From the IMG/VR virus record IMGVR_UViG_3300046559_001153, positions 124,001 through 188,000 of that record: 64,000 nt of DNA; one strand, written 5' to 3'. Under the pieces are notes generated by a model that was not told the DNA's origin, made no database searches, and was given only the letters and a program-made list of their open reading frames with translations. Shown piece by piece: positions 1 to 64,000 of this stretch. A program made the position numbers and the translations under genes. How positions within the stretch are numbered: position 1 is the first letter of the stretch; every line of letters starts with the position of its first letter.

Positions 1-72
1 CCGATCTGATGTTGGCAGGATTTTGAGACCAACAATCGCGTTGACTGACCACTGACCACGAAAGGAACCACC

Positions 73-741
73 ATGGCAATCCGAAATGAAAACGGAATCC
101 TGTATGATGACAGAAACAACTCCGCGAGCATTGAGTATTGGGGCAGCGAGGAAGCGGCGCGAAAGGCGCTAGAGTCATTGGTGAACTGCTCCGACTGCTC
201 CCGCTGCTCCGGCTGCTCCGACTGCTCCCGCTGCTCCGGCTGCTCCGACTGCTCCCGCTGCTCCGACTGCTCCCGCTGCTCCGACTGCTCCCGCTGCTCC
301 GACTGCTCCGACTGCTCCCGCTGCTCCGACTGCTCCCGCTGCTCCGACTGCTCCGGCTGCTCCGACTGCTCCCGCTGCTCCGACTGCTCCCGCTGCTACG
401 ACTGCTCCCGCTGCTCCGGCTGCTCCCGCATAGTGCCTCAAAAAGTCACTATTGAAATTCCATTTATCACCGAAATCCACAAGACAATCTATGCCGCAGT
501 CTCACAGCCAAAAGCTCTGAACATGAGCGACTGGCACACGTGCGAGACGACGCATTGCCGGGCTGGATGGGTCGTGACGCTCGCGGGCGAGGCGGGTAAG
601 AAATTGGAGAAACAAACGTCGCCACTGTTCGCAGCCCAACAAATCTACAAAGCCAGCGGGTATGAGATTTCGCCTGTGCGGTTCTTCGACTCGAACGAGG
701 AAGCGATGGCCGATATGAAGCGTCTGGCGGAAGTTGACTGA
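73..741 (+). CDS. Cys-rich (CSD/CSR/CSG)n repeat protein with a phage-type C-terminal domain (WHTCETTHCRAGW motif)
   Basis: 222-aa ORF with an AAAGGA RBS. Contains 27 tandem C-S-x tripeptides. The C-terminal motif is recalled from phage repeat proteins. Confidence 0.8.
   Translation: MAIRNENGILYDDRNNSASIEYWGSEEAARKALESLVNCSDCSRCSGCSDCSRCSGCSDCSRCSDCSRCSDCSRCSDCSDCSRCSDCSRCSDCSGCSDCSRCSDCSRCYDCSRCSGCSRIVPQKVTIEIPFITEIHKTIYAAVSQPKALNMSDWHTCETTHCRAGWVVTLAGEAGKKLEKQTSPLFAAQQIYKASGYEISPVRFFDSNEEAMADMKRLAEVD
187..429 (+). repeat. Tandem 9-bp repeat TGCTCC(GAC/CGC/GGC) x27
   Basis: Visible directly: 243 bp = 27 units, with one variant unit TGCTACGAC. Confidence 0.95.
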
Positions 742-769
742 CCACTGACCCGAGAGAGGAGAGAGGGAT

Positions 770-946
770 ATGCTCCAGAAAATTGAAATCGAAGACGTCA
801 GCGATTGCGAATCGTGCACCGCCCGCCATAAGGGGATACTGGAGTTTCTGGCTACAACGAAAGCGAAAGTCTTGACGGACGTGATTTGCAGCGAATGCGG
901 GCGCGAGACTCATATATTTGTGGCCGACGAAAGCGAAAGGGGATGA
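770..946 (+). CDS. Small CxxC...CxxC putative zinc-binding protein (58 aa)
   Basis: Hand-translated MLQKIEIEDVSDCESC...ICSECGRETHIF. Strong GGAGAGAGG RBS; stop overlaps the next start (ATGA). Confidence 0.7.
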   Translation: MLQKIEIEDVSDCESCTARHKGILEFLATTKAKVLTDVICSECGRETHIFVADESERG

Positions 947-1167
947 CGATGATTCTTTACCCAGTTGGCATATTCTTCATGCGTCGCCGCTCTGACGGCA
1001 AACTCTATCGCGGCGCGAAGTTCTGGCGTTGGACAAAATCGTGGCGACGGGCGGCCGCGTTACCAGAGTGGCATTGGATTGCCTTTGCATTGAATAAATA
1101 TCCCGACTCGGAACTTGTGACGCTCGAGCAATTGATTGACGAAGAATCGACCACGAAAGGGGGATGA
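943..1167 (+). CDS. Hypothetical protein
   Basis: ATGA coupling at both ends; start moved from 886 to 943. Confidence 0.65.
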   Translation: MTMILYPVGIFFMRRRSDGKLYRGAKFWRWTKSWRRAAALPEWHWIAFALNKYPDSELVTLEQLIDEESTTKGG

Positions 1168-1415
1168 CGATGGTGGCGACTAAAGACAAGCCGTGTGGCA
1201 ATCCGATGTGTGGAGTATCGACCGGGATTCATGGCGGCCTGACTTTCGGCAGCGGAGAATTGGACGAGTATGGCTTCTGGCAAGTACCGTGTTGTGCCTG
1301 CGCGAGAGCACACGAGAAATCGCAGCCGCAGGATGGTAACTGCTGGCCATTTACGAACGAACAACTATGGGGTACCGCCCAGACTATGAAAGGAATGACC
1401 GATGCCGATGAATGA
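1164..1415 (+). CDS. Small Cys-rich hypothetical protein
   Basis: 83 aa with 6 Cys; ATGA-coupled. Confidence 0.65.
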   Translation: MTMVATKDKPCGNPMCGVSTGIHGGLTFGSGELDEYGFWQVPCCACARAHEKSQPQDGNCWPFTNEQLWGTAQTMKGMTDADE

Positions 1416-2955
1416 TTCACAATACCTTGACTGGGCGACGCGTCTCGATGCGGCGATTGCTCCCGCGCACGGTAAGGTGGCTGCAATTTTTGCGGAGATT
1501 CGCGAAGTCCTGCGTACTGTCCGACGGGAGAACGACGAACTCAAGTCGCGGAATGTGGAGTTGCAGGCCCAGTTGAATCAGGTGCATTCGCACGTCAAGA
1601 CGGCGTTGGAGCAGCTTCGCGTTGACGTGTTGGAGTCGGGCTACATTCCTGATTCGTGGACGCTTGTGGAGGAATGCAAGATGTCTGGCGATAAACTCGC
1701 AAGAGTGGCGGAATGGCATCGGCGGATGGTTAAGGCTGAGGACGAACTCGCCCGGCTGAAGCATCCGCGATCCTGCGAGTGGGTCTACCCGCCGTTTGAC
1801 GAACCGAGGAAGATGCCGGTTGTCGGCGAGATCATCGAGTGGGAGATGGAGAAAAGCTGCGGACTCGGTTTACAAGTTATGCGATGGTCAGAGGAATGCT
1901 CACTCTGCTACGCGACCAAATGGCGTTACGTCGTCGCTCCCGCCGCACCATCCACATTCTGCCCGCATTGCGGAAGGGAATTGTCATTCACGAATGATAC
2001 TGACTGGCTACACCCACCAGCCCCAGCCACGGACAAGTCGATTGAGGATGCGGTGGATGCGTGGATAATTGAAAACCGCAAATGGGCTGGAGAATACGGA
2101 TGGCAGACCAGGATGATGAGTCCTGAAGATGCAAAAGAATCGTTGCTGAAGCACCTCCGCACTCTCACGCTGTCGTCAAATCCGACGATTGAGTCGGCTG
2201 TTGACTCCGCGCTCGACAAGCTGTGGACCCAAGACCTGCGGCCATCGGTTGAACACCGGGCGATTGCCAGGGCGACGATCCTGGATGAACTGCGCGGCGT
2301 TACGCTGCCGTCGCCTGCGTTGCGCGAGGTAGTCAATGACGTGGTGGCTCGCATTAAGCGTCTGGCAAGAGAAATGGAATGCGACGGCCCATACTCGTCA
2401 AGAGATGCGTATGCCATTGCCGAGCGCCTCGAATCGGCATTGCAGTCCGAGCCAGTAGCAGAACCAGCAGCCCCGACCGTGCCGGATGGCGCAGGGGAAC
2501 TCCTGGTGAAGCGACTTGAATTGCACGCGAAAGAATACCTGCGTCTCTATGGCGGTGGGAACAACACGTTTCAACTGTTGCAGCAGGCAGTAATCGAGAT
2601 CGACCGCCTCAAGCACCTGCCTCCCGCTCCCACCGTCTCATCGTGGGAACCGGCGGCTGAAATAGTAGAGCAGCTTCTAGAGCCGTTCAGCCCGAGTTGG
2701 CCAATGTTCGTGCCAATCCAAGACGTAATCGACGAAATCCGCAATCTGCCTGTATCGGAGCCTGCTCCCCCAGAGCGAGAGCCGATCCCGGAAGGGGTGT
2801 ATTACTCGACCAGTGTTGACAACTTCTGCGACATCGACAAGCTCGGACTCGGCAATGACTTTTGGATGAAGTGGATTTCCCGCCGCGACGAATTCCCCAA
2901 GTCAGCCGACGAGGCGAAGGTGAGAGCCGTAGAGAACAAGGAGAGCAAAACATGA
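1402..2955 (+). CDS. Mosaic hypothetical protein (coiled coil plus modules separated by PAP linkers)
   Basis: 517-aa ORF with an AAGGA RBS. Confidence 0.75.
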   Translation: MPMNDSQYLDWATRLDAAIAPAHGKVAAIFAEIREVLRTVRRENDELKSRNVELQAQLNQVHSHVKTALEQLRVDVLESGYIPDSWTLVEECKMSGDKLARVAEWHRRMVKAEDELARLKHPRSCEWVYPPFDEPRKMPVVGEIIEWEMEKSCGLGLQVMRWSEECSLCYATKWRYVVAPAAPSTFCPHCGRELSFTNDTDWLHPPAPATDKSIEDAVDAWIIENRKWAGEYGWQTRMMSPEDAKESLLKHLRTLTLSSNPTIESAVDSALDKLWTQDLRPSVEHRAIARATILDELRGVTLPSPALREVVNDVVARIKRLAREMECDGPYSSRDAYAIAERLESALQSEPVAEPAAPTVPDGAGELLVKRLELHAKEYLRLYGGGNNTFQLLQQAVIEIDRLKHLPPAPTVSSWEPAAEIVEQLLEPFSPSWPMFVPIQDVIDEIRNLPVSEPAPPEREPIPEGVYYSTSVDNFCDIDKLGLGNDFWMKWISRRDEFPKSADEAKVRAVENKESKT

Positions 2956-3149
2956 ATGGCGACGAAAAATGGGTGTTGGCCAACCTGTTTGCGTGCGTGT
3001 CGATAGTCATCACCGTCTCAGTTATTTGTGGTTGGCATTTCGGCGAAAGCTCCGTCAGGCAACAAGCAGTCGGGGCAGGTGTCGCCCACTGGGTTGCGAA
3101 TCAGCAGACAGGGACCGTGGAGTTCGAGTTTATTAAGGCTGAAAAGTGA
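2952..3149 (+). CDS. Small membrane protein
   Basis: ATGA-coupled; hydrophobic stretch WVLANLFACVSIVITVSVICGW. Confidence 0.65.
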   Translation: MNGDEKWVLANLFACVSIVITVSVICGWHFGESSVRQQAVGAGVAHWVANQQTGTVEFEFIKAEK

Positions 3150-3217
3150 GAAGGCCGCGGAGTTGGCCAGGCTTTGTTGTCTGGCCGTAGTACGGATTGT
3201 TCGAAAGGAATTGCAAA

Positions 3218-4264
3218 ATGGGTGGAAGTAATTGGAGTGATGACACATTCAAGACGAAGGCTACGATGCGGGCGTCATCTCCCACGTCAGGATTTGACCA
3301 CAGCGACAGATCGGCAAAAGCGAAGTTGCAGGGACGCGCAGTTGTGGCACACGCTGCTGTGGCCCCTCAGACCAAGGCTGGTCCGTCCAGCCCGTTTGCT
3401 GGGCAGATCATGCGTGAATCGAGGGATTCAGCCACACACCCGACGACCAAAGCAGTGGCCATTCTGCAAGACGTGACAGGCTCGTTGAACCAGGTGCCGG
3501 AGATCGTGCGGGACGCGTTGCCCAAACTCATGGGGCTCCTCATCCGCAAAGGTTACCTGGAGCATCCACATATCCTGATCGGCGGTATCGGTGATGCCGA
3601 ACCTGACAGGAATGGCGGACCGCCTGATACCATGCCCTTGCAGATCAGCCAGTTCGAGGCGGGGATCGAGATCGACGAGGCGATCAGCAATCTTTTCCTG
3701 GAAGGCGACGGCGGCGGACAGAAGTACGAATCTCATGATTTGGCTATGTACTACATGGCCAGACACACGGCAATGGACTGCCTGGAGAAGCGCGGCGAGA
3801 AGGGTTACCTGTTCATCATCACTGACGAAATGTGTCGTCCGGTGGTGAAGAAGGCTCTCGTCGAGAAGCTGATTGGCGATAAGCTCGAGTCGGACATTCC
3901 GATCGAGGACATCGTCAAGGAATTGGAAGCCAAGTTTGAGGTGTACGTGATCATCCCGAATATGACCACGTACTATGGCGACAGGGAGGTCTTCGACAGC
4001 TGGACTAAGTTGCTCACCAATGCGGTGATCAAACTGGAAGAGCCGTCGGGTATCACAGAGTTGATCGCCACGCAGATCGGGATTGCTGAGGGCAAGACCG
4101 ATGTAACGAGGGTCAAGGATGATCTGCACGAAGTGGGCACGGAACTGTCCGTGGCCGGTGCGGTGACGGATGCTCTGATCAAGTCCGGCGCCAAGGCGGG
4201 CGAGGCAACCGGTGCGTTGGCCGTAGCCGATTCGGGTGAACCGGGCGGTCTGGCACAGGTGTAG
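3218..4264 (+). CDS. von Willebrand factor A (vWA) domain protein
   Basis: MIDAS-like QDVTGS motif, IGGIGDA, EGDGGGQKYESHDLA and FIITDE, typical of a phage/actinobacterial vWA family. Start at ATG 3218 after AAAGGA. Confidence 0.8.
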   Translation: MGGSNWSDDTFKTKATMRASSPTSGFDHSDRSAKAKLQGRAVVAHAAVAPQTKAGPSSPFAGQIMRESRDSATHPTTKAVAILQDVTGSLNQVPEIVRDALPKLMGLLIRKGYLEHPHILIGGIGDAEPDRNGGPPDTMPLQISQFEAGIEIDEAISNLFLEGDGGGQKYESHDLAMYYMARHTAMDCLEKRGEKGYLFIITDEMCRPVVKKALVEKLIGDKLESDIPIEDIVKELEAKFEVYVIIPNMTTYYGDREVFDSWTKLLTNAVIKLEEPSGITELIATQIGIAEGKTDVTRVKDDLHEVGTELSVAGAVTDALIKSGAKAGEATGALAVADSGEPGGLAQV

Positions 4265-4674
4265 TTGTTTGCTGCGGCCGCCGGGGTGTTCCGGCAACTT
4301 TACTACGGGGTGGATCGATATTGAATGGGCCCGGTCCTGGTGACAGGATGCATCTAGCGGGGCCTCCCTGCCGACAATGCCGGCGTGACAGATACCAGCA
4401 GCGAATCTGTTAGTCAATGATTGATGTACGGAAGATTCACAATTGGCGTACGCCGGGGATGGGATTCCTCCGCAAGAAACCGATGTGTTCCGTACATTAC
4501 AGTTCCGAGCTATGACCGGATGGTCATTGCTGACCTTAACCGACTGTCTAGGATTACATATCGAGTCGCAAAGGGTGCACTCAATCCGCAGAAGCCGTGT
4601 GTGCAGGTTAGATCACGGTTATACCGATCCAGGTTGGTAACCAATCCAACTCGCAGCAAGTGACGTTGTGTGTG

Positions 4675-4710
4675 GCTTGGCTCCAGGTTAAACTGGGGCC
4701 AAGCTTTATT
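4675..4710 (+). terminator. Strong hairpin plus T-rich tail immediately upstream of tmRNA
   Basis: GCTTGGCTCCAG / CTGGGGCCAAGC 12-bp stem followed by TTTATT. Confidence 0.55.
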
Positions 4711-4711
4711 C

Positions 4712-4982
4712 GGGGGCGATTGGATTCGACTGATTGCTCGAATTTGTTGTAGCGTGCCGTGGTTGATCAGTTGGCCACGTTAAAAGCTGATCAAAAACCA
4801 ATTGTCGACTGTAACAAGTTGATTCCGGCTGTGGCTGACAAACGGGTCTGTGTGCCCGCAATGGCTGCCTAAGCCAAGCGTGAGTGACGGTTTTATCCGC
4901 ATGGGATGCCTCTAAGAGGCTATGCACGTAGAAGCAGCAGAAGAGACTCTCCAGGACGCGGGTTCGATTCCCGCCGCCTCCA
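4712..4982 (+). ncRNA. ssrA: tmRNA (compact, about 271 nt); predicted tag (A)VDCNKLIPAVADKRVCVPAMAA
   Basis: 5' GGGGGCGATTGGATTCGAC and 3' GCGGGTTCGATTCCCGC-CGCCTCCA give a G3:U70 alanyl acceptor. A pk1-like pseudoknot (CGTGG/CCACG, TGATCAG/CTGATCA) is present, and the internal ORF ends GCT GCC TAA at 4864-4872. Confidence 0.93.
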
Positions 4983-4984
4983 CT

Positions 4985-5059
4985 GTGTCTGTAGCTCAAT
5001 TGGTTTAGAGCGTCTGGTTGTGATCCAGAAGGTCGCGAGTTCAAATCTCGCCAGACACC
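4985..5059 (+). tRNA. tRNA-His (GUG)
   Basis: Cloverleaf: GTGTCTG/CAGACAC acceptor, GCTC D stem, TCTGG-TTGTGAT-CCAGA anticodon arm, GCGAG-TTCAAAT-CTCGC T arm, C73. CCA is not encoded. Confidence 0.93.
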
Positions 5060-5232
5060 TGTGGCAGTGTACCTCGTGACGCATCCCGAGCGGTGTGCGT
5101 TGGTTGTTGAGATTAGTTATACGCCGGATTGGCCGGTAGTCGCTAATTGAGACATCGACTAGACGAGCCACAGGGGCAATCGCTCGAGGCTCCGCCGGTA
5201 GCCGCCTTCTGCAGAGGGCAACCGGCTTTTAT

Positions 5233-5346
5233 GCTCTGTCCCGTTGAGTGGATCGCGATTGCTCCACCTTGTATGGGGGCATCCGTTCTGACGGTAGGTA
5301 CGAAGATGCAAGGATCTTCGGACAGGTTCGATTCCTGTACAGGGCA
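5233..5346 (+). tRNA. Atypical tRNA-Thr(UGU)-like RNA with a 42-nt, two-hairpin variable region
   Basis: GCTCTGT/ACAGGGC acceptor, ACAGG-TTCGATT-CCTGT T arm, anticodon loop CT-TGT-AT. The D arm is degenerate. Confidence 0.55.
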
Positions 5347-5359
5347 GTTTCTCAGCAGT

Positions 5360-5408
5360 GGCCCGCCAGGCTACCACCCCGCAAGGGACAGGTCTGGCGG
5401 GCCTTTTT
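5360..5408 (+). terminator. Rho-independent terminator ending the RNA cluster
   Basis: GGCCCGCCAG/CTGGCGGGCC stem followed by TTTTT. Confidence 0.8.
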
Positions 5409-5410
5409 CG

Positions 5411-5428
5411 TAACTTTTTACAAAGTTA
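5411..5428. promoter_or_regulatory. Palindromic motif TAACTTT-N4-AAAGTTA, copy 1
   Basis: TAACTTTTTACAAAGTTA, 14 nt before ATG 5443. Confidence 0.75.
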
Positions 5429-5442
5429 TTAGAGGAGTGAGG

Positions 5443-5826
5443 ATGACACCGAAGGAAGCTCTGATCGAAGCCAAGCAGCTCATTGAACGCTGGGGCTGGC
5501 TAAAGGGGTCCTTTGCGAGGGACCGTTACGGGAAGTCGATCTGGATCGCGGATGCGAAAGCCCATATTGCTGCTGGTGATTGTGGCGGATTCTGCGTTTC
5601 TGGCGCTATTGCAGCTGCAGTCGGCCTGTCTCCCGATTTCCAGTCCAGTCTCCGGCTAGTCGCGTTCTATGGCACGATTGACGCTACCAGGGCCCGATTC
5701 AGCCAGGCCGTTGGGGTGGTCAATCAGGATATCGCCGGGTGGAATGACAAGCCCGAACGAACCTTACAAGAGGTTCTGGACGCGTTGGACCGAGCTATTG
5801 CTCTCAGCGACGAGGTGTCAGCGTGA
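5443..5826 (+). CDS. DUF6197-like phage protein, paralog 1
   Basis: GW...FC.SGAI...WND...EV motifs shared with 9082 and 10614. The family name is recalled, not searched. Confidence 0.7.
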   Translation: MTPKEALIEAKQLIERWGWLKGSFARDRYGKSIWIADAKAHIAAGDCGGFCVSGAIAAAVGLSPDFQSSLRLVAFYGTIDATRARFSQAVGVVNQDIAGWNDKPERTLQEVLDALDRAIALSDEVSA

Positions 5827-6161
5827 TCACACCAGAACAACTCATGCAGATGGTGCGAGAGGCAGATGAAGGCGATCCTGACTCACCTCGACACATTAAG
5901 ACTATGGCGGCCGAGATACTGTGGCTATACAGCCGTCTCAGCTGCCTGGTCGAAATGCTCAAGCGATTTCCAGAAGACGCGGATCCCGATTTCCCGGAGA
6001 TCAGCCAATTGCATGGTCCTTTGTGGCACAAGGTGGCCCAGATGACCGGGCTGGGTTCGACGTCAGCAAAGCAGCTCTGCATGGTATTGAGACAAGATCC
6101 GGATCACATCAAACTTCAACCCGAACAGGAGACCGATGATGAGGGCGATAATCACGTGTGA
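5823..6161 (+). CDS. Hypothetical protein
   Basis: GTGA-coupled, 112 aa. Confidence 0.65.
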   Translation: MITPEQLMQMVREADEGDPDSPRHIKTMAAEILWLYSRLSCLVEMLKRFPEDADPDFPEISQLHGPLWHKVAQMTGLGSTSAKQLCMVLRQDPDHIKLQPEQETDDEGDNHV

Positions 6162-7356
6162 TTTGGGCTTCGGCGATAGCGGCAAGGGATCGATTGTTGA
6201 CGCACTGGTTCGTAAGTACCAAAGCAAGCTGGTCATTCGCTACTGCGGCGGCGCCCAGGCCTCGCACGCCGTAACAACTGAAGATGGCCGGGTGCACAAG
6301 TTCTCACAGTGGGGAGCGGGCACACTGGCCGGAGCGATGACTTACCTGCACTACCCGATGATCATCGATCCGTTGGCCATGCGGAACGAAGCTGAGTCAT
6401 TGAAATCCAACTTCGGATTCGGGGATCCGTGGAGGCTGCTGACCATTCATCCTGATTGTCTGATCGCAACGCGGGTGCACAAATACGTCAACCGACAATC
6501 GGCCGAGACAATTCAAAATGGTTCGTGCGGCATGGGGATTGGGGCTACACGGGAGTACTGGCTCAAGTACGGGTCTGACGCGATCGTTGCTTCTGATTTG
6601 GTGTCCAATTCGAGTCAGCTCGTCTGGTATGACAGGCTGATTGGTAAGCTCGAGCTAATGATTGCCAGGTACGAGTTACAGCACAAGTTCAGCGCTGTGC
6701 TTGAAGCCCGGGCTTTGCTAGATATTGCGACACTCCATTTGGCTTGGCGGGTTCTTCCATTAGAGTTCAAACAGCCCAAAAGTGACGAAGTCGTGATCTT
6801 CGAGGGATCTCAGGGGCTGCTGTTGGATCAGCATTACGGGTGTTCTCCTCACACGACGTGGAGTGATGTGACTGCGCGATCAGCTCTTGAACTCATTCAT
6901 CGAAATGACGTTATTTTCACGTCTGTTCGACAGCTCGGGATCATCCGAGCGTACATGACGAGACATGGCGCTGGCCCGTTGCCTACCGCGATGAGCCCCG
7001 AAGAGTTATCTGTGATGGGATTGAGCGATCCCTACAATCCTCACAACGAATACCAGGGCAGAATGCGATTTGGATGGCCTGATGTGGCTTTGCTCGAGTA
7101 CGCATTGGATAGTGCCCAAGGGATTGATTCGCTGGCAGTCAATTGCGTTGATCAGGTTGATGGCAAGTCGTTGCACGTTCGTATGCGTGCCGACGAGTGT
7201 CATCGTTGGACGGATTCCGTCTACAGATCGCCAGGTGAGTGGACGGCCTTGCCGTGGGTCGAGATCGCCGACACAATCGATAGCATCTGCCCGATCAGCG
7301 TTATCGGGCGTGGCCCGAAGGCTAGCGATAAAATCTTTTTGAAGGATTCATTCTGA
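6136..7356 (+). CDS. purA: Adenylosuccinate synthetase (PurA)-like ligase, divergent
   Basis: Motifs GFGDSGKG, GGAQASH, GSCGMGIG, IFEGSQGLLLD, RAYMTRHGAGPLPT, RFGWPD and LAVNCVD. Confidence 0.85.
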   Translation: MMRAIITCDLGFGDSGKGSIVDALVRKYQSKLVIRYCGGAQASHAVTTEDGRVHKFSQWGAGTLAGAMTYLHYPMIIDPLAMRNEAESLKSNFGFGDPWRLLTIHPDCLIATRVHKYVNRQSAETIQNGSCGMGIGATREYWLKYGSDAIVASDLVSNSSQLVWYDRLIGKLELMIARYELQHKFSAVLEARALLDIATLHLAWRVLPLEFKQPKSDEVVIFEGSQGLLLDQHYGCSPHTTWSDVTARSALELIHRNDVIFTSVRQLGIIRAYMTRHGAGPLPTAMSPEELSVMGLSDPYNPHNEYQGRMRFGWPDVALLEYALDSAQGIDSLAVNCVDQVDGKSLHVRMRADECHRWTDSVYRSPGEWTALPWVEIADTIDSICPISVIGRGPKASDKIFLKDSF

Positions 7357-7931
7357 TGCGAGAATCATTTCGAATGTGGTTTGAGGTGCCCGACCAACCT
7401 GACGCCGGGACGGTCGAGGAGTGGGACAAATTCGAAGAGGACGCAAGGAAGCATCATCCAGTACGCTTCTTCCTGTCGTGGACGTTGCCGATCCGGCTGT
7501 CACGCACATGGCGACAGCTTGTGCGTGAGCCGTGGTATTGGCTCAAGTGCCGTCTGTGGCACCAGTACAACGTCGTCCGCATTCAGACCCTGCCACCAAC
7601 GTGGAATGACCGGGACGAAGTGATGCTCCACGCGTGTTTCCAGTGCCTGGTCGATTTTATCGAGAAAGAAAATCCCTTTGAATACGGAGCAGGCGCCGAA
7701 GTGCAGGAGCCCAGGAGGAAAGCCGATATCGAACTGGTTGCTCTTTACGACTGGTGGATTTTACGTCCTGTGCTGCTGAGGAGAATCGACGATGTGATCG
7801 ACCGATATCCCAGAGGCACAGCCCCGCGGGACGCGTATGAGCAGGCCGGGATTTCCTACAGCGATCTTCGAGCTGAAGATCAGGCAATGTTGACCAGGCT
7901 CATCGCCGTTCGAAAGTACATGTGGACATGA
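7356..7931 (+). CDS. Hypothetical phage protein (Trp-rich)
   Basis: 191-aa ORF coupled to the upstream stop (TGATG). Confidence 0.7.
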   Translation: MRESFRMWFEVPDQPDAGTVEEWDKFEEDARKHHPVRFFLSWTLPIRLSRTWRQLVREPWYWLKCRLWHQYNVVRIQTLPPTWNDRDEVMLHACFQCLVDFIEKENPFEYGAGAEVQEPRRKADIELVALYDWWILRPVLLRRIDDVIDRYPRGTAPRDAYEQAGISYSDLRAEDQAMLTRLIAVRKYMWT

Positions 7932-7941
7932 AAGGGGCCGA

Positions 7942-8163
7942 ATGGCACGAGAATGGGCGGATGACAAGCATGGGGCGGAACGGATTCCGCCTTCTTGCTT
8001 GACTGAGGTGAAACGACGGGCACTGGCTCACGATTGGAAATCAGCGGCCGAATTGCTGGATCAACTGTGTACTCACAGTCGTTTGAAGAGTTTTGAAGCG
8101 TACCATCTGGCCACACATCTCTACAATGAAATCGAGAAGGAACGATCATGCAAGTCGTCGTAG
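7942..8163 (+). CDS. Hypothetical protein
   Basis: 73 aa with an AAAGGGG RBS. Confidence 0.55.
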   Translation: MAREWADDKHGAERIPPSCLTEVKRRALAHDWKSAAELLDQLCTHSRLKSFEAYHLATHLYNEIEKERSCKSS

Positions 8164-8573
8164 CGGGAATCATTTTGTCGAAGGATCGCAAGCGGATTCT
8201 CCTCACTCAGCGGGAGGGGCCCGATTACGCGTTCTGCTGGTGTCATCCGGGCGGGAAGATGGAACTGACTGATTCCGACCCGGCGGCCGCCCTGGTTCGT
8301 GAGCTGCGGGAAGAGATCGGTGTCTGGTATCAGCCGCCAACAGAGATTTTTGACGTGCAGTTGTTCGGACCGCCGAGCTGTAAAGAGGAAGTCGAGCTGC
8401 GTACGTACATCATGTCGCACGAGATGCAGGGAACTGGGCCCATCCTGCCGCTCGACGGAACGCTCGGTCTGGGCTGGTTTACTCCGGCAGAGATCTACGG
8501 ACTGACGGTGACACCCGGGCTGTCTAATCTGCGGGAGAAACTGCGTCACACATTCCAGAGGACAGATATATGA
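8148..8573 (+). CDS. Nudix hydrolase (MutT-like)
   Basis: Nudix box PGGKMELTDSDPAAALVRELREEIG. Confidence 0.9.
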   Translation: MQVVVAGIILSKDRKRILLTQREGPDYAFCWCHPGGKMELTDSDPAAALVRELREEIGVWYQPPTEIFDVQLFGPPSCKEEVELRTYIMSHEMQGTGPILPLDGTLGLGWFTPAEIYGLTVTPGLSNLREKLRHTFQRTDI

Positions 8574-8888
8574 CCGATCAGGATGTGATCGACGGCGGTA
8601 TCGATCTGGGGGTTCACGATGGCAAGCACTGGGTGGAGATCCCCAGTGCTTTGTTCGTTGATTGGGCGGAGAAGACGGGGAAACTGGTGGCGCCTGTCTG
8701 ACAGTACCACTGGAATACATGGTCCTCAGTCTGGGGTCTCAGCGAGTGGTACTTCGAGGACTTGAGCTACCGGCATCCGTCCGAGTTTACTGGTGAGTCG
8801 CGGCGGCTGTCTTATCTGGATCAGGACGGCGACAACCCGACGGATCCGCGGGAACAGATTCAAACGACCATTTTGTCGAGGAGATTAG

Positions 8889-9131
8889 ATGATCAAGAGA
8901 CATTGTAATATCTGTGACCGGGTGATTAGGGATGATGGCCAGGGGTTCCCAGTTCATTACAACGAATTTCGAATCGTGGCGGTTGCCAAAGGCCGTGACG
9001 GAGACATTCAGGACATCTGCGAAGCTTGTATTCGTCTGGTTGTGCAAACTGGTGTTTTTCCCAAGAAAGGTAGATTGATCAATGACGAGCCTCTCGCGAG
9101 CGAAATCGAAGAAGAGGAAGAAGACAGCTAG
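8889..9131 (+). CDS. Hypothetical protein (CxxC motifs, acidic tail)
   Basis: 80 aa with a GAGGAG RBS; CNIC and CEAC motifs. Confidence 0.65.
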   Translation: MIKRHCNICDRVIRDDGQGFPVHYNEFRIVAVAKGRDGDIQDICEACIRLVVQTGVFPKKGRLINDEPLASEIEEEEEDS

Positions 9132-9534
9132 GCCTCAATTCAAATCGCCGGTGAAGATTCTGATTGCGGCGAGAGATTTGTTGCAACGGAAACGGTGGAT
9201 TCGCGGTGCGCATATGAGTGTGCGTAGAGGCAAGCACGTAACGAGGGAGGCCGTTTTTGCAGAACTGATCGAGTGTTCGGACAGGCGGCTTGTCGGTCTG
9301 TGCGCTTCGGGGGCTATTACTCGCGTATCCGGTTCGTTGATTGGGCGAGCAGTGGCCAGAGCTTATATTGACGAAATTTTGCAAAAGCATCGACGGTTTA
9401 TATCGCTGATCGACTTTAACGACAAGGTCGCCAAAGGAAAGGAGGACATTCTTCGCCTATTTAACGAGGCGATTGTTCTGGCGAAGGAATCGCGGAGAAA
9501 GTCACCGAAAGATTCGGGGAAGCCCAATGCATAG
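9082..9534 (+). CDS. DUF6197-like phage protein, paralog 2 (start uncertain)
   Basis: LIAARDLL..KRWIRG...LCASGAI...FND motifs. Confidence 0.6.
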   Translation: MTSLSRAKSKKRKKTARPQFKSPVKILIAARDLLQRKRWIRGAHMSVRRGKHVTREAVFAELIECSDRRLVGLCASGAITRVSGSLIGRAVARAYIDEILQKHRRFISLIDFNDKVAKGKEDILRLFNEAIVLAKESRRKSPKDSGKPNA

Positions 9535-10066
9535 TAGAGATCCGATCCTGTCGCACGAGCGAGAGCTCAAGCTGCGAGACAACAATCTTCGCAGACTGAA
9601 ACACGAGATGGCCATCGTGAAAAGCCATTACCGCAAAGCGGCTGAGATCCTGTTCGATTTTACGGATGTTCTGTCCGAGGCGGCTGACACGCTGCGGCAG
9701 GCCATTTCATCCAGAGGGGTTGATTCGACCTTGGCTTATACGACTGCTAGGCAGTGCGACAGGGTGATTGCCAAGCACATGGAGCGAATCTCTGAAATCA
9801 ATGCCCATGTGACAACGTCGTTCGATGAGCTCACAGCCAAGCTGGATGAGGCCAAAGACCGAGCCAGGCAGGCTGAAAAGTTGAGCGGGGTGATTGAGAC
9901 GTGGCGGACCAAGCTGGCAGAATGGCAATTGTCAGTCGAGGACGGGGCGTTTAAGCTGGTGCATTTCCGTTACCAGACAATAGTCAGTAACTCGCTCGCA
10001 GAGGCTGTCGAGCTGGCTCTAAGCGTACAGGAGAAGGCCGATGATTGTCAGCCTCAAGGAACCTAA
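9527..10066 (+). CDS. Coiled-coil hypothetical protein
   Basis: Start at ATG 9527, overlapping the upstream gene. Confidence 0.65.
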   Translation: MHSRDPILSHERELKLRDNNLRRLKHEMAIVKSHYRKAAEILFDFTDVLSEAADTLRQAISSRGVDSTLAYTTARQCDRVIAKHMERISEINAHVTTSFDELTAKLDEAKDRARQAEKLSGVIETWRTKLAEWQLSVEDGAFKLVHFRYQTIVSNSLAEAVELALSVQEKADDCQPQGT

Positions 10067-10385
10067 GCCACTCACTAACGAGCAGCATTCAAAGTACATG
10101 CAGAACGTCTGCGACACGGTTGAGTTCTATCTGCCGGACATGGCAGACTCGGTCAAAGAGATCGCCGCGGAAGGTAAACACGCGATGTTTATTGACGCGT
10201 CACAACAGTGGGATCCGGCTAAGGACTCGTGCACGCTCCTTGGCATGCTGTTGCAGTACGGGAGATCGAAAGGCGTTGATATTTGTATCACTCAAAATTT
10301 TGACGAAGTAAAGGAGCGGTACTATGCCCGACTCGAAGAAATGCAAGCTGAAGAAGAAGCCGAGGAAGAGGACGCCGAAGCCTAA
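10041..10385 (+). CDS. Hypothetical protein
   Basis: 114 aa with a GGAGAAGG RBS. Confidence 0.65.
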   Translation: MIVSLKEPKPLTNEQHSKYMQNVCDTVEFYLPDMADSVKEIAAEGKHAMFIDASQQWDPAKDSCTLLGMLLQYGRSKGVDICITQNFDEVKERYYARLEEMQAEEEAEEEDAEA

Positions 10386-10617
10386 GTACCCGCCGGCGTT
10401 CTTGAAGCTGACAAAGGAGTGGAAGGAGTCCATTCTGATGCTGGTGAATAATTACATGTTCTTGGCGGATGCCAGAGCGAAAGAAGCATCGATGAATTTC
10501 TCGCGGGACGCGGGCAATCCGGAGGCCCACAAGGAATCATTCAAGCGCACAATTCAGTATGACACGGCGAAGGATATCGCCAGGATGATCAACAACCGTT
10601 TGGAGAATCTACCATGA
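10324..10617 (+). CDS. Hypothetical protein (start uncertain)
   Basis: Stop coupled to the next start (ATGA). Confidence 0.5.
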   Translation: MPDSKKCKLKKKPRKRTPKPKYPPAFLKLTKEWKESILMLVNNYMFLADARAKEASMNFSRDAGNPEAHKESFKRTIQYDTAKDIARMINNRLENLP

Positions 10618-10955
10618 CCATCCGTGATGTCGTGGTTGGGGCACTGGATTTGATTCGGCAGGGTTGGTGCCAACGCCGCTCGTGCTGTGAGAGAGACGGA
10701 CGCACATGTTATTGTGTGACGTACGCTATTGTAATGTCGGCGGCACAAGCAGCTGACGAGTCGAGTTATCCGGATTTGGTCGCTGGGGCAATTGCTGCGG
10801 TCAGACGTCTCTTGCCGTCATTGTCCGCAGGCTACGGAGTAGCTCACTGGAATGACGCTGCCGGCCGGACACAGCAGGAAGTGATCGACAAGTTGGACGA
10901 AGTTATCAATTCTTTACCCGAGGAAGCCAGTGAAAACACAGCTGTACGTGCCTGA
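10614..10955 (+). CDS. DUF6197-like phage protein, paralog 3
   Basis: ALDLIRQGWCQ...YCVTYAI...HWNDAAGRTQQEVI. Confidence 0.7.
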   Translation: MTIRDVVVGALDLIRQGWCQRRSCCERDGRTCYCVTYAIVMSAAQAADESSYPDLVAGAIAAVRRLLPSLSAGYGVAHWNDAAGRTQQEVIDKLDEVINSLPEEASENTAVRA

Positions 10956-12051
10956 TCGACTCAAGGTCGGGTTCAACAAACGTGAAGACACGTACACCGG
11001 GCAACTGGCGTACGTGATCTTCTTTGACCATTCCGGCAAATTACAAAAGGAGAAATCCTGGGAGGGCTGGCGAGACAAGACGATCGAGCCGGTCGAGTAC
11101 GACAACAAGCCCCGGCATGGCTTTGTGCTCAACAGACAGGTGGGCGGCGCCAAGCAGTCTTGGGGCCACAACGTGAGGATTGAGAAAGTCCGCGTGTATG
11201 ACCCGCGTGGCTTCGAAATTGAGATCACAGTTCCCAATTTGCTGTTCTTGCTGCAAGAATCCGACTGTAGCCGCGGCAAGGGATTGGAAGCTGAGTGTGT
11301 GTACGCCTGGAACAAGCAAAGCCTGATATTATTGCCTGTCGCATCCAAGGAGTACAAGGAGTGCGTTAGTTTTACCAAGCTGCAGGCTCAACGTGTGCAT
11401 GTTAAGGATCTCATTCCCGGTGCCACGTACCTGACGTACCAAGAGGTGTCGCTGATCTATATCGGCCGATTTGACTACTATCAGGGGCTGTGGAGAAATC
11501 GAAACGGCAGTACATCCGGGCCGTTCAAACAGAAATTGTTCGTGTTCTACAACGCGAAAGCAGAGTCGGAGTACCAACGCTGGTTGTACTTGAAGAATGT
11601 CAAGAAGTTGGCCACATTGGAAACGGCCGTCGTTGCTTCGAATTACGCCGAATTGGTCGACGAGTACAACAAGTCGGTACACGGAAGCCCGCCAAAACGG
11701 TTGTTCTTGAAGCCCACGGCTGATCCCAAAAATCAGAACTGGTTTGTTGAAAGACCAGACGGTCGATTTCTGCGTTGTGGTTCACGAGGAACTCACATTC
11801 AACCAACGATCATTACGCACGAAGAGGCGTACGGTCACCTGTGGTTGAATGTGCACTCCGGCGCGCTGATGAAAGACACCTACTCGGCGGTGGCGATAAA
11901 ACCTGGGGGCCGGGCGGGATATGACCATTGGTCGCTTGGCCACCGAGATATGATGGAGTGGATTGAGCCGACCGGTCAAACATTGTGGGTGGAACTGGCC
12001 AGCGGAGCCCAGTTCGACGTTAATTATTACCCGTTTAGGAGTCACTACTAA
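10930..12051 (+). CDS. Conserved large-phage hypothetical protein
   Basis: 373 aa. The N-terminus KVGF..REDTYTG.LAYV...KEKSWEGWRD is recalled from large phages. Confidence 0.75.
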   Translation: MKTQLYVPDRLKVGFNKREDTYTGQLAYVIFFDHSGKLQKEKSWEGWRDKTIEPVEYDNKPRHGFVLNRQVGGAKQSWGHNVRIEKVRVYDPRGFEIEITVPNLLFLLQESDCSRGKGLEAECVYAWNKQSLILLPVASKEYKECVSFTKLQAQRVHVKDLIPGATYLTYQEVSLIYIGRFDYYQGLWRNRNGSTSGPFKQKLFVFYNAKAESEYQRWLYLKNVKKLATLETAVVASNYAELVDEYNKSVHGSPPKRLFLKPTADPKNQNWFVERPDGRFLRCGSRGTHIQPTIITHEEAYGHLWLNVHSGALMKDTYSAVAIKPGGRAGYDHWSLGHRDMMEWIEPTGQTLWVELASGAQFDVNYYPFRSHY

Positions 12052-12494
12052 TGGCGAAAGCCGCAGACAAACAGACGATGGAGCTGATCGAGAAGGTCCA
12101 GGCCAAGAAGGCTGAGATTCGCAAAATCGAGCGGCCGGTTTGGAAGACCAATTGTTCATTTCCATTTATCGACGGTCAACAGAACACGGCTGTGAATGTT
12201 CATGTACTGTGCGACGTGTCTAAGCTGGTGACCATCGGCGCATTCCTGATCGACAGGTCTCAGTCATTCTTCAACGCGGCCAGACGCCTGGGCGTCGATC
12301 CGTGCCCGGCATTCGTGTGGAACGGGTTCAGCGTGGAAGACTGGTTCCAGGATTTGTCGCTACGGATTGATCAGATCCAGCTGACAGCTAAAAAGGAGGC
12401 TCTCGATAAGCTGGAAGCTCGTCTTAACGCGATCATCAGTCCCGAGCTGAAGCAGAAGATGGAATTGGATGCCATCGCAGCTGAGGTGGGCTGA
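12051..12494 (+). CDS. Conserved phage hypothetical protein (KTNCSF), likely partner of the upstream gene
   Basis: 147 aa, TAATG-coupled. Confidence 0.7.
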   Translation: MAKAADKQTMELIEKVQAKKAEIRKIERPVWKTNCSFPFIDGQQNTAVNVHVLCDVSKLVTIGAFLIDRSQSFFNAARRLGVDPCPAFVWNGFSVEDWFQDLSLRIDQIQLTAKKEALDKLEARLNAIISPELKQKMELDAIAAEVG

Positions 12495-12510
12495 TCTCAG
12501 GAGAACACAA

Positions 12511-12834
12511 ATGCTTGAACTCGCAGAAGATGGCCGGACCTGCGTAGGTTCCGGCTATTGTTGTAAACAGCGTCCCTGTCCGTTCGGTGCTGTAACCAGC
12601 CCGACTAACCTGTCTTGCAAATTCCTCGTACAGATCGAGCAGTTCGATGAGCACCATCCTCGTTACACGTGCGGAATCTACGAACAAATTGTCCAGAGTC
12701 CCGACTGGAAAACCGCTCCAGCCTTTGGAGCGGGATGTTGCAGTCCTATCGGCAATACAGATCGTCGAAGGATTCTCTGGGAACTCGCCAGCCGCGACAG
12801 TGGTCCTTCTGCTGCTACGCTCCATCATCAGTGA
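12511..12834 (+). CDS. Cys-rich putative Fe-S/metal-binding protein (YkgJ-like)
   Basis: CVGSGYCC...PC...C...CGIY...CC, after an AGGAG RBS. Confidence 0.6.
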   Translation: MLELAEDGRTCVGSGYCCKQRPCPFGAVTSPTNLSCKFLVQIEQFDEHHPRYTCGIYEQIVQSPDWKTAPAFGAGCCSPIGNTDRRRILWELASRDSGPSAATLHHQ

Positions 12835-12993
12835 AGTGCATAGCGGTGACTCCAAATATCTGGCTATTGCCAGGACATGTGACGCATGCAAAGCTTTGGG
12901 CATTGACCCCGAGTTTACTGACATGGTGATCGACAAGCTGATGCAGTTTGCAACAGACGGTACTCGCAACCCCTGGCCGAAGGATTTCTTCGC

Positions 12994-13380
12994 ATGACGC
13001 CATTTCCAGATAAAATCGTGGACGCAGTTGGTGATGTCCTGGAACGTAGAGAGCAGCGGCGTCGATTGCAGCAGCACAAACGAGGCTGCCTGGTGTTCTC
13101 TGCTCTGTGCGTTCTGTTTTCATTAACTGCTGGTTGGTTTGACCATTGGACGATGGTTGTATGTAATTTCTTCTTTACGATAATCTTTTCCGTGCTCTGG
13201 TGTCTTTGCCAGGAGCTCGATCAGATCATCTACCGAGAATGCCGGATGCCCCCGGCGGATATAGCCAACCACCTGCGTGCGGAGTACTGGCGTCGTGAAC
13301 CGCGGCAGGATGTCGCTGTGAGCCAGGGTTCGCTTGTTGAATTTCCTCGATTGTCTCTACCGGGCGAGGAAGAAGAATGA
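12994..13380 (+). CDS. Membrane protein (2 TM)
   Basis: Two hydrophobic segments; ATGA-coupled. Confidence 0.65.
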   Translation: MTPFPDKIVDAVGDVLERREQRRRLQQHKRGCLVFSALCVLFSLTAGWFDHWTMVVCNFFFTIIFSVLWCLCQELDQIIYRECRMPPADIANHLRAEYWRREPRQDVAVSQGSLVEFPRLSLPGEEEE

Positions 13381-13805
13381 CCGGCACCTCAGCTTTAGAC
13401 GGATGGTTTGCCAGCTTCAACGGTGCAGAGATCATTCTTTTCACTCACGAGGGGGCGAAGAGGATGTTTTGCCTGGCAGCACTGCTGAAGGCCCTGTACG
13501 TCCCGGGCCGAACGCTTCAGGAGCACTACCAGAGGCCCGACGATATTGAGCTGATCGCCGGGCTATTCTTTGATGGTGAAGTGATCGGCGCGGGTGTGCT
13601 ATTGAAGGAGAAGTCGAAAACCAACTTGAGCGTTTACGTTACGCCCGAGCATCGACGGAAAGGCTACGGGACCAAGTTGGTGCAGATGATTCGAGGAGTA
13701 GCTGGCAGGCCCTTGTACGTTTCAATAATCGGTCTGACGGGCCAGGCTTTCTGGGACAACGCTAATTCTACGTTGGGAGGGGAACATGAATTCACAAGAG
13801 TTTGA
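13377..13805 (+). CDS. GNAT-family acetyltransferase
   Basis: Acetyl-CoA motif A: LSVYVTPEHRRKGYGTKLV. Confidence 0.8.
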   Translation: MTGTSALDGWFASFNGAEIILFTHEGAKRMFCLAALLKALYVPGRTLQEHYQRPDDIELIAGLFFDGEVIGAGVLLKEKSKTNLSVYVTPEHRRKGYGTKLVQMIRGVAGRPLYVSIIGLTGQAFWDNANSTLGGEHEFTRV

Positions 13806-14772
13806 AAAGATCACTGAAAGCTGGGAGAATCTGCCCGTTCTGGTCGTCGGTGATATCATGATCGATAACCACATTTTCTGCGGGCCGCACAAGCTGAGCC
13901 AAGAGGCGCCCGTGCAGGTCTTGAAACAGAGCCATACCAACATCCAGCCGGGCGGTGCGGCTAGTGTGGCTGTGATGTGTGCGGCCTTGGGCGCCAAGGT
14001 CAGCCTCTTCGGACGAATCTGGCGTCCTGACGACGCGCCAGAGGAAACACACGCGCTAATGGACGAGCTCGAGTGTTCTAATGTCGACACGCGTGGCGTA
14101 TTCCATGACGGATCGATGGGTGTCACGCCCACGAAAACGAGAATCTGGGCCATTCTGGACAGGTACCATCAGCAAATGCTGCGCATTGACAATGAATGCG
14201 TCAGACCGATGCGGTTGACCACGAACGAGCTGCGGGTCAAGGCTGAGCGTTGCGTGGTCTTCGAAGACGCCCATGTCATTATCATCAGCGACTACAACAA
14301 AGGATTTTGCACCCAGGCCTTGTTCAAGGCTTTGCCGCGTCAGACTGGCACGTTGGGCATTCGCTATGTCGATCCCCCGGATGACCCGCACTGGATGAAC
14401 ACTTACCGCGGTCAGGGGGAGTACTTCCCTTACTTTGTCACCAATCGTAAAAAATCATTGGGGATGACAGCGGCTGATCTGGCTCACGCGATGAATGCTT
14501 GTGTGGTCACAACACAGGGGAGTGGCGGCTGTGATTATGCGACACCCGCGACCAGTAGTCCTATGCTGCTGACTGTCCCCAGATATCCGGTCGATGTGAC
14601 AGGCTGCGGCGATCAGTTCATGGCCGTTTTCGCCATGACGCAGTATGCAAATGGATCACTTGCTGCTTGTGCTTTGGCTAACGTGGCCGCCGGGCTGCAG
14701 GCTATGTGCGTGGGTTGCATCCCGGTAACAATCCACGGTCTCACTCACGAACTTTTCCCTGGAGAGAAATGA
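13786..14772 (+). CDS. rfaE: HldE/RfaE-type PfkB sugar kinase (heptose-7-phosphate kinase domain only)
   Basis: VLVVGDIMID, PGGAASVA...ALGAKV, TPTKTRI, QQMLRID, ISDYNKG, DVTGCGD. Confidence 0.85.
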   Translation: MNSQEFEKITESWENLPVLVVGDIMIDNHIFCGPHKLSQEAPVQVLKQSHTNIQPGGAASVAVMCAALGAKVSLFGRIWRPDDAPEETHALMDELECSNVDTRGVFHDGSMGVTPTKTRIWAILDRYHQQMLRIDNECVRPMRLTTNELRVKAERCVVFEDAHVIIISDYNKGFCTQALFKALPRQTGTLGIRYVDPPDDPHWMNTYRGQGEYFPYFVTNRKKSLGMTAADLAHAMNACVVTTQGSGGCDYATPATSSPMLLTVPRYPVDVTGCGDQFMAVFAMTQYANGSLAACALANVAAGLQAMCVGCIPVTIHGLTHELFPGEK

Positions 14773-14984
14773 TGACCACGGAAGATCCACTCTGGGATAG
14801 GCGTAACCAACTGGAGACGATGCAAAACCAGCTGACTCTAATTCTTCAATCGACTGAGCACGTAACTGATACGCAGTGGGCTGAGATCGATCGAATTGTC
14901 CCGCGGCTGTATCTCGTGGCCGAGCAGGTTCAAAGAGCGGCTGACACGAAAGGCGATGGTGATGGACACCGAGATGATTCGTAA
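14769..14984 (+). CDS. Hypothetical protein
   Basis: ATGA-coupled small ORF. Confidence 0.55.
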   Translation: MMTTEDPLWDRRNQLETMQNQLTLILQSTEHVTDTQWAEIDRIVPRLYLVAEQVQRAADTKGDGDGHRDDS

Positions 14985-15408
14985 GTTTCAGTTGACTAGG
15001 CCTCCACAGTTCCAAGGCAATGAGCACAATGTCGACGCGGCACTAAATCAGCGAGTGTTGGACTGGGTGACTGATCAAACTGGTTACTTCCTGCGTCCCG
15101 GCGACCTGTGGGTTAACTTGCTGCAGGACCAGATATCGTTTAGTTATCTGACTCGCCAGGGCGAGCGGGCGATGGGTCGTTTTGCCGATTTGATTAAAGG
15201 AGGAAAAATAACACCGCTCAATCTTGATGTTTCGGAACGGCGTACGCCTATCCAACGGATGATCACCCGCATCGAGACGCAGTTAGACCTGTTGGAAATG
15301 ACTCCCCCGGAGACGCTCGATCGTTGGCACGGTGAGGCGGTTAAGCTGGCCAATAAAACACTACTTGAAAACATGTTGTCAGCCGCTAAGGCCTGGGATC
15401 AACAGTGA
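14956..15408 (+). CDS. Hypothetical protein
   Basis: AAAGG RBS before ATG 14956; GTGA-coupled to the next gene. Confidence 0.6.
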   Translation: MVMDTEMIRKFQLTRPPQFQGNEHNVDAALNQRVLDWVTDQTGYFLRPGDLWVNLLQDQISFSYLTRQGERAMGRFADLIKGGKITPLNLDVSERRTPIQRMITRIETQLDLLEMTPPETLDRWHGEAVKLANKTLLENMLSAAKAWDQQ

Positions 15409-16070
15409 GTGAAACTCAGCTGGTTCTGTTTGACTGGCCGCCACCCCGCAAAGAAGTCCACCTCGAGCTGTTTCCGCCAACGCACGAAGGCGTTAATTCG
15501 AAGCGAAAGACGTGCGTCGATGAGCGTATCTACGCTGACGAATGGAAGCGGTTGAACAAGCCAGCACGGGAAGACCACTACACGTTACTGGAGCGTATTC
15601 TGACGCCTGAGAATGCAGCCTATGTGTCGTATATCTCAGATCGAGACTCGATCGTAGCTGCAACGGTTGTTCAGTATATGGCTACGCATTGGGGTAGTAA
15701 CTTCCTGCATGAATGCGAACAGAAGATTGCAGAAGCCAAAGAGATTCGCAAACCGTTCCAGCATCGCGATCTGTTCTACGGTCGCGTGTGCCAAGAACCA
15801 TACACGACTATCGCCAAGCAAATTAAGGAGATTGTTTCCGCTCATCTTACGCCGGACAGCTATGAGTGCGGACAGTTGCAGAATGAAATTCTGAATTTTG
15901 TCGTGTCGATCCTGTGCCGTGGCTTCCCGCCAACCGTGACAAAGGCAACGAAGAGCCGGCGTGGGAGAATCATCATCCGCGACGAGACGCCGCCGCCCGA
16001 TCCGACAGTGATGACTGACGTTCAAACTGCGATAGACACGATTAACCAAGAATTGGAGGAGAAGTGGTAA
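15405..16070 (+). CDS. Hypothetical protein
   Basis: 221-aa ORF. Confidence 0.7.
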   Translation: MSETQLVLFDWPPPRKEVHLELFPPTHEGVNSKRKTCVDERIYADEWKRLNKPAREDHYTLLERILTPENAAYVSYISDRDSIVAATVVQYMATHWGSNFLHECEQKIAEAKEIRKPFQHRDLFYGRVCQEPYTTIAKQIKEIVSAHLTPDSYECGQLQNEILNFVVSILCRGFPPTVTKATKSRRGRIIIRDETPPPDPTVMTDVQTAIDTINQELEEKW

Positions 16071-16258
16071 AAGTCAAAAAGGACAAGGCAAAGGCGAAGC
16101 ATGCTTTTAGCCTGCCATACCCGGCTGTGGGCGAGCTTGTTTGGGCTCAGCTAGTCGGGTCGCGGCGTGTTCAGGGGACTCTGGTCCGACGAACGAAGAA
16201 ACTGATCGTTATCCATCCCGAGGGTGGGGTGGACATCTCTATCGAGAAGCCTGCGTGA
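16064..16258 (+). CDS. Small basic hypothetical protein
   Basis: 64 aa with a GGAGGAG RBS. Confidence 0.55.
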   Translation: MVKVKKDKAKAKHAFSLPYPAVGELVWAQLVGSRRVQGTLVRRTKKLIVIHPEGGVDISIEKPA

Positions 16259-16451
16259 ATCCAATCTCCGCCGACCAGGATCCAACTGGTCTTGTGGCTG
16301 CAGTACGTGGCGTGTCGCTACCAATAGCGTCCGGATACAACTCGTAGCGGGGAGTTCGTGGGTGCAAAGACTCCGCCCACGCCGTGAGAGCAATGTCATG
16401 ATGGAAAGCCGGAACTGCAGTCTTCTTTTAAGGACAAACTAAGTGAATTCA

Positions 16452-17291
16452 ATGTTGAAGAGTTTTGGTGGAAAACATTATCTGGCTGACCAGATTAACC
16501 AACTGCGGCCGCCGTCAGATGATTACGACCATTACGTCGAGACGCACTTCGCGACGGGTGCTGTGCTGTTTGCCGCGGATCCTGATTTATATCTCGAGAA
16601 GAGTGAGATCATCAACGACATCGACGGGGACGTCGTCAATTTCTGGCGAACCCTACAGGACGAGAAGGCTTTTGCCGAGTTCAAGCGGTTGGCCGAAGCG
16701 GCACCGGTTAGTGAGGCTCTCTGGAAGTACTCCCGCGTGGTTCGACCTATACTCGCCGTCCCGGATGCCAGGTTGGCCTTCCAGTTCTTCGTTGGCTGCC
16801 GCCAATCGCGGGAAGGCAAGATGCAGGCCTTCACCACGCTCACCAAGAGCCGCACACGTCGAGGGATGAACGAACAGGTGTCAGCGTGGCTGACAGCTGT
16901 AGACGGGCTCCCAGAGGTCCACACGCGTCTTAAACGGGTGCTCATTCTGGAAGCCCAGGATGCCTGCCCGGTTATAAAGCGGCAGGATACCCCAAGGACC
17001 CTATTTTACTGCGATCCGCCCTACTTCCACGCCACGCGGGTGTCCAAGGCCGTCTACCGATTCGAGATGACCGGGGAGCAGCACGTCGGGCTGCTGAATA
17101 CGCTGACTGGTATCAAGGGCAAGTTCATCTTGTCTGGCTACCAAAGCGATCTCTATGACAATTGGGCCCGCAAGAACGGCTTTTTTCGTTACGAGATCAA
17201 GATCGATTGCAAGGCCAGCGCGAAGAAGGAGAAGCCTCAGCGTGTCGAGTGTCTGTACATGAACTACGAACCACCAGTGGATACGAAATGA
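16452..17291 (+). CDS. dam: D12-class N6-adenine DNA methyltransferase (Dam family)
   Basis: KSFGGKHYLA, YVETHFATGAV (degenerate motif I), EIINDID and catalytic FYCDPPY. Confidence 0.88.
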   Translation: MLKSFGGKHYLADQINQLRPPSDDYDHYVETHFATGAVLFAADPDLYLEKSEIINDIDGDVVNFWRTLQDEKAFAEFKRLAEAAPVSEALWKYSRVVRPILAVPDARLAFQFFVGCRQSREGKMQAFTTLTKSRTRRGMNEQVSAWLTAVDGLPEVHTRLKRVLILEAQDACPVIKRQDTPRTLFYCDPPYFHATRVSKAVYRFEMTGEQHVGLLNTLTGIKGKFILSGYQSDLYDNWARKNGFFRYEIKIDCKASAKKEKPQRVECLYMNYEPPVDTK

Positions 17292-17551
17292 CTAAAGCCG
17301 AGGATAAAGCGGCTGAGCTCAAGCCGAGGAAACGTTTACAGTTGATTCGCTCTGTCTACATGACGGTCCTCAACCAGACCGAATCGTTCGAGCCCGATGA
17401 TGTTGGTGTTCAGTTGGCTTACCTGCTCGGGGCCATCGCCATGAACAGTTGTGTAGAGTTGACACGAGGTGAGCCGATTCACAATATCCTCGATCGACGG
17501 TTCCACAGAAAGCATTTGATCTGGGCGTTTATCACGTTCGACGACACCTGA
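17288..17551 (+). CDS. Hypothetical protein
   Basis: ATGA-coupled to dam. Confidence 0.6.
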   Translation: MTKAEDKAAELKPRKRLQLIRSVYMTVLNQTESFEPDDVGVQLAYLLGAIAMNSCVELTRGEPIHNILDRRFHRKHLIWAFITFDDT

Positions 17552-17655
17552 ATTTCTTCGTTTCTCGCGGCATGTATATTGGTAACGAGAGCGCTGTTTT
17601 GGCTATAGCCGAATCAGTGCTCTCATTGTTTACACTTGCTGCAAAGGAACAGATC

Positions 17656-18066
17656 ATGCTCGAAGCTGTGTGGGAGTTGATCAAGTTTGTGGCACAACCG
17701 ACCTGGCGGTTGATCAAGTTTGTGGAACGGACAGCCTGGTGGTTGCTCTGTTATCCGTACAACTTGTGTTTGTGGGAATGGGGCTACACGTACCCCCCGA
17801 TGCCGAACACCAATCCGAGCCACCCGGACTACAAGAGGTTGCACGGGGAACAGGCCGCTGCCCCGGTAGTCGCGGTCGGTATTGCTCATTTGGCGCCAGA
17901 CACAACTCCTGATCGTGATGAGCCTGACGACGCTGACTTTGGTGACTACGCGGACGCTGATACGCATCTGGCAACAGCTGATTTGCGCCCGTCCAGTTCG
18001 TCAGCTGATGCGATCTCGATCACAAAGTGCCCGCCGTTGGTGCCACGTACTCCGCAGTTTACATGA
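17656..18066 (+). CDS. Hypothetical protein, possibly membrane-associated at the N-terminus
   Basis: AAAGGA RBS before ATG 17656. Confidence 0.55.
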   Translation: MLEAVWELIKFVAQPTWRLIKFVERTAWWLLCYPYNLCLWEWGYTYPPMPNTNPSHPDYKRLHGEQAAAPVVAVGIAHLAPDTTPDRDEPDDADFGDYADADTHLATADLRPSSSSADAISITKCPPLVPRTPQFT

Positions 18067-18097
18067 CCATTTCTCTGTTTGATTCAAGGAGGGTGTT

Positions 18098-18391
18098 ATG
18101 GCGTTGACTAAGGCATTGTCGCCGAAAGAACTGGCCAACAGTGACGCACCTATCTCTGATCACCTGGTCAGGGGTGTGAAACTGAGGCATCACAGGCAGC
18201 GGGGAGGGTGGCCAGGTGGCGAAGTCGTACTCGCTGTTACGGACGAGACCGTCACACTTGCCCCGTACCGGACGAATGCATCAGTCATGGAGGGCATGCA
18301 GATTGATTACGGACTGGCTGTCGTGGTCCAACGACGCGGCTTGATCTACTACGACCGCATTGTCTCCGACACGAACGAAGAGGTTCCCTGA
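18098..18391 (+). CDS. Hypothetical protein
   Basis: 97 aa with an AAGGAGG RBS. Confidence 0.7.
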   Translation: MALTKALSPKELANSDAPISDHLVRGVKLRHHRQRGGWPGGEVVLAVTDETVTLAPYRTNASVMEGMQIDYGLAVVVQRRGLIYYDRIVSDTNEEVP

Positions 18392-18458
18392 GTCGTTGTT
18401 TGTCCGATCCATTCGGCGACGACTCATTTCTTGCTCCCGTTAGAAATGAGGTTGAGTT

Positions 18459-18854
18459 ATGCGAGGACAGTATCCGGAAATCACCGCGGCGTTGAACAAA
18501 TTCGCTATCCATCATCCCAAGGCCACGGCATCTGCCATCACGAAGGCTGTGGCGGCGAAGAGGCCCGAGTGGAAAAATCTGATCACTCAGTACATGGCGA
18601 ATAGCGCGAGAGCAGCCGGAAAGCGACACCACGAGCCGTCACGTTCGGCGTCGAACGGGCATTCCGACGGAAACGGCCACTCGAATGGAAACGGCCTCAC
18701 CAAGACCAAGGCGAAGGCCAAAACCTCGGCCAAGGCCACGGCTCCGGTCGATTTGGAGTATGTTCTGGAGCTGGCCCAGCTCCGACGCTCGTTCGGAGCT
18801 GAGCAGTTCGCTCAGGCAAACGAGGCCCTCGAGCAGTTGACAGCGATTCTCTAG
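18459..18854 (+). CDS. Basic hypothetical protein, possibly DNA-binding
   Basis: 131 aa; Lys/Ala-rich linker and SNGHSDGNGHSNGNG repeat. Confidence 0.65.
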   Translation: MRGQYPEITAALNKFAIHHPKATASAITKAVAAKRPEWKNLITQYMANSARAAGKRHHEPSRSASNGHSDGNGHSNGNGLTKTKAKAKTSAKATAPVDLEYVLELAQLRRSFGAEQFAQANEALEQLTAIL

Positions 18855-18969
18855 GCCGTCCGTAGCGGGAGGGGCCTGTCGACGCTGCGATGACGGTCTC
18901 ACGTCGACAGGTTTCCCGCACACGTTCTCACGTTTCTGTTTTCGTTTCCCCTACGAAAGGTACAAGATT

Positions 18970-19644
18970 ATGTTTACTCTGCTGATGGTGGCCGTTCTGG
19001 CCCAGACGCCTGATTCCCCTGATCCGATTTTCGAAGCGCAGAAGCGGGCCGGTCAAGACCAGCTCCGCGAAAAGCCCAAAGCCGTGTCGCCTGGCAACAA
19101 GATCGTCGAACGACAATACGATCTCTACGTGCCCACACACGACGCTGTCACTCGGTGCGTTAACTACGTCTCTGACGTGACCTTCCGCGAAAAGCTGCGG
19201 GATCTCGCCGATCTGCTGAACGGCAAAGCCAAATCGCCGCTGGGCGAGTTGGCCCCGACGTCGTGCTTGAGAGCGGCTACGTCCATTCATGAGTTTCTGA
19301 TTCATCAGAACTATGAGACTGCGGTCATCATGTTGATGAGCGTTCATGTTGATAGTCTGCGGGACACCAAGATCACGGTCGCTGTCGAACGCATCCTGCG
19401 ATCGACGGACAGCTCGGTCGTCAATCCGTACGGATGGTGGTACGGACGCAAGCTGTCGACAGAGTTGTACGCGACCGTCAGGCTTAATTCGATTGCCGCA
19501 TTGGAATCCAACGCGACTCTCAAAGAGCTGCATCGGTTGTATCCGAAAGCTAATGACGTCGATTCATTGCTGCGAATGATTGACGATAAGTACTCCGGCA
19601 AAGATAAGCCAGAAGAAGCCGTGTCGTCAAAAGAAGCTGCCTGA
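18970..19644 (+). CDS. Secreted/exported hypothetical protein
   Basis: Signal-peptide-like N-terminus MFTLLMVAVLAQ. Confidence 0.7.
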   Translation: MFTLLMVAVLAQTPDSPDPIFEAQKRAGQDQLREKPKAVSPGNKIVERQYDLYVPTHDAVTRCVNYVSDVTFREKLRDLADLLNGKAKSPLGELAPTSCLRAATSIHEFLIHQNYETAVIMLMSVHVDSLRDTKITVAVERILRSTDSSVVNPYGWWYGRKLSTELYATVRLNSIAALESNATLKELHRLYPKANDVDSLLRMIDDKYSGKDKPEEAVSSKEAA

Positions 19645-19655
19645 ACCGGGCGGCG

Positions 19656-19695
19656 AATGGGCTGGTGGACCGATTGCCACCAGCCCATTTTTATT
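19656..19695 (+). terminator. Rho-independent terminator
   Basis: AATGGGCTGGTGG/CCACCAGCCCATT 13-bp stem followed by a T tract. Confidence 0.85.
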
Positions 19696-19721
19696 TGTTA
19701 GTTTTTTATCTTAGTGAGTGA

Positions 19722-20477
19722 ATGCCCGCAAAATTGATCAATGAAGATGGTGGCCGTGAACGCAATCCGACCACCAAACGGAATCATGATAAAGCTTTCA
19801 AGATGCTGCTGCCCCGGTTACAGGCCGTTGTTCGTGACGGTGAGTGGAAAGTCCGACCAGTCGGACAACGGGATCGCAAAGGGACACCCGTCTTCCGTGT
19901 GATGGGTCTGGTTTCCGAGTATGGGGCGTCGAAAATTCGAGTGTGGTGCCGGCCGCACGCCGCCGACTCGGCCTGGGAATTCGATATCGTTCCGTCGAAG
20001 GGAGCGGATAAGTCCACAGAGACCCTGCAAAAGATCGTCGATCTGCTGAGGGCGAACGAGGAGGTCGGTACTAAGTACGAGGTTGACGCCGAAGTCGAGA
20101 AACCGCTGGTTGTACCGGTAAGTGAGGTTGTTGTGCCGCCCGTTGAAGTGGAAACAATCGAACCACCACGTCCGGCCGCCGCGGTAACTCAGACCAGCGC
20201 TCGAGATCTGAAGGCCATGCTCGGCCGGTTGCATCTGATCGTGGAAAAAGCCGAAAAGAGACAGGAGGAGATTGTCCGTGTTACCGGGCAAATCGACAAG
20301 CTTCAGCAACAACTGGTTGAGGTTCGCAAGGTATTCGAGAACCACTCGGCCCAGCTGGCAGCGTCAGAGGCCAAGTTGCAGACACAGTTAGTCTCCTTGA
20401 AGAAAGAAGACGCTGACGACCAGGCCCTGCTGCAGACAGCCCAGGTGCTCGGTCTGGCCGGCGAAATTTCTCTTTAG
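19722..20477 (+). CDS. Hypothetical protein with C-terminal coiled coil
   Basis: 251-aa ORF. Confidence 0.7.
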   Translation: MPAKLINEDGGRERNPTTKRNHDKAFKMLLPRLQAVVRDGEWKVRPVGQRDRKGTPVFRVMGLVSEYGASKIRVWCRPHAADSAWEFDIVPSKGADKSTETLQKIVDLLRANEEVGTKYEVDAEVEKPLVVPVSEVVVPPVEVETIEPPRPAAAVTQTSARDLKAMLGRLHLIVEKAEKRQEEIVRVTGQIDKLQQQLVEVRKVFENHSAQLAASEAKLQTQLVSLKKEDADDQALLQTAQVLGLAGEISL

Positions 20478-20673
20478 TTCGAAAGGAATCGATTGATGCT
20501 GATATCGAAGAAGAGCAAGAAGGGCGGGGCAGGCAAGAGTCTCAAATTGGCTCAGAAGATTTTTAACGACCGCGGGCGGAAGCCTGTGATGGCCGTATCT
20601 GCCATGTCCCTTCTCACTCAGTGGAGAAAAAGGGAATAAGCAGACAGACAATACAAGCGAATGGGTTGTTTGG

Positions 20674-20711
20674 GAAGGGGCCGGCTCAATGTGAGCCGGA
20701 CCCCTTCTTTT
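20674..20711 (+). terminator. Rho-independent terminator separating the accessory and virion regions
   Basis: GAAGGGG-CCGGCTCA / TGAGCCGG-A-CCCCTTC stem followed by TTTT. Confidence 0.8.
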
Positions 20712-20728
20712 AGCTATCAGCTTGTCGG

Positions 20729-20757
20729 TTGCGTGATTTGCCCAATTTGGCGATAAT
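20729..20757 (+). promoter_or_regulatory. Sigma70-like promoter TTGCGT-N17-GATAAT
   Basis: Spacing read directly; lies 43 nt upstream of ATG 20800. Confidence 0.45.
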
Positions 20758-20799
20758 TCAATCGGATCCCTCGCAAGGTCTCAAGACAAGGATGTCGTC

Positions 20800-22620
20800 A
20801 TGCCGATGGAGTCACAGGCACAACGTGCCTACTTGCATATTCACCACCCGCAGATTGCGGCTGAATTTGAAGCGGCCACCCCCAAGGGGAAGAAGCTGCC
20901 CAAGCACGTGAAGAAGAAAGCCGACGAGTCTCCGTCCGCCGTTCATCTGCAGCAGTTCATGCCAACGCAGCATAGACGGGCTTTGACTGAGAACGAATTG
21001 TTAGATGTGCATCGCGGCCAAAAACAATGGCTCCCGTCGATCTTTCAGTCTTACGGGACTCCCCTGCCTTCGATGCTGGCTTCGCCGTGGCGACAAGGTC
21101 TGCTGGCCGGACTGGCCGGGGCTGGTGTTGGCGGACTGGCCGGTGCGTCAATCGGGGCCGGACGCGACGGATCGCCTATTGGGGCTGGCGTAGGCGCCGC
21201 ATTGGGGGCTCTGGGCCTTGGCGGGACCGCCGGGCTGGTGACTGGTTTGAGCCGATCAGCCAAGAACGAGGGCATCATCGAAATGATGAAACGTCTGCCC
21301 GAGAACGCGGTCAAGCGAGATCTGCTGTCTGACCCGGCGTACCAGGCGGACATTAAGCGAGAGAATGACGCTGACAGCATGAATCAGTTCATGTCCGTGA
21401 TGTCGCCGCACAGCATGATGGACTTGGGGCATCCGTCCAATCTGACGATGGGCAAATGGTCCTTTGAAGAAATCGGGCAGAAAGCGGCTCTCTACGGGCC
21501 GAAAGGCTGTCCGGTTCCCGGTTGCACTGAAGGCAATCCCTGCCCCAGTTGCCTGGAGCAGGAAGTAGAAGAGAAGCAATCGGCCAGCAACGATTTAATG
21601 GCTACCGTTTCGTCGCTTATGAAGGAACGCGGCCCGCTGTTTGGTGGAGCCGGCATGGCTTTGGGTGGTCTGGTGGGGGCTGCGGGGGCATCGCCGGGGC
21701 GAGGCGGTGTAGAGACAATACGTGGTGCTGCCCACGGCGGTTTGATGGGGCTTGGGACCGTGGCCGGGGCGGCAGCTGGGGGCAATATCGGTGCTGTGTA
21801 TTCGATTGGAAACAAAGCCCTGCATCCTATTGCCGGTGAGGATTACACTGGACTGGGAACGATGGCCGGGGCAGGACTTGGTGCTTTATTGGCACATCAC
21901 GCTGCCAATGAACTTACAGGACCAATGTTCGAGCCGCACGAAGAAAAGAAAGAGGCCCATGTCCTGACCGAGGGTGAACGGGCCAGTATGCCCAAGTCGG
22001 AGTTCGCTCATCCGCAGCACGCCAAGACCAAGAAACAAAAAGAGGAACCAGGCGGTTACCCGGTGCCGGACAAACAGCATGCTCGATCGGCTTTGGGCTT
22101 TGCGGCCATGCATCATGGAAAAGACTCAGCCATCTACCGACAGGTCAAAGCCAAGGTAGAAGCCAAATTCGGCAAGAAGTCGAATGCGTTCGTCACGTCA
22201 CAGCCGCTGGCTCCCGCCGCCATGCACAATCCATTCGCGGGTGCCACGGCTGCTCCTCCGGCGATGTCCCACCCCGGGCCTGGTCTAGGGTCCGATCCAT
22301 TTCACGTCCTGGGCGGCATGGCAGCTCAGCACGGGATCGGGGCACATGAGTTCACGAACAACATGGCCGCCGGTGACCCGTTCGGTGTGCACGGTGTGCC
22401 TGTCGGTGGCAAGAACCCATTTGCTGCTCCCTCACCAGCGGCAGCCAGGTGGTTGAGCACGGTAAATCCGTTCGCCCCCGCTCCGCCGCAGGCGGCCAAT
22501 TCGGGTTGGGGCAAACACATTGCCGATCACGGATGGAAGTACGGATTGGGTGCAGCGGCCGCGGGTGCTTTGCTGTATCATCTGGCGAACCGGAAGAAAG
22601 AACAGCCGCAGTACGTCTGA
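20800..22620 (+). CDS. Modular putative virion/internal protein with glycine-zipper segments and a DUF6582-like module
   Basis: N-terminal MPMESQAQRAYL..HP.IA.EF...TPKGKKLP module, GxxxG zippers, and LTEGERASMPKSEFAHP...YPVPDKQHARSAL. Confidence 0.75.
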   Translation: MPMESQAQRAYLHIHHPQIAAEFEAATPKGKKLPKHVKKKADESPSAVHLQQFMPTQHRRALTENELLDVHRGQKQWLPSIFQSYGTPLPSMLASPWRQGLLAGLAGAGVGGLAGASIGAGRDGSPIGAGVGAALGALGLGGTAGLVTGLSRSAKNEGIIEMMKRLPENAVKRDLLSDPAYQADIKRENDADSMNQFMSVMSPHSMMDLGHPSNLTMGKWSFEEIGQKAALYGPKGCPVPGCTEGNPCPSCLEQEVEEKQSASNDLMATVSSLMKERGPLFGGAGMALGGLVGAAGASPGRGGVETIRGAAHGGLMGLGTVAGAAAGGNIGAVYSIGNKALHPIAGEDYTGLGTMAGAGLGALLAHHAANELTGPMFEPHEEKKEAHVLTEGERASMPKSEFAHPQHAKTKKQKEEPGGYPVPDKQHARSALGFAAMHHGKDSAIYRQVKAKVEAKFGKKSNAFVTSQPLAPAAMHNPFAGATAAPPAMSHPGPGLGSDPFHVLGGMAAQHGIGAHEFTNNMAAGDPFGVHGVPVGGKNPFAAPSPAAARWLSTVNPFAPAPPQAANSGWGKHIADHGWKYGLGAAAAGALLYHLANRKKEQPQYV

Positions 22621-22638
22621 TAACTTTTCGAAAAGTTA
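22621..22638. promoter_or_regulatory. Palindromic motif, copy 2
   Basis: TAACTTTTCGAAAAGTTA (perfect palindrome), 12 nt before ATG 22651. Confidence 0.8.
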
Positions 22639-22650
22639 CGAGAGGGTAAA

Positions 22651-24291
22651 ATGACATTGATCGAGAAAGCAGCTCTGTGGGCCAACGCTGGCGTTAACGC
22701 GGCTCCTCATAGCTCATTTCACGGCTCTCCCGGCGGTTACGGCATGGGGGCCTTGGCCGCTCATAGCCCCGCGTACAAGCCGCCCATCGTGTCACCAACG
22801 CCCGGCATCCCGGCGACGTCGGCCGGTGTGGCCCAGGTTGCTCAACAGCAGGCCGCCCAGCACGGCATCGCTCCGCCGAAGATGGCCCATTGTGAGGGCG
22901 GCGCCATGTCGACCGAACCAGTCAAACCGCCGAAGATCAAGCCCTTCCGTTTGCAGGGGCAGGAAGCCTGGGACTCGCTCAAGAAGTCTGAGGCGTGGCT
23001 CAGCCTGACGCCGTTCGCTCAGGGGTTCTTCTCGAGATGTTTTGAGGACGGGCTACCGACCAGCCAGATCCAAGCTGGTATCCGAAAATCGGCAAACATT
23101 GATCCGGACATCTACGCCGAGCTTCAACAGGGATTCGAGAAGCTGGCATGGCCGGGGCCTGGCCTGCCCTCGAATGTCACAGCTGCGATTGGCCGCATGG
23201 GCGGTGTCGGTCGAGCAGTGCCCCAGTTGGCGAGCAGAGCAGTCCCTGGCGGTGTTCAAGCCCTGGGTGCTCTCCCGTTGAGTTCGACGCCGAGATCGCT
23301 CCCTATGGCAGCAGCGGCTTCAGCTAAGGTTCCGTTGTTGAATGCTGGTCCCAGCTTTGGCGGCCATGTGCCGCTGACCCCTAGCCCCGGTGTTCAGGCG
23401 TTAGGGGCAATGCCGTCGACCGGTTCTATTCCGTCAATGGCTCCGGCGGCGTCGGCCGCCGCGGCTACAGCTCCGGCTGTTGCCCCGTCAATGTGGTCTC
23501 GCGGCATGGGCATGGGCCGAACAGCGGTCAACACAGGAGCTCGTATGGGCGTTGGTGCGGGCCTCGGAGCCGGATTAGGGGCTGGTGCCCAGTTTGGCTA
23601 TCAGCATCAACAGGGCGACGCCTCAGGCGGTTGGGCAGCTCCCGCAGCGGGTGCTTTGGCTGGAGCCGCGTTGGGAGCCCGTGGCGGAGCCGGGTTCAAC
23701 ATGCTCAATAGCCGACTTGGCCGCGGTATTAGTGCCGCGGGGGCAGCGACGGTTCCGTTTACCGCAGGGGTGACGTTGGCCGGAAATAAGGCCCAGAGCG
23801 ACCTCAGCGGTATGTTGACAACGGCGGCACAAAAACACGGCGTGCAGCCCCAGTCGCTTTTGGCGATGGTGCAAGACCCGGCGAATTTTCAAAAACTGCC
23901 GCAGTCGGAACAGCAGGCCTTCATGAATTCGATGCAGCAGCACATCCCCCAGATGAACCCGATGCACGGTCTCAACGAAATGATGAACGGGATCCCCGGG
24001 CTGGGCCAATGGGACATGTGGAAGAACATGCATCCAGGCGGAAAGCTGATGGCTCTGGCCGGTCTGCTGACAGCTGGCGGCGGAATGATGGGTGGAAGCC
24101 CAGGCATGGCGGGGGCTGGTGGTCTGGCCATGTTGGCACCGTTCTTGTTTCACCACTTTATGAATGGCGGTGGGGGTGGAGCACCGGAAGGCGGAGCAGA
24201 AGCTCCTCCGGCAGCTCCAGGAGCCCAACCAGGTGCATGGGCGGCTGGCGGTGGTCCGGCCCCGCAGTTCCCACAACCGACAGGATTCTAA
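22651..24291 (+). CDS. Gly/Ala/Pro-rich putative virion internal protein with glycine zippers
   Basis: 546 aa; GVGAGLGAGLGAG and related segments; KxA motifs. Confidence 0.75.
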   Translation: MTLIEKAALWANAGVNAAPHSSFHGSPGGYGMGALAAHSPAYKPPIVSPTPGIPATSAGVAQVAQQQAAQHGIAPPKMAHCEGGAMSTEPVKPPKIKPFRLQGQEAWDSLKKSEAWLSLTPFAQGFFSRCFEDGLPTSQIQAGIRKSANIDPDIYAELQQGFEKLAWPGPGLPSNVTAAIGRMGGVGRAVPQLASRAVPGGVQALGALPLSSTPRSLPMAAAASAKVPLLNAGPSFGGHVPLTPSPGVQALGAMPSTGSIPSMAPAASAAAATAPAVAPSMWSRGMGMGRTAVNTGARMGVGAGLGAGLGAGAQFGYQHQQGDASGGWAAPAAGALAGAALGARGGAGFNMLNSRLGRGISAAGAATVPFTAGVTLAGNKAQSDLSGMLTTAAQKHGVQPQSLLAMVQDPANFQKLPQSEQQAFMNSMQQHIPQMNPMHGLNEMMNGIPGLGQWDMWKNMHPGGKLMALAGLLTAGGGMMGGSPGMAGAGGLAMLAPFLFHHFMNGGGGGAPEGGAEAPPAAPGAQPGAWAAGGGPAPQFPQPTGF

Positions 24292-24587
24292 TGAAACATG
24301 GGCGAGGGGCATCATCCACGAGGGTCTTAGCTGCTCATCGGGGCTAAACGCCGTGACGGAAGATGCTGAGATACGATTGTGAGCGTATCTGGACCAGCTG
24401 GAAAAACTCTCGATACTGGTCCCGAGCAGTTGTGGCAGGCTGACTGAGTAACGGGTTTCGATCCAGACCTTTCGCCCGTGGTCAGTTTTGTGTAACGATC
24501 CGCTATCGTGCAACTGCTCTGCCCGCTGTATACTTCGATGAAATGATCCATTGGCATGGATGCCAGGTTCTTTTGAAAGGCCGATCC

Positions 24588-25022
24588 ATGTTCGACGACA
24601 CTGACGAGGTTCTTGGTGCTGGAGCCCGGGAAGGCGAACAACCGCCCCCGTGGCTGTTGTCGTTGGTCGGGGCTGTTCGTGAACGATTAACCCGATCAAT
24701 CTGCGAGTATTCCCCAGTAGAGCAAATCCGTTACTACTGGTGTGATGCCCCGGAAGTTGCCGGTCAGGACGACGGCACGCAGATCAATTTTTATCCAGCT
24801 ATTCACCCTGACTCGCTACAAGACGAGCAGGGTTTTTTGATTGATGTGGTTGGCTTGCTCACGACGTTAGACAAGACGCACGCTGTTGATTGGGTGCACC
24901 GGTACTGCCCAGTTCATGCAGCGAGTTCTTGTTTTTTGCGGATCGCCGGCGTCTACAATTCAAATCGAGTCGAATTGTGCCTGGCTGGTTTGGCCACAAC
25001 TCTCATCGAGGGTAATCTGTGA
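24588..25022 (+). CDS. Hypothetical protein
   Basis: GAAAGG RBS before ATG 24588; GTGA-coupled to the downstream GT. Confidence 0.6.
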   Translation: MFDDTDEVLGAGAREGEQPPPWLLSLVGAVRERLTRSICEYSPVEQIRYYWCDAPEVAGQDDGTQINFYPAIHPDSLQDEQGFLIDVVGLLTTLDKTHAVDWVHRYCPVHAASSCFLRIAGVYNSNRVELCLAGLATTLIEGNL

Positions 25023-25708
25023 AAGCAAAACCTCTCGTAACGGCTGTGATGATCACCGGTAAAGACCCGGCTCGCCAGCGGCTGGCTGAGATCGCCGTCG
25101 ATTCGGTGCTCCAACAGACTTACACCAATCTCGAATTGATCGTCATCAACGACGGCGATTATACGATAACCAGGCCAGCCGACCACCGATTGAGAGAGGT
25201 CCGCGTCCCCAAAGGGAAGGTGCTGGGTGAGCTCAGAAACATCGGATTGGACGTGGCCAAGGGCCAGTTCATTACGCAGACCGATGACGATGACTGGTAC
25301 CACCCGGAGCGGATCGAGCGGCAGATGGCATTCGCCGTGAAAGACGCCTGCGTGTTGCTCGAGTATCAGATCCGTTACTCGTTTGTGTCCAATTGCTCTT
25401 TTCGATACGGCTGTAAAGAGGGCATTGCTGGATCTATTCTTCATCCGCGGGGCGCCGGCCGATACCCGCCCAAGGCCAAAGCTGAGGATTCAGATTTTTG
25501 GCTACGCAACTGGGGCCCGAAACGCATCCTAATTCGAAACAAGACTGAAGCTGGTCTTTACGTGCGGATGTGCCACGGTTTTAATACCTGGAACGCCCGG
25601 CACATTATGAAACACCTTGATGGGAAGCAGGGTGTCTGGGAATTGGACCCGGCGGAGCAAGGATTGCTGCTCGGTGTTCTGGAAAAGTACAAAGTGAAAA
25701 ATGACTGA
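25019..25708 (+). CDS. Glycosyltransferase family 2
   Basis: SVLQQTYTNLELIVINDG, LGELRNIGLDVAKGQFITQTDDDDWYHPERIERQ. Confidence 0.9.
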   Translation: MKAKPLVTAVMITGKDPARQRLAEIAVDSVLQQTYTNLELIVINDGDYTITRPADHRLREVRVPKGKVLGELRNIGLDVAKGQFITQTDDDDWYHPERIERQMAFAVKDACVLLEYQIRYSFVSNCSFRYGCKEGIAGSILHPRGAGRYPPKAKAEDSDFWLRNWGPKRILIRNKTEAGLYVRMCHGFNTWNARHIMKHLDGKQGVWELDPAEQGLLLGVLEKYKVKND

Positions 25709-26018
25709 TGTCGATCGCAGAGAGTTTGTTCAGAAGGCTGTTGATTGTCTGAACACAGCGTTTCATTCGGATCCGGCAGCCATGCATGCGTTAATCGCTA
25801 ATCGAGTGCCGTGCAACGACAAGATGACCAATCATCCGCATATAATTTGCGATCCGATTCGCGTATTGCAGGATGAACGGAGTATGGTTGGCACGTTAGG
25901 CCTGTTGAACGGTGTCTTAGCTGCCATGGGCTTGCCTGCGGTTTGTTCTATCGTTCGTGACGATCCGCGTCAGACTTTGCAAGGATTTGATCTATACCGA
26001 CCGAAAGGTGCAGAATGA
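25701..26018 (+). CDS. Hypothetical phage protein
   Basis: 105 aa; RVPCN motif. Confidence 0.65.
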   Translation: MTDVDRREFVQKAVDCLNTAFHSDPAAMHALIANRVPCNDKMTNHPHIICDPIRVLQDERSMVGTLGLLNGVLAAMGLPAVCSIVRDDPRQTLQGFDLYRPKGAE

Positions 26019-27016
26019 AGAAGATCATTGTCACGGGGGCCGGTGGTTTCATCGGTCATCATCTTGTCAATGCCCTGGTAGCCCAGGGGCATGTTGTACT
26101 GGGCGTCGATATTAAGACGCCCGAGTTTTCGCCGTCTCAGGCCAGCCGATTCTACAAGCGAGACCTGCGTTCAGGCGTTGGTCTGGATGACTTGCTTGAT
26201 GAGTACGCGATCAACGAGGTTTACCACTTGGCTGCCGACATGGGCGGTATTGGCTTCATTACCGCGTCACTGGCGGATGTTGCCCGTAACAACACGCAAA
26301 TTCATTTGAAGGTTCTGGAGAGCGTTCGCCGATTTGGCGGATCCGACATTAAACTGTGCTTCTCCAGCACGGCGTGCGTTCTGGCACGATACAAGCAGAA
26401 CTTCACCGATTCCGTTCCGCTCACTGAAGATGATGACTTCCCGTACGACCCCGAGCCGGGCTACGGATTCGAGAAGCTCTACATGGAGCAGCTTCTTAAG
26501 TACTACCGAAAGGACTACGGGCTGGACTCGAGGATTGTCCGTTTTCATAACTGCTACGGGGCCGATGGTACCTGGCGTGGCGGTCGCGAGAAGGCGCCGG
26601 CCGCCGTCTGCCGCAAGATCGCCGAATTGCCGCCAGAGGGCGGTGAGGTGCAGGTTTGGGGCGACGGGTTATGTACCCGATCGTTTATGCACGTCGATGA
26701 CTGTGTCGAGGGCCTGATACGGATCATGGCGTCAGACTACGGAGACCCGCTCAATCTGGGGCGAGACGAGCTGATTAGCGTCGATGGCCTGTACGATCTG
26801 GTAGCTAGCATCGCCGGTAAGAAGATCACCAAATTTCACGATACCAGTAAGCCGGAAGGAGTTCGTGGGCGAAACGCCGATTGTACACGGCTCCAACAGA
26901 CGGTTGGCTGGGTGCCTGGGATCGATCTGCGTTCGGGGCTGGAACGGACGTACCCGTGGATTGCCGAGCAGGTAAAGAAGGCCAAGGTAGTCGAGGAGAT
27001 TGACCAGCATGGATGA
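26015..27016 (+). CDS. NAD-dependent epimerase, GDP-mannose 3,5-epimerase (GME)-like
   Basis: TGAGGFIGHH, HLAADMGGIGFI, YGFEK, GGREKAPAAVCRK, VWGDG..TRSF. Confidence 0.88.
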   Translation: MKKIIVTGAGGFIGHHLVNALVAQGHVVLGVDIKTPEFSPSQASRFYKRDLRSGVGLDDLLDEYAINEVYHLAADMGGIGFITASLADVARNNTQIHLKVLESVRRFGGSDIKLCFSSTACVLARYKQNFTDSVPLTEDDDFPYDPEPGYGFEKLYMEQLLKYYRKDYGLDSRIVRFHNCYGADGTWRGGREKAPAAVCRKIAELPPEGGEVQVWGDGLCTRSFMHVDDCVEGLIRIMASDYGDPLNLGRDELISVDGLYDLVASIAGKKITKFHDTSKPEGVRGRNADCTRLQQTVGWVPGIDLRSGLERTYPWIAEQVKKAKVVEEIDQHG

Positions 27017-27206
27017 CCTCTGGCGTTCTCGGGATTTTTGGTGTGAATTGAAAAAATTCGTTAAAGAGCAGGGGCTGTTTTCCATCAGACTAACTGAAAA
27101 ACAGGTAGATGGCATGCGTTACTGTTGCTATAACCCGGGCGACGGACCGGCCCCAGGTCTGAAGGCGTTTAACGCCCTCGGGTTGAACATCTTAGTTATC
27201 GATTGA
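27009..27206 (+). CDS. Small hypothetical protein
   Basis: GAGGAG RBS; coupled to its neighbours. Confidence 0.45.
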   Translation: MDDLWRSRDFWCELKKFVKEQGLFSIRLTEKQVDGMRYCCYNPGDGPAPGLKAFNALGLNILVID

Positions 27207-28015
27207 AAGACGACATGCTTCAACTTGATGAACCACATTTGACCATGGCCAAAAGTGCCTGCAACTTCGTTTACGAAGAAATCTTCCTGAACGACGTATA
27301 CGGTTTCCAGCTCTTGCAGAGACCAGTCGGACGTGTCTTGGATATCGGCGCCCACGTTGGCATGGCTTCGACCGCGTGCCGTCTGCTGTGGCCTGAGGCG
27401 GAGATCATCTGCGTTGAACCGCCAACTGGCAACCAGCCCGCATTGTGCCGAATGATTTCCGGGCAGCGTATCCGACTGATAGTCGCCGCTTTGGGTGACG
27501 ACGGGATCGAGATGCTTCATTGTGGAAGCAAAGATCCAAACTTGATTACCGGTGCTCACGGCTATTTCAAGAGCGACGTCTGGACTGACCCAGTTGACCG
27601 CGACAAGACTACGCATAACGTCGGATGTATCGGCCGGTCGCTGCACACGCTGGTCGCAAAATTCAAAACCAAAACTGATGGTCTGGTAGTCAAAATCGAT
27701 TGCGAGGGCGGCGAGTGGTCCATGATGCGAAATAGACAGAGCGATGAAGCTGTTCGATCGGCAGACTACTTGACTATGGAGGCGCACACGTTTGGCGGCT
27801 CACTCAACGGGGCCACCTACGAGGAGATCGCCAATTGGACAAACCGGTTTGCTGAGACACACGATGCGTTGATACCGGAAATCGAACAGTGCTGCCAGGG
27901 CGGGTTTATGCTCGGGCTCCTGAAGAAGGGTTTCGTATCTGAAGAACGAACTGACCGACTGAAACGGCATTTCTTACAACAGGTTGCCGGCCGAGCAACC
28001 ATCCTGACAGACTGA
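27203..28015 (+). CDS. FkbM-family SAM methyltransferase 1
   Basis: VLDIGAHVG, ICVEP, VVKIDCEGGE. Confidence 0.85.
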   Translation: MKDDMLQLDEPHLTMAKSACNFVYEEIFLNDVYGFQLLQRPVGRVLDIGAHVGMASTACRLLWPEAEIICVEPPTGNQPALCRMISGQRIRLIVAALGDDGIEMLHCGSKDPNLITGAHGYFKSDVWTDPVDRDKTTHNVGCIGRSLHTLVAKFKTKTDGLVVKIDCEGGEWSMMRNRQSDEAVRSADYLTMEAHTFGGSLNGATYEEIANWTNRFAETHDALIPEIEQCCQGGFMLGLLKKGFVSEERTDRLKRHFLQQVAGRATILTD

Positions 28016-28024
28016 AAGTGAAGC

Positions 28025-28714
28025 ATGGCCAAGCTCGATCCGTCTGTCCTACCAGAGGTGACTCGATTCCCCAAGAAGCTGTCCAAACGGGACATCTTCA
28101 TGCTGGTCCGCACGCATGCCCCCCTCATCCTGGAGATCGGCTGCAACGACGGGCAAGACACGCAGGAATTCATGACGCAGTTTGCCAAGGGTGAACTACA
28201 TGCGTTTGAGTGCGATCCACGTCCAATCGCCAAATTCAAAGCCAGGATTCAAGACCCGCGGATTCACCTGCACGAGATGGCTCTGGCCGACAAAAATAGC
28301 GTCATGACGTTGCATATGAGCGGTGGAACCACTGCTGGAGCTGACCGTGAAGACTGGGACATGTCGTCCAGTCTGTTGCCCCCGAATGCCCATCTATGGC
28401 AGCATCCGTGGTGCACATTCGATCGTAAGTGCGAAGTGCCCACGATGCGTTTAGACGACTGGGCCACCCGAGTGATTCCTGGCCGCACGGTCGATTTTGT
28501 GTGGATGGACGTACAGGGAGCCGAGCGGCTGGTGTTCGCCGGCGGACAGGATACATTTTTGAATCGTACACGTTTTGTGTATGCCGAGTTTTCTGTGATT
28601 GAGGAGTACACAGGTTGCTGGCTGGTTAATGATCTGGTGGCTGCGTTTCAAGGGTTCAAACCGATCGGCATTTACGAGAATTACAACGTTTTACTGGCAC
28701 GACAGGGATTGTGA
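28025..28714 (+). CDS. FkbM-family SAM methyltransferase 2
   Basis: LEIGCNDG, HAFECDP, MSSSLL, VDFVWMDVQGAE. Confidence 0.9.
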   Translation: MAKLDPSVLPEVTRFPKKLSKRDIFMLVRTHAPLILEIGCNDGQDTQEFMTQFAKGELHAFECDPRPIAKFKARIQDPRIHLHEMALADKNSVMTLHMSGGTTAGADREDWDMSSSLLPPNAHLWQHPWCTFDRKCEVPTMRLDDWATRVIPGRTVDFVWMDVQGAERLVFAGGQDTFLNRTRFVYAEFSVIEEYTGCWLVNDLVAAFQGFKPIGIYENYNVLLARQGL

Positions 28715-29421
28715 TGTCAAACCATCCGACCAGCTACGAATACTTGCGAGAGTACCAACAGATCAGCGAGGGGCTGCACACCTATCTTGATCTGCATCCA
28801 ATTGTCAAAGACCACGGCAGTCAGGCTGAAGAGGACGAGATCCTGGCCGAGCTGTTGCCCAATCCGTACGGACTCTATGTTGACGTCGGGTCGTACCACC
28901 AGTCTGAGTGCAGCAACACCTGGAAATTCTACAAACGAGGCTGGCGTGGTCTGCTCGTGGAGCCTGTGCCCATGTTCCAGCCACGGTTATTGCGTCACCG
29001 TCCTGGGGATGCCATCTTCCCTGTTGCCGCGTCAAACAAGACCGGTTACGCCTTGCTTAGATACTGCGGGTCGGTGAGTTCTCTGCAGGCTGACTGGCCG
29101 ATAGACGTCAGAACACACATTGTCGTCGAGACGATGACGCTGACTGAGATCTTGCGACAGTTCCCCGGGTTTATGCGTTCGGCAATTGAACGCGGCGCGT
29201 GGGACTTGTGTTCAATTGATGTCGAAGGTCACGAGCGAGAGGTGATCGAGGGGATTGATTTTAGCGTCTTCAGACCGAAGGTGATGTGCGTCGAGTACAT
29301 CTCTTACACGGACAACAACACGGGTGTCGACTTGTCGGGCGACTGGGACCAGCTACTGTTTGCTCAGGGATATGAGTTTTACAAACAGACCAAGTTCAAC
29401 AAAATTTACCGCGTGGTATAA
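28711..29421 (+). CDS. FkbM-family SAM methyltransferase 3
   Basis: YVDVGSYH...SNTW.FY..GWRGLLVEP, CSIDVEGHE. Confidence 0.9.
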   Translation: MMSNHPTSYEYLREYQQISEGLHTYLDLHPIVKDHGSQAEEDEILAELLPNPYGLYVDVGSYHQSECSNTWKFYKRGWRGLLVEPVPMFQPRLLRHRPGDAIFPVAASNKTGYALLRYCGSVSSLQADWPIDVRTHIVVETMTLTEILRQFPGFMRSAIERGAWDLCSIDVEGHEREVIEGIDFSVFRPKVMCVEYISYTDNNTGVDLSGDWDQLLFAQGYEFYKQTKFNKIYRVV

Positions 29422-29423
29422 CA

Positions 29424-30338
29424 ATGCAAATCGTTGACGTGCCAGCACGTTTCCAAAGCCCGTTTCACGCGTACCCGCCGCATACGCGAACGAACATCGA
29501 GAGCTTTTTCCTCGATTTTGCCAAAAGAAACATCGGCATCATCAAGACACATTTGAACTACCTGCCCATTCTGTGGACCAACAATTACGTCAGCTACCGC
29601 AACCGCGAGAAACGGGCTGATTTTCGAGCTGACCCGGAGATTCAACAGTGGCTCGATCAGCATGGTCCCGCATTAGGCCCTTGCTTCACTGTCGTTCAGA
29701 ATGATGACGGGCCTTACGAGACGCTGCCGCCCAACATCAAAGTGTTCGGCGCCGGCGGTACAGGCCATGTGGCCATTCCCCTGTTGTGCGACGCTCATCC
29801 TCGCCGAGGGATACCCAGGCAGAACAGGGCTTTCTTCACTGGTCAGATGAACTGCGGCGGTCCCGAGGCCGGTGTACACGGCCGGTCGTCCTGGAACCCG
29901 AATGGAGCTGGTGCACGAATCAGGCGGTCTATGTTTAAGGCTTTTGCCGACGCGCATGATCCGGAGTTTGTTGTCTCCGGCAAGCCTGGGCCGAACCCCC
30001 AGGCTGAATTTGAGATCGGCTTGTCAGCGTCAATCTTCGGGTTGGCACCGCGTGGGTACGGCAAAACGTCATTTCGTCTTTACGAAGCCATGCAGCTCGG
30101 AGCGATCCCCGTTTACATCTATGACGAACCGTGGCTTCCGTTCGCCAAAGAGATTCACTGGCCAGCTTTCTGTGTATTGTGTCCTGAGAGCGAGATTGCC
30201 GCTTTGCCTCAAAAACTCAAAAGCATGACTCAGGACGAGATTTCGAGATTGCAAGATAACCTCGATCGCATCTATCCTCTGTACTTTACGCTAGAGGCTG
30301 CGAGCTGGCAGATCATCAAAATTCTCGAAAGTCAGTAA
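29424..30338 (+). CDS. Exostosin-family (GT47) glycosyltransferase
   Basis: SIFGLAPRGYGKTSFRLYEAMQLGAIPVYI..EPWLPF. Confidence 0.85.
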   Translation: MQIVDVPARFQSPFHAYPPHTRTNIESFFLDFAKRNIGIIKTHLNYLPILWTNNYVSYRNREKRADFRADPEIQQWLDQHGPALGPCFTVVQNDDGPYETLPPNIKVFGAGGTGHVAIPLLCDAHPRRGIPRQNRAFFTGQMNCGGPEAGVHGRSSWNPNGAGARIRRSMFKAFADAHDPEFVVSGKPGPNPQAEFEIGLSASIFGLAPRGYGKTSFRLYEAMQLGAIPVYIYDEPWLPFAKEIHWPAFCVLCPESEIAALPQKLKSMTQDEISRLQDNLDRIYPLYFTLEAASWQIIKILESQ

Positions 30339-31000
30339 TGGCACACGGCTATATCAACGGTAAAGCCCCCCGACGAATAGATGACATTCCAATTTCCTGG
30401 GTGTTTGTCGACCTTGAAGGTGTCCTGGCCAATTTGGCTACGGCCATATTCGAGCACCTGGATCGACCAAGTTTGATCGCTGAGCCCTGGCCGGCCGGCG
30501 CCACGATCGAGGATCGACTGGGTGTCACGAAGAAGTACATGTTCGATTTGCTTATTCGCGATTCGGCGTTGATCTGGAAAAAGGTCAAACCATATCCGTG
30601 GGCTCGCAACCTGCTGACCAACCTCCGGGCACCGCGGGTGATCGTGACTGGCGGTCGATGGGGGATAGGGGCTATCACAGATAAATGGAAATGGTGTGAA
30701 CGCCATGTGAACGGAAAGTTCTCCGATCTAGTAGTCATTCAGCACAGGCATCTTCTGGCCGGCAGAGAAGCTCTGTTAATTGACGATCACGCCGGCCACA
30801 CCGAGCGATTTAAGTCGTGCGGAGGGCATAGCTTGCTCTTTCCGCAGCCGTGGAATGCAGTCGACGACACGAGCTCTGAACCTGATACAGTGTTGGACGG
30901 GGTGATGGGCCAGATCAGGTGTCGATACCTGTGTGCGGCAGTTCCAGAAACTCAAGCCAGGGACACGCAGTATGGACAGTTCGCTAGCGAATTTACTTGA
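30338..31000 (+). CDS. HAD-like 5'(3')-deoxyribonucleotidase family protein
   Basis: FVDLEGVLAN (degenerate DxD), K..WCERH, LLIDD...F...GG..LLFPQPWN. Confidence 0.7.
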   Translation: MAHGYINGKAPRRIDDIPISWVFVDLEGVLANLATAIFEHLDRPSLIAEPWPAGATIEDRLGVTKKYMFDLLIRDSALIWKKVKPYPWARNLLTNLRAPRVIVTGGRWGIGAITDKWKWCERHVNGKFSDLVVIQHRHLLAGREALLIDDHAGHTERFKSCGGHSLLFPQPWNAVDDTSSEPDTVLDGVMGQIRCRYLCAAVPETQARDTQYGQFASEFT

Positions 31001-31556
31001 AACGTGCCGAGGACGAGAGCATTTACCAGCCGTATTGAATGCGGCGGGCTTGCTCGGGTTCGGCATTGAAATTGGTGCGGCCGAGGGCGGCCACGCTGAG
31101 TACCTGCGAAAGGAATGGAAAGGCAAGAAGTTGTGGATGGTCGATCCGTGGATTGAGCAGCCTGTCGCCGAGTACATCGACGGCTGCAACCAGCCGCAAG
31201 CTGGCCAGGACGCCAACATGGCAGATTGTTACGCCCGGATGACCAAATTCCCAGCCGAGTCGTACGAGATCATCCGTGGCATGTCGCTGGACGTCGTAAC
31301 CGACTTCCCGGATCACTATTTTGATTTTGTCTACCTCGACGGGAATCACAATCGCTGGGCGATCGAGGCTGACATCCTTGCCTGGCTGTTGAAGATGAAA
31401 ACCGGCGGCGTGTTTGCCGGTCATGACTACGTGCCTGACTGTGCGACATATGGTGTACAGGCCGCGGTTAATGCCTTCTGCCAGACGACCGGTCGTCAAT
31501 TGTTTGTTATCCCTGGTCATGAATTCTGCAACCCCTCGTGGGCTGTGATTGTTTGA
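30972..31556 (+). CDS. Class I SAM methyltransferase (Methyltransf_24-like)
   Basis: GIEIGAAEG, WMVDPW, FDFVYLDGNH, GGVFAGHDY. Confidence 0.85.
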   Translation: MDSSLANLLETCRGREHLPAVLNAAGLLGFGIEIGAAEGGHAEYLRKEWKGKKLWMVDPWIEQPVAEYIDGCNQPQAGQDANMADCYARMTKFPAESYEIIRGMSLDVVTDFPDHYFDFVYLDGNHNRWAIEADILAWLLKMKTGGVFAGHDYVPDCATYGVQAAVNAFCQTTGRQLFVIPGHEFCNPSWAVIV

Positions 31557-31567
31557 TTTGTGTTGCC

Positions 31568-31681
31568 GCTGCGGAGGCTTGGTGTGATCAAAGCACACGA
31601 TGGCGAAAGCATCCCGGGATCAGTGTTGCCCGGCAGCCATGATTGGTATAAGACCCGTGGGTTCGATCCCCACCCGCAGCG
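31568..31681 (+). ncRNA. tRNA-like RNA (acceptor, D and T arms) lacking a canonical anticodon arm
   Basis: GCTGCGG/CCGCAGC acceptor, GCTT/AAGC D stem, GTGGG-TTCGATC-CCCAC T arm, and a 61-nt insert between the D and T arms. Confidence 0.55.
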
Positions 31682-31682
31682 T

Positions 31683-31700
31683 TAACTTTTCGTAAAGTTA
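31683..31700. promoter_or_regulatory. Palindromic motif, copy 3
   Basis: TAACTTTTCGTAAAGTTA, 20 nt before ATG 31721. Confidence 0.8.
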
Positions 31701-31720
31701 CCTCTTACCGAAAGTTTATC

Positions 31721-33283
31721 ATGCCCGAATACACCTGGCTTCTGGCCGGAGGCGCCGCCCTTACCGGTGTGCTGACCACTTGCTGGCAGTACGTTCGAAT
31801 GATCTACCAGTGGATGTACAGCTGGCTGTTCGTGACGGCCGACATGCATCAGTGGCAGTCGGAAATCTTCATCCAGTATCTGACTGAGAATTTCACGTCG
31901 ACTCCTTACGGTCCACGCATGTTTTTGACGTGGTGGATGCCGCTTCCGCGTCGCCGTCGAACATTGCCTGTCCTCTTCTCCGTGCCGCCGGTTGCTGGCA
32001 CGATTTACTGGAAAGGTTGGAGACCTCTGTGGCTGAACAAGAAGACCACGCAAAGCGGCTCGGCGAACACAGCATCAGACCCTACTGATGACCGACGAAT
32101 TGGTGCCAGTCTAGCTTTTCTACGCGGTACATTCAATCTTCACCAGTTGATGATTGACTCGGTGGCCGCCCTACGAATTAACAACGCTGGCAAGAGCCGT
32201 TTTTACGTCAAGAGGCTGTTTGGCCAGCGTGGAATGTACGTCACAAAGGACGGCAATGAACCGAGAGCCAGTCGTGGGGGAACGATTCAGGGCATGGGAA
32301 GTGGTAACCTGGTAAGCATTCTTCCCGGATTACCGCTGAATTATTCTCTGGAAGATGTCCAGCCTGTCGCCATGTCCGACAGAGCAGGCTTCCGTGGTCT
32401 GGTATTCGATGAAAAGACAGAAGAGCTGGCCGATTTTGTTAAGGGGTGGCTGCATGAAGAATCGTGGTATCACGATCACATGATCGCCTGGAAAGTGGGG
32501 ATCGGCCTGTTTGGTCAACCTGGTTGCGGGAAGACCAGCTTTGCCCGAGCGTTGGGGGAGGAATTGGATATGCCAATTTTCGCAATTGCCTTGCCTACCT
32601 GTACTGACGAGGATTTCGAGGTGCACTGGGGTTATGCTTTGAGCAACGGGCCGTGTATTGTGTTGCTCGAGGATATCGACAATGCCTATGACGGACGCAC
32701 GCCACGTCATGAGGATCAGGTAGGATTCGACCTGCTTCTTAACTGCATCGACGGCGCGGCTACCAGTGACGGGCTTGTGGTGATCATCACAACCAATTGC
32801 GTCGAGAAGCTGGATCCGGCCCTCCGCCGTCCTGGACGAATTGACCGAATGATTGAGCTCAAGCCGCCTACGTCGGAAAACTGCCTGAAGTTGTGCGGCC
32901 GATTTTTTGATCCAGACGACGCCCTGCTCGCTCGTGTTCATGCCAAACTGGTCGGCCAGACCGGTGCAACTATCGTGCAGTACTGCTCACGGTTGTCTCT
33001 TCAATTGAAATGGGGACATCCGGTCGACGAGCTGCCTGACGTGACTGACTTTGTGACGACAGCTGAATCGAATGTCGCTGTACCTGAGCCGAAAAAGGAT
33101 GTGCAGACAGTTATCCGCGAGACTGGTGAGATTGCTAAACGTGATCTGGCTGCTATGGTCAGCCGCCTGTTGCCTAAGCCCGGGCGTGGGATGAACTACG
33201 CTGACGAAGTTGCAGCACTCAGCGACGAGGAGCCGTTACAGAGCCCGTTCCAAAGTGTCCACAGCACCGCTAACGAGGGTTAA
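31721..33283 (+). CDS. BCS1-like AAA+ ATPase with N-terminal membrane anchor
   Basis: Walker A GQPGCGKTS, Walker B VLLEDID, LLNCIDG, TTN...LDPALRRPGRID. Confidence 0.88.
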   Translation: MPEYTWLLAGGAALTGVLTTCWQYVRMIYQWMYSWLFVTADMHQWQSEIFIQYLTENFTSTPYGPRMFLTWWMPLPRRRRTLPVLFSVPPVAGTIYWKGWRPLWLNKKTTQSGSANTASDPTDDRRIGASLAFLRGTFNLHQLMIDSVAALRINNAGKSRFYVKRLFGQRGMYVTKDGNEPRASRGGTIQGMGSGNLVSILPGLPLNYSLEDVQPVAMSDRAGFRGLVFDEKTEELADFVKGWLHEESWYHDHMIAWKVGIGLFGQPGCGKTSFARALGEELDMPIFAIALPTCTDEDFEVHWGYALSNGPCIVLLEDIDNAYDGRTPRHEDQVGFDLLLNCIDGAATSDGLVVIITTNCVEKLDPALRRPGRIDRMIELKPPTSENCLKLCGRFFDPDDALLARVHAKLVGQTGATIVQYCSRLSLQLKWGHPVDELPDVTDFVTTAESNVAVPEPKKDVQTVIRETGEIAKRDLAAMVSRLLPKPGRGMNYADEVAALSDEEPLQSPFQSVHSTANEG

Positions 33284-33285
33284 CT

Positions 33286-34230
33286 ATGTTCAGTTTCGCG
33301 ACGACGACTTACAACGAGACGCTCAAGACAGGCAACGGTTCCTGGTTTCTAGAGTGTCTCAAGGTGCCAATTGAGGATGACCGAGTCACGGAGATCGTGG
33401 TCTCGGACGATTGTTCGTCCGACTACGACGCCTTGTGCAAACTGGTGGCCCATTTGCCAAAGGTGAAGATGTTTCGTCTACCGGAGAACCGCGGGCCTTT
33501 CGGTAACAAGATCGAATCGGTGCGACGATCAACGTGTGACTGGGTCATCATTGGTGATTCAGACAACACAATCACACCGGACTATCTCCGTGTTGCCAGT
33601 GAGAACCTGGGCGATCCGACTCGTCTGTTGTGCCCGACTTACGCGGCGCCCAACTTTGATTACCGCCACATGGGGGGCCAGATCATCGGTCCGGGTGATT
33701 TTGCTCGTATGACCACCGAGAAGCTCTTCTGGTGTTTCGTTAACACGGGCAACTGGGTATTGAACCGACAACGGTTCAACCAGGCTTTCGATCGATTCTT
33801 CGACAAGCCCCGTTTTGACCACGAGCAGCCAGACTACCTCGCGGCACCCTGGCGCAGCACGCTCAGGCACCGACAGGTTTACGACTCGGCCGACAGCTTC
33901 TATATCAACCGAACATGGCTCATGGCTGACCCGGCTAACCGAATGTTCGCCGTTCCCGATCTGATCTATGAGCACAGATGGAGACGAGACAGTACGTACG
34001 ACCGCGGTGGGCCCGAGAAAGAAATGCTCATCCCGGTCTACTACTACGAGTTGCTCGACTTCGCGAAGGGGGAGCGACATAACTGGCGCGTTCTCGGGCG
34101 AGGGCATGACGCAAACATCATTCTGCAGAAGACAGAGCTTGGCCAGGCAGTCGGTTCGCCGTGCGATGTGTTGCATTTGAACTGCCACGATTATCACATT
34201 GTCAAAACCGAGAGGAAGCCAAAACTATGA
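33286..34230 (+). CDS. Glycosyltransferase family 2-like
   Basis: TTTYNE, EIVVSDDCSSD, NRGPFGNK, WVIIGDSDN. Confidence 0.78.
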   Translation: MFSFATTTYNETLKTGNGSWFLECLKVPIEDDRVTEIVVSDDCSSDYDALCKLVAHLPKVKMFRLPENRGPFGNKIESVRRSTCDWVIIGDSDNTITPDYLRVASENLGDPTRLLCPTYAAPNFDYRHMGGQIIGPGDFARMTTEKLFWCFVNTGNWVLNRQRFNQAFDRFFDKPRFDHEQPDYLAAPWRSTLRHRQVYDSADSFYINRTWLMADPANRMFAVPDLIYEHRWRRDSTYDRGGPEKEMLIPVYYYELLDFAKGERHNWRVLGRGHDANIILQKTELGQAVGSPCDVLHLNCHDYHIVKTERKPKL

Positions 34231-35174
34231 GCGGCGTGATCACGATGACCAAGTTCGGCCGCATGGGCCGGTTCGGGAATCAGATCTTTCAACTGATGTT
34301 CCTGGCCGACTACGCCCGAGTACACAATCTCGAGTTGCAGCTACCCCCGTGGGTGGGCGATCAGCTGTTCAAACGGCACTTCAGCCCGATGACAGTCCGT
34401 GGTTTGCAGACAGCTGTCGAGCATGACGAGACGTTTGGACGGGGTGTGGGGATCTTTCCGACGGAGCGAGCCAAGGGAATCTCTCGCAGCAATTTCGATT
34501 ATCACGGGTATGGCCAATATCACACCAGCTACTACGCTCCGAACAGGGCATATTTGACCAGTCTGTTTGACTTGCAACCCGAAGTGACCGAGCGACTGTC
34601 TGAGCCTGTTACCAAACTTCGAAACATGGGCAAGACGATTGTGGGCGTTCATCTGCGTCGCGGTGATTACGGCCGAGGCATGTTCTACATCACACCTGTG
34701 GCCTGGTACTTGGATCTGTTGGAGACGTTGTGGCCAACGCTGGATGAACCAGTTCTGTTCATCTCGACCGAGACTCCGGCACTTGTCCCGGAGTTTGCCA
34801 AGTTCAATCCGCAGACGTCCGAATCGTTAGGCATCGACTTACGGGCCAAACCGCTGACCGGTTACAACTATCTGAGGCACGATTTGCGAAGTGCCGACCC
34901 GCGACAGCTGGATTGGGTTCCTGACTGGGTGCTATTACGCCACTGTAACATGCTGCTCATTCCGAACAGCACATTCTCATTTAGTGCGGCCTTGTTCCCG
35001 CTGTGTGAGAAGCGACGCCAGTGTTTCAAATCCTGCCTGGTTCGCTGTGGCAGCTTCATGTTCGAACCGTTCTCGGCCTGGAACGCCCAGCCGATGACTT
35101 ACGCGAAAGCAGAAGCCTACCCAGATCTGGTCGACCAGATCACTGTGAAGTCGAACCCGTACTGGAAAGACTGA
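34227..35174 (+). CDS. Alpha-1,2-fucosyltransferase-like (GT11)
   Basis: GRFGNQIFQ, VGVHLRRGDY, D..LL..C..L.I.NSTFSF.AA. Confidence 0.88.
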   Translation: MSGVITMTKFGRMGRFGNQIFQLMFLADYARVHNLELQLPPWVGDQLFKRHFSPMTVRGLQTAVEHDETFGRGVGIFPTERAKGISRSNFDYHGYGQYHTSYYAPNRAYLTSLFDLQPEVTERLSEPVTKLRNMGKTIVGVHLRRGDYGRGMFYITPVAWYLDLLETLWPTLDEPVLFISTETPALVPEFAKFNPQTSESLGIDLRAKPLTGYNYLRHDLRSADPRQLDWVPDWVLLRHCNMLLIPNSTFSFSAALFPLCEKRRQCFKSCLVRCGSFMFEPFSAWNAQPMTYAKAEAYPDLVDQITVKSNPYWKD

Positions 35175-35175
35175 G

Positions 35176-35997
35176 ATGCTCCCGCTCGCGGTGGTTATTC
35201 CGACGTGTAACGACCCGCATCGCCTGCGACTGGTCTTGGAAGGATTTAATCGTCAAACCGACAAAGATTTCAATCTGACGATCGTTTCAGACGACGGCGA
35301 CATCAATCAGGAAATGGCCGTTGTGAATGAATATGGGACAATGCCGGGTTGGCGATATGTGCATTTACCAGGCAAGACAGTTCCTTTCAGGGCGGCCGCT
35401 GCCCGTAATCGGGGTCTACAGTTTGCCGTTGGTTCCCGCGTTCTGTTTATGGACGGCGATACTGTCCCGAGCCCGGGCGTCGTAGCTCAGCACAAAACCT
35501 ACGGTGACCGCCTCAGCGTGGTGCTGGGCCGCGTGAGACGCGTGGCTGAAGACAAGGTCATGAATACGGGGATCCCTGACGTCCAGAGGCAATTCGCCGG
35601 CTTCGACCTCAAGGATGACAAGCGACTGGAACTGGGTGGCGTCTATCGCAACCTGCAACAGCAAGTCAACGGCGACAGGCAGCGGTACATGGCCACGCCG
35701 CCATCAAGCTACCGATTCTGCTGGTCGTGTCACATGAGCGTGCCGCTGGACTTGACCAGAACCTTGGGCGGTTTCTGGGAGAAGTTTACGACATTCGGCG
35801 GTGAAGACCAGGAGCTGGGGCTGCGTCTGTTCAAGGCTGGCTGTAACATCGTAGTTGATTTCCACATTGAATCCTGGCATCTTGATCATCCACTACGCGG
35901 CGACCCCAACAGCAACCAACACCATCAGACGATCGCCGAATCATCCAGACAACCGACGCTGGTGCGTAACGGTGGTCCAATTCGTCCTCTCAATTGA
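35176..35997 (+). CDS. Glycosyltransferase family 2 (GT7C-like C-terminus)
   Basis: VVIPT, IVSDDG, AAARNRG, LFMDGD, GGFWEKF..FGGEDQELGLRL. Confidence 0.88.
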   Translation: MLPLAVVIPTCNDPHRLRLVLEGFNRQTDKDFNLTIVSDDGDINQEMAVVNEYGTMPGWRYVHLPGKTVPFRAAAARNRGLQFAVGSRVLFMDGDTVPSPGVVAQHKTYGDRLSVVLGRVRRVAEDKVMNTGIPDVQRQFAGFDLKDDKRLELGGVYRNLQQQVNGDRQRYMATPPSSYRFCWSCHMSVPLDLTRTLGGFWEKFTTFGGEDQELGLRLFKAGCNIVVDFHIESWHLDHPLRGDPNSNQHHQTIAESSRQPTLVRNGGPIRPLN

Positions 35998-36007
35998 AAG
36001 GCTTTAG

Positions 36008-36565
36008 ATGTTCGCCTTATTGCAGGGCCCGGACGACTGGCAAACATTTCAGGGGCAGTTTCTCGCGCAGATGGCCACTTCGAAGATCGAAGTCGGGGCC
36101 GGGTTCTCCGCTGAACCAGTTAACTACCCGTGTCTGGCCGACGTGTTTGCCGTGCCTGGATCAATCCAATGCTGTTTCGTTTACAGACCGGACGCCGCCC
36201 GATTGTTGCTGGCGGCAGAAATGATTTCAGCACCGCCGCCGTCACAACCAGCTGGGATACCGCAAGTGGCGTCAGCTCCCCAGGCTAACCCATCGGACGA
36301 GGATGTGGCTGAGACCTTAGCGTGGACAGATCAGCAAGAGGCTATGAACCGCCACGTTTCGGCCATGTTATTGGCAATCGTGGAGCTCCTGGTCGACACG
36401 TCCATTATCAAACCACCGGCCTTCGAACAGAGGCTGATTGCTGCCCAGCGTACGGTGGACGAGCTGTTAACCGAGAAAAAAGATCGAGCCGGAATCGACC
36501 AGCCACTGAACGAATCTGTCAATTTGGTTCTCAAACGGCTGGGATACAGGGTGGAAGACCGTTGA
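36008..36565 (+). CDS. Hypothetical protein
   Basis: 185-aa ORF. Confidence 0.65.
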   Translation: MFALLQGPDDWQTFQGQFLAQMATSKIEVGAGFSAEPVNYPCLADVFAVPGSIQCCFVYRPDAARLLLAAEMISAPPPSQPAGIPQVASAPQANPSDEDVAETLAWTDQQEAMNRHVSAMLLAIVELLVDTSIIKPPAFEQRLIAAQRTVDELLTEKKDRAGIDQPLNESVNLVLKRLGYRVEDR

Positions 36566-36836
36566 AAATACTGTTAAGCTGCTTAAAGTGCCGTTCTACA
36601 GGTTAGTTGCAGGCGCCAACTGGTTAGGATGTTGCGTGCTCGAAGGGATGTCGAAAACGAAACAAGGAAAACAGCGGCGTAACTTCATGTTGGCCGCGGT
36701 TGGTGGAGTGACGGATGCGCCCATGTTGCCGTCACACGCTGTCGTCCGCAAACGGCAGCACGGACCTGGGGTAGGGGATCCCGGGGGCTTGAAGAATGGC
36801 GATCTCGTTTAACCAAAAATCACCAAGGAACCAGTC

Positions 36837-37082
36837 ATGAAAACTATCGCGTGTCTCTGCTTGATGTTGCTGCCGGCCAGCGCCGACGCTGGGTGGTTAT
36901 TCGGCTCGAACCACAAAACGGTGGTCATCCACAACCACGGCGCTCCGGTTGCGGCTTACGAGGCGCCCGTGGTCATCTATCGCGCGGAGGCCCCGAGCTA
37001 TTCGACCCGTGTGGTGACCAAGACGAAGCACAAACATCGCCACGGGAAACACACGACTGTGACCGTTCAGCAGGTCCGTTAA
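36837..37082 (+). CDS. Small secreted protein
   Basis: Signal peptide MKTIACLCLMLLPASADA; AAGGA RBS. Confidence 0.65.
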   Translation: MKTIACLCLMLLPASADAGWLFGSNHKTVVIHNHGAPVAAYEAPVVIYRAEAPSYSTRVVTKTKHKHRHGKHTTVTVQQVR

Positions 37083-37113
37083 AATTCGCATCACCTAGCA
37101 CAAGGGCCTGACC

Positions 37114-37395
37114 ATGACAGTCGAATGGGCTGAAGTAATCGTCGCATTGTGCGGCATCCTTATCATGTTGATCGGCCACGCCTACTGGGTTGGTCGAAAA
37201 TCAGGCGACGTGATTAACCGTCTGAAGGTCCTCGAAGCCACATTGCTTGGAAAATTTCTGACCAGTGATAGAGAGGACAGGCATTGTGCCGAAGACCGCA
37301 GAGAGATGGACCTGAAGATCAACAAGCTTGGTGGTGTGGTCGAAAAGCATGGGCGAGAGATTACGGCTCTAAGAGTCGCCACCGAACGCCGATAG
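37114..37395 (+). CDS. Small membrane protein (1 TM plus coiled coil; possibly holin-like)
   Basis: N-terminal hydrophobic helix. Confidence 0.55.
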   Translation: MTVEWAEVIVALCGILIMLIGHAYWVGRKSGDVINRLKVLEATLLGKFLTSDREDRHCAEDRREMDLKINKLGGVVEKHGREITALRVATERR

Positions 37396-37405
37396 GAGCG
37401 ACAAA

Positions 37406-38080
37406 GTGCTGTTACTGTTCGGGGAACTATCACCGCCGAGCTGGGTCCGCGAAGTCTACTGTGCAGGTTTCGGCATAGGGCAGCGGTTCAAGCAGGCGGA
37501 TGCCCCGGAAGTAGTGCACGCGCTCTCAGGCATGCTGTATGTTACCCCCTCGAATTGGGGTTTACTGGCCGTCCCGAACGCCCTGGTTCGTGGCGTTTAT
37601 AGCGCCATTGACGAGCCGGGTGTTGAACTCCCAAGTCACAGCGAAAAACCAGGCAAACTGGATGCGCACATCAGCGTGTTCCGCCCTGAGGATATCGCGG
37701 CGATCGGCGGGCCCGGCAAGTTGACCGAGCGTGGCAAACACTTTCATTACACGACCGGGCAGCTCAAAACAGTTCAGCCTGCCGGCTGGCCGCAGATGAG
37801 CAAGGTCTGGATGCTCGAGGTTAAGAGTCCGGAGTTACAGACGTTGAGACAGTCGTACGGTCTCACTCCGCTGCCGCACGACAATGACTTCCAGTTTCAC
37901 ATTACTGTCGGAGTCCGTCGCAAGGGTGTACTGGGTCGTAACGAGATCAGCAAGTCGATCCTGGTCGACGACAAACCAGCCGACCCGCTTCCCGTACCAC
38001 GCAAATTTATCTGCAGCGTCTGCGGTCATGATGACTGTGCTGGCTGCACCGGGACAACACAGAGAGTCCACGTTCCATGA
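37406..38080 (+). CDS. 2H phosphoesterase superfamily protein
   Basis: Two HxS/T motifs, DAHISVF and FHITVG, about 80 aa apart. Confidence 0.7.
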   Translation: MLLLFGELSPPSWVREVYCAGFGIGQRFKQADAPEVVHALSGMLYVTPSNWGLLAVPNALVRGVYSAIDEPGVELPSHSEKPGKLDAHISVFRPEDIAAIGGPGKLTERGKHFHYTTGQLKTVQPAGWPQMSKVWMLEVKSPELQTLRQSYGLTPLPHDNDFQFHITVGVRRKGVLGRNEISKSILVDDKPADPLPVPRKFICSVCGHDDCAGCTGTTQRVHVP

Positions 38081-39141
38081 TCTCCACAGACGAGCAATCG
38101 GCCTGGCAGCAGATTGTCGGCCTGGCAGAAGCCAGAGCCGAAGCCTGTCGACCAATGGCCAAATCGGCTCAGGAGATCCTCGGGCGATTCCCGTTGCCGG
38201 ATGAAACTGCGCTTACCCAGGGACCAGACAATGAGCTGATCCTGGTCTCTGACGTCAGTGACGATCGGTTACACTGGCTTAAATTTGCGTTGGAACACGA
38301 GTTGGGTGAAGCCTACCTGGGCTGTGTCCCATCTCGAATTTGGGCTGACCCAGACGGTGACTATGTCAAGTTGGCCTATTCGCCTGTCGTTCGGTCAATG
38401 ACAGACACGATGAACTTGACGCCCGGCAAGCTGTTTGGCGTTGTTCCCAATACGCCTGGACCAGTTGCTTCTATGCTGACATCGGGCTTACTTGGCGCCG
38501 GTCTTGGCTACGGGGCGGGATGGATTGGCGAGAAGATGATGCCCAATGATTGGCGTCGCGGGCGTCTCAGCAAGACGTTGGCCCTGCTGGGTGGTGCGGC
38601 CGGCATTATGCCAGGACTGGCATATGGCATGACAAACAAGGCTAAGAATCTCCCGTTCAACGACAATACTACGCTTGATCATCCACCCACCGGCGGGATC
38701 ATGCCAGAGAATCATTTCCCGGTCGCGCCGTTGTTCCGCTCGGCCGTAGATTCGGTCAAAGAGAAGCTGGGTAGAGACCTGGCGGACAACTCAGGAATGA
38801 CTGGTGACATCCCGCCAATTCAGGTCGACAAGTTCAATCAGACCATCTGGGGAGACCCGTACGTCTCGCCGAATATCCCGTTGTCTACTCGAGGGGCAGC
38901 CACGTCAGCCGTTACGTTGGCCCAGCAGATGCCGGGTGGAATTGGGGCCGGGTGGGTCACGCCGATGCAACTGGGCCATATTGCCGCGGGCATGGGAGTA
39001 GGTTATGCTAGCGGTGCACTGGTAGGGGGAGTCCTCGGCCTTTTGACTGGGATGCCTGAGAGTACACAGGATCAGCTGAAAAGGACTGGTATGTATGCCG
39101 GTATCATTTCTGAGGTCGTTCCCATGCTGTTCGGAAGGTAG
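38077..39141 (+). CDS. Putative virion internal protein with glycine-zipper segments
   Basis: GLLGAGLGYGAGW, GMGVGYASGALVGGVLG; KxA motifs. Confidence 0.72.
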   Translation: MISTDEQSAWQQIVGLAEARAEACRPMAKSAQEILGRFPLPDETALTQGPDNELILVSDVSDDRLHWLKFALEHELGEAYLGCVPSRIWADPDGDYVKLAYSPVVRSMTDTMNLTPGKLFGVVPNTPGPVASMLTSGLLGAGLGYGAGWIGEKMMPNDWRRGRLSKTLALLGGAAGIMPGLAYGMTNKAKNLPFNDNTTLDHPPTGGIMPENHFPVAPLFRSAVDSVKEKLGRDLADNSGMTGDIPPIQVDKFNQTIWGDPYVSPNIPLSTRGAATSAVTLAQQMPGGIGAGWVTPMQLGHIAAGMGVGYASGALVGGVLGLLTGMPESTQDQLKRTGMYAGIISEVVPMLFGR

Positions 39142-39163
39142 TCATTCTAAAAAGGAGTCAGTC

Positions 39164-39556
39164 ATGTCAGACCCAACCACACCTGTTACCCCAGCTCCCG
39201 CACCGGCGACCGACACGACTACGCTCGTGACCACGGTTAGCCAGGCCATGTCGAAAGTCATGGCGGATTTCAACGCTGCCAAAGCCAAAGGGCCAATCAC
39301 GTTGAGTGGGGCAGTCGCTCTGCTCGAAGAGCTCGTCTCTGCCGGCATGCTTGCCGTGAAGCCGTTCTTGTCACCCGGTGCTGACGTGGCCGGGTTGATC
39401 TCGACCATTCTGATGGAAGTTTACACGAAGGAAATTCGTCCTCTCGAGCTGCAGCACTTCGGTGCGATAGTCTCGACGGCTGTGATTGATCCGTTGATTC
39501 ATCAGTCGATCCCGCTGCTCGTCGCCGCGGCCCAGAAAGCTTTGCTGCACATATAG
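39164..39556 (+). CDS. Hypothetical protein
   Basis: AAAGGAG RBS before ATG 39164. Confidence 0.7.
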   Translation: MSDPTTPVTPAPAPATDTTTLVTTVSQAMSKVMADFNAAKAKGPITLSGAVALLEELVSAGMLAVKPFLSPGADVAGLISTILMEVYTKEIRPLELQHFGAIVSTAVIDPLIHQSIPLLVAAAQKALLHI

Positions 39557-39634
39557 CCCGTCGATGGGTGGTCTGTCCCCTGTCCGTTGACTGGCGAGGC
39601 CCTGGGCGCTGCAAAGTGCCCCGGGCTTTCGCCA

Positions 39635-39652
39635 TAACTTTATAAAAAGTAA
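39635..39652. promoter_or_regulatory. Palindromic motif, copy 4 (one mismatch)
   Basis: TAACTTTATAAAAAGTAA, 5 nt before ATG 39658. Confidence 0.65.
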
Positions 39653-39657
39653 AAACC

Positions 39658-40029
39658 ATGACGGCACTGCTTACACCTCACCTGCTCGGCAATCACGGCT
39701 TGGTGCAATATGCCCATTTGAAGATCTGGGCTGAGCGTGGATTGATCCGTATCGAGCACACAGAAACTGGTCAGTACGAGATCTTGTCGGTTGCCGATGC
39801 GGCCAAGAGGGCCCTGGCAATCAGTGAGATGGCTCGATTGAGACGAAAGAATCCTAAGTGGGTCAAGTATTACGACGAGATCGCGGCACAAATGGATTTC
39901 GTGGACCGAATGCACGGTGTGCTCCAGAAAGCCCGCGAACAGGGCATGCCGACTGACCCGACAGCCCGACGGGATCTGACGCGAAGAATGCCGGTCACAG
40001 TGAGTGTCCCGGCTGATATCTATCTTTAG
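39658..40029 (+). CDS. Conserved phage hypothetical protein
   Basis: 123-aa ORF. Confidence 0.7.
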   Translation: MTALLTPHLLGNHGLVQYAHLKIWAERGLIRIEHTETGQYEILSVADAAKRALAISEMARLRRKNPKWVKYYDEIAAQMDFVDRMHGVLQKAREQGMPTDPTARRDLTRRMPVTVSVPADIYL

Positions 40030-40043
40030 CCTGGGAGTCATGG

Positions 40044-40553
40044 ATGACGCCTCGCGATCGTTTCAAAGTGGCCTTTCTGACTCGACTGGTCGAGTCGGGC
40101 ATGTCGTTCGATCAAATCGCCGACCATGTCTCAGATCTGCATGGGCAGGTCACGAAGTCCGCCGCTGTTCCCGGACTGGCCCCGCCTAAACCGCCGACGG
40201 CCGAGGTTGGAACCAAGCCCCTGAAGCAGCCGTCTGTGGGATCCGTTCCGGCCCTCAAACTGGCCGAATTGGGTCTTTCGACGTTACGAGATCTCTGGGG
40301 TCTCGGTAAAGATGTCGCTGGCAGCATCGGTACAGCTGGATTGTATGGAGCGGCCGGTGCAGGTATCGCCGGTGCGGGCGCCGGTTACGGTCTCGGAAAA
40401 CTGACCGATGTCGACGAGACCGACATTGAGGAAAAGAAACAACACGAGTTGGTCGATCAGTACAAACGCTGGGCTGAGTACGCCCGGCAGACACAAGCCA
40501 TGCACGAGCATGTGCAAGCCGCAGGTAAACCGCACTTTGCCGGAAGGTATTGA
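40044..40553 (+). CDS. Putative virion protein (glycine zipper, KxA motifs)
   Basis: VTKSAA, LKLAE, AAGAGIAGAGAGYGLG. Confidence 0.7.
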   Translation: MTPRDRFKVAFLTRLVESGMSFDQIADHVSDLHGQVTKSAAVPGLAPPKPPTAEVGTKPLKQPSVGSVPALKLAELGLSTLRDLWGLGKDVAGSIGTAGLYGAAGAGIAGAGAGYGLGKLTDVDETDIEEKKQHELVDQYKRWAEYARQTQAMHEHVQAAGKPHFAGRY

Positions 40554-40954
40554 TGGCACCCCCACTTTTGAAATTCATGAATCAGGTGCAGGACCCGAAC
40601 GGAGCTGCCGTTCACTGGGGTCGTGCAATTGATGACGGCCTGCCGTTCCGCGGCAAGGCAAGCATGTACAAGAATGAGGACGAATACGAATCAAAAGTTT
40701 CTCGGATCTGCGATTTCAAACTGAAGAAGTTCCTGATTGACGATCCGAAGGACCACGCTGAATACATGGGCGTAATGGACAAGATCGCCAATCGCTGGTT
40801 CAGGCTGTTTTATATCGAGCGGCAAGTGGCAGCCGCTCAGCCATTCATCTATCTTGAATGGGGTGAGTTTTACATGCAGGAGAGTGGGGAGCGAAAAGCG
40901 GTAGCCGCTCCGACCATGCTCAGCATGCCCGAGTTACCTGAAGGAACGGTCTAG
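40553..40954 (+). CDS. Conserved phage hypothetical protein
   Basis: TGATG-coupled to the upstream gene. Confidence 0.7.
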   Translation: MAPPLLKFMNQVQDPNGAAVHWGRAIDDGLPFRGKASMYKNEDEYESKVSRICDFKLKKFLIDDPKDHAEYMGVMDKIANRWFRLFYIERQVAAAQPFIYLEWGEFYMQESGERKAVAAPTMLSMPELPEGTV

Positions 40955-40960
40955 GTAATC

Positions 40961-41659
40961 ATGCAAAAGAAAGCTGACCCGGGAATTGATCTCGACGCGG
41001 CCCACTCGCAACTGGCGATGGAGCAGTTCAAGAAGATCCTGCTTCTTGGTGCCGGCGCCGGAATGGCTGCTCGCGGTGCATCTGGTTTTATCCACATGCT
41101 CCACCGGAATTCGCAGCCGGCGACGCCGTCGTCTGCCGCAGCCAACGTCCTGCCTTTCAAGGTGCCGACAAGACCTCAGCGAGAAGAAAAAATCGCCGTA
41201 CTCGAACCGTACAAGAACACCTGGTGGGCCATGCCGCTGCATGCGACTGGTGCTGTTGGGGCCACTTTCGGTGGTTACAAATTGATGGACTACCTGCTCA
41301 ACAAACAACGGCACAAAGGGCTGCAGGAAGAAGTCGATTCGGCCAAGTCAGATTTTGAATCGGCTTTGAGCCATCAGCCGATTGGTACAGGCAAACGGGC
41401 GGATGACAAGGCGTCCAAGCTGTCACAGCAACTGGATGAAATCTTCGACATCTGGCAGAAGCAGGCCAACTGGCCAACCTTCGGGGCCGGCACTGCTGCA
41501 ACCGTCGCCGCCCTTACGGCGGCCATCGGCGGCCATCTCGGGTACAGTGTGGCCAAGAGCCAGAGTGAGGCGAACCGACTGGATCTGGCCGAGAAAGAAC
41601 GCCAGAGACGTCGCCAGGTTTCAACGGCTCCGTTCCTGGTCGCCACCCCGGAGGGCTAA
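40961..41659 (+). CDS. Putative virion protein (three Gly/Ala hydrophobic segments, KxA motifs)
   Basis: QKKAD, EKIAV, KRAD, QKQANW. Confidence 0.72.
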   Translation: MQKKADPGIDLDAAHSQLAMEQFKKILLLGAGAGMAARGASGFIHMLHRNSQPATPSSAAANVLPFKVPTRPQREEKIAVLEPYKNTWWAMPLHATGAVGATFGGYKLMDYLLNKQRHKGLQEEVDSAKSDFESALSHQPIGTGKRADDKASKLSQQLDEIFDIWQKQANWPTFGAGTAATVAALTAAIGGHLGYSVAKSQSEANRLDLAEKERQRRRQVSTAPFLVATPEG

Positions 41660-41674
41660 TTAGCCCATCTTACC

Positions 41675-44600
41675 ATGTCAATCCTGTCTGGCTCCGGCAG
41701 CCTGCTCCAGCCGATGCGCCCTGCGGCCCACGAGGATGAGCCTGACAGCCTCACAGACATGTCCAAAGCGCGTCAAAGGCTGTTTGACCACACCTTGACG
41801 GCTGCGCAAGGCCTGGAGCCCCTGGCGAACTCCAAGCACACGTTAAAGCTGACCGACGTCCACTATTCTGGCCCGGACGAGTATTCTCTAAAGGACCAGA
41901 AGAAAGCCATTCTGACAGGTGACACGCTTGGCCGGACGCTGAAAGGCACATTCCAGCTTCTGGATAACGTCACAGGCCAGCTGGTCGACCAGAAACGGGT
42001 GACACTGGCTAACGTGCCTTACCGGACGGACCGTGGTACGTTCATCCACAATGGGACTGAATACGCCGTTCGAAATCAGATGCGGTTGTTGCCTGGTGTC
42101 TTTACCCGTATTCGAGGCAACGGCGAGATTGAAGCCCACACGAACGTTATGCCTGGGAAGGGGCTGAGCCACCGCTACTTTCTAGATCCTGACAAAGGCG
42201 TGTTCTACATTCGCGTAGCCCAGTCCAAGACGCCGCTAGTGTCGTTGCTCACCGCAATGGGCGTGACCCACCATCAATTGCGTGACGCCTGGGGCCCCGA
42301 GTTGGCCGCGACCAACTTGACGCATAACGATCCGGCTGACGTAAAGAAACTGGCCGGGAAATTTCTCCCGCGGATCCCCGAGAATCAGACCGAGGCGCAC
42401 ACGACTGAGCAACTGGTAAATGCCTTTCAGGCCATGGAGCTCGATCCGGAAGTCACTAAACGAACGCTCGGGCACCCATTTACCAATGTCGGACCGGAGA
42501 CCATTCTTCGAACGACACAGAAACTGCTTCAATTGCAAAAGGGCGAAGTTGAGCCCGACGATCGTGACCACCTGGCCTACCAGAAAATCATGGCGCCCGA
42601 GGATTTGTTCTCGGAACGGATTCGTCGCGATGCTGGCAACATTCGCCGTCAGCTGTTGTTCAAAGCCAGTCAGCGTGGCAATCTGCAGGGCATTGGTTCC
42701 CGACCGTTCCAGAAGCAATTGAACTCGGTCATCCTCACCAGCGGTGTCGGTACGGGTCTTGAGGAAACATCACCGCTCGAACTGCTGGACAAGATGTCAA
42801 CGATCACCAGCATGGGTGTCGGTGGACTACCAAGCACGACAGCCATTCCGTTGGAGTCCCGAGCCGTACAGCCAAGCCATCTCGGATTCATGGATCCACT
42901 GAAGACGCCCGAAAGCGAGGCGGCTGGCGTTATTCTGAATATCGCCGGACAGGTCCGTCGTAAGGCTGATGGGCAGCTCGCCAAACAATTCACCAATCTG
43001 CACACGGGGCAACTCGAGTGGCGTACCCCGCAGGACGTGGCTGATTCAGCCATCGCCTTCCCGGGTGAAATGGCCAAACCGGGCAAACGAATCATAGCCA
43101 TGTTGAATGGTAAGCTGCAGTATGTGTCCAAAGCCGATGTCAAATACGAGCTGCCGCATTTCGAACACGTCTTCAGCGACGTCACCAATCTGGTGCCGAT
43201 GAAGTCGGCTTTGAAGGGCCAGCGGGCAGTGATGGGTGCCCGTATGTTGACGCAAGCCCTGCCGCTCGAGAACCCCGAAGCCCCATTCGTTCAGTCGGCT
43301 GTTCCGGGAACGGGCGGGCAGAAGAGTTTTGACGAACACTTCGGTGGATTCATGGGTGCCGTGCGAGCCAAGCAGGGTGGTCAGGTCACTGCCGTATCGC
43401 CGGAAGCCATCACGGTCAAGCACGACGACGGAACGACGCAGAACTACGAGTTGTATGACTCGTTTCCGTTCAATCGCCGTAGCCGACTGCACAATACGCC
43501 AATGGTGCAACCGGGCCAGCGTGTCGGTCCGGACGATCTTCTGGCTAAGTCCAACTTCACCAACGACAACGGGGCAATCGCGATCGGCAAGAACGCCTAC
43601 ATCGGATACATGCCGTATGGAGCCGGCACCTACGAAGACGCCCAGCTGGTGTCGGAGAGCTTCGCCAAGAAACTGCGATCAGAACATTTGTACCAGCACG
43701 ACGCGACCTGGGGTGACGCACTCGATAAGAAAGGCAAAGCGCCATACGTGTCGCTGTTCCCGTCGAAGTTTGACCGAAAGCAGTTGGACACGATCGACGA
43801 GGATGGGGTCGTCAAGCCGGGCACGGTTGTTGATTACGGCCACCCACTCATTCTGCTGGCAAAGGGGCGAGAGCACTCGCAAAGCAAAGTGCATCGCAAG
43901 GGCCAGCTACAGCACACCGACGCGTCGGTGACCTGGTCGTACAACTCACCCGGTATCGTCCGCGACGTAGTGAAGACAGACAAAGGACCGATGGTCACTG
44001 TGACGTCTATGCGGTCGACACAGGAGTCAGACAAGTTGAGTGACCGATTCGGCGCCAAGGGTGTTATCGGCAAGATTCTGTCGGACGACTTGATGCCGCG
44101 TGACAGCACGGGTCGCCCATTCGACATGTTACTGAATCCGGCTGGTATCCCGTCGCGACTCAATCCGGTGAAGATCCACGAAGCCACACTCGGCAAGATT
44201 GCGGAAAAGACTGGCAAGCCGTACAAAATTGAGGATTTTTCGAACATTGCCGACCTGCGAGCCTTCGTCGAACAGGAAGCCCAGAAGCATGGCGTACCCG
44301 ACACAGAGACGGTCTTCGACCCAGGTACCAACAGATACATCCCCGGCGTGAAGACTGGCGTGCAGTGGATCATGAAGCTGCACCATATCGCCGAAGACAA
44401 AGAACAGGGTCGCGGTGCCTCGGGTGGTTACACACTCAGCGGTGTACCGGCCAAGGGTGGTGACGGTGAGTCAAGTAAGAAGCTGTCCATGGGGGAAACG
44501 AATGCCCTGTTGTCTCACGGTGCGTTGAATCTGCTGCGTGATTCGCAATTGTTACGAGGCCAGCGAAACGAACCATATTGGCTGGCCTTCATGCAGGGGC

Positions 44601-46093
44601 ACCGCCCGCCCGAGCCCGGTATCCCGCTTGTTTACGAGGAATTCATCAACGAATTGAAAGCTGCTGGGATCAACCCAGTTCGCAACGGGGCCAGCATGAA
44701 CGTCATGGCCTTGACGAACAAGGACATTGACCAGTTGTCGGGCGGCCGCGAATTGCAAAATGGGAACACGGTCAACTTTGACGGTGATCTGAGCCCGGTG
44801 GCCGGCGGCTTGTTCGATCCAGCTTTGACTGGCGGGCATATGGGCCGCCGATGGTCGCACGTAACGCTGGCCGACCCGATGCCCAATCCGGTGATGGAAG
44901 AGCCTATACGTAAACTGCTGGCCCTGACTAAGAACAAATTCGAAGGGGTTCTGGCTGGGACTGAATCGATCGGTTCGCACGGTACAGGACCGCAAGCTCT
45001 GTTCAAAGCCCTGCAGGGGATCAATCTGGACAAGGAGCTTTTGCTCGCCAGGATGCAGATCAAGTCGGGCAAGAAAACAGCCCGTGATGTGGCCGTTCGC
45101 AAACTAGGGTATCTCAAAGCAGCCAAGTCGCTGGGGATCCACCCGTCAGACTGGATGCTCGACAAAGCACCAATTCTTCCCCCCCTCTTTCGTCAGGTGG
45201 CGAAGATTTCCGATTCGGGCCAACCAATTATTTCCGATGCCAATTACCTTTACAAAGAGCTGATTGACGCGAATACGACGCTCAAGAAGCTGAAGGGGGT
45301 GGTGGGTGAAAACGTGGGTCAAGAACGCCTTGCGTTATATAACTCGTTCAAAGCAGTCACTGGCCTGGGCGACCCAAGCCATCCGAAACTGGTCGAGAAG
45401 GGAGTCAAAGGCCTGCTTGCCGGGATCTTCGGAAGTAGTCCCAAGTGGGGCTCAGTCCAGTCCCGATTACTCAGTACCCCTGTGGATATTGTTGGGCGTG
45501 CCACTGTACAGCCCAACGCCGACCTCGACATGGATTCCATTGGACTTCCCGAAGAACGAGCCTGGACCGTCTACAAAAACTTCATAGTCCGTCGCCTTAA
45601 ACGCCAAGGCATGCCGTTGACGAATGCCCTGCAGGCTCACAAGGATCAGACCCCGCTGGCGAAGAAAGCCCTGCTTGATGAGCTGGAGACGCGACCAGTT
45701 ATCTACAGCCGGGCGCCCATCCATCATAAGTACGGGATCATGGCCGCTTGGCCGCAGCTGGTGAAAGGTAACGCCGTTCACTTGTCACCGCTGGTGACGG
45801 TTGGATTTGGTGCGGACTTTGATGGCGATCAGATGAACTACCATGTGCCTGTGAGTGATGCGGAAGTGCAGGACGCTGTCGAGCGAATGCTGCCGTCTCG
45901 CAATTTGATCAGCCCGGCCGACTTTCGAACGCCCATGTTCATGCCACGGCACGAAATGCTAATGGGATTGTTCGAATCAACCAGACCGGATAGAATTGGT
46001 CGAAGTATCACATTTCGCAATAAGCAAGACGCTATTGCCGCTTATCGACGCGGAGAGTTGACCGTGCAGGATTCGGTGACAATTCTCCATTGA
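41675..46093 (+). CDS. rpoBC: DNA-directed RNA polymerase beta subunit fused to the N-terminal catalytic half of beta'
   Basis: Beta motifs: VPYRTDRGTFIHNGTE, DPLKTPES, DKLSDRFGAKGV, LNPAGIPSRLN, KLHH, ELKAAGIN. Beta' motifs after about 44696: GGLFD, PILPP, SDANYLY, PVDIVGR, SRAPIHH and catalytic GADFDGDQM (45809-45829). Confidence 0.95.
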   Translation: MSILSGSGSLLQPMRPAAHEDEPDSLTDMSKARQRLFDHTLTAAQGLEPLANSKHTLKLTDVHYSGPDEYSLKDQKKAILTGDTLGRTLKGTFQLLDNVTGQLVDQKRVTLANVPYRTDRGTFIHNGTEYAVRNQMRLLPGVFTRIRGNGEIEAHTNVMPGKGLSHRYFLDPDKGVFYIRVAQSKTPLVSLLTAMGVTHHQLRDAWGPELAATNLTHNDPADVKKLAGKFLPRIPENQTEAHTTEQLVNAFQAMELDPEVTKRTLGHPFTNVGPETILRTTQKLLQLQKGEVEPDDRDHLAYQKIMAPEDLFSERIRRDAGNIRRQLLFKASQRGNLQGIGSRPFQKQLNSVILTSGVGTGLEETSPLELLDKMSTITSMGVGGLPSTTAIPLESRAVQPSHLGFMDPLKTPESEAAGVILNIAGQVRRKADGQLAKQFTNLHTGQLEWRTPQDVADSAIAFPGEMAKPGKRIIAMLNGKLQYVSKADVKYELPHFEHVFSDVTNLVPMKSALKGQRAVMGARMLTQALPLENPEAPFVQSAVPGTGGQKSFDEHFGGFMGAVRAKQGGQVTAVSPEAITVKHDDGTTQNYELYDSFPFNRRSRLHNTPMVQPGQRVGPDDLLAKSNFTNDNGAIAIGKNAYIGYMPYGAGTYEDAQLVSESFAKKLRSEHLYQHDATWGDALDKKGKAPYVSLFPSKFDRKQLDTIDEDGVVKPGTVVDYGHPLILLAKGREHSQSKVHRKGQLQHTDASVTWSYNSPGIVRDVVKTDKGPMVTVTSMRSTQESDKLSDRFGAKGVIGKILSDDLMPRDSTGRPFDMLLNPAGIPSRLNPVKIHEATLGKIAEKTGKPYKIEDFSNIADLRAFVEQEAQKHGVPDTETVFDPGTNRYIPGVKTGVQWIMKLHHIAEDKEQGRGASGGYTLSGVPAKGGDGESSKKLSMGETNALLSHGALNLLRDSQLLRGQRNEPYWLAFMQGHRPPEPGIPLVYEEFINELKAAGINPVRNGASMNVMALTNKDIDQLSGGRELQNGNTVNFDGDLSPVAGGLFDPALTGGHMGRRWSHVTLADPMPNPVMEEPIRKLLALTKNKFEGVLAGTESIGSHGTGPQALFKALQGINLDKELLLARMQIKSGKKTARDVAVRKLGYLKAAKSLGIHPSDWMLDKAPILPPLFRQVAKISDSGQPIISDANYLYKELIDANTTLKKLKGVVGENVGQERLALYNSFKAVTGLGDPSHPKLVEKGVKGLLAGIFGSSPKWGSVQSRLLSTPVDIVGRATVQPNADLDMDSIGLPEERAWTVYKNFIVRRLKRQGMPLTNALQAHKDQTPLAKKALLDELETRPVIYSRAPIHHKYGIMAAWPQLVKGNAVHLSPLVTVGFGADFDGDQMNYHVPVSDAEVQDAVERMLPSRNLISPADFRTPMFMPRHEMLMGLFESTRPDRIGRSITFRNKQDAIAAYRRGELTVQDSVTILH

Positions 46094-46105
46094 GGGGGGA
46101 GTTGT

Positions 46106-46678
46106 ATGACTCGACGCAAAATTTGCACATACTGCGGTAAATTGAAAGCGACTAGCGCGTACGGTAAAAAAGGCGCTGGGCTTAATCATCATTGCAAAGA
46201 TTGTGACAGCATCAAGCAACAAGCTTTCGCAAAAACCCCCCACGGCCGAGCGGTTAAAGCTTGGAATTTGATCAAGTATCGTGTCAGAAACCCGTACGGG
46301 AAAAATAAGACGTATGTTGGTGTTGAACTCCGGATGACTCGCGACGAATTCATGACCTGGGCTGTTCCGGCTTATACCGCATGGGTTACTGATGGAAATC
46401 TGATTGAATCGGCTTCTGTGGATCGAAAAGAAGACGGGCATTACGCGATCGGAAATCTTCAGATCATTTCTCGGGTTGAAAACGCCAAAAAGCAAAAACG
46501 TAATAAAAACGTACACGCTCCGGCCGGCCACGCGTGGTGCCCTAGCTGTGTCCAGTACAAATTGAAATGTGAGTTCTACACGGACAAGGCTAGTTGGAAT
46601 GGCGTAAGTTGCCGTTGCCGACAATGTCACAACCAATATCACCGCAATTATTACAGACAGCGACAATTATCTAAATGA
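46106..46678 (+). CDS. Free-standing HNH-like homing endonuclease with Cys-rich zinc-finger modules
   Basis: SVDR...GHYAIGNLQIIS..EN core flanked by CxxC pairs. Visibly more AT-rich than its neighbours; starts 12 bp after the RNAP stop. Confidence 0.7.
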   Translation: MTRRKICTYCGKLKATSAYGKKGAGLNHHCKDCDSIKQQAFAKTPHGRAVKAWNLIKYRVRNPYGKNKTYVGVELRMTRDEFMTWAVPAYTAWVTDGNLIESASVDRKEDGHYAIGNLQIISRVENAKKQKRNKNVHAPAGHAWCPSCVQYKLKCEFYTDKASWNGVSCRCRQCHNQYHRNYYRQRQLSK

Positions 46679-46814
46679 CGTAAGTCCGAAGCCTGCCGTG
46701 AATTACAGCCAGCCCCGAAAATTCCTCCCGATTATTTGGAATTTCGTCTATGGGATCAGCCCTTGATATGGTCTATTTGCTGGGTGGCTGACAACCTAGA
46801 AGGGCTGGTATGCG

Positions 46815-47312
46815 ATGACTGACGCCGAATATCTAGTACAGGCGTATCTTCTGGCTCGCGATCAATCACCTGACCCCCGCACGCAAAACGCAGCGCTGCT
46901 GGTTGAACCTGGCGGCGATGTGGTTTGCCAAGCTGTGAACAAATTTCCCCCCGGAGTCGTCGTATCGGCTGACAGGTGGGAACGCCCACTCAAGTATGAG
47001 TACGTCGAGTGCGCGGAACGCAACTCGATTTATGAGTGCGCGAGACTGGGGATTAAGACCAGTGACCTGGTGATGTACGCGGCCTGGGCCTCGTGCGCTA
47101 ATTGTGCCCGAGCGATCATCCAGGCCGGCATCAAACTGCTGGTGACCCACCGACCGGCTGACGCTGACAACGGTACGTGGGGTGACATCATCGCGAGAGC
47201 TGATGGCATGATGCGTGAGGCGGGGGTTGAACTTCGCTTCGTTACTGAAAGATTGTTTACTCATGATGACGAATTTTTTGTTCGTCGAAACGGAAAGGCA
47301 ATGAAGCCGTGA
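46815..47312 (+). CDS. dCMP deaminase-like zinc deaminase
   Basis: SPDPRTQ.AA, CAERNSI (CAE in place of HAE), SCANCARAIIQAGIK. Confidence 0.85.
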   Translation: MTDAEYLVQAYLLARDQSPDPRTQNAALLVEPGGDVVCQAVNKFPPGVVVSADRWERPLKYEYVECAERNSIYECARLGIKTSDLVMYAAWASCANCARAIIQAGIKLLVTHRPADADNGTWGDIIARADGMMREAGVELRFVTERLFTHDDEFFVRRNGKAMKP

Positions 47313-47686
47313 CGTCAAAGAGAATGAAGTTCAAAACGGGTGCAGTGCGGAGTTCAGATGCGGCGGGAGTGAGATACGATCTGGTTTCACCGATTGGCCT
47401 ACGACGACTGGCCGAGACATACGCAGAGGGAGCAGAGAAATATGGTGTGGGTAACTGGCTGAAAGGATTTCCGGCCAGCGACCTGCTGAATCACCTGATG
47501 AAGCATATCGATCAGTGGCGATCGGGGGACAAGACTGAAGACCACTTGGCGCATGCGACTTGGGGTTTGTTCACTCTGATGCATTTCGAAGAAACCCGAC
47601 CGGATCTGTTCGATTTACAGAAGTGGATTCCAGAACAGAAAAGGACGAAACGAAAAAGAACAAAACGACCGGCGAAGAAAGTTTAG
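47309..47686 (+). CDS. dATP/dGTP diphosphohydrolase-domain protein (DUF5664-like)
   Basis: F.TGAVR...RYDLVSP..L.RLA..Y..GA.KYG..NW.KG...H...DHLAHA.W. Confidence 0.85.
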   Translation: MTSKRMKFKTGAVRSSDAAGVRYDLVSPIGLRRLAETYAEGAEKYGVGNWLKGFPASDLLNHLMKHIDQWRSGDKTEDHLAHATWGLFTLMHFEETRPDLFDLQKWIPEQKRTKRKRTKRPAKKV

Positions 47687-47946
47687 ATGTCAGAAGTTTA
47701 AGTACGTTTTTCTTACATGGACCAGGAAGGCAAAAATGCCACGCAAGCTCAAGGACGAACTGCGAAGACTCCCGGTTAAATCGCAATCACGGAAGGGTAA
47801 ACGATCGTCGGAGGATGCCGACAAGTCTCTCCAAGTTCTAACTGCCGGCCCCCTGACCGACGGTTCAATCGATGACGGTGATGACGATCAGGCTGGAGAA
47901 GCTGACGGAATTTCAACAGTCGAAACCTAACCCGAGGGAACGGTAA

Positions 47947-48813
47947 ATGCCAAAAAAGCGAGCCAGTAAGAAACAACCGATTAACAATCTGGTCGTCATC
48001 AGCGACACGCACTGCGGGTGTGGGCTGGCGATCATGCCAGGCCCGGTCAAACTTGACCAGGCAAATGTTGTCCATCCATCACCACTGCAGAAGATCATCA
48101 AAGGCCACTGGGACGAGTTCTGGGGCCAGCACGTGCCCGACGCGACTCATGGCGAACCGTACGCCGTTGTTCACAACGGCGATTGCATTGACGGTGTCCA
48201 TCACAACTCGACGACGCAGATCACGCACAATCTGGCCACACAGGCTCAGATGGCAATTGATCTGATGAGACCGATCGTCGATGGCTGTGATGGGCGTTAC
48301 TACCACATCCGCGGGACTGAGGCCCATGTGGGGAAGTCTGCGGAGAAGGAAGAAGAAGTGGCCAAGGCGTTGGGGGCAATTCCCAACGAGGACGGCCTGT
48401 TCGCTCGATACGACCTGTGGACGATGGTCGGCACCGGGCTGGTTCACCTGTTGCACCACATTGGGACGACAGGTAGTCAGGCGTACGAGTCGACGGCCAT
48501 CCACAAGGAGCTTGTCGAGTCGTTCACTGAGGCTGGACGATGGGGACGACGCCCACCAGACATCATCGTTCGCAGCCACCGTCATCGAGCAATCGAGACG
48601 AACATTCCCACGCACAACGGCAAAGCTCGTGCTGTTGTGACTGCCTGTTGGCAGGGCAAGACGCCGTTCGTGTGGAAAATTCCTGGCGGCCGAATCAGTA
48701 CCCCTCAGTTTGGCGGGCTCGTGATCCGGTACGCGAGAGATTCGAACGTGCTGTTCATTCGTGAACGCATCTGGTCCATTGCCCCATCTGCCACGGAGAT
48801 CATTGAACTATGA
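47947..48813 (+). CDS. Calcineurin-like metallophosphoesterase
   Basis: ISDTHCG, HNGDCIDG, RGTEAH, HH, RSHRH. Confidence 0.85.
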   Translation: MPKKRASKKQPINNLVVISDTHCGCGLAIMPGPVKLDQANVVHPSPLQKIIKGHWDEFWGQHVPDATHGEPYAVVHNGDCIDGVHHNSTTQITHNLATQAQMAIDLMRPIVDGCDGRYYHIRGTEAHVGKSAEKEEEVAKALGAIPNEDGLFARYDLWTMVGTGLVHLLHHIGTTGSQAYESTAIHKELVESFTEAGRWGRRPPDIIVRSHRHRAIETNIPTHNGKARAVVTACWQGKTPFVWKIPGGRISTPQFGGLVIRYARDSNVLFIRERIWSIAPSATEIIEL

Positions 48814-49115
48814 CGACAAACAGCGAAATCACTTTAGACCAACTGGTCAGCGAGATGAATCGCCTGACCGCATCAAAGAAAGACAACGACGGAGGTTTTA
48901 CTTCGAAGGAGCTTCGAATCAGTTCAGGTTACAGCCTGCGTAAAGCGAACGCGGTGCTCCGACAGATTATCGAGAGCGGGTTGGTCACTGTCAGACGAAG
49001 TCCGCGAAAAAACATTGTCGGGGAGGACTCCATGGTTCCTGTGTATTTCCCCACAGAAAAGCTTATCAGACTGAGTAAAAAGAAGGTGCAGAAGAAACAA
49101 AAACAAGCTAAATAA
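48810..49115 (+). CDS. Small basic, possibly winged-helix protein
   Basis: ATGA-coupled to the phosphoesterase; FTSKELRISSGYSLRKANAVLRQII. Confidence 0.6.
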   Translation: MTTNSEITLDQLVSEMNRLTASKKDNDGGFTSKELRISSGYSLRKANAVLRQIIESGLVTVRRSPRKNIVGEDSMVPVYFPTEKLIRLSKKKVQKKQKQAK

Positions 49116-49142
49116 CCAGCGTTTTCAAGGCATAAACCTTGT

Positions 49143-49176
49143 ATGGGCGGCACTTCGGTGTCGCCCATTTTCTTTT
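49143..49176 (+). terminator. Rho-independent terminator (UUCG loop)
   Basis: ATGGGCGGCAC-TTCG-GTGTCGCCCAT followed by TTTCTTTT. Confidence 0.85.
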
Positions 49177-49200
49177 GTATCCCGCTAAAAGGACACACAC

Positions 49201-49677
49201 ATGCCCCTATTCAGAATGACGTACGCCGACCAATTCAAACGGCGCCCGGATGGTGAAGTCGTGAACGAGCGACGGCCGCACATTATCCCAACAAGTCCCG
49301 AAGCGGCTGATTTTCTCGTGAGAGCTCGAACAGACAACAGATGTTTTCGGTCGTTGATCGGCCCCATGTCGCTGGGCGGCCTGGGAGAAGCTAATGTCGG
49401 TGGGGTGTGGGTTCCCTCACTTCGGTATTTGCCGGTCGAGGCCCAGGAGCCCAACTTCGAGATCAATCTGGTCGAGATGACGGTTAAGCTCGAGCGACGC
49501 ATGGACCAGTACGAACGAACGAGGCTGGTCACACTCGAGTTGGAAACGGATCTTGACCCGGACACGCTGTTCGATCGCGTCAACTGTTTGAATACTGCAA
49601 CGCTCTATTCGAAATCGGGTCAGTTGCTCGGTGAAGTCTTACGTGTGAAAGACGATCCGCTTGAGGTGTCAGCATGA
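49201..49677 (+). CDS. Hypothetical protein
   Basis: 158 aa with an AAAAGGA RBS. Confidence 0.65.
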   Translation: MPLFRMTYADQFKRRPDGEVVNERRPHIIPTSPEAADFLVRARTDNRCFRSLIGPMSLGGLGEANVGGVWVPSLRYLPVEAQEPNFEINLVEMTVKLERRMDQYERTRLVTLELETDLDPDTLFDRVNCLNTATLYSKSGQLLGEVLRVKDDPLEVSA

Positions 49678-50069
49678 CCGGCGCAAAGGCCAGACTATTG
49701 GCGACATGGCACGAGGCTCAGGCCAAAATGTTACGTGATATGGCTGTTGTTCTTGACCAGCATGAACCGGCAATCGCTGTGCCTCGGGTTATGAGCGATT
49801 TTTCTGGTCTAAACAAAATGACACGAACCAAGGTCGAGAAATTGGAGAAGTCGATCGAAGAATTGTGCGAAATGAGCATACCGGATTTGTTAATGATCCG
49901 AGGTTTCGGATTCTGGACAGTCGAATATATCCGCCGGTTTCTCAAAGACCTCGGTTTGTCGCTCCGAGGCGACCCTGGCGGTTACATTGATCCAGAGGCA
50001 TACTCACGATTGCGCGGTGAGGCGATAGCCGTCAGAGACTACCAGAAGAAATTGGCTGGCCCGGAATAA
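49674..50069 (+). CDS. RNA polymerase alpha C-terminal-domain (HhH)-like protein
   Basis: SIEELCEMSIPDLLMIRGFGFWTVEYIRRFLKDLGLSL resembles the alpha-CTD segment ELLKxxNLGKKSLxEIKxxLxxxGLSL. Confidence 0.6.
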   Translation: MTGAKARLLATWHEAQAKMLRDMAVVLDQHEPAIAVPRVMSDFSGLNKMTRTKVEKLEKSIEELCEMSIPDLLMIRGFGFWTVEYIRRFLKDLGLSLRGDPGGYIDPEAYSRLRGEAIAVRDYQKKLAGPE

Positions 50070-50112
50070 TCCGGGCCATTTTCGTTCCTGTAACTAATTG
50101 AAAGGATTTCAA

Positions 50113-50316
50113 ATGGTTTCCAGTGATCGTCTCCGTCCGAGCTTGGCCAAACGACTCCATCGCCTGGACGACGAAGAAGACAAGATTTCGCGACAGACAC
50201 TGACAGCTCAAAATTTGCGGCGTCTGTGCCGCATCCGTTTGTGTCGGGAACGCGTGATTGAGTATCTCGATGCATTCGACATGATGCGAATCAACGCAGT
50301 CTACAGCCCGGTCTAA
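50113..50316 (+). CDS. Hypothetical protein
   Basis: GAAAGGA RBS before ATG 50113. Confidence 0.5.
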   Translation: MVSSDRLRPSLAKRLHRLDDEEDKISRQTLTAQNLRRLCRIRLCRERVIEYLDAFDMMRINAVYSPV

Positions 50317-50356
50317 CCGGGCTGCTTCATCCCCCCCCCGCTTAAAAGGTGTAAAG

Positions 50357-50599
50357 ATGACCAAACAAATTGATTTGACTGACGGATGGGCTCGGGAAGA
50401 TCAACGGTTTCGCGATCTGGCTTTGGGGCGATCGAAATTACGATCGATTATGGACATACCGGCAGCGTCGCCGAAATCGCCATGTTTTGACATACGTCGC
50501 AGAACAGTTTTAGCGATTCGTCATGGTCTGGTTGTGATGCTCCACGCTGACCTTGTCGACGACAAATACGACGGGAGTAGCCATGAAGAAACCGACTAA
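50357..50599 (+). CDS. Hypothetical protein
   Basis: 80 aa with an AAAGG RBS. Confidence 0.5.
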   Translation: MTKQIDLTDGWAREDQRFRDLALGRSKLRSIMDIPAASPKSPCFDIRRRTVLAIRHGLVVMLHADLVDDKYDGSSHEETD

Positions 50600-51026
50600 T
50601 CGTTTTGCCCATACAGTGGCGAGGCTGGCAATAGCCGCGTTGTCTGAAATGGCAAAGCGGCTAGACAGCGAGGCCCAGCAGATGCTGCAAGACAAAGTTT
50701 TTGACGAGTCTCGCATCATTCGAATACTTTATCAGTCCACCGGGGTGAGCCTGGGTCATGAGCAGCTGCACTCGGATTCGGCAAATGATGCCGACGACGA
50801 GATGCTAGCCGATCTGGACGCGACGGTGATGCTTTGCCAGACGTCCTGCCGACTGTTAGCGAAATCAGCTCTGCAGGACAGTTCAGACCCGAAAGCCCAC
50901 GTTCAACGGGTAACTGAACGGGTTGCCAATCTGCTCATGGCCGATCCGATTATGGGTCCTTTGGCGATGAAGAGGGCTAAGCTCGATCTCAGAGCTCGTC
51001 AGCCCGAACCTGGAACAACAGGCTGA
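50583..51026 (+). CDS. Hypothetical protein
   Basis: GGGAG RBS before ATG 50583. Confidence 0.6.
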   Translation: MKKPTNRFAHTVARLAIAALSEMAKRLDSEAQQMLQDKVFDESRIIRILYQSTGVSLGHEQLHSDSANDADDEMLADLDATVMLCQTSCRLLAKSALQDSSDPKAHVQRVTERVANLLMADPIMGPLAMKRAKLDLRARQPEPGTTG

Positions 51027-51036
51027 CGGATGTAGC

Positions 51037-51070
51037 GGCTGGTAGGGAATTTCCCTATCAGCCTTTTTTT
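51037..51070 (+). terminator. Rho-independent terminator
   Basis: GGCTGGTAGGG/CCCTATCAGCC stem followed by T7. Confidence 0.85.
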
Positions 51071-51089
51071 AGCTATCAGCCTGACCATC

Positions 51090-51119
51090 TTGCTCCCCTT
51101 GACCTTGTCAGCGTATACT
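51090..51119 (+). promoter_or_regulatory. Sigma70-like promoter TTGCTC-N18-TATACT
   Basis: Follows the terminator and precedes ATG 51133. Confidence 0.4.
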
Positions 51120-51132
51120 GAGGACTACAAGC

Positions 51133-51333
51133 ATGACTCCTGACCTGCTGCAACTCGAATCATCCTCGTACGGCGATCTGCTAGGCCAGATCCGCTATTG
51201 GAAAAACCACGGGTATGACCTGGTCTCAGGCACTTTCAGGTATCATCGAAAGTACGTAGTTTTGATGCAGAAACGAGTCGACCACAAACCGGCCAGACTC
51301 GTCGTAAGCATCGGTCGTCCGACATTCAAATAA
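51133..51333 (+). CDS. Small hypothetical protein
   Basis: 66 aa with a GAGGA RBS. Confidence 0.55.
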   Translation: MTPDLLQLESSSYGDLLGQIRYWKNHGYDLVSGTFRYHRKYVVLMQKRVDHKPARLVVSIGRPTFK

Positions 51334-51354
51334 CCAATCGCAAGGAGGCGAAAC

Positions 51355-51681
51355 ATGTCTGCTTCTGTTTCATTGACTGATCTTCAGCAAGTTGCCGGTG
51401 CCGTGGGCGCTGTGAACGCCGCGGGCCACGCAGTTCCACTGACCGTTGTTCCTGTCTGGGCCGGTGCCGACCCAGCGGTCGTCAAGCTGATTCCGTCGGC
51501 TGACGGTCTGTCGTGCGAAGTTGTCGCAGTCGCCGTTGGCTCGACAGCCTTTACCGTCACAGCCACGTTGGCTGACGGTACGGTCATCACCGCTCCGTCC
51601 GTCCCGGTGACCGTTTCGGCCTCGGTAGCCGTCGGTCTGGTTGTGACCATTGGCACCCCGGAACTCATTCCGGCCAGCTAA
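51355..51681 (+). CDS. Ig-like domain protein (possible virion decoration)
   Basis: Val/Thr/Ala-rich beta-strand pattern VVKLIPSADGLSCEVVAVAVGSTAFTVTA; AAGGAGG RBS. Confidence 0.65.
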   Translation: MSASVSLTDLQQVAGAVGAVNAAGHAVPLTVVPVWAGADPAVVKLIPSADGLSCEVVAVAVGSTAFTVTATLADGTVITAPSVPVTVSASVAVGLVVTIGTPELIPAS

Positions 51682-51717
51682 TTCCTTTTTTGATTCAGTC
51701 CATTGGAGCCACTGGCT

Positions 51718-52455
51718 ATGTCCATCTTGAATCTTGCTGCGCTGCGAATGGCAAAAACGGCTGTTGCAAGCGCAAAGGTCGCGTTTACTCCAATGGATCC
51801 GTCACAGATGGCTGGCCAGCAAGGTGGCCAGCCCGGCGGTGACCCAGGTGCCGCACAGGGCGGCCCTGTCGATCCGTCACAGATCTCCGGGATCGGCTCG
51901 CAGTCTGGCTCGTCTGGTTCCGGCGGTGGCGCCGTAGACCAGGAAATGATTCGAAATGTCCTGCGACAAGAGTTACAGCAGATTCTGCCCCAAATGGGCG
52001 GTGGTGGCGGGGGTGCCGGTGGTGGCATGGGCCCCGGAGGCAAACCAATGAAGCTCGACGTTGGTGTTGAGCTTCACCGTTTGAACGTCATGCTGGCCAA
52101 GATCATCGACGCACTGGGTCTTCAAATCCCGGCGTCTGACATGGTCACGACCGAGGAACAGGGACAGCAACCCAGTGCACAGAATGCTGGCATGACGGGA
52201 GCTCCACAGCCCCCGGCCAGCTCGATATCGCCGATTCAGCCGATGCAGCCGGCCGGCCCCGGGCAACAGCAGCAGCATCAGCAGCATCAGCACCAGGCGA
52301 CCGACAAGGCGTCCCTGGCGGACGAGACGGCCCGCAAATTCATGGACCAGGGTGAGTGCAACTCGGAAGAAAGCATTCTCCCACTCTCGACGTCGGCCGC
52401 CGCGGCCAGCCTTATCATGCGTCACCTGCCCGCCATACAGGACCAGATTGCCTGA
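51718..52455 (+). CDS. Gly/Gln/Pro-rich putative virion or scaffold-like protein
   Basis: AKTAVAS, AKVAF and DKASL motifs; low-complexity linkers. Confidence 0.7.
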   Translation: MSILNLAALRMAKTAVASAKVAFTPMDPSQMAGQQGGQPGGDPGAAQGGPVDPSQISGIGSQSGSSGSGGGAVDQEMIRNVLRQELQQILPQMGGGGGGAGGGMGPGGKPMKLDVGVELHRLNVMLAKIIDALGLQIPASDMVTTEEQGQQPSAQNAGMTGAPQPPASSISPIQPMQPAGPGQQQQHQQHQHQATDKASLADETARKFMDQGECNSEESILPLSTSAAAASLIMRHLPAIQDQIA

Positions 52456-52694
52456 TGTACATCGAAGCCATCGAACGATTCGGTAAGCCGCCCGTGCGGT
52501 TGGAAGTCAGTCAGGTCGTCATTTACCGAGACGACGGAACCCCCATCTCGCTGGCCAGTTTGTACGGCCCCGATGGGGCCATTTTCGTTGAAACGGCCGA
52601 GGATCCGGAAAAATTCAACAAGGCCCTGCAGACACTGGGGATCGATAAAACAGTCATCGTCGACAACCTGGTCATGTCCGAACCAACCCAATAA
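52455..52694 (+). CDS. Small hypothetical protein
   Basis: TGATG-coupled; MYIEAIERFGKPPVRLEVSQVVIY. Confidence 0.65.
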   Translation: MYIEAIERFGKPPVRLEVSQVVIYRDDGTPISLASLYGPDGAIFVETAEDPEKFNKALQTLGIDKTVIVDNLVMSEPTQ

Positions 52695-52709
52695 CTTTTT
52701 ACAAAGTTA
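52692..52709. promoter_or_regulatory. Palindromic motif, copy 5
   Basis: TAACTTTTTACAAAGTTA (identical to copy 1), 22 nt before ATG 52732. Confidence 0.8.
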
Positions 52710-52731
52710 CAGAGACCAGCAGGTAGGCAAG

Positions 52732-55700
52732 ATGCCCGCGACCTTCATAGGGAAAATGGGTCAGCTGCTGGTCAACGAGGCTCTGCCCGAAGATCTGCGT
52801 AACGGTAAGACCCTGGATTCAAGGGGCTTGACCGACCTGCTGCGGGATGTGGCTGAACGTCACCCCGACAAGTACCGGGACATCTCACACAAGTTGACCC
52901 AGCTGGGTGAAGACGCAGCTCAGCAACTCGGCGGCTATTCGTTCGGGCTCAATGCCATGCGACGGGCCGGGTCAGCCAATGTCATTCGCGATCGCATCAA
53001 AAGCCAGGTTCAGTCACTGCTCGACAATGACAACCTGTCAGATGATGCACGCGAGTCCCAGATCGTCAAACTCCTGGGTCAGGCCCAGTCAGAACAAGAG
53101 AACGCCGTCTACGACGAGAGTTTGAAAGAGAACAATCCGATCGCCTTGCAGATCAAGTCAGGCGCTCGCGGCAAGAAGATGGCTCTCAATTCTCTGCGTG
53201 GGTCCGATCTGCTGTATGTCGACCATCGCGACCGGCCAGTGCCCATCCCCGTCCTGCGGAGTTACCCTGAGGGCCTGTCGCCGGCCGAGTATTGGGCTGG
53301 GGCCTATGGTGCTCGTCACGGCATTGTCAGTGTGAAGCTGGGCACAGCCCAGTCAGGCTTCCTGGCGAAACAACTCAATCAAGCGACCCACCGGCTGATT
53401 GTGACGCATGAGGATGACGCTCCGGTCGATACGGTCCGAGGCCTGCCAGTCCCTGTCGACGATAACGACAATGTGGGGGCCTTGCTGGCCCATCCGGCTG
53501 GTGGTTTTGGGCGGAACACGGTTCTGACGCCCAAGGTTCTGAAGTCCCTGCATGATGGCGGCATTCAGAGAATTCTGGTACGCAGCCCGACTGTTGGCGG
53601 GGCACCTGATGGGGGTCTCTACTCACGCGATGTTGGCATTCGAGAAACTGGCGGTCTGCCGCCCAAAGGAACGTTCTCCGGTCTGCAGGCCGGTCAGGCG
53701 ATCTCTGAGCCGTTGTCGCAGGCCACCTTGTCCGCCAAGCACGCAGGGGGCGTTGCCGGAGCATCCAAATCAGTGTCAGGCTTTGCCTGGATCAACGCCC
53801 TGGTTCAGATCCCCAAGGTATTTCCTGGCGGGGCAACGCATTCAGAAGTAGACGGGCGTGTGCAGCAGATTACCAAGGCACCTGGCGGCGGTTTGCACGT
53901 GCAGGTGAACGGACTGGAGCATTACGTGCCGCACGGGCTGGCTTTGACAGTTGCCCCGGGCGACGCGGTTGAAGCTGGCGACGTGCTCAGTGAGGGCATT
54001 CCCAGCCCGGCCGAGATCGTCAAGCACAAGGGAATTGGTGAAGGTCGCCGGTACTTTGTGGATGCCATGCGTAAAGCATTGACCGACTCTGGTGTTCGAA
54101 ACAATCGCCGAAATCTCGAACTCATCAGTCGTGGTCTGATCAATCACGTCGAGCTCGACGCGGAGATCGGCGAACACGCGCCAGACGACGTTGTCCCATT
54201 CGACACGATCGAACGGGATTACGAGCCGAGAGAAGGCAGTCACACGCTGCCTGTCCACCAGGCAATCGGCCAGTATCTCGAGAAGCCCTACCTGCACCAC
54301 ACGATTGGTACGAAGGTCAAATCGAGCATGTTGCCGGACTTCAAGCATTTTGGAGTTGAATCGGTTCACGTGCACAAAGATCCGCCGCTATTCCATCCGC
54401 TCATGGTTCGCGGTATGTACAACTTGCAGCACGACCCGGACGCCATGACAAGGAATCTAGGTTCAGGGCTGCAGGCAAGCTTCCTGGACTCGGTCCACCG
54501 TGGCGGCGGCAGCGACGAAAAGGGTACCAGCTATGTTCCCGGCCTGGCCCGTACTGTGGATTTTGGCCGCATTGGCGTTATCCGGCCGACTGTGGTTACA
54601 CCGCAGAGATCGACTATGAAAATCGCAGCTGGCAGCCCGATTGCCCCGGCTCTCGACCCGAAACCGGCTCCCATCAAACCACTGGCGCCACCACAGCCTC
54701 AAATAAAACCGATTGCTCCTCCACCGTCGCCGGCTTTGCAGGCGAAGCCTCAATCTGTGCTGGGCGATAGTTCGATCAACGGGTTCGGTGACTTCTTCCA
54801 TCATGCCGGTAATCTGCTGCGTGGGCCCGGGTACGACGCCGGGATGGCACCGGCAACTGCCGGTTTCAAGAACACGATGACGCCGCAGCAGTTTGGCCAA
54901 CAGATGCGGACTGATCTTCCCGGTCTGCCTAATCCGGTTGCACCAGCCGCACAACCCGGAGTATGGGATCAAGCGAAAGCCATAGCGCCTGGCCTGGCTA
55001 CCAATCTCGGGGTTAATGTAGCTGGGCAGCAGATAGCAAAAAATACGTTGGTGCGAGCCGTTCCCAGATTAGGAGTAGGTGCCGCCTCAAAGCTCTTGCC
55101 TCTCGGTATCGGCGCCGCAGTTGCCGAGCCGATTGGGTGGCTCGGTAAAAAGACCGGAATTCCAGGCTTCGAAAACGATGCAGCATATGACACCAATGCG
55201 TATCGTCAAGAGGCCGAAGGTTTGCACTACGGGATGCCGGCCGGCTGGCGTCAGGACACCAATCGACCGTGGTATATTCGAATGGGAGACTGGTTGGCCA
55301 ATGACGCAGGAACAGCCGTAATGCAGCCTCAGACGGCCGTCATGAACGCGTTTGGCAAGTCGAGCGATGACGCCTTGGGAATTCCTTCTCGCGACGAGAT
55401 GGGAGACTTATCCAAGCTCGAAACGGGCAAGCTCTATGACCTGTTTACACAGCTCCATAACGCCACCAAAGCCGGTCCCCACACTGATCTGAGGATTGGC
55501 GATCCGGAGCAGGGGCTGCACTCTTGGGCCGTGCCGAAGGGTTTACCCGAGTCTGGGAAGAAGCATCTGGCTGTCCACCAGCCAATTCACGAGCATTCCT
55601 ACGGGGGCTGGTCGGGCACGATTCCCGAGGGCGAATACGGGGCCGGTACGGTCAAGAGTCAGATCAAGGGCAAGGCCCTGGTGACCGAGTCGGGTCCGGG

Positions 55701-56883
55701 CAAACTGCATTTTACGACAGCTCACATGAAGCATCCCGAGCGGTTCACTGTGGTGGCGCCAAAAAGCTTCGGTGAAAACAATCACCTGCTGCTCAACACG
55801 ACGCCGACCGAGCCGCTGCCGTACCAGAAGATCCACTACAAGAAAGTTCCGACCGAACAGGTCGAAGGAAAGTTGAAGGAGTTAGAACCCGGTTCGTCGG
55901 TGCAGGCCAAGATTGACGGTGCATCGAGCCTGGTCAAACTGCTCAAGGATCAGCTCGAACTGTATTCGTACCGGGCATCAAAGCCGACAGGAAAACCAAT
56001 CATTCACACGGAGAAGGTGTTACATGGCCGGCCTCGGATTGAGATCCCTCCTGAGTACCACAACAGCATCCTGCGCGGTGAGTTACACGGGGTCAAGCAA
56101 GACTCCGAAGGAAAAGAAACGGTTATTCATCCCAGCGAACTTGGTGGTATCCTCAACTCAACGATTGCTCACTCGCTGGCAAAACAAGAGACCTCAGGCG
56201 TTCGGCTCCGTAACGCACTGTTCGACATTCAACAGGTTGGCAACACGCCAATTGACTTCTCCAAGACGCCATATTCTGAACGTCGGGAACACTTGAAGAG
56301 CATTCTGCCGTCGCTGCCGCAGGACATTTTTCACTTGACCGACGAAGCCAAGACACCGGAAGATGCGCTGAAGTTGTGGAAAGACATTGGTAGCGGGGAT
56401 CACCCGAAAACTGAGGAAGGAATCGTTATCCACTCTCCAACGGGCAAGCCCCAGAAGGCTAAGTACATTGAAGATCACGACGTTCACATCCGCGGTATTT
56501 TCCCTGGCGAAGGCCGTCTTGCTGGAACTCATGCCGGCGGCTTTGAGTACTCTGCTGAGCCTGATGGTCCTATTCTCGGCCGTGTTGGCACTGGCTTTTC
56601 TGACGATGTTCGTCGCCAGATGCATGATCGACCTGACGATTTCGTGGGGCGGGTTGCCCGGGTGAAGTCCCAGGAGAAGTTGCAGTCGGGTGCGTTGAGA
56701 GCTCCGGCTTATATCGCTCTCCACGAAGATTACCCAGTGTCGTCGGCTTTGAATAAGGCGGCCGAGCTAGAACGCGTCCGTCTGCGTGTGAAAGAATTGG
56801 CAGAGAAAAAGGCGACCGCTTCTCCAATTTCTCTGGCCAGAGAACGCCTTCAAGCTATCCGAGCGAAAAATTTGGGCCTATAA
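52732..56883 (+). CDS. rpoC: Fusion protein: RNA polymerase beta' C-terminal half + Pro/Gly-rich linker + LigD 3'-phosphoesterase domain + ATP-dependent DNA ligase
   Basis: Beta' motifs: KSGARG, SYPEGLSPAEY..GAYGARHG...TAQSGFL, GLQAGQAISEPLSQATLSAKHAGG. PE motifs: QLH...HTDLR, SWAVPKG, H..SY, GTIPEGEYGAGTV. Ligase motifs: KIDG, RGEL, LFDI, EEGIVI, KAK, GRVGTGFSD. Start moved to ATG 52732 (AGGTAGG RBS). Confidence 0.92.
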   Translation: MPATFIGKMGQLLVNEALPEDLRNGKTLDSRGLTDLLRDVAERHPDKYRDISHKLTQLGEDAAQQLGGYSFGLNAMRRAGSANVIRDRIKSQVQSLLDNDNLSDDARESQIVKLLGQAQSEQENAVYDESLKENNPIALQIKSGARGKKMALNSLRGSDLLYVDHRDRPVPIPVLRSYPEGLSPAEYWAGAYGARHGIVSVKLGTAQSGFLAKQLNQATHRLIVTHEDDAPVDTVRGLPVPVDDNDNVGALLAHPAGGFGRNTVLTPKVLKSLHDGGIQRILVRSPTVGGAPDGGLYSRDVGIRETGGLPPKGTFSGLQAGQAISEPLSQATLSAKHAGGVAGASKSVSGFAWINALVQIPKVFPGGATHSEVDGRVQQITKAPGGGLHVQVNGLEHYVPHGLALTVAPGDAVEAGDVLSEGIPSPAEIVKHKGIGEGRRYFVDAMRKALTDSGVRNNRRNLELISRGLINHVELDAEIGEHAPDDVVPFDTIERDYEPREGSHTLPVHQAIGQYLEKPYLHHTIGTKVKSSMLPDFKHFGVESVHVHKDPPLFHPLMVRGMYNLQHDPDAMTRNLGSGLQASFLDSVHRGGGSDEKGTSYVPGLARTVDFGRIGVIRPTVVTPQRSTMKIAAGSPIAPALDPKPAPIKPLAPPQPQIKPIAPPPSPALQAKPQSVLGDSSINGFGDFFHHAGNLLRGPGYDAGMAPATAGFKNTMTPQQFGQQMRTDLPGLPNPVAPAAQPGVWDQAKAIAPGLATNLGVNVAGQQIAKNTLVRAVPRLGVGAASKLLPLGIGAAVAEPIGWLGKKTGIPGFENDAAYDTNAYRQEAEGLHYGMPAGWRQDTNRPWYIRMGDWLANDAGTAVMQPQTAVMNAFGKSSDDALGIPSRDEMGDLSKLETGKLYDLFTQLHNATKAGPHTDLRIGDPEQGLHSWAVPKGLPESGKKHLAVHQPIHEHSYGGWSGTIPEGEYGAGTVKSQIKGKALVTESGPGKLHFTTAHMKHPERFTVVAPKSFGENNHLLLNTTPTEPLPYQKIHYKKVPTEQVEGKLKELEPGSSVQAKIDGASSLVKLLKDQLELYSYRASKPTGKPIIHTEKVLHGRPRIEIPPEYHNSILRGELHGVKQDSEGKETVIHPSELGGILNSTIAHSLAKQETSGVRLRNALFDIQQVGNTPIDFSKTPYSERREHLKSILPSLPQDIFHLTDEAKTPEDALKLWKDIGSGDHPKTEEGIVIHSPTGKPQKAKYIEDHDVHIRGIFPGEGRLAGTHAGGFEYSAEPDGPILGRVGTGFSDDVRRQMHDRPDDFVGRVARVKSQEKLQSGALRAPAYIALHEDYPVSSALNKAAELERVRLRVKELAEKKATASPISLARERLQAIRAKNLGL

Positions 56884-56904
56884 TCGGTCTGAAAGGATTT
56901 CGCA

Positions 56905-57111
56905 ATGAGTCTGACCTGGATACTGTACTGGATCTTTGTCGGAATTTTCGTGCTTGGGGATACAGGTTGGATGATCTGGGCAATGAACCAGGGGACCGGT
57001 CAAGCGATGCCTCCGACGATTTTGCCGCTCATAGTAGGTATTCTCGGTGTTGGATTTTTTGTCGTTGTCGCTGTCATCATCATCGGAGTGAGAGCGTTAC
57101 TCGGGCCGTAA
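56905..57111 (+). CDS. Small membrane protein (2 TM)
   Basis: Two strongly hydrophobic helices; GAAAGGA RBS. Confidence 0.7.
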   Translation: MSLTWILYWIFVGIFVLGDTGWMIWAMNQGTGQAMPPTILPLIVGILGVGFFVVVAVIIIGVRALLGP

Positions 57112-57150
57112 ATTTTTGCTGATCGAACTTCTCGTCAAGGATGACGCCAC

Positions 57151-59652
57151 ATGTCCATTCTGCTTGCAGGTAGCCAGTCGCTCGCGAAACGCGCTAACAT
57201 CGGCGGCGATCCTGAAGGGAACTTCGAACAATCGTTCGCCTCGCTGGGCTATAACTTCCTGAGTGAAAAAGCCCCCAGGCTGCTCGAGCACATGCTGGGC
57301 TTCCAGCTGCTTGACCGCAACGACGACATGTCACGAGCTGTCGGCGTTTATGGTTTCCAGGCTGATACCAAGCGACTGTACATGCCTTTGTTTTTCCTGA
57401 ATGGGGAACTTCGCGGCCAGGAATTGCTCTTCGTTCAGAACAAGGACGAGGGGCAGTTTGTCCCCATGAAGGAGAACTGGGTCAACTTCCTGCTCAGCAA
57501 GTCGCCACACATCATGGGCGAGGCGTCGCAGAAGGATGTGTTCCAGATGGGCGGGATGTGGCCGGACCTGCGTCCATTCACGAACGCTTACCGCGGTAGC
57601 AAATACTCATGCGACATGCCGCGTATCCAAGAGTGGGCCAAGCCGTTCATGCCCGTCTATGCTCGTCTCTGTACGACCAACCCTCTGCGTGACACTCGTT
57701 ACGCGAAGATCGCGACAGCCCAAAACCTGCTGAGCGAATCTCCGATGGCCGTGAAAATGGCCATCGATCTGTGTGACCGATTCCCGAACGTCAAGGCGGC
57801 CATGCACCGGTGTTACGGAGCGGACGTCTTTGAGAAGGCTCTACTGACCATCAAAGCCCGACTGACCAAAGAGGCGTCGGATCGAGGCAGCATTCTCTCG
57901 TTCAAGCCGCAGAAGGTGGCAGTCGCGCGTTCCCGATCGAGCATACTGCCCGACCTGACCCCCCAGGACCCCGTTAAGCTGGGGGCTTTGAAGATTATGC
58001 GGGTCGATCCGAATGAACGTTTTACGCACAACATTCCCGATCGATCACGCGAAGAGGCCACTGGCGACACCCGCCGCGGCGCCGTCGTGATCACCGACAA
58101 ACGCTTGCCGCAGGACAAGTCGACCCTGTACAACACGGCGATCCATACGGCCTACACGAATCCAACTCGATCTTCCCTGGCTGAGGTGCTGGCCGGGGCC
58201 GGCAAGTTCGAGAAGTGCCTGATCATCCATCGCCCATACTCCGGCAAGGGGCAGCACACCTTCGTGACTGTCGTCCGAGCGGAAGGTCAAAGTTCAGCCC
58301 GCAACTGGATCAACTCGGACGCTACGAACATTTACGTTCGCCAGCCGATTGAAAGCCAGTTCGATTTCAAGACCTGGTTCGACGGATTGTCGTCCGCCAA
58401 GATGACCAAGGACAGCACGTATGTCGCGCTGACCGGTGACGGCCGCGGTACATTGCCGTTTACAGTGAACAGCGTTCTGGATGATGACTGTTACCGAGTC
58501 CAATACGAGACCGGACACAAGCGACCACAGTACGCTCACATGTCGCGAAATTACAGCACCAACGGATTGGGCGACCGCGACACGCCGCCCAATCCGTCGG
58601 GTTACACGGATTACAATGCCTTGCTGCATTTGAACGGCCGTAAGGGCTCCAGCATCCACGCCGTTGGTGGCGAACTGTGGATCCCCGACAGCGCTAAAAT
58701 CCTCAAGATCCAAGACCCATTTGACCCAGAAGATGACAGTGACGAAGACTCAATTTCGCCGCTCCAGCCTGGCAACCTGATTGACGTGCAGAATCAGATC
58801 TACCAGAAAACAGCGTCCCTCAAGCTCTGGACGGTTGGGTCAGACGAAATCGCTCTGTCGACAAAGTTTGGCACGCGCCGCATGAGCAAACAAGCCGCTT
58901 ACGTGGCGATGGTTGCTGACCTTGGGCTGGGGATTGATGATGCAGACGCGGCCATGGACAAAGTGACCAAAGCCGGTTCGGCCAAGTTCAGGATTCTGTA
59001 CGGACCGTTCTACCAGAAGCGGGCTGACGCGTGGCCCGGCTACGGCGGCGACCTGCTTGATCAGGGCCCGAGTGCTCCCCGAGAAGGGCCGCCACCGACC
59101 GGATCCGGCTTCCCGTGGTACGGCGGAGCGATCAACAAGTATCCGCAGGAGGAGTACCTGGAAGTTCCAGGACTCAATGCCTACTCAACCAATCCCTGGA
59201 TCTACGATCCCACTCGTATCCCCGATCCAGGGACTGGCCCCGGCGCCTACGGCACAGACCAGGCCGGGTCGGGAAGCTTCTCTCAGGGTCAGGATTCGTC
59301 ATCCCAGGGCGTCCAAAATGCGGCGGCATCTGGCCAGAAGGAAGTCTTCGATACGACCATCTTGAGCAACCTGCTCAACTCGGTTCGACAGGAGAGCGTG
59401 GTCGATCGCTACTTGAGCGACCTGATGACTGGGCTTGACCGAATCGGGCGTATTCTGTTCAGCTTCTACTGGCACATGGATGACGTCAAAGAGCACTACG
59501 GTGCGGCCGAGACGCCCGATCTCATCGATGCCATGCGAAATGCGTTTGAAGAATGCGGCGACGTCACGTTGAAACTTCGTCAGAACTCGATGAACCCTGA
59601 CATGGGTGAAATGGGATCGCCGAACGTTGAAGACGTGGCTCGTGCTGACTGA
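57151..59652 (+). CDS. Large conserved putative virion protein
   Basis: 833 aa with multiple KxA motifs (KRAN, KIAT, KEAS, KTAS, KRAD). Confidence 0.78.
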   Translation: MSILLAGSQSLAKRANIGGDPEGNFEQSFASLGYNFLSEKAPRLLEHMLGFQLLDRNDDMSRAVGVYGFQADTKRLYMPLFFLNGELRGQELLFVQNKDEGQFVPMKENWVNFLLSKSPHIMGEASQKDVFQMGGMWPDLRPFTNAYRGSKYSCDMPRIQEWAKPFMPVYARLCTTNPLRDTRYAKIATAQNLLSESPMAVKMAIDLCDRFPNVKAAMHRCYGADVFEKALLTIKARLTKEASDRGSILSFKPQKVAVARSRSSILPDLTPQDPVKLGALKIMRVDPNERFTHNIPDRSREEATGDTRRGAVVITDKRLPQDKSTLYNTAIHTAYTNPTRSSLAEVLAGAGKFEKCLIIHRPYSGKGQHTFVTVVRAEGQSSARNWINSDATNIYVRQPIESQFDFKTWFDGLSSAKMTKDSTYVALTGDGRGTLPFTVNSVLDDDCYRVQYETGHKRPQYAHMSRNYSTNGLGDRDTPPNPSGYTDYNALLHLNGRKGSSIHAVGGELWIPDSAKILKIQDPFDPEDDSDEDSISPLQPGNLIDVQNQIYQKTASLKLWTVGSDEIALSTKFGTRRMSKQAAYVAMVADLGLGIDDADAAMDKVTKAGSAKFRILYGPFYQKRADAWPGYGGDLLDQGPSAPREGPPPTGSGFPWYGGAINKYPQEEYLEVPGLNAYSTNPWIYDPTRIPDPGTGPGAYGTDQAGSGSFSQGQDSSSQGVQNAAASGQKEVFDTTILSNLLNSVRQESVVDRYLSDLMTGLDRIGRILFSFYWHMDDVKEHYGAAETPDLIDAMRNAFEECGDVTLKLRQNSMNPDMGEMGSPNVEDVARAD

Positions 59653-59654
59653 CG

Positions 59655-59672
59655 TAACTTTTTGAAAAGTTA
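59655..59672. promoter_or_regulatory. Palindromic motif, copy 6
   Basis: TAACTTTTTGAAAAGTTA, 14 nt before ATG 59687. Confidence 0.8.
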
Positions 59673-59686
59673 ACGAGGGAAAATCG

Positions 59687-60127
59687 ATGGCCGTTCCTTA
59701 TGAAACACTGGCTTCTGACCTGAATGTGTCAGGGGGCCAGGTCAACTGTTTTCCGATTCCGTTCCCCAGCCGAACATTCATCGGCAAGCTGATCGTTTTG
59801 CAAACTGGTGGTGCCGGATGCACGTTCACTGTTAACGTGTACAACCGCGTGACCGCCTGCGAAAAGATCTCGATCGCCAATGACCAGGGTAGTGGTCCAG
59901 GCCCTGATCCGGCCCCGCTGTACATGGTCATGCCTCCCTTGACCAACATCTACCCGATTCACTTTGTGTCAGCCTTCGCTCAGGGCGGATTGGGCTGGCC
60001 GTTCTTCAATATGGACGGCGATATCGGATTCGGCAATCCTCACATGATCTATCTTCAGATCGCCCCGCAGGGGTCTGGTCCCAAGGAATTTGCCGCTTCG
60101 ATTAACGGCGCCAGCGATCTTAACTGA
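59687..60127 (+). CDS. Hypothetical beta-rich protein, possibly structural
   Basis: 146 aa with a GAGGG RBS. Confidence 0.65.
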   Translation: MAVPYETLASDLNVSGGQVNCFPIPFPSRTFIGKLIVLQTGGAGCTFTVNVYNRVTACEKISIANDQGSGPGPDPAPLYMVMPPLTNIYPIHFVSAFAQGGLGWPFFNMDGDIGFGNPHMIYLQIAPQGSGPKEFAASINGASDLN

Positions 60128-60136
60128 CGAGCAAGA

Positions 60137-61171
60137 ATGCCTGTTCTCACCGACTTGGCCTACAAAGGGCCCGAACTCACTACTGACGACATGGTTTTTG
60201 GGGACGCGACCCTGCGGCCTGACTGGCGGTGGGAACGAGTCCTGGACATGGTCAACCATTCACCGTGCCCATTACGCAACAAGCGATTCGACGACTCGTA
60301 CGTCCGCACCATGCGACAGTACATGCTGCAGAACCGCGGCGACAACGAAGAGCGTAAAAAGAATCTGTTTTTCGAGTACCCGGGTTGCTACCACGCGTTG
60401 AAATTGCATCAGGATGTCGACGGGGCCGATATGCGATTGTTTCTGCAATCGCGGTTCCTGGCCAGACAATCCATTCCCGATATCGCGAGATACACGGGCA
60501 TGTTACCCATCTCGATTGAATGGTACGAGAAGCTGTTCTTCAATGTCTCGGACAGGATCAGCGATCAAGACTGGATCTTGCGGCATATCCTTGGCCCCGA
60601 AGCCAGCCGACAACTCAATAACTACGAACTGGCCATTAAAATGCTAGCTTACCACGGGGGTGTCAGCGTCCTTAACTTCATGCTGACAGGCTGTCGAGAG
60701 CTGGAACATCCGCAGACACCAGAAGAAGTCATCAACTATGTCACCGACTATGCCGTCGACGGAATCATCCGCAAAGCGGCTCTGGCGGTTTACTGCTACA
60801 CGCCCAACAAGTATAAAATAGAACAGCTGTTGGACATGGCTCGTCAGGCCAAAGCCGATATGAAGGCCAAGGAAGACGAGACAGATCGAATCGAAATGGT
60901 CGCGGGTGCTGTGCGACATACGTTAGAGGCGATCGAATTCATCAAGGGTGACATGGCTGAGGATTGGTTGAGAGCCAGGTCACCGCAGTTGCTTGAGTAT
61001 GACGGTTTTGCGGCCGAGTTACGCGATCAACAGGTTTACGCGGTCGTGACAGGCAATCTGGCGTCTGTCGAACACATGCGACACAGGAAGTTCCCGGAAG
61101 CACCGAAGCGCGAATCCAAGTTGCTAACAGCCAAGGATGGCAAGCATGAAGACCCTCTCGAAACAAGCTGA
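60137..61171 (+). CDS. Conserved hypothetical protein
   Basis: 344-aa ORF. Confidence 0.75.
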   Translation: MPVLTDLAYKGPELTTDDMVFGDATLRPDWRWERVLDMVNHSPCPLRNKRFDDSYVRTMRQYMLQNRGDNEERKKNLFFEYPGCYHALKLHQDVDGADMRLFLQSRFLARQSIPDIARYTGMLPISIEWYEKLFFNVSDRISDQDWILRHILGPEASRQLNNYELAIKMLAYHGGVSVLNFMLTGCRELEHPQTPEEVINYVTDYAVDGIIRKAALAVYCYTPNKYKIEQLLDMARQAKADMKAKEDETDRIEMVAGAVRHTLEAIEFIKGDMAEDWLRARSPQLLEYDGFAAELRDQQVYAVVTGNLASVEHMRHRKFPEAPKRESKLLTAKDGKHEDPLETS

Positions 61172-62414
61172 GACTCAGCTTCTGTCGGCTGTCAAAAACG
61201 TTGTCGGACACGTCGACAATGGGGATGACCCGACTGACGCCGTGGTCAAAGTGGCTCAAGAGCTGGAATTGCCCCGCGGGCATCTGCAGCTGCTTTGCAG
61301 CGCGTACAACACGGGTCGCGTGAACGCCCAGAGGAAGATGGCAGCTGCCAGCATCATGGAGCGGTTTGAGGATATCCCGCTGGCTGACCACGAGAAGGCC
61401 GCCCAACAGATCTGGCCTGACAAAATTGAAACACCGTCCGAGCGCCTGAGCAAAACAGCCGTCTCGGACGATTACCGAAAAGCTCCGCACTGGTTAGCAC
61501 CGTGTCTGACTAGCCCTCCTGCGCGAAAAGCAGCCAGTGCGGAGCCTCTTGTTCTTACCCCGGCGCAACGCAAAGACGCCGCCTGGAAGACGATCCTTGA
61601 CGGCCAACGCCGCATTCAAGACGTCCGTCCCAAGTCGTCGGCCGCCCGTGACAACATGGTCGCCTCGATGCAGACGCTGACCGGATACTTCAAACGGGCC
61701 AATTGTCTGCCGTTTTCCGAGGTGCATTACGCAGTCGCGTCAGATCCCGCGGCCGAAGCTCTGATGCAGGTCGTGGGTGCCAGCCTGGGACGTGAGAAGC
61801 AGGCGGCAGTTGTCCCCCGAGTGATGCACTCGGTTGTCTGGACAGAGGCCCCGTACACACTGATCAAAGAAGCCCTGGCCGCCTGCGAGTTGGCCGTTAA
61901 CGCCCGTCGTGAACTGGTTGAACTTGAAGCCAGTATTAAGACGGCCCGAGAGGAGGTATACGGCCCCTCTGGGGCCCATAAAAGTGGGTCTGAAAAAGTG
62001 GGGGCTGGAGGATCTATTTTCGGGACAGCGCTTGGAACCACTTTCGGGTCAACATTGCCTAAGCCCAAATCTACGGGCGAAAGAGTTGAGTCTGCTGTCA
62101 CCGCGTTAGACGATCCGGATCACGAAAACGCTATGCGTAACATCCAGATCACGGCCATGCTGCGAGACATGATGTCGAATGACGAAGTGATCAAGGGCTA
62201 CGAGCCGGAAGAGGTTCTGCACGCCTACAATCAAATCTCGCAGACAGCACCAACTGTCGCCATGCACTCGATCGCTCTCGGACCTGAGCTTCGATCTGTC
62301 CTGCAGCGCAACCGGGCACCGCACGAGACGTCACAACTGGTCGGTCTGGAGAAGGATCTTCGCGGACTACGGCCGCCACTCGGGGCGGCGCCTGAAAAGA
62401 AGGACACGAAATGA
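61146..62414 (+). CDS. Putative virion protein rich in KxA motifs
   Basis: KQAE, KMAA, KTAV, KAAS, KDAA, KRAN, EKQAAV. Confidence 0.75.
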   Translation: MKTLSKQAETQLLSAVKNVVGHVDNGDDPTDAVVKVAQELELPRGHLQLLCSAYNTGRVNAQRKMAAASIMERFEDIPLADHEKAAQQIWPDKIETPSERLSKTAVSDDYRKAPHWLAPCLTSPPARKAASAEPLVLTPAQRKDAAWKTILDGQRRIQDVRPKSSAARDNMVASMQTLTGYFKRANCLPFSEVHYAVASDPAAEALMQVVGASLGREKQAAVVPRVMHSVVWTEAPYTLIKEALAACELAVNARRELVELEASIKTAREEVYGPSGAHKSGSEKVGAGGSIFGTALGTTFGSTLPKPKSTGERVESAVTALDDPDHENAMRNIQITAMLRDMMSNDEVIKGYEPEEVLHAYNQISQTAPTVAMHSIALGPELRSVLQRNRAPHETSQLVGLEKDLRGLRPPLGAAPEKKDTK

Positions 62415-63511
62415 CGCCCGCAACGCCGCTGGAAGCCACGACGATCAAGGAAGCTGCCGAGATGCTGGCGAAGCGAATCGTTCTGATTCGTCTTACCAAG
62501 CAGGCGGCTGGTTTGTCGGACTACGTCGAGCCGTATGTGAACAAGGCAACCGAGTTCCTCGACAAGACAGCACCACAGGTTGGCAAATTCTACAGCGAGA
62601 ACGCGACGCCCATTCACGCCGGATTGGGTGGGGCTGCCTTGGGGGCAGCAATGGGTGGTCTCTCCGGTCTGACGAGCCCCGACGAGGATCGACGTAACCC
62701 GGGCCGAAGTGCCCTCATGGGCGGATTGGCCGGCGGTGCGGTGGGCGGGGGTCTCGGACTGTTAGCTCAGCACGGGCCTGCTCTGAAGAAGTTGTTTGGC
62801 GCATCGAAGTCGATCGATACGGCAAAGAGTGAGGCGGATGCCTCTGGCGGTTTGATCCGCCAGTATCTCCCTCCTATGAAGCCTGACGCGACGGATCCGA
62901 CTCGAGCTGGATTGCTGGCCCAGACGCTCGGTGGTGATTATGCTGGCACGACAGCCAAAGTAGTTGCCCCAGCCGCGATAGGGATCGAGAGCGGGATCGG
63001 GTTCAACAATTGGAGAAATGCTCACAATCCATTGACTACGAAAAATATCCGAACCGGTGCTAGCGAGTTTTTGGGTAAAAAGGATTTTGGCGGACTAGCC
63101 AGCACGCTGAATGTTCATCCAAATGTCGGATCGCCGTCAACCTGGATGGGTGCACCCGACGATATCGCAAAGAAAATGGAAGCAGCATTAACCAATTTGC
63201 AGACTGACAAAGCTCCATTTTGGGGCGGCGGGATACACTCCCCTCGAGGGATGGGCAGTTCCTACATGAAAGAGCTTGGCGGATTGCACGGTCCACCGGG
63301 CTGGTATGACAAAACAATGACAGCGATCGGCAACGCTGGAATGAAAGCCAACGCGGTAGAAGCCAGTTCAGCTGGCGGCATGCTAAGACGAGGCGCCGGC
63401 TTCGGCGGGCGTATGCTCGGATACGCGGCTTTGCCTGCTCTGGCCAGCTACTATCAACCACCCGTCGCTCCAGTTCTTAAACCCGGTCTGACAGATCTCC
63501 TGAAGAGATAA
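62411..63511 (+). CDS. Putative virion internal protein with glycine zippers
   Basis: KEAAE, KQAAG, GLGGAALGAAMGGLSG, GGLAGGAVGGGLG. Confidence 0.72.
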   Translation: MTPATPLEATTIKEAAEMLAKRIVLIRLTKQAAGLSDYVEPYVNKATEFLDKTAPQVGKFYSENATPIHAGLGGAALGAAMGGLSGLTSPDEDRRNPGRSALMGGLAGGAVGGGLGLLAQHGPALKKLFGASKSIDTAKSEADASGGLIRQYLPPMKPDATDPTRAGLLAQTLGGDYAGTTAKVVAPAAIGIESGIGFNNWRNAHNPLTTKNIRTGASEFLGKKDFGGLASTLNVHPNVGSPSTWMGAPDDIAKKMEAALTNLQTDKAPFWGGGIHSPRGMGSSYMKELGGLHGPPGWYDKTMTAIGNAGMKANAVEASSAGGMLRRGAGFGGRMLGYAALPALASYYQPPVAPVLKPGLTDLLKR

Positions 63512-63517
63512 ACTCCC

Positions 63518-64000
63518 ATGATGACCAAAGTGATTAGCCCGGCCGGCTGGGACTTCGGCACTGCCCTGACCGAGATGGTCAAGGTATCCAGCCGCGGACT
63601 GATTGGCAGTGACCGTAACTCGCTGATCAAGCGAGCCGGTTACGCATTTGCCAACCTGGTCGATCACTCGGATTTGAAGCCCGGAGACGTCCCCATTCAT
63701 CAGATTGCGATGGGGGCCACCGAACGTTATCTGGCCAACCGTAACGGAGATGGATTCAAACGGGCCAACCTGATTCGAACGATCGACACGTTTGTGAAGC
63801 GTGCCCGGTACTACCGCAATCACCAGAACAAGGATCCCCGCAAGTCGTACGGGGTGATTAAGAGAGCGGCTTACCACGACCCGATGGATCGTGTTGAGCT
63901 TTTGATCTTTTTGAATGGGACAAAAGAGGCGGCTGACCGTAATGGTGGCCTGGTAGCCGATCGCGAACTTCAGCAACTCGAAAAGACCGGTGAGCTGGCT
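63518..64000 (+). CDS. Probable prohead/maturation protease, N-terminal part (runs off the window)
   Basis: Hand-translated, open for 161 codons: H.IAMGATERY..NRNGDGF, YRNHQNKDP..SYG.I..AAYH..MDRVELL. Motifs are recalled from large-phage putative prohead proteases; the catalytic Ser is not in the window. Confidence 0.5.
   Translation, partial: MMTKVISPAGWDFGTALTEMVKVSSRGLIGSDRNSLIKRAGYAFANLVDHSDLKPGDVPIHQIAMGATERYLANRNGDGFKRANLIRTIDTFVKRARYYRNHQNKDPRKSYGVIKRAAYHDPMDRVELLIFLNGTKEAADRNGGLVADRELQQLEKTGELA

What the first reader, a model, noticed from the sequence alone, without database searches (positions are those of the whole stretch)
5233..5346. tRNA-Thr(UGU)-like RNA with two extra hairpins in the variable region
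Seen: intact acceptor (G1-C72, C2-G71, A73) and T arm, and a UGU anticodon loop. The variable region is 42 nt and folds as CCGT-TCTG-ACGG plus CGAAGAT-GCAAGG-ATCTTCG; the D arm is degenerate; total length 114 nt. Established: tRNA-Thr is normally class I with a 4-5 nt variable loop. Inference: this could be a tRNA mimic or decoy (for example for anticodon nucleases or ThrRS) rather than a decoding tRNA.
Basis: partly seen in the sequence, partly recalled or inferred. Interest (0 to 1): 0.6.

Follow-up and report, generated by a model that had tools for sequence, protein, structure and literature searches.

The report
Oversized tRNA-like gene in jumbo phage
A soil jumbo phage carries, just after its own tmRNA and tRNA-His genes, a 114-base RNA gene with the top half of a tRNA and an over-built lower half. 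A second 114-base element of the same design lies elsewhere in the genome, and what either one does is unknown.

Summary
Window 5233-5346 (+) has a 7-bp acceptor stem and A73. A canonical T arm (ACAGG-UUCGAUU-CCUGU) abuts the acceptor stem. G18-G19 sit at tRNA positions, and the two described hairpins are present. ARAGORN and Rfam do not call it.

Context: the window is part of a 224-kb IMG/VR phage that encodes its own multisubunit RNA polymerase. The gene order is tmRNA, tRNA-His, 173-nt spacer, element, intrinsic terminator.

New findings:
- A second intergenic element (31568-31681) is also exactly 114 nt, with its T arm at the same positions. It is the best non-self hit of a covariance model built from the finding alone.
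- All 24 shared base pairs are kept in both elements, 15 of them with changes on both sides.
- A joint model ranks class II tRNAs (Ser, Leu) first among real tRNAs. The first "extra" hairpin is therefore the class II variable arm, and only the 7-bp hairpin is truly extra.
- The UGU anticodon is one of three stem registers.

No homologue turned up in 50 related phages or in the pattern and BLAST searches of public collections. The nearest relative has the tmRNA but only a decayed tRNA-His remnant.

Verdict: a real tRNA-like RNA derived from a class II tRNA, probably non-decoding. The decoy idea is untested.

The parts
4712..4985 (+). Phage-encoded tmRNA, first gene of the RNA cluster
   Evidence: Rfam RF00023, 117 bits. 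It is 91% identical to the tmRNA of relative L009, with compensatory changes in the acceptor and T stems.
4985..5059 (+). tRNA-His(GUG), canonical, starting at the last base of the tmRNA match. C73 is present but no G-1 is encoded.
   Evidence: ARAGORN.
5060..5232 (+). 173-nt structured spacer. A closed domain spans 5060-5172 (UGUGGC/GCCACA). A hairpin spans 5194-5226 and is followed by UUUUAU just before the element's first base. Bases 5173-5183 can pair over 11 bp with 5255-5265 inside the element.
   Evidence: Folds; inverted repeat I4.
5233..5346 (+). E1, the finding: a 114-nt tRNA-like gene
5233..5239 (+). Acceptor 5' strand GCUCUGU. It pairs with 5339-5345 (ACAGGGC); the discriminator A is at 5346.
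   Evidence: Read from the sequence; present in the MFE and centroid folds.
5242..5257 (+). D arm: 3-bp stem CGU/GCG with a loop that carries G18-G19
   Evidence: Sequence. The pairs are kept with changes on both sides in E2.
5261..5280 (+). Anticodon-like hairpin GCUCC-ACCUUGUAUG-GGGGC, with three possible registers (loop CCUUGUA, CUUGUAU or UUGUAU)
   Evidence: Its counterpart in E2 is CCGGG-AUCAGUGUUG-CCCGG.
5283..5294 (+). Hairpin CCGU-UCUG-ACGG, the equivalent of the class II long variable arm, 2 nt after the anticodon-like helix
   Evidence: The covariance model aligns it to the variable arms of tRNA-Ser and tRNA-Leu. It is kept in E2 as GCCA-UGAU-UGGU.
5301..5320 (+). Supernumerary perfect 7-bp hairpin CGAAGAU-GCAAGG-AUCUUCG
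   Evidence: inverted repeat I7. It is absent at this position in E2.
5322..5338 (+). T arm ACAGG-UUCGAUU-CCUGU
5360..5409 (+). Intrinsic terminator (GGCCCGCCAG...CUGGCGGGCC + UUUUU) closing the RNA cluster. It is conserved in L009.
   Evidence: (I6).
5410..5432 (+). Palindrome GTAACTTTTTACAAAGTTAT just upstream of the RBS of the DUF6197 gene (5443-5826). One of 11 copies in the genome.
31568..31681 (+). E2: second 114-nt tRNA-like element. Acceptor GCUGCGG/CCGCAGC, discriminator G, T arm GUGGG-UUCGAUC-CCCAC at positions 90-106. It is intergenic and is directly followed by the same palindrome.
   Evidence: No Rfam or ARAGORN call.

Best explanation
E1 is a genuine tRNA-derived gene built on a class II (long-variable-arm) tRNA scaffold and enlarged to 114 nt by a supernumerary 7-bp hairpin and a lengthened, slippery anticodon helix.

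Inferred steps. It is transcribed as the last RNA of a tmRNA, tRNA-His, spacer, E1 unit that ends at an intrinsic terminator. Host RNase P would release it at G5233. Its 3' end would be trimmed to A5346 and CCA added, since no CCA is encoded.

The top half of a tRNA is intact: the acceptor/T-arm minihelix and the D-loop/T-loop elbow. The bottom half departs from what decoding needs. The RNA therefore most likely acts as a tRNA-shaped, non-decoding molecule that engages host tRNA-binding factors (processing enzymes, a synthetase that ignores the anticodon, or a tRNA-directed defence nuclease), rather than reading codons.

E2 (31568-31681) is a second member of the same design.

Shown: the structure, the context, the E1/E2 relationship and the class II affinity. 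Inferred: transcription, processing and the non-decoding role.
For: - Structure: 7-bp acceptor, abutting T arm with the UUCGAUU loop, G18-G19 and a 3-bp D stem. Every helix is fully paired.
- Genome-wide, such T-arm plus acceptor arrangements occur only at tRNA-His, E1 and E2.
- Placement: E1 sits between tRNA-His and a conserved terminator on the strand of the tmRNA. No gene is called there in the JGI annotation.
- Model R1, built from E1 alone, finds E2 as the best other hit in 64 kb (18 bits, E about 0.004). That is above the true tRNA-His.
- E1 and E2 are both 114 nt, with T arms at positions 90-106.
- All 24 shared pairs are paired in both elements, 15 with changes on both sides. With slid partners only 38-49% pair.
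- Model R2 (E1 plus E2) ranks class II tRNAs first among the tRNAs of related phages: Leu-UAA 23.7 bits and Ser-UGA 23.6 and 23.3 bits. Their variable arm is aligned to hairpin 5283-5294.
- Non-decoding features: C8, the three-register anticodon stem, C33/U37 in the clean register, and rejection by ARAGORN and Rfam.
Against: - No expression or end-mapping data. RNA runs matched only conserved bacterial tmRNA parts.
- No homologue outside this phage lineage, so no independent covariation. Searches: 50 related jumbo-phage records, the phage database and pattern scans.
- The one syntenic relative lacks E1 and has let the neighbouring tRNA-His decay. The module is therefore dispensable in that lineage.
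- The E1/E2 alignment was fitted to the E1 structure and has only two rows. If the two elements descend from different class II tRNAs, the 'compensatory' pairs are inherited rather than selected.
- The fold energy is only modestly better than shuffles (z = -1.84).
- No partner protein is encoded. TROVE, SmpB, CCA-adding enzyme, class IIa synthetase core and RtcB are all absent.
Confidence: 0.45

Rival explanations
1. E1 is a tRNA pseudogene. It began as a class II (or chimeric) tRNA gene, picked up insertions or duplications in a fast-turnover phage tRNA cluster, and is no longer used. Its intact helices reflect a recent origin.
For: - Absent from the nearest relative, which carries a visibly decayed tRNA-His remnant at the same locus.
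- Related phages hold other one-off aberrant tRNA-like genes. One example is a 101-nt element with two tandem Ile anticodon arms in G020, which has no copy in its relatives.
- Canonical features are lost: U8, the anticodon loop and the single nucleotide at position 26.
- No detector calls it.
Against: - All six helices are perfectly paired, while the loops and junctions have drifted far from tRNA consensus. That is the pattern expected under selection on structure.
- A second element of identical length and helix plan exists 26 kb away.
- The sequence is invariant across several soil and rhizosphere samples, though this carries little information.
- The genome is tightly packed, with about 85% in ORFs of at least 120 aa.
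Confidence: 0.3
2. E1 is a working, aminoacylated decoding tRNA with an enlarged variable region. It could be a tRNA-Thr(UGU). It could also be a Ser/Leu-type body with a non-cognate or expanded anticodon loop that recodes or shifts frame.
For: - G1-C72, C2-G71, A73 and a CUUGUAU loop (U33, A37) in one register.
- Two related phages carry a canonical tRNA-Thr(UGU) just downstream of their tmRNA (L117, L122).
- ACA makes up 21% of the phage's Thr codons.
- After in-silico removal of 5281-5295, ARAGORN calls a tRNA-Thr(UGU) whose variable arm is the 7-bp hairpin, but with a shifted acceptor.
- Precedent: allo-tRNAs with long variable arms and longer anticodon stems are functional (PMC5389517, read).
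Against: - The UGU register needs an A.G mismatch and competes with two better-paired registers.
- C8, 4-5 nt (depending on the register) at the position of nucleotide 26, and a 42-nt variable region have no precedent among decoding bacterial tRNAs (my knowledge).
- The class II body conflicts with Thr identity.
- E2 has no usable anticodon loop either.
- E1 shows no sequence kinship to the family's tRNA-Thr genes, which have an AUCGUUC T loop.
Confidence: 0.12
3. E1 is a cut-down paralogue of the neighbouring tmRNA, keeping only its tRNA-like domain. It would act through SmpB or the ribosome-rescue machinery.
For: - Colinear similarity of E1 14-40 to tmRNA 7-36 (GAGUGGAUCGCGAUUGCUCCACCUUGU against GAUUGGAUUCGACUGAUUGCUCGAAUUUGU): 23 of 30 columns, shuffle p about 0.02 (D1, 52).
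- Identical GGUUCGAUUCC, preceded by GGAC in both (D3).
- Adjacency to the tmRNA, and A73.
Against: - The similarity is marginal: 79 of 5000 random genome segments score as well.
- The T-loop motif is generic.
- The acceptor lacks G3-U70 (it has U3-G70), so there is no AlaRS identity.
- No Rfam tmRNA hit covers E1. The only one is a 22-bit permuted-tmRNA artefact that borrows the real tmRNA's T arm.
- No SmpB gene in the phage.
Confidence: 0.05
4. E1 is a bacterial Y RNA (YrlA-type) tRNA mimic that works with a Ro60/Rsr protein.
For: - Phage YrlA RNAs are known (PMC4201824).
- A related phage (G036) has an array with YrlA-like topology next to a weak TROVE hit.
Against: - No TROVE protein in this genome.
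- The Rfam YrlA and Deinococcus Y RNA models do not match E1 meaningfully. The 22-bit hit lies on the tmRNA/tRNA-His junction, and the other is 16 bits at E 6.3.
- The topology is wrong. E1 has open acceptor ends, whereas in YrlA the acceptor-like stem is closed by a loop and the termini form the Ro-binding helix.
Confidence: 0.02

Closest known systems
Class II bacterial tRNAs (tRNA-Ser, tRNA-Leu, tRNA-Tyr)
   Same: - 7-bp acceptor with an abutting 5-bp T stem.
- UUCGAUU-type T loop and G18-G19.
- 3-bp D stem.
- A 4-bp/4-nt hairpin 2 nt after the anticodon helix, in the place of the long variable arm.
- Class II tRNAs are the best real-tRNA hits of the E1+E2 model.
   Different: - 114 nt against about 85-90.
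- An extra perfect 7-bp hairpin between the variable arm and the T arm.
- 4 nt instead of 1 between the D stem and the five-pair anticodon stem.
- C8.
- Anticodon helix extendable to 7 bp, with ambiguous register and no canonical loop in the best-paired register.
- Not called by ARAGORN or Rfam.
allo-tRNAs / tRNA-Sec-like tRNAs of soil bacteria and phages (Mukai et al. 2017, PMC5389517)
   Same: - Non-standard tRNAs with a long variable arm and a longer anticodon stem.
- Found in soil metagenomes and phages.
- Proposed as suppressors or regulatory RNAs.
- Co-occurrence with an unusual tRNA-His lacking G-1 is reported there.
   Different: - allo-tRNAs are defined by 8/4 or 9/3 acceptor/T-stem geometry, whereas E1 is 7/5.
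- They have a single variable arm and a normal 7-nt anticodon loop.
- Their length is below 100 nt.
tmRNA tRNA-like domain
   Same: Only the acceptor/T-arm half of a tRNA is canonical. A73. Encoded next to the phage tmRNA. Weak colinear sequence similarity in the D-loop/helix-2 region.
   Different: No G3-U70, no mRNA-like domain or pseudoknots, and a closed four- or five-way junction instead of a long helix 2.
YrlA / bacterial Y RNAs with a tRNA-like module (Chen et al. 2014, PMC4201824)
   Same: tRNA-mimicking non-coding RNA of about 100-120 nt, also found in phages. T and D arms are conserved while the rest varies.
   Different: YrlA is circularly rearranged relative to tRNA (acceptor closed by a loop) and is encoded within 4 kb of Ro60. 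This genome has no Ro60.
Phage T4 stable RNAs C and D (species 1 and 2), recalled from memory and not checked here
   Same: Stable RNAs of about 120-140 nt and unknown function, encoded at the end of a phage tRNA cluster and matured with the tRNAs.
   Different: T4 is unrelated to this phage.

Membership tests
Canonical decoding tRNA (Rfam RF00005 / ARAGORN definition) | Scores above threshold with tRNA covariance or heuristic models | tested here: not met
   ARAGORN makes no call at default settings. In Rfam the best clan hit is tRNA-Sec at 16.3 bits against a gathering score of 47, E 3.5.
Canonical decoding tRNA (Rfam RF00005 / ARAGORN definition) | 7-bp acceptor, 5-bp T stem, T loop UUCRANY, G18-G19 | tested here: met
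   Read directly from the sequence; present in the MFE and centroid folds.
Canonical decoding tRNA (Rfam RF00005 / ARAGORN definition) | 5-bp anticodon stem with a 7-nt loop carrying U33 and a purine at 37; U8; one nucleotide at position 26 | tested here: not met
   The clean 5-bp register gives C33 and U37. The U33/A37 register needs an A.G mismatch. C8 replaces U8, and 4 nt lie between the D stem and the five-pair stem.
tRNA-Thr | Class I body with a 4-5-nt variable loop; G35-U36; G1-C72 and C2-G71 | tested here: inconclusive
   The acceptor pairs are present and UGU is available in one register. However, the body is class II-like, and E1 shows no similarity to the tRNA-Thr(UGU) genes of related phages.
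Class II tRNA | Long variable stem-loop starting 2 nt after the anticodon stem; 3-bp D stem | tested here: met
   Hairpin 5283-5294 aligns to the variable arms of tRNA-Ser and tRNA-Leu, and class II tRNAs top the R2 hit list. The D stem is C10-G25, G11-C24, U12-G23.
Class II tRNA | Aminoacylation by SerRS, LeuRS or TyrRS | not testable with these tools
   Needs a biochemical assay. A73 (E1) would fit Leu or Tyr, and G73 (E2) would fit Ser, by established identity rules.
allo-tRNA | 8/4 or 9/3 acceptor/T-stem configuration | tested here: not met
   E1 is 7/5. C8 cannot pair with U106 to give an 8/4 arrangement. The definition was taken from PMC5389517.
tmRNA | G3-U70, resume codon and tag reading frame, pseudoknots; Rfam RF00023 or RF04321 score | tested here: not met
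   The pair is U3-G70. No RF00023 hit covers E1, and the RF04321 hit of 22 bits borrows the real tmRNA's T arm.
YrlA / Y RNA | Ro60 (TROVE) gene within about 4 kb; termini forming the Ro-binding helix; match to the YrlA model | tested here: not met
   No TROVE hit in the 224-kb genome, with positive controls working. No meaningful RF02553 or RF01053 hit on E1. The acceptor ends are open.

The most novel reading that the evidence does not exclude
E1 and E2 are the founding members of an undescribed class of about 114-nt 'expanded class II' tRNA-like RNAs in phages that encode their own RNA polymerase. They would be matured like tRNAs but used off the ribosome. Possible roles include decoys or sponges for host tRNA-directed defence nucleases (some of which cut class II variable loops), anticodon-independent substrates that tie up a synthetase, and RNase P punctuation marks that define transcript ends.
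Probability: 0.2. Interest if true: 0.7.

Novelty: new variant of a known kind. Interest (0 to 1): 0.5.

Why it matters
Phage tRNA genes are now seen as counter-defence tools against host nucleases that cut tRNAs, and tRNA mimics such as tmRNA and Y RNAs show how the tRNA shape gets reused. Two structurally matched but sequence-divergent 114-nt tRNA-like genes, invisible to standard finders, would show that phage tRNA repertoires hold a hidden non-decoding layer. They would also give a concrete RNA to test against tRNA-targeting immunity, RNase P processing and anticodon-independent synthetases. If they turn out to be relics, they illustrate how phage tRNA clusters decay, and they warn against reading function into any intact acceptor/T-arm pair.

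Tried and rejected
- Exact and degenerate DNA pattern scans found nothing related. The 34-mer from E1 and a 27-mer from the tmRNA gave no hit in viral contigs. A tmRNA 22-mer gave no hit in metagenome contigs.
- The pattern GATTGCTC-N45-75-GGTTCGATTCC gave 40 hits in viral contigs. All were ordinary tRNAs. The recurring 79-nt span was an unrelated upstream hairpin plus a tRNA-Thr.
- The T-arm plus acceptor 23-mer in genome-contig hit only a Dojkabacteria tRNA-Ser-like gene. That is a coincidence of the acceptor and T arm.
- Protein-anchored synteny gave one true syntenic relative (L009), which lacks E1. Other homologues of the 355-aa neighbour have no RNA genes beside them.
- For E2, the AAA-ATPase neighbour gave a 66% relative, but on a 1.6-kb contig too short to reach the element. 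The upstream 207-aa protein gave only 30% relatives. The AAA gene is not conserved in the 50 related phages.
- Covariance models R1 and R2 over 50 related records found nothing real. The 13.5-bit R1 hits lie inside a 955-aa ORF and lack a T loop.
- Reads: DNA contigs are identical to the window, and RNA contigs cover only conserved bacterial tmRNA segments. There is therefore no variation and no expression evidence.
- ARAGORN at lowered thresholds produced only junk overlapping calls.
- Intron or insertion test by in-silico single deletions. E1 becomes callable only with a shifted acceptor, so a simple 'tRNA plus one intron' reading is rejected.
- The permuted-tRNA reading of E1 is rejected, because the T arm directly precedes the 3' acceptor strand that pairs with the 5' end.
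- MAFFT alignment of E1 and E2 is poor. Their relation is structural, not sequence-level.
- A codon-usage test for avoidance of ACA shows none.

Full report
**Observation.**
Window 5233-5346 (+) reads GCUCUGU-CC-CGU-UGAGUGGAUC-GCG-AUU-GCUCC-ACCUUGUAUG-GGGGC-AU-CCGU-UCUG-ACGG-UAGGUA-CGAAGAU-GCAAGG-AUCUUCG-G-ACAGG-UUCGAUU-CCUGU-ACAGGGC-A.
- The acceptor, the T arm and the 7-bp hairpin persist in the minimum-free-energy and centroid folds (-43.1 kcal/mol, z = -1.84).
- ARAGORN does not call it. Lowering thresholds gives only noise.
- Rfam's best match is tRNA-Sec at 16.3 bits, E 3.5.

The arrangement is not chance. I scanned the whole 224-kb genome for T arms with a 5/5 stem whose next seven bases find a 7/7 partner 60-140 nt upstream. 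That scan returns only tRNA-His, this element and one further element.

**Corrections to the description.**
- The UGU loop (CUUGUAU) requires an A.G mismatch. Five clean pairs (C30-G46, U31-G45, C32-G44, C33-G43, A34-U42) give the loop CCUUGUA instead, which has C33 and U37. The MFE uses a third register. U28-A49 and G29-C48 can lengthen the helix to 7 bp.
- The D arm has three good pairs with G18-G19 at their canonical positions. That is the class II pattern rather than degeneration. However, C8 replaces U8.
- CCGUU occurs twice (positions 9-13 and 51-55), so a rival long helix 9-20/50-62 exists.

**Context.**
- The window is bases 124001-188000 of a 224,270-bp IMG/VR virus record with direct terminal repeats and 55.5% GC.
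- The virus encodes a multisubunit RNA polymerase.
- It was found in soil and rhizosphere metagenomes.
- On the + strand the order is: tmRNA 4712-4985 (117 bits); tRNA-His 4985-5059; a structured 173-nt spacer ending in a hairpin plus UUUUAU; the element; an intrinsic terminator at 5360-5409; then a palindrome and the DUF6197 gene.
- The genome has no other ARAGORN tRNA.
- It has no TROVE/Ro60, SmpB, CCA-adding enzyme, class IIa synthetase core or RtcB.

**Relatives.**
- One syntenic relative was found, a 27-kb Logan contig (L009). Its flanking protein is 63% identical and its tmRNA is 91% identical, with compensatory changes.
- L009 has the same terminator and downstream genes. Between tmRNA and terminator it has only 78 nt, which align to tRNA-His as a decayed remnant.
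- E1 and the spacer are absent from L009.
- Sixty-one IMG/VR phages share the polymerase at 40-55% identity. Nine of the 50 searched have a tmRNA scoring above Rfam's cut-off, usually with canonical U34 tRNAs nearby. Two have a tRNA-Thr(UGU) just downstream of the tmRNA.
- None has a detectable E1 homologue.
- The phage database and the pattern scans were also empty.
- DNA contigs from other samples are identical across E1, and RNA contigs cover only conserved tmRNA segments.

**A second element.**
- The T-arm scan found E2 at 31568-31681. It is intergenic, 12 nt after a stop codon, and is directly followed by the same palindrome.
- It is also exactly 114 nt, with a perfect 7-bp acceptor, discriminator G, and its T arm at positions 90-106.
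- Rfam and ARAGORN miss it.
- A covariance model built from E1 alone finds E2 as the best other hit in the 64-kb window (18 bits, E about 0.004 with rough calibration). That is above tRNA-His.
- In the model-fitted alignment the acceptor, D stem, anticodon-like hairpin (5 bp, 10-nt loop starting with A and ending with UG), the 4-bp/4-nt hairpin two bases later, and the T arm are all paired in both elements.
- Fifteen of the 24 shared pairs differ on both sides. Sliding the partners gives 38-49% pairing.
- Caveats: there are two sequences only, and the alignment is fitted to the structure.
- E2 lacks the 7-bp hairpin at E1's position. It carries about 19 extra bases in the D region instead.

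**What kind of tRNA.**
- The joint model, run without filters on tRNA-bearing loci of related phages, ranks class II tRNAs first. tRNA-Leu(UAA) scores 23.7 bits and two tRNA-Ser(UGA) score 23.6 and 23.3 bits. Their long variable arm aligns to hairpin 5283-5294.
- E1 is therefore a class II scaffold with one supernumerary hairpin, not a class I tRNA-Thr with two.
- E1 shows no specific similarity to the family's tRNA-Thr genes.

**Other leads tested.**
- A marginal colinear similarity to the 5' part of the neighbouring tmRNA (p about 0.02) is noted, but it is not enough for homology.
- The simple 'tRNA plus intron' reading, the permuted-gene reading and the YrlA reading are rejected.

**Interpretation.**
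- The intact top half, the perfect helices, the drifted junctions and the existence of a matched second copy favour a maintained, tRNA-shaped RNA that is matured like a tRNA and does not decode (confidence 0.45).
- A recent pseudogene remains a serious rival (0.3). The locus is dispensable in the nearest relative, related phages hold other singleton aberrant tRNA-like genes, and there is no expression or orthologue evidence.
- A true decoder is less likely (0.12).

Noticed in passing
window 31568-31681 (+): Second 114-nt tRNA-like element (E2): perfect acceptor, T arm GUGGG-UUCGAUC-CCCAC, discriminator G. It is intergenic and missed by ARAGORN and Rfam, and it has the same helix plan as the finding.
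   Followed up: yes
window 4712-4985 and 4985-5059: The phage tmRNA has an unusually long predicted tag that contains Cys and ends in ...PAMAA. The tRNA-His(GUG) starts at the tmRNA's last base and has C73 but no encoded G-1.
   Followed up: partly
window 4283-4375 and 4578-4660; L009 5945-6045 and 6100-6185: Two non-coding blocks upstream of the tmRNA are conserved between the window and L009. One is a 7-bp hairpin with three compensatory pairs around an almost invariant 14-nt loop (UGUGCAGGUUAGAU). This may be another small RNA or a tmRNA leader element.
   Followed up: partly
window 5413, 22623, 31685, 39637, 52694, 59657 (11 sites in the genome): Palindrome RTAACTTTTnnAAAAGTTAY lies 5-15 nt upstream of the RBS or start codon of + strand genes, often just after a terminator. 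It is also present in L009. It is a likely promoter or operator for the phage polymerase, or a 5'-UTR hairpin.
   Followed up: partly
window 6136-7356 (+), with 3197-4264 and 7356-7931: An adenylosuccinate-synthetase homologue (PF00709, 137 bits). In relatives it is followed by HD and NUDIX genes and is consistently paired with the 355-aa protein of 3197-4264, even on bacterial-looking contigs. This may be a PurZ-type 2-aminoadenine pathway.
   Followed up: no
window 41675-46093 and 52573-56883 (+): Multisubunit RNA polymerase genes. One is a beta/beta'-N fusion. The other carries an Rpb1 domain 5 fused to a LigD 3'-phosphoesterase domain and an ATP-dependent ligase domain.
   Followed up: no
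L131 600-2400 (G036, IMGVR_UViG_3300047160_020099): An array of repeated RNA units. Each is closed by the helix GCCUGAC/GUCAGGC and holds a hairpin ACAUC/GAUGU. Several units then run T arm, acceptor 3' strand, 6-7-nt loop, acceptor 5' strand and D arm. This is the YrlA (Y RNA) or permuted-tRNA topology. A weak TROVE hit (20 bits) lies 2-3 kb downstream.
   Followed up: partly
L135 2847-2947 (G020): A 101-nt tRNA-like gene with two tandem anticodon-type arms (UAU and GAU, both Ile) separated by a CCC-GUAA-GGG hairpin. ARAGORN does not call it, and it is absent from the four related phage records searched (G010, G012, G029, G030).
   Followed up: partly
L128 1493-1565 (-) (G031): A related phage carries a tRNA with a CUA anticodon, which ARAGORN labels tRNA-Pyl. 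It is a possible amber suppressor.
   Followed up: no
L041 (unrelated IMG/VR phage), about 8704 and about 8580 (-): Two tRNA genes of 116-117 nt with normal acceptor, D and T arms and about 40 extra bases in the anticodon region. They become callable after an in-silico deletion of 42-46 nt.
   Followed up: no

What the first reader, a model, noticed from the sequence alone, without database searches (positions are those of the whole stretch)
5411..59672. Six copies of an AT-rich 18-bp palindrome TAACTTT-N4-AAAGTTA directly upstream of genes
Seen at 5411, 22621, 31683, 39635 (one mismatch), 52692 and 59655. All are at gene boundaries, 5-22 nt before a start codon, including the beta'-ligase gene. 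The arms are conserved while the 4-nt centre varies, which is striking in GC-rich DNA. Inference: this is either an operator for a dimeric phage regulator, a hairpin-type promoter for the phage's own RNAP (N4 vRNAP recognises hairpin promoters), or an RNA processing hairpin.
Basis: partly seen in the sequence, partly recalled or inferred. Interest (0 to 1): 0.7.

Follow-up and report, generated by a model that had tools for sequence, protein, structure and literature searches.

The report
Evenly spaced palindromic sites in jumbo phage
The six AT-rich palindromes are real: they belong to 22 evenly spaced, two-fold symmetric protein-binding sites in an uncultivated 224-kb soil phage that has its own RNA polymerase, related phages carry the same number of sites with a different sequence, and the sites most likely gate transcription.

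Summary
Five exact copies and one one-mismatch copy of TAACTTT-N4-AAAGTTA lie in the window (0.02 expected by chance), each 5-22 nt before a start codon.

- **Host genome.** The window is part of a 224,270-bp phage genome from soil, read almost wholly in one direction. It has one multisubunit RNA polymerase and a sigma-like gene.
- **Genome-wide set.** There are 22 sites with consensus TAACTTTT-YR-AAAAGTTA and unconserved flanks. Half-sites never occur alone, and 21 of 22 sit in gene spacers.
- **Not a hairpin.** Arm variants are never compensated: 0 of 26 here and 5 of 138 across six genomes. This points to double-stranded DNA bound by a symmetric dimer.
- **Relatives.** Five fully fetched relatives carry their own palindrome. 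The three 98-100% complete ones carry 21-23 copies.
- **Spacing and position.** Spacing is more regular than random in all six genomes, and positions are partly syntenic (before the DNA polymerase and beta' genes).
- **Inside genes.** In two lineages the sites often lie inside genes, so "directly upstream of genes" is largely a result of tight gene packing.

My best reading (about 0.4) is operator-type gates that block or time RNA polymerase entry into blocks of about 10 kb. Rivals are a compact phage promoter and genome-architecture or origin sites. No binding protein was identified and no transcript data exist.

The parts
5411..5428 (.). Palindrome copy TAACTTTTTACAAAGTTA. It follows the tmRNA and tRNA-His cluster and a hairpin plus T-run that ends 3 nt upstream. 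It lies 14 nt before ATG 5443 (127-aa DUF6197 protein).
22621..22638 (.). Palindrome copy TAACTTTTCGAAAAGTTA, a perfect 18-bp palindrome. It starts right after the TGA stop of a 606-aa ORF and lies 12 nt before ATG 22651 (546-aa ORF, no family match).
31683..31700 (.). Palindrome copy TAACTTTTCGTAAAGTTA. It lies 20 nt before ATG 31721 (520-aa AAA ATPase) and is preceded by a tRNA-like 3' fragment.
39635..39652 (.). Palindrome copy with one mismatch, TAACTTTATAAAAAGTAA. It lies 5 nt before ATG 39658 (123-aa core protein of unknown fold). A site at this junction is present in 5 of 6 genomes.
52692..52709 (.). Palindrome copy TAACTTTTTACAAAGTTA. Its TAA is the stop codon of a 79-aa ORF. It lies 22 nt before ATG 52732 (RNA polymerase beta' C-terminal half fused to a LigD-type ligase). 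A site before beta' is present in 4 of 6 genomes.
59655..59672 (.). Palindrome copy TAACTTTTTGAAAAGTTA. It starts 2 nt after the stop of an 833-aa ORF and lies 14 nt before ATG 59687 (146-aa ORF).

Best explanation
The motif is a double-stranded DNA binding site for a two-fold symmetric protein, a homodimer that is probably phage-encoded. The protein reads two TAACTTTT half-sites across a flexible central YR step. About 22 such sites punctuate the one-directional 224-kb genome, roughly one per 10 kb, mostly filling the short spacer between a stop codon and the next ribosome-binding site.

I read them as operator-type gates, comparable to the stoperators of mycobacteriophage L5. When occupied, the dimer sits on or just upstream of the point where the downstream message must already exist. 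It therefore blocks RNA polymerase from entering or starting the next block of genes. Release of the protein, for example by titration as the genome replicates, would time expression along the genome.

- **Shown:** the symmetry, copy number, spacing, placement and conservation across the clade.
- **Inferred:** that a protein binds, that it is phage-encoded, and that its effect is repressive.
For: **The motif is real and is used as a pair.**
- It is the most over-represented 8-mer in the genome.
- There are 22 sites with sharply bounded 18-bp conservation and no conserved -35, -10 or other flank.
- All 11 TAACTTTT words and 10 of 11 AAAAGTTA words in the genome lie in the sites.

**The recognition is symmetric and on duplex DNA.**
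- 26 arm deviations are all single-arm, 13 left and 13 right, with none compensated.
- Over six genomes the count is 5 compensated against 133 uncompensated.
- The extra conserved flanks in relatives are mirror images: ATT...AAT in G010 and GATC...GATC in G012.
- The closest relative (L121) changed both arms together, to TTACTTTTCGAAAAGTAA.

**The system is shared across the clade.**
- Lineage-specific palindromes occur at 21-23 copies in the three relatives that are 98-100% complete. The two less complete relatives and the other fragments carry 6-24 within 2 mismatches.
- Spacing is regular: CV 0.47-0.56 against 0.93 for random placement, P <= 0.009 in each of six genomes.
- Positions are partly syntenic.

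**The geometry fits a block rather than an activator.**
- Real Shine-Dalgarno sequences start right at the 3' edge of the site in about 10 of 15 cases. Any transcript start must therefore lie within or upstream of the site, so a bound dimer would occlude rather than activate.
- A site sits at a convergent gene junction with no downstream plus-strand start, in this genome and in G012.

**Precedent.** The Cluster O mycobacteriophage 17-bp dyad repeats were interpreted by their authors as dimer binding sites (PMC4351075).
Against: - No binding protein was found. About 70 proteins were scanned and only a sigma-like protein has a helix-turn-helix.
- The one positional candidate does not model as a known DNA-binding fold.
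- No integrase or resolvase is present. The temperate-phage precedents for dispersed repressor sites therefore may not apply.
- No conserved promoter lies next to the sites for a repressor to act on.
- Sites inside essential genes in relatives would truncate those transcripts while the protein is bound.
- No transcript, binding or protein data exist for this phage.
Confidence: 0.4

Rival explanations
1. The motif is itself a compact promoter for the phage's own multisubunit RNA polymerase, with or without the sigma-like protein. The transcript would start at or near the 3' edge of the palindrome, giving short leaders that carry only the ribosome-binding site.
For: - Many near-identical, lineage-specific motifs of about 20 bp at about 10-kb spacing in a one-directional genome is the classic pattern of phage-polymerase promoters.
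- Jumbo phages with multisubunit polymerases have lineage-specific AT-rich early-promoter motifs centred near -10 (PMC7598289). A start just past the 18-mer would put its centre near -10.
- Sites precede the major modules: DNA polymerase in 5 of 6 genomes, beta' in 4 of 6, and Mre11 in 3 of 6.
- Five of 128 sites follow an intrinsic terminator by 3-12 nt.
- A promoter inside an upstream ORF still serves all downstream genes, so the intragenic sites of relatives are compatible.
Against: - Perfect two-fold symmetry, with mirror-image flanks and equal left and right variants, has no role in a directional promoter. It would also drive antisense transcription.
- In G004 the motif is GC-rich in a 43% GC genome, so easy melting is not the common theme.
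- The two conserved minus-strand genes, including terminase, have no site upstream in any genome.
- One site lies at a convergent junction.
- A different motif, a T-run plus TAGCTATCA, is conserved across the whole clade. It fits a polymerase- or sigma-recognised element better.
Confidence: 0.25
2. The sites have a DNA-level role unrelated to individual genes. They could be anchor or loading sites for a genome-organising protein, in the manner of matS, SlmA or Noc sites or the KorB sites of plasmid RK2. Alternatively they could be multiple replication origins bound by a symmetric initiator.
For: - Copy number is nearly constant in the near-complete genomes and spacing is significantly regular in all six genomes.
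- Positions are conserved at the kilobase scale but not at the base scale.
- In G004, 18 of 24 sites are inside long ORFs, and in G008, 8 of 15. In G004 they are translated as the benign peptides SGDVST or VETSP. Gene boundaries are therefore not required.
- There is no significant preference for the start-proximal end of long spacers.
Against: - In G011 the palindrome has no stop codon in any frame, yet 18 of 23 sites are still intergenic.
- In this genome 21 of 22 sites are intergenic, although two of three frames are open.
- No partition, condensin-loader or origin-binding protein was recognised.
- Nothing is known about this phage's replication.
Confidence: 0.2
3. The motif acts as a nucleic-acid hairpin. 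It would be either an RNA processing, stability or translation element, or an extruded DNA hairpin promoter of the N4 type.
For: - The sequence can be drawn as a 7-bp stem with a 4-nt loop.
- Each lineage keeps an inverted repeat while the sequence changes.
Against: - Within genomes, arm changes are almost never compensated: 5 of 138.
- The predicted stability is about -2.4 kcal/mol here, and 0 for the recurrent TACC variant.
- The would-be loop is itself symmetric (T-Y-R-A, CCGG, ACGT), which a loop does not need.
- No T7- or N4-type polymerase was found.
- Sites inside ORFs in relatives cannot all be processing sites.
Confidence: 0.03
4. The palindromes are selfish short repeats that spread through the genome, for example as footprints or targets of a homing-type endonuclease, and have no function for the phage.
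For: - They can sit in-frame inside genes in some lineages.
- A core gene has a weak HNH match.
- The Cluster O repeats appear to mediate deletions (PMC4351075).
Against: - Site positions are shared between lineages whose palindromes differ completely.
- Copy number is nearly constant in the near-complete genomes and spacing is regular.
- The copies carry no flanking repeat or target duplication.
Confidence: 0.05

Closest known systems
Cluster O mycobacteriophage 17-bp dyad repeat (TGTTCGG-N3-CCGAACA; PMC4351075)
   Same: - Dozens of near-invariant inverted-repeat copies are spread over a phage genome.
- The arms are fixed and the centre is variable.
- Positions are a mix of short intergenic, near-start and intragenic.
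- There is no consistent orientation.
- The authors interpreted them as dimeric protein binding sites of unknown regulatory consequence.
   Different: - The sequence is unrelated.
- Here there are about 22 copies per 224 kb rather than 34 per phage genome.
- Spacing is regular.
- The system is traced across a deep clade in which each lineage has its own palindrome.
- The phage has its own RNA polymerase and no detected integration genes.
Stoperators of mycobacteriophage L5 and Cluster A; dispersed C1 operators of phage P1; conserved inverted repeats of phiC31
   Same: - Many copies of one repressor site are scattered through the genome.
- They often lie in short spacers or overlap stop or start codons.
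- They act by blocking RNA polymerase at many points.
   Different: - L5 and P1 sites are asymmetric, and L5 sites have one orientation relative to transcription. Ours are symmetric.
- Those phages are temperate and the binding protein is the immunity repressor. No lysogeny genes were found here.
- No binding protein is known here.
Early promoters of jumbo phages with multisubunit RNA polymerases (phiKZ, AR9; PMC7598289)
   Same: - The motif is phage-specific, AT-rich and highly conserved.
- It is found bioinformatically upstream of operons and differs from phage to phage.
- It is centred near -10.
   Different: - Those motifs are about 10 nt long and are not described as palindromic: the review contains no occurrence of 'palindrom'.
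- Those phages have two split polymerases. This phage has one, made of a beta-beta'N fusion plus beta'C.
- Transcript starts are not mapped here.
MerR-family operators (18-20-bp dyads between the -35 and -10 elements; from my own knowledge)
   Same: The 7-4-7 or 8-2-8 dyad of 18 bp has the geometry typical of MerR-type dimers. A neighbouring small protein gave weak MerR_1 matches.
   Different: - No -35 or -10 hexamers flank the dyad.
- The start codon is too close for that promoter geometry.
- The small protein models as four strands plus a helical hairpin, not a winged helix.

Membership tests
N4-type hairpin promoter | A stem whose base pairing is maintained, with compensatory changes among copies. 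| tested here: not met
   0 of 26 arm deviations are compensated in this genome, and 5 of 138 in six genomes.
N4-type hairpin promoter | A single-subunit (T7/N4-like) virion RNA polymerase encoded by the phage. | tested here: inconclusive
   PF00940 gives no match in the genome, but the control genomes did not match either. Only a multisubunit polymerase was found.
Intrinsic terminator or RNA processing hairpin | A stable, G+C-rich or long stem; for terminators, followed by a T-run. | tested here: not met
   The stem is 7 A-T-rich pairs worth -2.4 kcal/mol, and 0 for the TACC variant. No T-run follows.
Sigma-70-type promoter | -35 and -10 hexamers at 16-18 bp spacing, with the start about 7 nt downstream. 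| tested here: not met
   Information content is near 0 at almost every position outside the 18 bp; the two abutting positions reach about 0.4-0.5 bits. The start codon lies 2-22 nt after the motif.
Dimeric-regulator operator (generic) | Two-fold symmetric site with half-sites used only in pairs. | tested here: met
Dimeric-regulator operator (generic) | A cognate DNA-binding dimer that binds the site. | not testable with these tools
   No candidate was confirmed. The co-folding job was not run by the tool.
L5-type stoperator | An asymmetric site in one orientation relative to transcription. | tested here: not met
   The site is symmetric. The central CA and TG forms occur in both orientations (7 against 3, my count).
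L5-type stoperator | Many copies in short intergenic spaces or overlapping stop or start codons. | tested here: met
   21 of 22 sites are intergenic, P about 1e-14 or less.
Cluster O-type dyad repeat | Tens of near-invariant dyad copies across the genome, with a variable centre and both intergenic and intragenic positions. | tested here: met
   compared with PMC4351075. This is a resemblance of kind, not of sequence.
Jumbo-phage polymerase promoter | Transcript 5' ends at a fixed distance from the motif. | not testable with these tools
   No RNA run was listed for this phage.
MerR-type operator | A dyad lying between -35 and -10 elements of a promoter with a long spacer. | tested here: not met
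   No conserved flanking hexamers.

The most novel reading that the evidence does not exclude
A large, uncultivated clade of 190-225-kb phages, more than 800 beta' relatives, shares a genome punctuation system. About 22 evenly spaced dyad sites have a sequence that co-evolves with an unrecognised symmetric DNA-binding protein.

The system would work in one of two ways. It could be a roadblock-based timer for a genome transcribed in one direction, with release coupled to replication by titration. Or it could be a set of multiple replication origins or loop anchors. Either would be a mode of genome control not described for tailed phages.
Probability: 0.25. Interest if true: 0.8.

Novelty: new variant of a known kind. 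Interest (0 to 1): 0.55.

Why it matters
Dispersed dyad repeats have been noted in a few phages without any function being assigned.

- **A larger comparative set.** The same kind of element appears here as a conserved, countable system in a deep clade of soil and aquatic jumbo phages with their own RNA polymerase. Copy number is similar in the near-complete genomes, spacing is regular, sites are partly syntenic and the sequence is lineage-specific. That provides a natural covariation data set of hundreds of genomes for finding the binding protein and its recognition code.
- **What each outcome would mean.** If the sites gate or start transcription, they define the transcription units of an otherwise unannotatable phage group. 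If they do something else, they point to an unknown layer of genome organisation in large phages.

Tried and rejected
- **RNA evidence.** No RNA run was listed. DNA contigs of four runs laid on two sites showed no variants, joints or end pile-ups.
- **Binding-protein search.** Pfam and PHROG scans of about 70 proteins found no classical repressor.
- **The 123-aa candidate.** The protein encoded just after site 39635 looked MerR-like by language-model features and by weak Pfam matches in 13 of 63 family members. Its confident model is four strands plus a helical hairpin. The best structural match, Pur-alpha at Z 7.0, is at noise level. I do not claim it binds the site.
- **Co-folding.** The protein-dimer-plus-DNA job was accepted but not folded by the tool, so it is no evidence either way.
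- **Terminator association.** Only 5 of 128 sites have an intrinsic terminator just upstream. The argument [quoted passage not shown] is dropped. Several other terminators in this genome are followed directly by a ribosome-binding site with no motif.
- **Start against stop proximity in long spacers.** About 12 against 9, not significant (my count).
- **Host regulon idea.** An exact-pattern scan of 185,579 species genomes gave scattered single matches, mostly in genomes of typically low-GC groups. The two contigs of about 222 kb that matched hold only one copy each.
- **Other enriched words.** GGTTAATG and GATTAACC are coding, not regulatory.
- **Close relatives.** A single-protein query of IMG/VR found none. 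An alignment query was needed.
Full report
**1. The observation**

Five are exact and one has a single mismatch. Shuffles give 0.02 expected. All lie 5-22 nt upstream of a plausible start codon:

| Window position | Gap to start codon (nt) | Downstream gene |
|---|---|---|
| 5411 | 14 | DUF6197 protein, 127 aa |
| 22621 | 12 | 546-aa ORF, no family match |
| 31683 | 20 | AAA ATPase, 520 aa |
| 39635 | 5 | 123-aa ORF |
| 52692 | 22 | beta' C-terminal half fused to LigD phosphoesterase and ATP-dependent ligase |
| 59655 | 14 | 146-aa ORF |

**2. The genome**

The window is bases 124,001-188,000 of a 224,270-bp virus record. Its 127-bp terminal repeat is a length typical of an assembler overlap, which suggests a circular assembly. 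GC content is 55.5%. The record is present in many soil and rhizosphere metagenomes.

- Almost all genes are on one strand.
- The genome has one multisubunit RNA polymerase. It consists of a beta-beta'N fusion at window 41675-46093 and beta'C at 52732-56883.
- It has a sigma-like protein and a PolA-type DNA polymerase with a UDG-like domain.
- It also encodes Mre11-, Rad50- and RecA-like proteins and a terminase on the minus strand.
- No T7-like polymerase, integrase or resolvase was found.
- Most proteins match no known family.

**3. Anatomy of the element in the whole genome**

There are 9 exact sites, 8 with one mismatch and 5 with two mismatches, making 22 in all.

- The consensus is the 18-bp palindrome TAACTTTT-YR-AAAAGTTA. 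Conservation ends sharply at its edges, and nothing is conserved in the 30 bp on either side.
- TAACTTTT is the most over-represented 8-mer in the genome.
- Every one of its 11 copies, and 10 of 11 copies of the complementary word, lie in the sites. The eleventh is part of a three-mismatch site. Half-sites are therefore used only as pairs.
- 21 of 22 sites are outside called genes (P about 1e-14 or less).
- The usual layout is stop codon, 0-8 nt, palindrome, Shine-Dalgarno sequence, start codon. The TAA of the motif often serves as the upstream stop.

**4. Hairpin or duplex site?**

- In this genome all 26 departures from the arm consensus affect one arm only, 13 in the left arm and 13 in the right. 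None is compensated.
- The recurrent TACC variant occurs four times in each arm and never in both.
- Over six genomes the tally is 5 compensated against 133 uncompensated.
- The RNA hairpin would be worth -2.4 kcal/mol, and 0 for the TACC variant.
- The centre keeps symmetry (T-Y-R-A). In relatives, extra conserved flanks are mirror images.

This is what a symmetric protein dimer reading duplex DNA produces. A hairpin under selection for pairing would not produce it.

**5. Relatives**

The beta' N-terminal domain has more than 800 metagenomic relatives at about 50-59% identity, many on contigs of 190-226 kb. 52 IMG/VR loci were fetched.

| Genome | Size | CheckV completeness | Motif | Sites (2 mismatches or fewer) | Sites inside ORFs |
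|---|---|---|---|---|---|
| This genome (G000) | 224 kb | 100% | TAACTTTT-YR-AAAAGTTA | 22 | 1 |
| G010 | 219 kb | 98% | (ATT)CTAAAAAACGTTTTTTAG(AAT) | 21 | 3 |
| G011 | 214 kb | 100% | CCAAAATACGTATTTTGG | 23 | 5 |
| G012 | 224 kb | 100% | (GATC)..AAAACCGGTTTT..(GATC) | 23 | not scored (gene calls unreliable at 69% GC) |
| G004 | 190 kb | 92% | AGTGGAGACGTCTCCACT | 24 | 18 |
| G008 | 157 kb | 76% | TTAAAATCYRGATTTTAA | 15 | 8 |

- None of the relatives examined for the window's motif has it within three mismatches (L014-L016 and L122). The closest relative, L121, has it only in a form changed in both arms. Instead, a different 16-24-bp palindrome recurs in each lineage.
- L016 has TCCAATCTTAAGATTGGA and L052 has TTCATAAGCACTTATGAA.
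- In L121, where the 123-aa protein is 79% identical, the motif is TTACTTTTCGAAAAGTAA. That is one substitution made in both arms.
- The sequence therefore evolves in concert on all sites and on both arms. The system itself is kept, and in the near-complete genomes so is its copy number.

**6. Spacing and position**

- Spacing is more regular than random in every genome (CV 0.47-0.56 against about 0.93; P <= 0.009 each).
- Mapped through 56 core genes, positions are partly conserved:
  - before the DNA polymerase gene in 5 of 6 genomes;
  - before beta' in 4 of 6;
  - after the 354-aa gene that precedes the 123-aa gene in 5 of 6;
  - before Mre11 in 3 of 6;
  - inside the 3' part of an 871-aa gene in three lineages, including the one intragenic site of this genome;
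  - at a convergent junction at the 3' end of a conserved minus-strand gene, in this genome and in G012.
- In G004, 18 of 24 sites are inside long ORFs, and in G008, 8 of 15.
- In G004 the intragenic sites are translated as SGDVST or VETSP.
- One site sits at the same domain junction of the same protein in G004 and G012, although the two palindromes are unrelated.
- In long spacers the site is near the start about as often as near the upstream stop (my count).

It mainly reflects tight spacers, and a motif that carries stop codons and AT-rich codons in a GC-richer genome.

**7. What it does**

The sites are not sigma-70 promoters, because there are no flanking hexamers. They are not terminators, and intrinsic terminators are rarely adjacent: 5 of 128 sites.

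Real Shine-Dalgarno sequences begin at the 3' edge of the site in about two thirds of cases. The downstream message must therefore begin within or upstream of the site. That geometry excludes an activator site for a downstream promoter. Two coherent models remain:

- a symmetric protein that occludes or blocks (a gate or operator);
- a promoter recognised directly by the phage polymerase, with the start at the edge of the motif.

The symmetry evidence favours the first, and the convergent-junction site fits it as well. The promoter model has support of its own:

- It fits the general pattern of phage-polymerase promoters.
- It fits the report that jumbo-phage early promoters are lineage-specific AT-rich motifs centred near -10 (PMC7598289).

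It does not explain the following:

- the symmetry;
- the GC-rich motif of G004;
- the absence of sites upstream of the two minus-strand genes.

The regular spacing, and the tolerance of intragenic positions in some lineages, keep a DNA-level role open (organiser sites or origins).

I therefore commit to gating operators at about 0.4. The promoter reading is at about 0.25, architecture or origins at about 0.2, selfish repeats at 0.05 and hairpins at 0.03.

**8. The binding protein**

It was not found. The 123-aa protein encoded right after site 39635 is a core gene in all six genomes. Its family has about 176 clusters.

- It gave weak MerR-like signals.
- Its confident model (pLDDT 88) is four strands plus a helical hairpin, with no significant structural match.
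- The co-folding job was not executed.

**9. Comparison with what is known**

The closest described phenomenon is the 17-bp dyad repeat of Cluster O mycobacteriophages, which has more than 30 copies. Its authors proposed dimeric protein binding and could not assign a function (PMC4351075).

L5 stoperators, P1 C1 operators and phiC31 conserved inverted repeats (from my own knowledge) work in the way I propose. They belong to temperate phages and, for L5 and P1, are asymmetric.

This is a new variant of a known kind. What is new is the conservation across a clade, the similar copy number in the near-complete genomes, the regular spacing and the concerted change of sequence.

Noticed in passing
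window 4712-4985 and 4985-5059: The phage carries a full-length tmRNA gene (Rfam RF00023, 117 bits), immediately followed by a tRNA-His gene. Both lie just upstream of the palindrome at 5411.
   Followed up: partly
window 20711-20719 and 51070-51078; also genome 20820 and 194777: A second motif is a G+C-rich hairpin and T-run followed directly by TAGCTATCA(G). There are 4 copies here. Unlike the palindrome, its sequence is conserved in all six related genomes, typically at 1-4 copies each. In three copies here, sigma-70-like -35 and -10 boxes follow. In others the start codon is only 7-12 nt away. It could be the clade's conserved promoter or terminator signal.
   Followed up: partly
window 52732-56883: The C-terminal half of RNA polymerase beta' is fused to a LigD-type 3'-phosphoesterase and an ATP-dependent DNA ligase. 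In relatives the same beta' domain carries other C-terminal additions, including P-loop kinase-like and Hint/intein-like domains, or none.
   Followed up: partly
window 41675-46093: A single 1472-aa ORF corresponds, by position and by Pfam hits in relatives, to a fusion of the beta subunit (Rpb2 domain 6) with the N-terminal half of beta' (Rpb1 domain 2). It is conserved in all relatives.
   Followed up: partly
window 31640-31682: The sequence just upstream of the palindrome at 31683 looks like the T-arm and acceptor 3' half of a tRNA (GTGGGTTCGATCCCCAC...). Neither ARAGORN nor Rfam calls it. It may be a tRNA fragment.
   Followed up: no
genome 38645-39850 and 45427-47280 (outside the window; loci L006, L007): Only two genes are conserved on the minus strand in all six genomes. 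One is a 401-aa protein with no family match and the other is the terminase large subunit.
   Followed up: partly
window 39658-40029: This small core protein has a confident predicted fold of four strands followed by a long helical hairpin, with no significant match in PDB or AlphaFold clusters. Its C-terminal motif is strongly conserved (EQG.P.D...RR) and its N-terminal part is variable.
   Followed up: yes
relative G004 (loci L091-L100): The 18-bp palindrome of this lineage is embedded in-frame in many proteins as SGDVST or VETSP. At four sites an in-frame ATG follows 9-10 nt later, or overlaps the end of the site. In one case it marks the start of a domain that also exists as a separate gene.
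   Followed up: partly
genome 63122-66397 (locus L008:3122-6397): The family A DNA polymerase carries an N-terminal uracil-DNA-glycosylase-like domain.
   Followed up: no

What the first reader, a model, noticed from the sequence alone, without database searches (positions are those of the whole stretch)
20800..63511. Family of glycine-zipper, low-complexity proteins: possible ejected membrane-inserting complement
Seen: ORFs 20800, 22651, 38077, 40044, 40961 and 62411 carry one to three GxxxG/GxxGxxG hydrophobic helices without signal peptides, set between Pro/Ala/Met-rich linkers and KxA sites. Inference: after processing they would yield many short membrane-active peptides. These could build a DNA-entry channel or a protective membrane compartment for the genome and RNAP, by analogy with the early infection vesicles of phiKZ-like phages.
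Basis: inference. Interest (0 to 1): 0.6.

Follow-up and report, generated by a model that had tools for sequence, protein, structure and literature searches.

The report
Glycine-zipper proteins in a jumbo-phage head module
An uncultivated 224-kb phage encodes several unrelated glycine-zipper proteins, most of them among its head and RNA-polymerase genes and carrying a conserved Lys-x-Ala motif, so they are probably processed capsid-cargo proteins, but nothing yet shows that they enter membranes.

Summary
The six ORFs exist as described. P1, P2, P3 and P6 carry more GxxxGxxxG zippers than shuffled copies (p<=0.009). P4 and P5 have only Gly/Ala-rich uncharged segments. The six are not a homologous family.

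P3, P4 and P5 are core genes beside a beta/beta' RNA polymerase inside the head-gene block, present in about 50-58 of 61 related metagenomic phage contigs. P6 is an ORFan in the same block. P1 and P2 form a separate two-gene unit among methyltransferase and sugar-modification genes.

- K-x-A is the most often conserved X.Y pair in nine head-module families (25 columns, next 13).
- It lies within the first 45 residues of 12/20 head-module proteins against 35/262 elsewhere.
- It is invariant in the capsid protein N-arm in all five genomes compared.
- In P3 it sits in a disordered linker before a confidently modelled zipper hairpin.

In the distant relative Salmonella phage Arash, analogous glycine-zipper proteins and the polymerase were detected in virions.

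Best reading: processed capsid cargo, possibly ejected. Membrane insertion, channel or vesicle formation is untested. The zippers are only marginally hydrophobic, and no protease was found. This is a new variant of a known kind, of moderate interest.

The parts
20672..20760 (+). GC hairpin plus T-run, the 13-mer TTTAGCTATCAGC and a sigma70-like -35/-10, upstream of P1
   Evidence: Read. The 13-mer occurs exactly three times in the genome, always intergenic after a hairpin: window 20709, 51068 and 70775.
20800..22620 (+). P1, 606 aa. Gly-zipper helices at aa 99-151 and 278-338, a Cys4 motif at about aa 237-251, a phrog_16160 domain at aa 388-459, NPF/DPF-rich tail and a C-terminal uncharged segment. 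Conserved K-x-A at aa 39-41 and 384-386.
22651..24291 (+). P2, 546 aa. Low-complexity Pro/Ala/Gly protein with a conserved central domain (aa about 97-166, F..GF..RC.E.G motif), Gly-zipper segments at aa 299-322 and 466-510, and conserved K-x-A at aa 6-8, 77-79 and 146-148.
37406..38080 (+). 2H phosphoesterase (2H-SAK). Its stop overlaps the P3 start. A conserved neighbour.
38077..39141 (+). P3, 354 aa, the core Gly-zipper protein of the clade. N-domain aa 1-90, K98-L-A100 in a disordered linker (nt 38368-38376), zipper hairpin aa 129-189 (nt 38461-38643) and C-terminal zipper helices aa 296-351.
40044..40553 (+). P4, 169 aa. Conserved N-terminal helical motif, K38-S-A40, and one Gly/Ala-rich segment at aa 91-118.
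40550..40954 (+). Conserved 134-aa protein between P4 and P5, without a zipper
40961..41659 (+). P5, 232 aa. Three Gly-containing uncharged helices (aa 24-46, 96-110, 173-195) separated by conserved K-x-A at aa 77-79 and 167-169.
41675..46093 (+). RNA polymerase beta fused to the N-terminal part of beta'
46106..51681 (+). Block of small genes absent from relatives, which splits the polymerase genes
51703..52455 (+). 250-aa conserved Pro/Gly-rich protein with K-x-A at aa 18-20 and 25-27. It has poly-Gly runs, not a true zipper.
52573..56883 (+). RNA polymerase beta' C-terminal part fused to LigD phosphoesterase and ATP-dependent DNA ligase
56905..57111 (+). 68-aa ORF with a classical hydrophobic TM helix, used as the hydrophobicity control
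57151..59652 (+). 833-aa conserved head-module protein. Its C-terminus is similar to the abundant Arash virion protein gp218. It has 9 K-x-A, 7 of them conserved.
61137..62414 (+). 425-aa K-x-A-rich, scaffold-like protein with 11 sites, 10 of them conserved
62411..63511 (+). P6, 366 aa, an ORFan. K-x-A at aa 13, 30 and 52; zipper helices at aa 64-125 (nt 62600-62785).
63518..64000 (+). Start of an 871-aa K-x-A-rich head protein (similar to Arash gp222) that carries an intein. It runs beyond the window.

Best explanation
The window is part of a complete 224-kb phage genome from an uncultivated clade. In this clade the single multisubunit RNA polymerase is encoded inside the head-morphogenesis block.

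P3, P4, P5 and P6 are non-homologous head-module proteins, made with the other capsid components. P1 and P2 may belong with them, with lower confidence. My proposal is that these proteins enter the prohead as internal cargo. A maturation protease that recognises hydrophobic-x-K-x-A would then cut off their N-terminal targeting pieces. The mature fragments keep conserved glycine-zipper helical hairpins. These helices are uncharged but only marginally hydrophobic, so the proteins could stay soluble while packaged and self-associate or partition into the inner membrane only after release.

After ejection with the DNA and polymerase they would help form or anchor the entry site.

Shown here:
- gene position and conservation;
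- zipper enrichment and conservation;
- conservation and N-terminal placement of K-x-A;
- virion detection of analogous proteins in Arash.

Inferred:
- packaging in this phage;
- cleavage at K-x-A;
- ejection;
- any membrane activity.
For: Genome:
- The window is G000:C1:124001-188000 of a 224,270-bp record with direct terminal repeats, 100% complete.

Head module:
- It is collinear with relatives G001 and G002 and partly with Arash. The order is P3, P4, w40550, P5, RNAP beta, w51703, RNAP beta', w57151, w60137, w61137, P6, w63518 and on to the major capsid protein.
- P3, P4 and P5 families are found in 49, 56 and 57 of 61 loci.
- In P3, 17 of 47 columns conserved at >=80% are Gly, and 7 of the 7 invariant columns are Gly or Pro.

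P3 model:
- AF2 gives the zipper hairpin aa 129-189 a pLDDT of 84-93.
- K98-L-A100 lies in a linker with pLDDT <50.

K-x-A motif:
- It is the top conserved X.Y pair, with 25 columns against 13 for the next.
- The logo is hydrophobic(-2)-x-K-x-A followed by A/E/S.
- It occurs within the first 45 aa in 12/20 head-module proteins against 35/262 others, Fisher p=5.6e-6.
- Counts are enriched only in head-module proteins and one other protein.
- It is invariant in the capsid protein N-arm in five genomes, including Arash and Vibrio phage D69.
- The P2 relative has a 76-aa longer N-terminus that ends at the same EK-x-A-LW junction.

Relatives with cultured hosts:
- Arash Gly-zipper proteins gp213, gp221, gp224 and gp4, and RNAP beta (the most abundant protein), were detected in virions (PMC10585845).
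- The D69 head module has the same features.

Gene linkage:
- Start/stop overlaps link P3, P4 and P6 to their neighbours.
- The P1 unit shares a unique 13-mer cassette with two structural-module units.
Against: - There is no proteome, N-terminal sequence or expression data for this phage or any close relative.
- No prohead protease was detected. Peptidase_S77 and S78 are absent, and head-module ORFs have no hits.
- The Arash zipper proteins show no significant sequence similarity to P1-P6, so that link is by architecture and position only.
- The Arash virion list of 116 proteins includes clearly non-structural enzymes.
- P1/P2 sit among methyltransferase, epimerase and glycosyltransferase genes. 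Apart from one Logan contig, only the N-terminal zipper domain of P1 finds kin: a 1034-aa protein and large ORFs in two relatives.
- P6 has no counterpart in G001.
- The zipper segments are too weakly hydrophobic to be called TM helices.
- Some conserved K-x-A, such as RNAP beta K76, lie inside conserved folded regions and need not be cut.
Confidence: 0.45

Rival explanations
1. They are non-virion, host-membrane-directed proteins made during infection. They could tether prohead initiation, the polymerase or replication to the inner membrane, or act in superinfection exclusion or lysis timing. K-x-A would then be a recognition or cleavage motif used in the cell, not in the capsid.
For: - P1/P2 form their own unit, after a terminator and with a sigma70-like promoter, among modification genes.
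- Zipper helices resemble those of small bacterial membrane or stress proteins. P6 gives a weak Gly-zipper_YMGG hit of 18.2 bits.
- A true 2-TM miniprotein sits in the same module.
- T4 prohead initiation is membrane-associated (established knowledge).
Against: - Segments scoring +3 to +4 kcal/mol are poor substrates for co-translational insertion, and there are no signal peptides.
- Gene linkage to K-x-A-rich, scaffold-like head proteins is tight.
- Analogous proteins are found in Arash virions.
Confidence: 0.22
2. They are soluble capsid-interior scaffold or 'inner-body' components. The glycine zippers only mediate tight helix-helix packing inside the prohead. The proteins are largely degraded at K-x-A and expelled during maturation, or they stay with the DNA, and they never touch a membrane.
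For: - K-x-A is densest in obvious scaffold-like neighbours: w61137 with 11 sites, w63518 with 14, and 15 in each of two G001 orthologues.
- Hydrophobicity is marginal.
- The precedents are T4 core and phiKZ inner-body proteolysis (established knowledge).
Against: - The zipper hairpins are the best-conserved parts of P3 and lie downstream of the conserved cut site, which suggests the mature product is what matters.
- (G/A/S)xxxGxxxG is characteristic of membrane helix packing (Kim et al. 2005, from memory).
Confidence: 0.2
3. The resemblance is only compositional. These would be unrelated Gly/Ala-rich low-complexity proteins of a 55% GC phage with no shared role, and K-x-A would be a by-product of Ala/Lys-rich helices.
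For: - There is no homology among the six.
- P4 and P5 fail the strict zipper test.
- K-x-A counts in the six are not above expectation.
- Several Gly-rich neighbours are plain Pro/Gly repeats.
Against: - The zipper excess over shuffles holds in four proteins.
- Gly columns are conserved at 25% mean identity.
- K-x-A outranks all 399 other X.Y pairs in conservation and is position-biased toward N-termini in head-module proteins.
- It is invariant in the capsid protein across distant relatives.
Confidence: 0.1

Closest known systems
T4 internal head proteins (IPI-III, Alt) with capsid-targeting sequences removed by the gp21 prohead protease
   Same: Small head-module proteins with a short N-terminal piece that ends at a conserved tripeptide site. 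They are co-encoded with scaffold-like, heavily cut proteins, packaged and injected with the DNA (established knowledge).
   Different: The motif here is hydrophobic-x-K-x-A, not (L/I)-x-E. No Peptidase_S77 was found and there is no sequence similarity. The T4 proteins are not glycine-zipper proteins.
phiKZ inner-body proteins and virion RNA polymerase, and the early-infection (EPI) vesicle
   Same: A jumbo phage with a multisubunit polymerase that is likely packaged, extensive head-protein proteolysis, and cargo ejected with the genome.
   Different: This phage has only one polymerase set, encoded as beta-beta' fusions. There was no PHROG match to inner-body families. The phiKZ cleavage motif is S/A/G-x-E. 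[quoted passage not shown] A chimallin homologue was not looked for.
Salmonella phage Arash (OQ632216) and Vibrio phage D69 head modules
   Same: The order portal or neighbours, RNAP beta, a small Gly-zipper protein, RNAP beta', a gp218-like protein, K-x-A-rich proteins, a Gly-zipper protein, capsid protein. K-x-A is invariant in the capsid N-arm. The Arash zipper proteins and polymerase were detected in virions.
   Different: The polymerase is only about 30% identical. The zipper proteins are not detectably homologous to P1-P6. Nobody has described the motif or the zippers in those phages.
Transmembrane glycine zippers of homo-oligomeric channels (MscL, KcsA, VacA) and Pfam Gly-zipper_YMGG/Omp
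   Same: (G/A/S)xxxGxxxG repeats on uncharged helices. P6 gives a sub-threshold YMGG hit, and a 1034-aa protein that matches P1 weakly (33% identity over 21% of P1) carries both Pfam domains.
   Different: No protein here reaches a Pfam cut-off. There are no lipoprotein or signal sequences. Membrane location is unknown. The oligomer prediction gave no verdict.
Herpesvirus assemblin-type cleavage sites (Ala at P1, Ser/Ala at P1')
   Same: Ala immediately before the presumed cut, followed by a small residue, with a hydrophobic residue upstream. Phage prohead proteases share the assemblin fold (recalled from memory, not tested).
   Different: Lys at P3 is specific to this clade. The protease itself was not identified.

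Membership tests
Pfam Gly-zipper_YMGG (PF13441) / Gly-zipper_Omp (PF13488) | Score at or above the gathering cut-off (28.9 / 25 bits) | tested here: not met
   P6 scores 18.2 and 14.4 bits. P1-P5 have no hit at E<=0.1.
Transmembrane glycine-zipper motif (sequence pattern only) | Repeated (G/A/S)xxxGxxxG on an uncharged helix, more than composition predicts | tested here: met
   Met in P1, P2, P3 and P6 (p<=0.009 against shuffles) but not in P4 or P5. The P3 hairpin is modelled as helices at pLDDT 84-93.
Transmembrane glycine-zipper motif (sequence pattern only) | Location in a lipid bilayer | not testable with these tools
   A rough hydrophobicity scale gives +3.2 to +4.4 kcal/mol, against -4.3 for a control TM helix.
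T4-type internal/cargo proteins | Encoded with head genes | tested here: met
   P3-P6 lie in the head module. P1/P2 do not.
T4-type internal/cargo proteins | N-terminal targeting peptide ending at a conserved protease site | tested here: inconclusive
   Conserved K-x-A near N-termini. Cleavage itself has not been observed.
T4-type internal/cargo proteins | Cognate prohead protease (Peptidase_S77/S78 or relatives) in the genome | tested here: not met
   No match in the whole genome. Head-module ORFs have no protease hits. The w57151 model has no fold match.
T4-type internal/cargo proteins | Presence in virions and ejection | not testable with these tools
   The only evidence is by analogy, from the Arash virion proteome.
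phiKZ inner-body proteins | Sequence membership in inner-body PHROG/Pfam families and S/A/G-x-E processing | tested here: not met
   No PHROG hit except phrog_16160 (unknown function) in P1. The motif differs.
Podovirus ejection proteins (T7 gp14-16, P22 gp7/16/20, N4 gp51/52) | Sequence membership | tested here: not met
   No Pfam or PHROG hits. No tblastn hit of P3 in 50,697 phage records.
   BLASTP finds nothing at E<=0.01. Family HMMs find no paralogues at 1e-4. The only link is a weak P4-HMM match to P2, E=0.0013 in a 282-protein database.

The most novel reading that the evidence does not exclude
A widespread, uncultivated clade of roughly 200-kb phages, with Arash and the Vibrio D-phages as distant relatives, packages its only multisubunit RNA polymerase together with a set of K-x-A-processed glycine-zipper proteins. 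On ejection these proteins would self-assemble in the host inner membrane into a conduit or a membrane-associated early-transcription compartment. That would be an origin of a protected entry site independent of the Chimalliviridae, built from injected membrane-active phage proteins.
Probability: 0.12. Interest if true: 0.8.

Novelty: new variant of a known kind. Interest (0 to 1): 0.45.

Why it matters
If these proteins are processed, ejected cargo, they give named candidates (above all the P3 family) for the unknown step by which large myophages with packaged polymerases establish a protected entry and transcription site. The step could then be tested in the cultured relatives Arash and the Vibrio D-phages.

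The K-x-A motif is a usable rule on its own. It predicts mature N-termini and the set of capsid-internal proteins across a whole clade of unannotated jumbo phages, and it points to an undiscovered maturation protease.

If instead the proteins are plain scaffold pieces, the finding reduces to a new cleavage motif in an ordinary head-assembly pathway.

Tried and rejected
- Near-identical DNA search of the polymerase gene in phage records: no match.
- Pfam and PHROG scans of the six proteins: only sub-threshold or unknown-function hits.
- Protein Atlas look-alikes for P3: scores <=0.82 and TM <=0.33, uninformative.
- Foldseek of the P3 model against PDB: nothing at E<=0.001.
- Word-index homologue searches: P1 gave 2 hits, P6 only itself, and the P3 profile gave 53 unnamed metagenomic proteins.
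- tblastn of P3 and w57151 against 50,697 phage records: no match.
- Hunt for the protease: Peptidase_S77 and S78 absent from the genome. PHROG/Pfam scans of all head-module ORFs and of the two genes after the portal were negative. The AF2 model of w57151 had no fold match by Foldseek or VIA-wide. A few weak trypsin-fold rows (E 0.02-0.3) are not backed by conserved His/Ser.
- Complex prediction of four copies of the P3 hairpin (aa 120-195): no verdict, score 0.01. This is neither for nor against oligomerisation.
- Profile and BLAST comparison of the Arash zipper proteins with P1-P6: nothing significant. The only traces were a weak K-Q-A-GLSD[FY]V resemblance between P6 and gp224, and the P5 HMM against gp202 at E=7e-4 in a tiny database.
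- Search for a shared promoter word in intergenic regions: no general motif, only the 13-mer cassette, which is absent from relatives.
- An N-terminal propeptide on the polymerase: its conserved K76-x-A78 lies in a conserved folded block, so it is not evidence of cleavage.

Full report
WHAT THE WINDOW IS

The 64-kb window is positions 124001-188000 of a single 224,270-bp virus record. The record has direct terminal repeats, is rated 100% complete and has 55.5% GC. It has no near DNA match among 50,697 deposited phage genomes.

Main genes found in the window:
- ORF 41675-46093 is an RNA polymerase beta subunit fused to the N-terminal part of beta'.
- ORF 52573-56883 is the rest of beta', fused to a LigD phosphoesterase and an ATP-dependent DNA ligase.
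- No second polymerase set is detectable.

The nearest cultured relatives are Salmonella phage Arash and Vibrio phages D69, D148 and D181, at about 30% polymerase identity. Sixty-one IMG/VR contigs, many of 180-235 kb, carry a polymerase about 50% identical.

THE OBSERVATION

I call them P1 (20800), P2 (22651), P3 (38077), P4 (40044), P5 (40961) and P6 (62411).

Against 2000 shuffles of each protein:
- Strict GxxxGxxxG zippers are strongly in excess in P1 (10 against 1.5), P2 (10 against 2.2), P3 (7 against 0.7) and P6 (5 against 1.1).
- P4 (1) and P5 (0) show no excess. They have only unusually long uncharged Gly/Ala-rich stretches.

None of the six begins with a signal peptide or lipobox. 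K-x-A tripeptides are present in all six.

Three corrections are needed:
- The six are not a family. BLASTP among them and against all 282 called proteins gives nothing at E<=0.01. Family HMMs find no paralogues. The only link is a weak match of the P4-family HMM to an internal F..GF..RC.E.G motif of P2.
- On a rough Hessa-type scale (values from memory) the zipper 19-mers score +3.2 to +4.4 kcal/mol. A real TM helix in the 68-aa ORF at 56905 scores -4.3. The zippers are uncharged but only marginally hydrophobic.
- Other Gly-rich proteins nearby (51703-52455, genome 190165, the portal C-terminus) are Pro/Gly repeats, not zippers.

GENE CONTEXT

tblastn against Arash, and against two complete relatives that I fetched (G001, G002), shows one collinear block. 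Its order is:
- 2H phosphoesterase (37406)
- P3
- a small ORF
- P4
- 40550
- P5
- RNAP beta
- [46106-51681, an insert absent from relatives]
- 51703
- RNAP beta'
- 57151 (similar to Arash gp218)
- 59687
- 60137
- 61137
- P6
- 63518 (similar to Arash gp222)
- two more K-x-A-rich proteins
- a 182-aa protein
- the major capsid protein (genome 192566, phrog_2522, similar to Arash gp226)
- tail genes

P3, P4 and P6 overlap the stop or start codons of their neighbours. So four of the six lie inside the head-morphogenesis block, next to the polymerase genes.

Iterated HMM searches find P3, P4 and P5 in 49, 56 and 57 of the 61 loci. P6 finds only itself, both in the loci and in the 5.8-billion-protein word search. 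G001 has two small opposite-strand ORFs at the P6 position.

P1 and P2 are different. They form a two-gene unit among DNA methyltransferases, an epimerase and glycosyltransferases. The unit is preceded by a hairpin terminator and a sigma70-like promoter.
- Their only close relatives are on one Logan contig, at 56% and 53% identity.
- The N-terminal zipper domain of P1 (aa 36-190) also occurs inside large ORFs of two relatives.
- The 13-mer TTTAGCTATCAGC occurs three times in the genome, each time after a terminator: upstream of P1, before the 51133-beta' unit, and before the tail genes. This hints at co-regulation with structural units, but it is weak evidence.

CONSERVATION OF THE ZIPPERS

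In the P3 family (36-50 sequences, mean column identity 25%):
- 17 of the 47 columns conserved at >=80% are Gly.
- The invariant columns are G144, G148, P156, G172, G176, G317 and G342.

AlphaFold2 with this alignment gives the following:
- an N-terminal domain at aa 1-90 (pLDDT 72-87);
- a disordered linker at aa 94-100;
- a helical hairpin at aa 129-154/163-189 with pLDDT 84-93;
- less confident C-terminal helices.

No solved structure resembles the model.

P5 keeps three Gly-containing helices and P4 keeps one. Between P1 and its relative, the first zipper pair is about 85% identical. The second zipper region keeps only its composition.

THE K-x-A MOTIF

This is the most solid result.
- Over nine head-module family alignments, K.A is the most frequently conserved of all 400 X.Y pairs, with 25 columns against 13 for G.G.
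- The pooled logo is a hydrophobic residue at -2, then x, K, x, A, followed by A/E/S.
- K.A lies within the first 45 residues of 12 of 20 head-module proteins against 35 of 262 others (Fisher p=5.6e-6).
- Counts are enriched only in 57151, 61137, 63518, 67472 and one protein near the terminase. In G001 two orthologues carry 15 sites each.
- It is invariant at about residue 30 of the capsid protein in this phage, G001, G002, Arash and D69, preceded by unconserved sequence.
- In P3 the nearly invariant K98 sits exactly in the modelled disordered linker.
- The P2 relative has 76 extra N-terminal residues, yet it rejoins P2 at the same EK-x-A-LW junction. Arash gp213 has PIEKQA-LW before its zippers.

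All of this fits a prohead-protease site. An Ala at P1 followed by a small residue recalls assemblin-type sites, though that comparison is from memory.

I could not find the protease. Peptidase_S77 and S78 are absent. All head-module ORFs lack protease hits. The AF2 model of 57151 has no fold match.

Not every K-x-A needs to be cut. The one conserved in the polymerase lies in a conserved folded block.

If the conserved sites are used, most zippers would remain in fragments of about 130-380 aa. Only P5 would give pieces of 60-90 aa.

EVIDENCE FOR VIRION LOCATION

This evidence is indirect. The Arash paper (PMC10585845) reports the following in purified particles:
- the polymerase beta subunit as the most detected protein;
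- beta';
- gp218;
- the proteins I identify as Gly-zipper proteins: gp213 (between the polymerase genes), gp221 and gp224 (upstream of the capsid gene) and gp4.

D69 has the same arrangement, including a 59-aa peptide that begins MDKVA and is followed by a zipper.

Two cautions apply. These proteins are not detectably homologous to P1-P6. The Arash list has 116 proteins, including reductases and helicases, and its authors themselves allow for carry-over.

MECHANISM

I consider it most likely (0.45) that P3-P6, and less surely P1/P2, are capsid-internal cargo trimmed at K-x-A. Their marginally hydrophobic zippers would let them stay soluble while packaged and associate with each other or with the inner membrane after ejection.

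Rivals:
- Membrane-directed proteins that never enter the virion (0.22).
- Purely structural scaffold or inner-body pieces with no membrane role (0.20).
- Compositional coincidence (0.10).

An oligomer prediction for the P3 hairpin returned no verdict and counts neither way. Nothing here bears on a channel against a vesicle. The analogy to phiKZ early-infection vesicles rests only on the likely packaged polymerase. Those vesicles are described as coming from the host inner membrane.

COMPARISON AND NOVELTY

Functionally the closest models are T4 internal proteins with capsid-targeting sequences and phiKZ inner-body proteins. Membership in either fails on sequence, on the cleavage motif and on the protease family. 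The Pfam glycine-zipper families are not reached either.

This is a new variant of a known kind. What is new is the K-x-A rule and the conserved zipper cargo candidates next to a head-encoded polymerase in a large uncultivated clade. Interest is moderate at 0.45.

Noticed in passing
window 52573-56883: The C-terminal part of RNA polymerase beta' is fused in one ORF to a LigD 3'-phosphoesterase and an ATP-dependent DNA ligase. In relatives G001 and G002 the beta' ORF is only 654-918 aa.
   Followed up: partly
window 41675-46093 and the whole genome: Beta is fused to the N-terminal part of beta'. It is the only multisubunit polymerase set in the genome and lies inside the head-gene block. A sigma-factor-like gene lies at genome 3541-4275.
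   Followed up: partly
window 63518-64000 and beyond (genome 187518-190133); genome 85850-88735: Two structural genes appear to carry inteins. The 871-aa gp222-like head protein has Hint_2 plus LAGLIDADG_3 at about aa 166-545. The 961-aa portal has a weak Intein_splicing hit at about aa 100-420.
   Followed up: partly
window 20709, 51068; genome 194775: The exact 13-mer TTTAGCTATCAGC occurs three times, each time after a hairpin terminator and before a sigma70-like promoter. It is absent from the related loci.
   Followed up: partly
window 6136-7356: An adenylosuccinate-synthetase homologue that best matches the PHROG annotated as PurZ (phrog_1211, 8e-52). This raises the possibility of 2-aminoadenine DNA. 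It was not examined further.
   Followed up: no
window 46106-51681: A 5.6-kb block of small genes splits the two polymerase genes and has no counterpart in any of the 61 related loci or in G001 and G002.
   Followed up: no
genome 38645-39850, minus strand (outside the window): A 401-aa protein with 13 K-x-A sites (expected 3.0), all in the same sequence context as the head-module sites, near the terminase gene. It has no Pfam or PHROG hit.
   Followed up: partly
window 37406-38080: A 2H phosphoesterase (2H-SAK, 3.5e-11) is a conserved neighbour whose stop codon overlaps the P3 start.
   Followed up: no
window 38077-39141: A shorter 247-aa form of P3, starting at M108, is on record in the protein collection. 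The conserved N-terminal domain (W10 nearly invariant) shows that the longer ORF is the real gene.
   Followed up: yes
window 56905-57111: A 68-aa ORF with a strongly hydrophobic TM helix lies between beta' and the 833-aa head protein. It was not examined in relatives.
   Followed up: no
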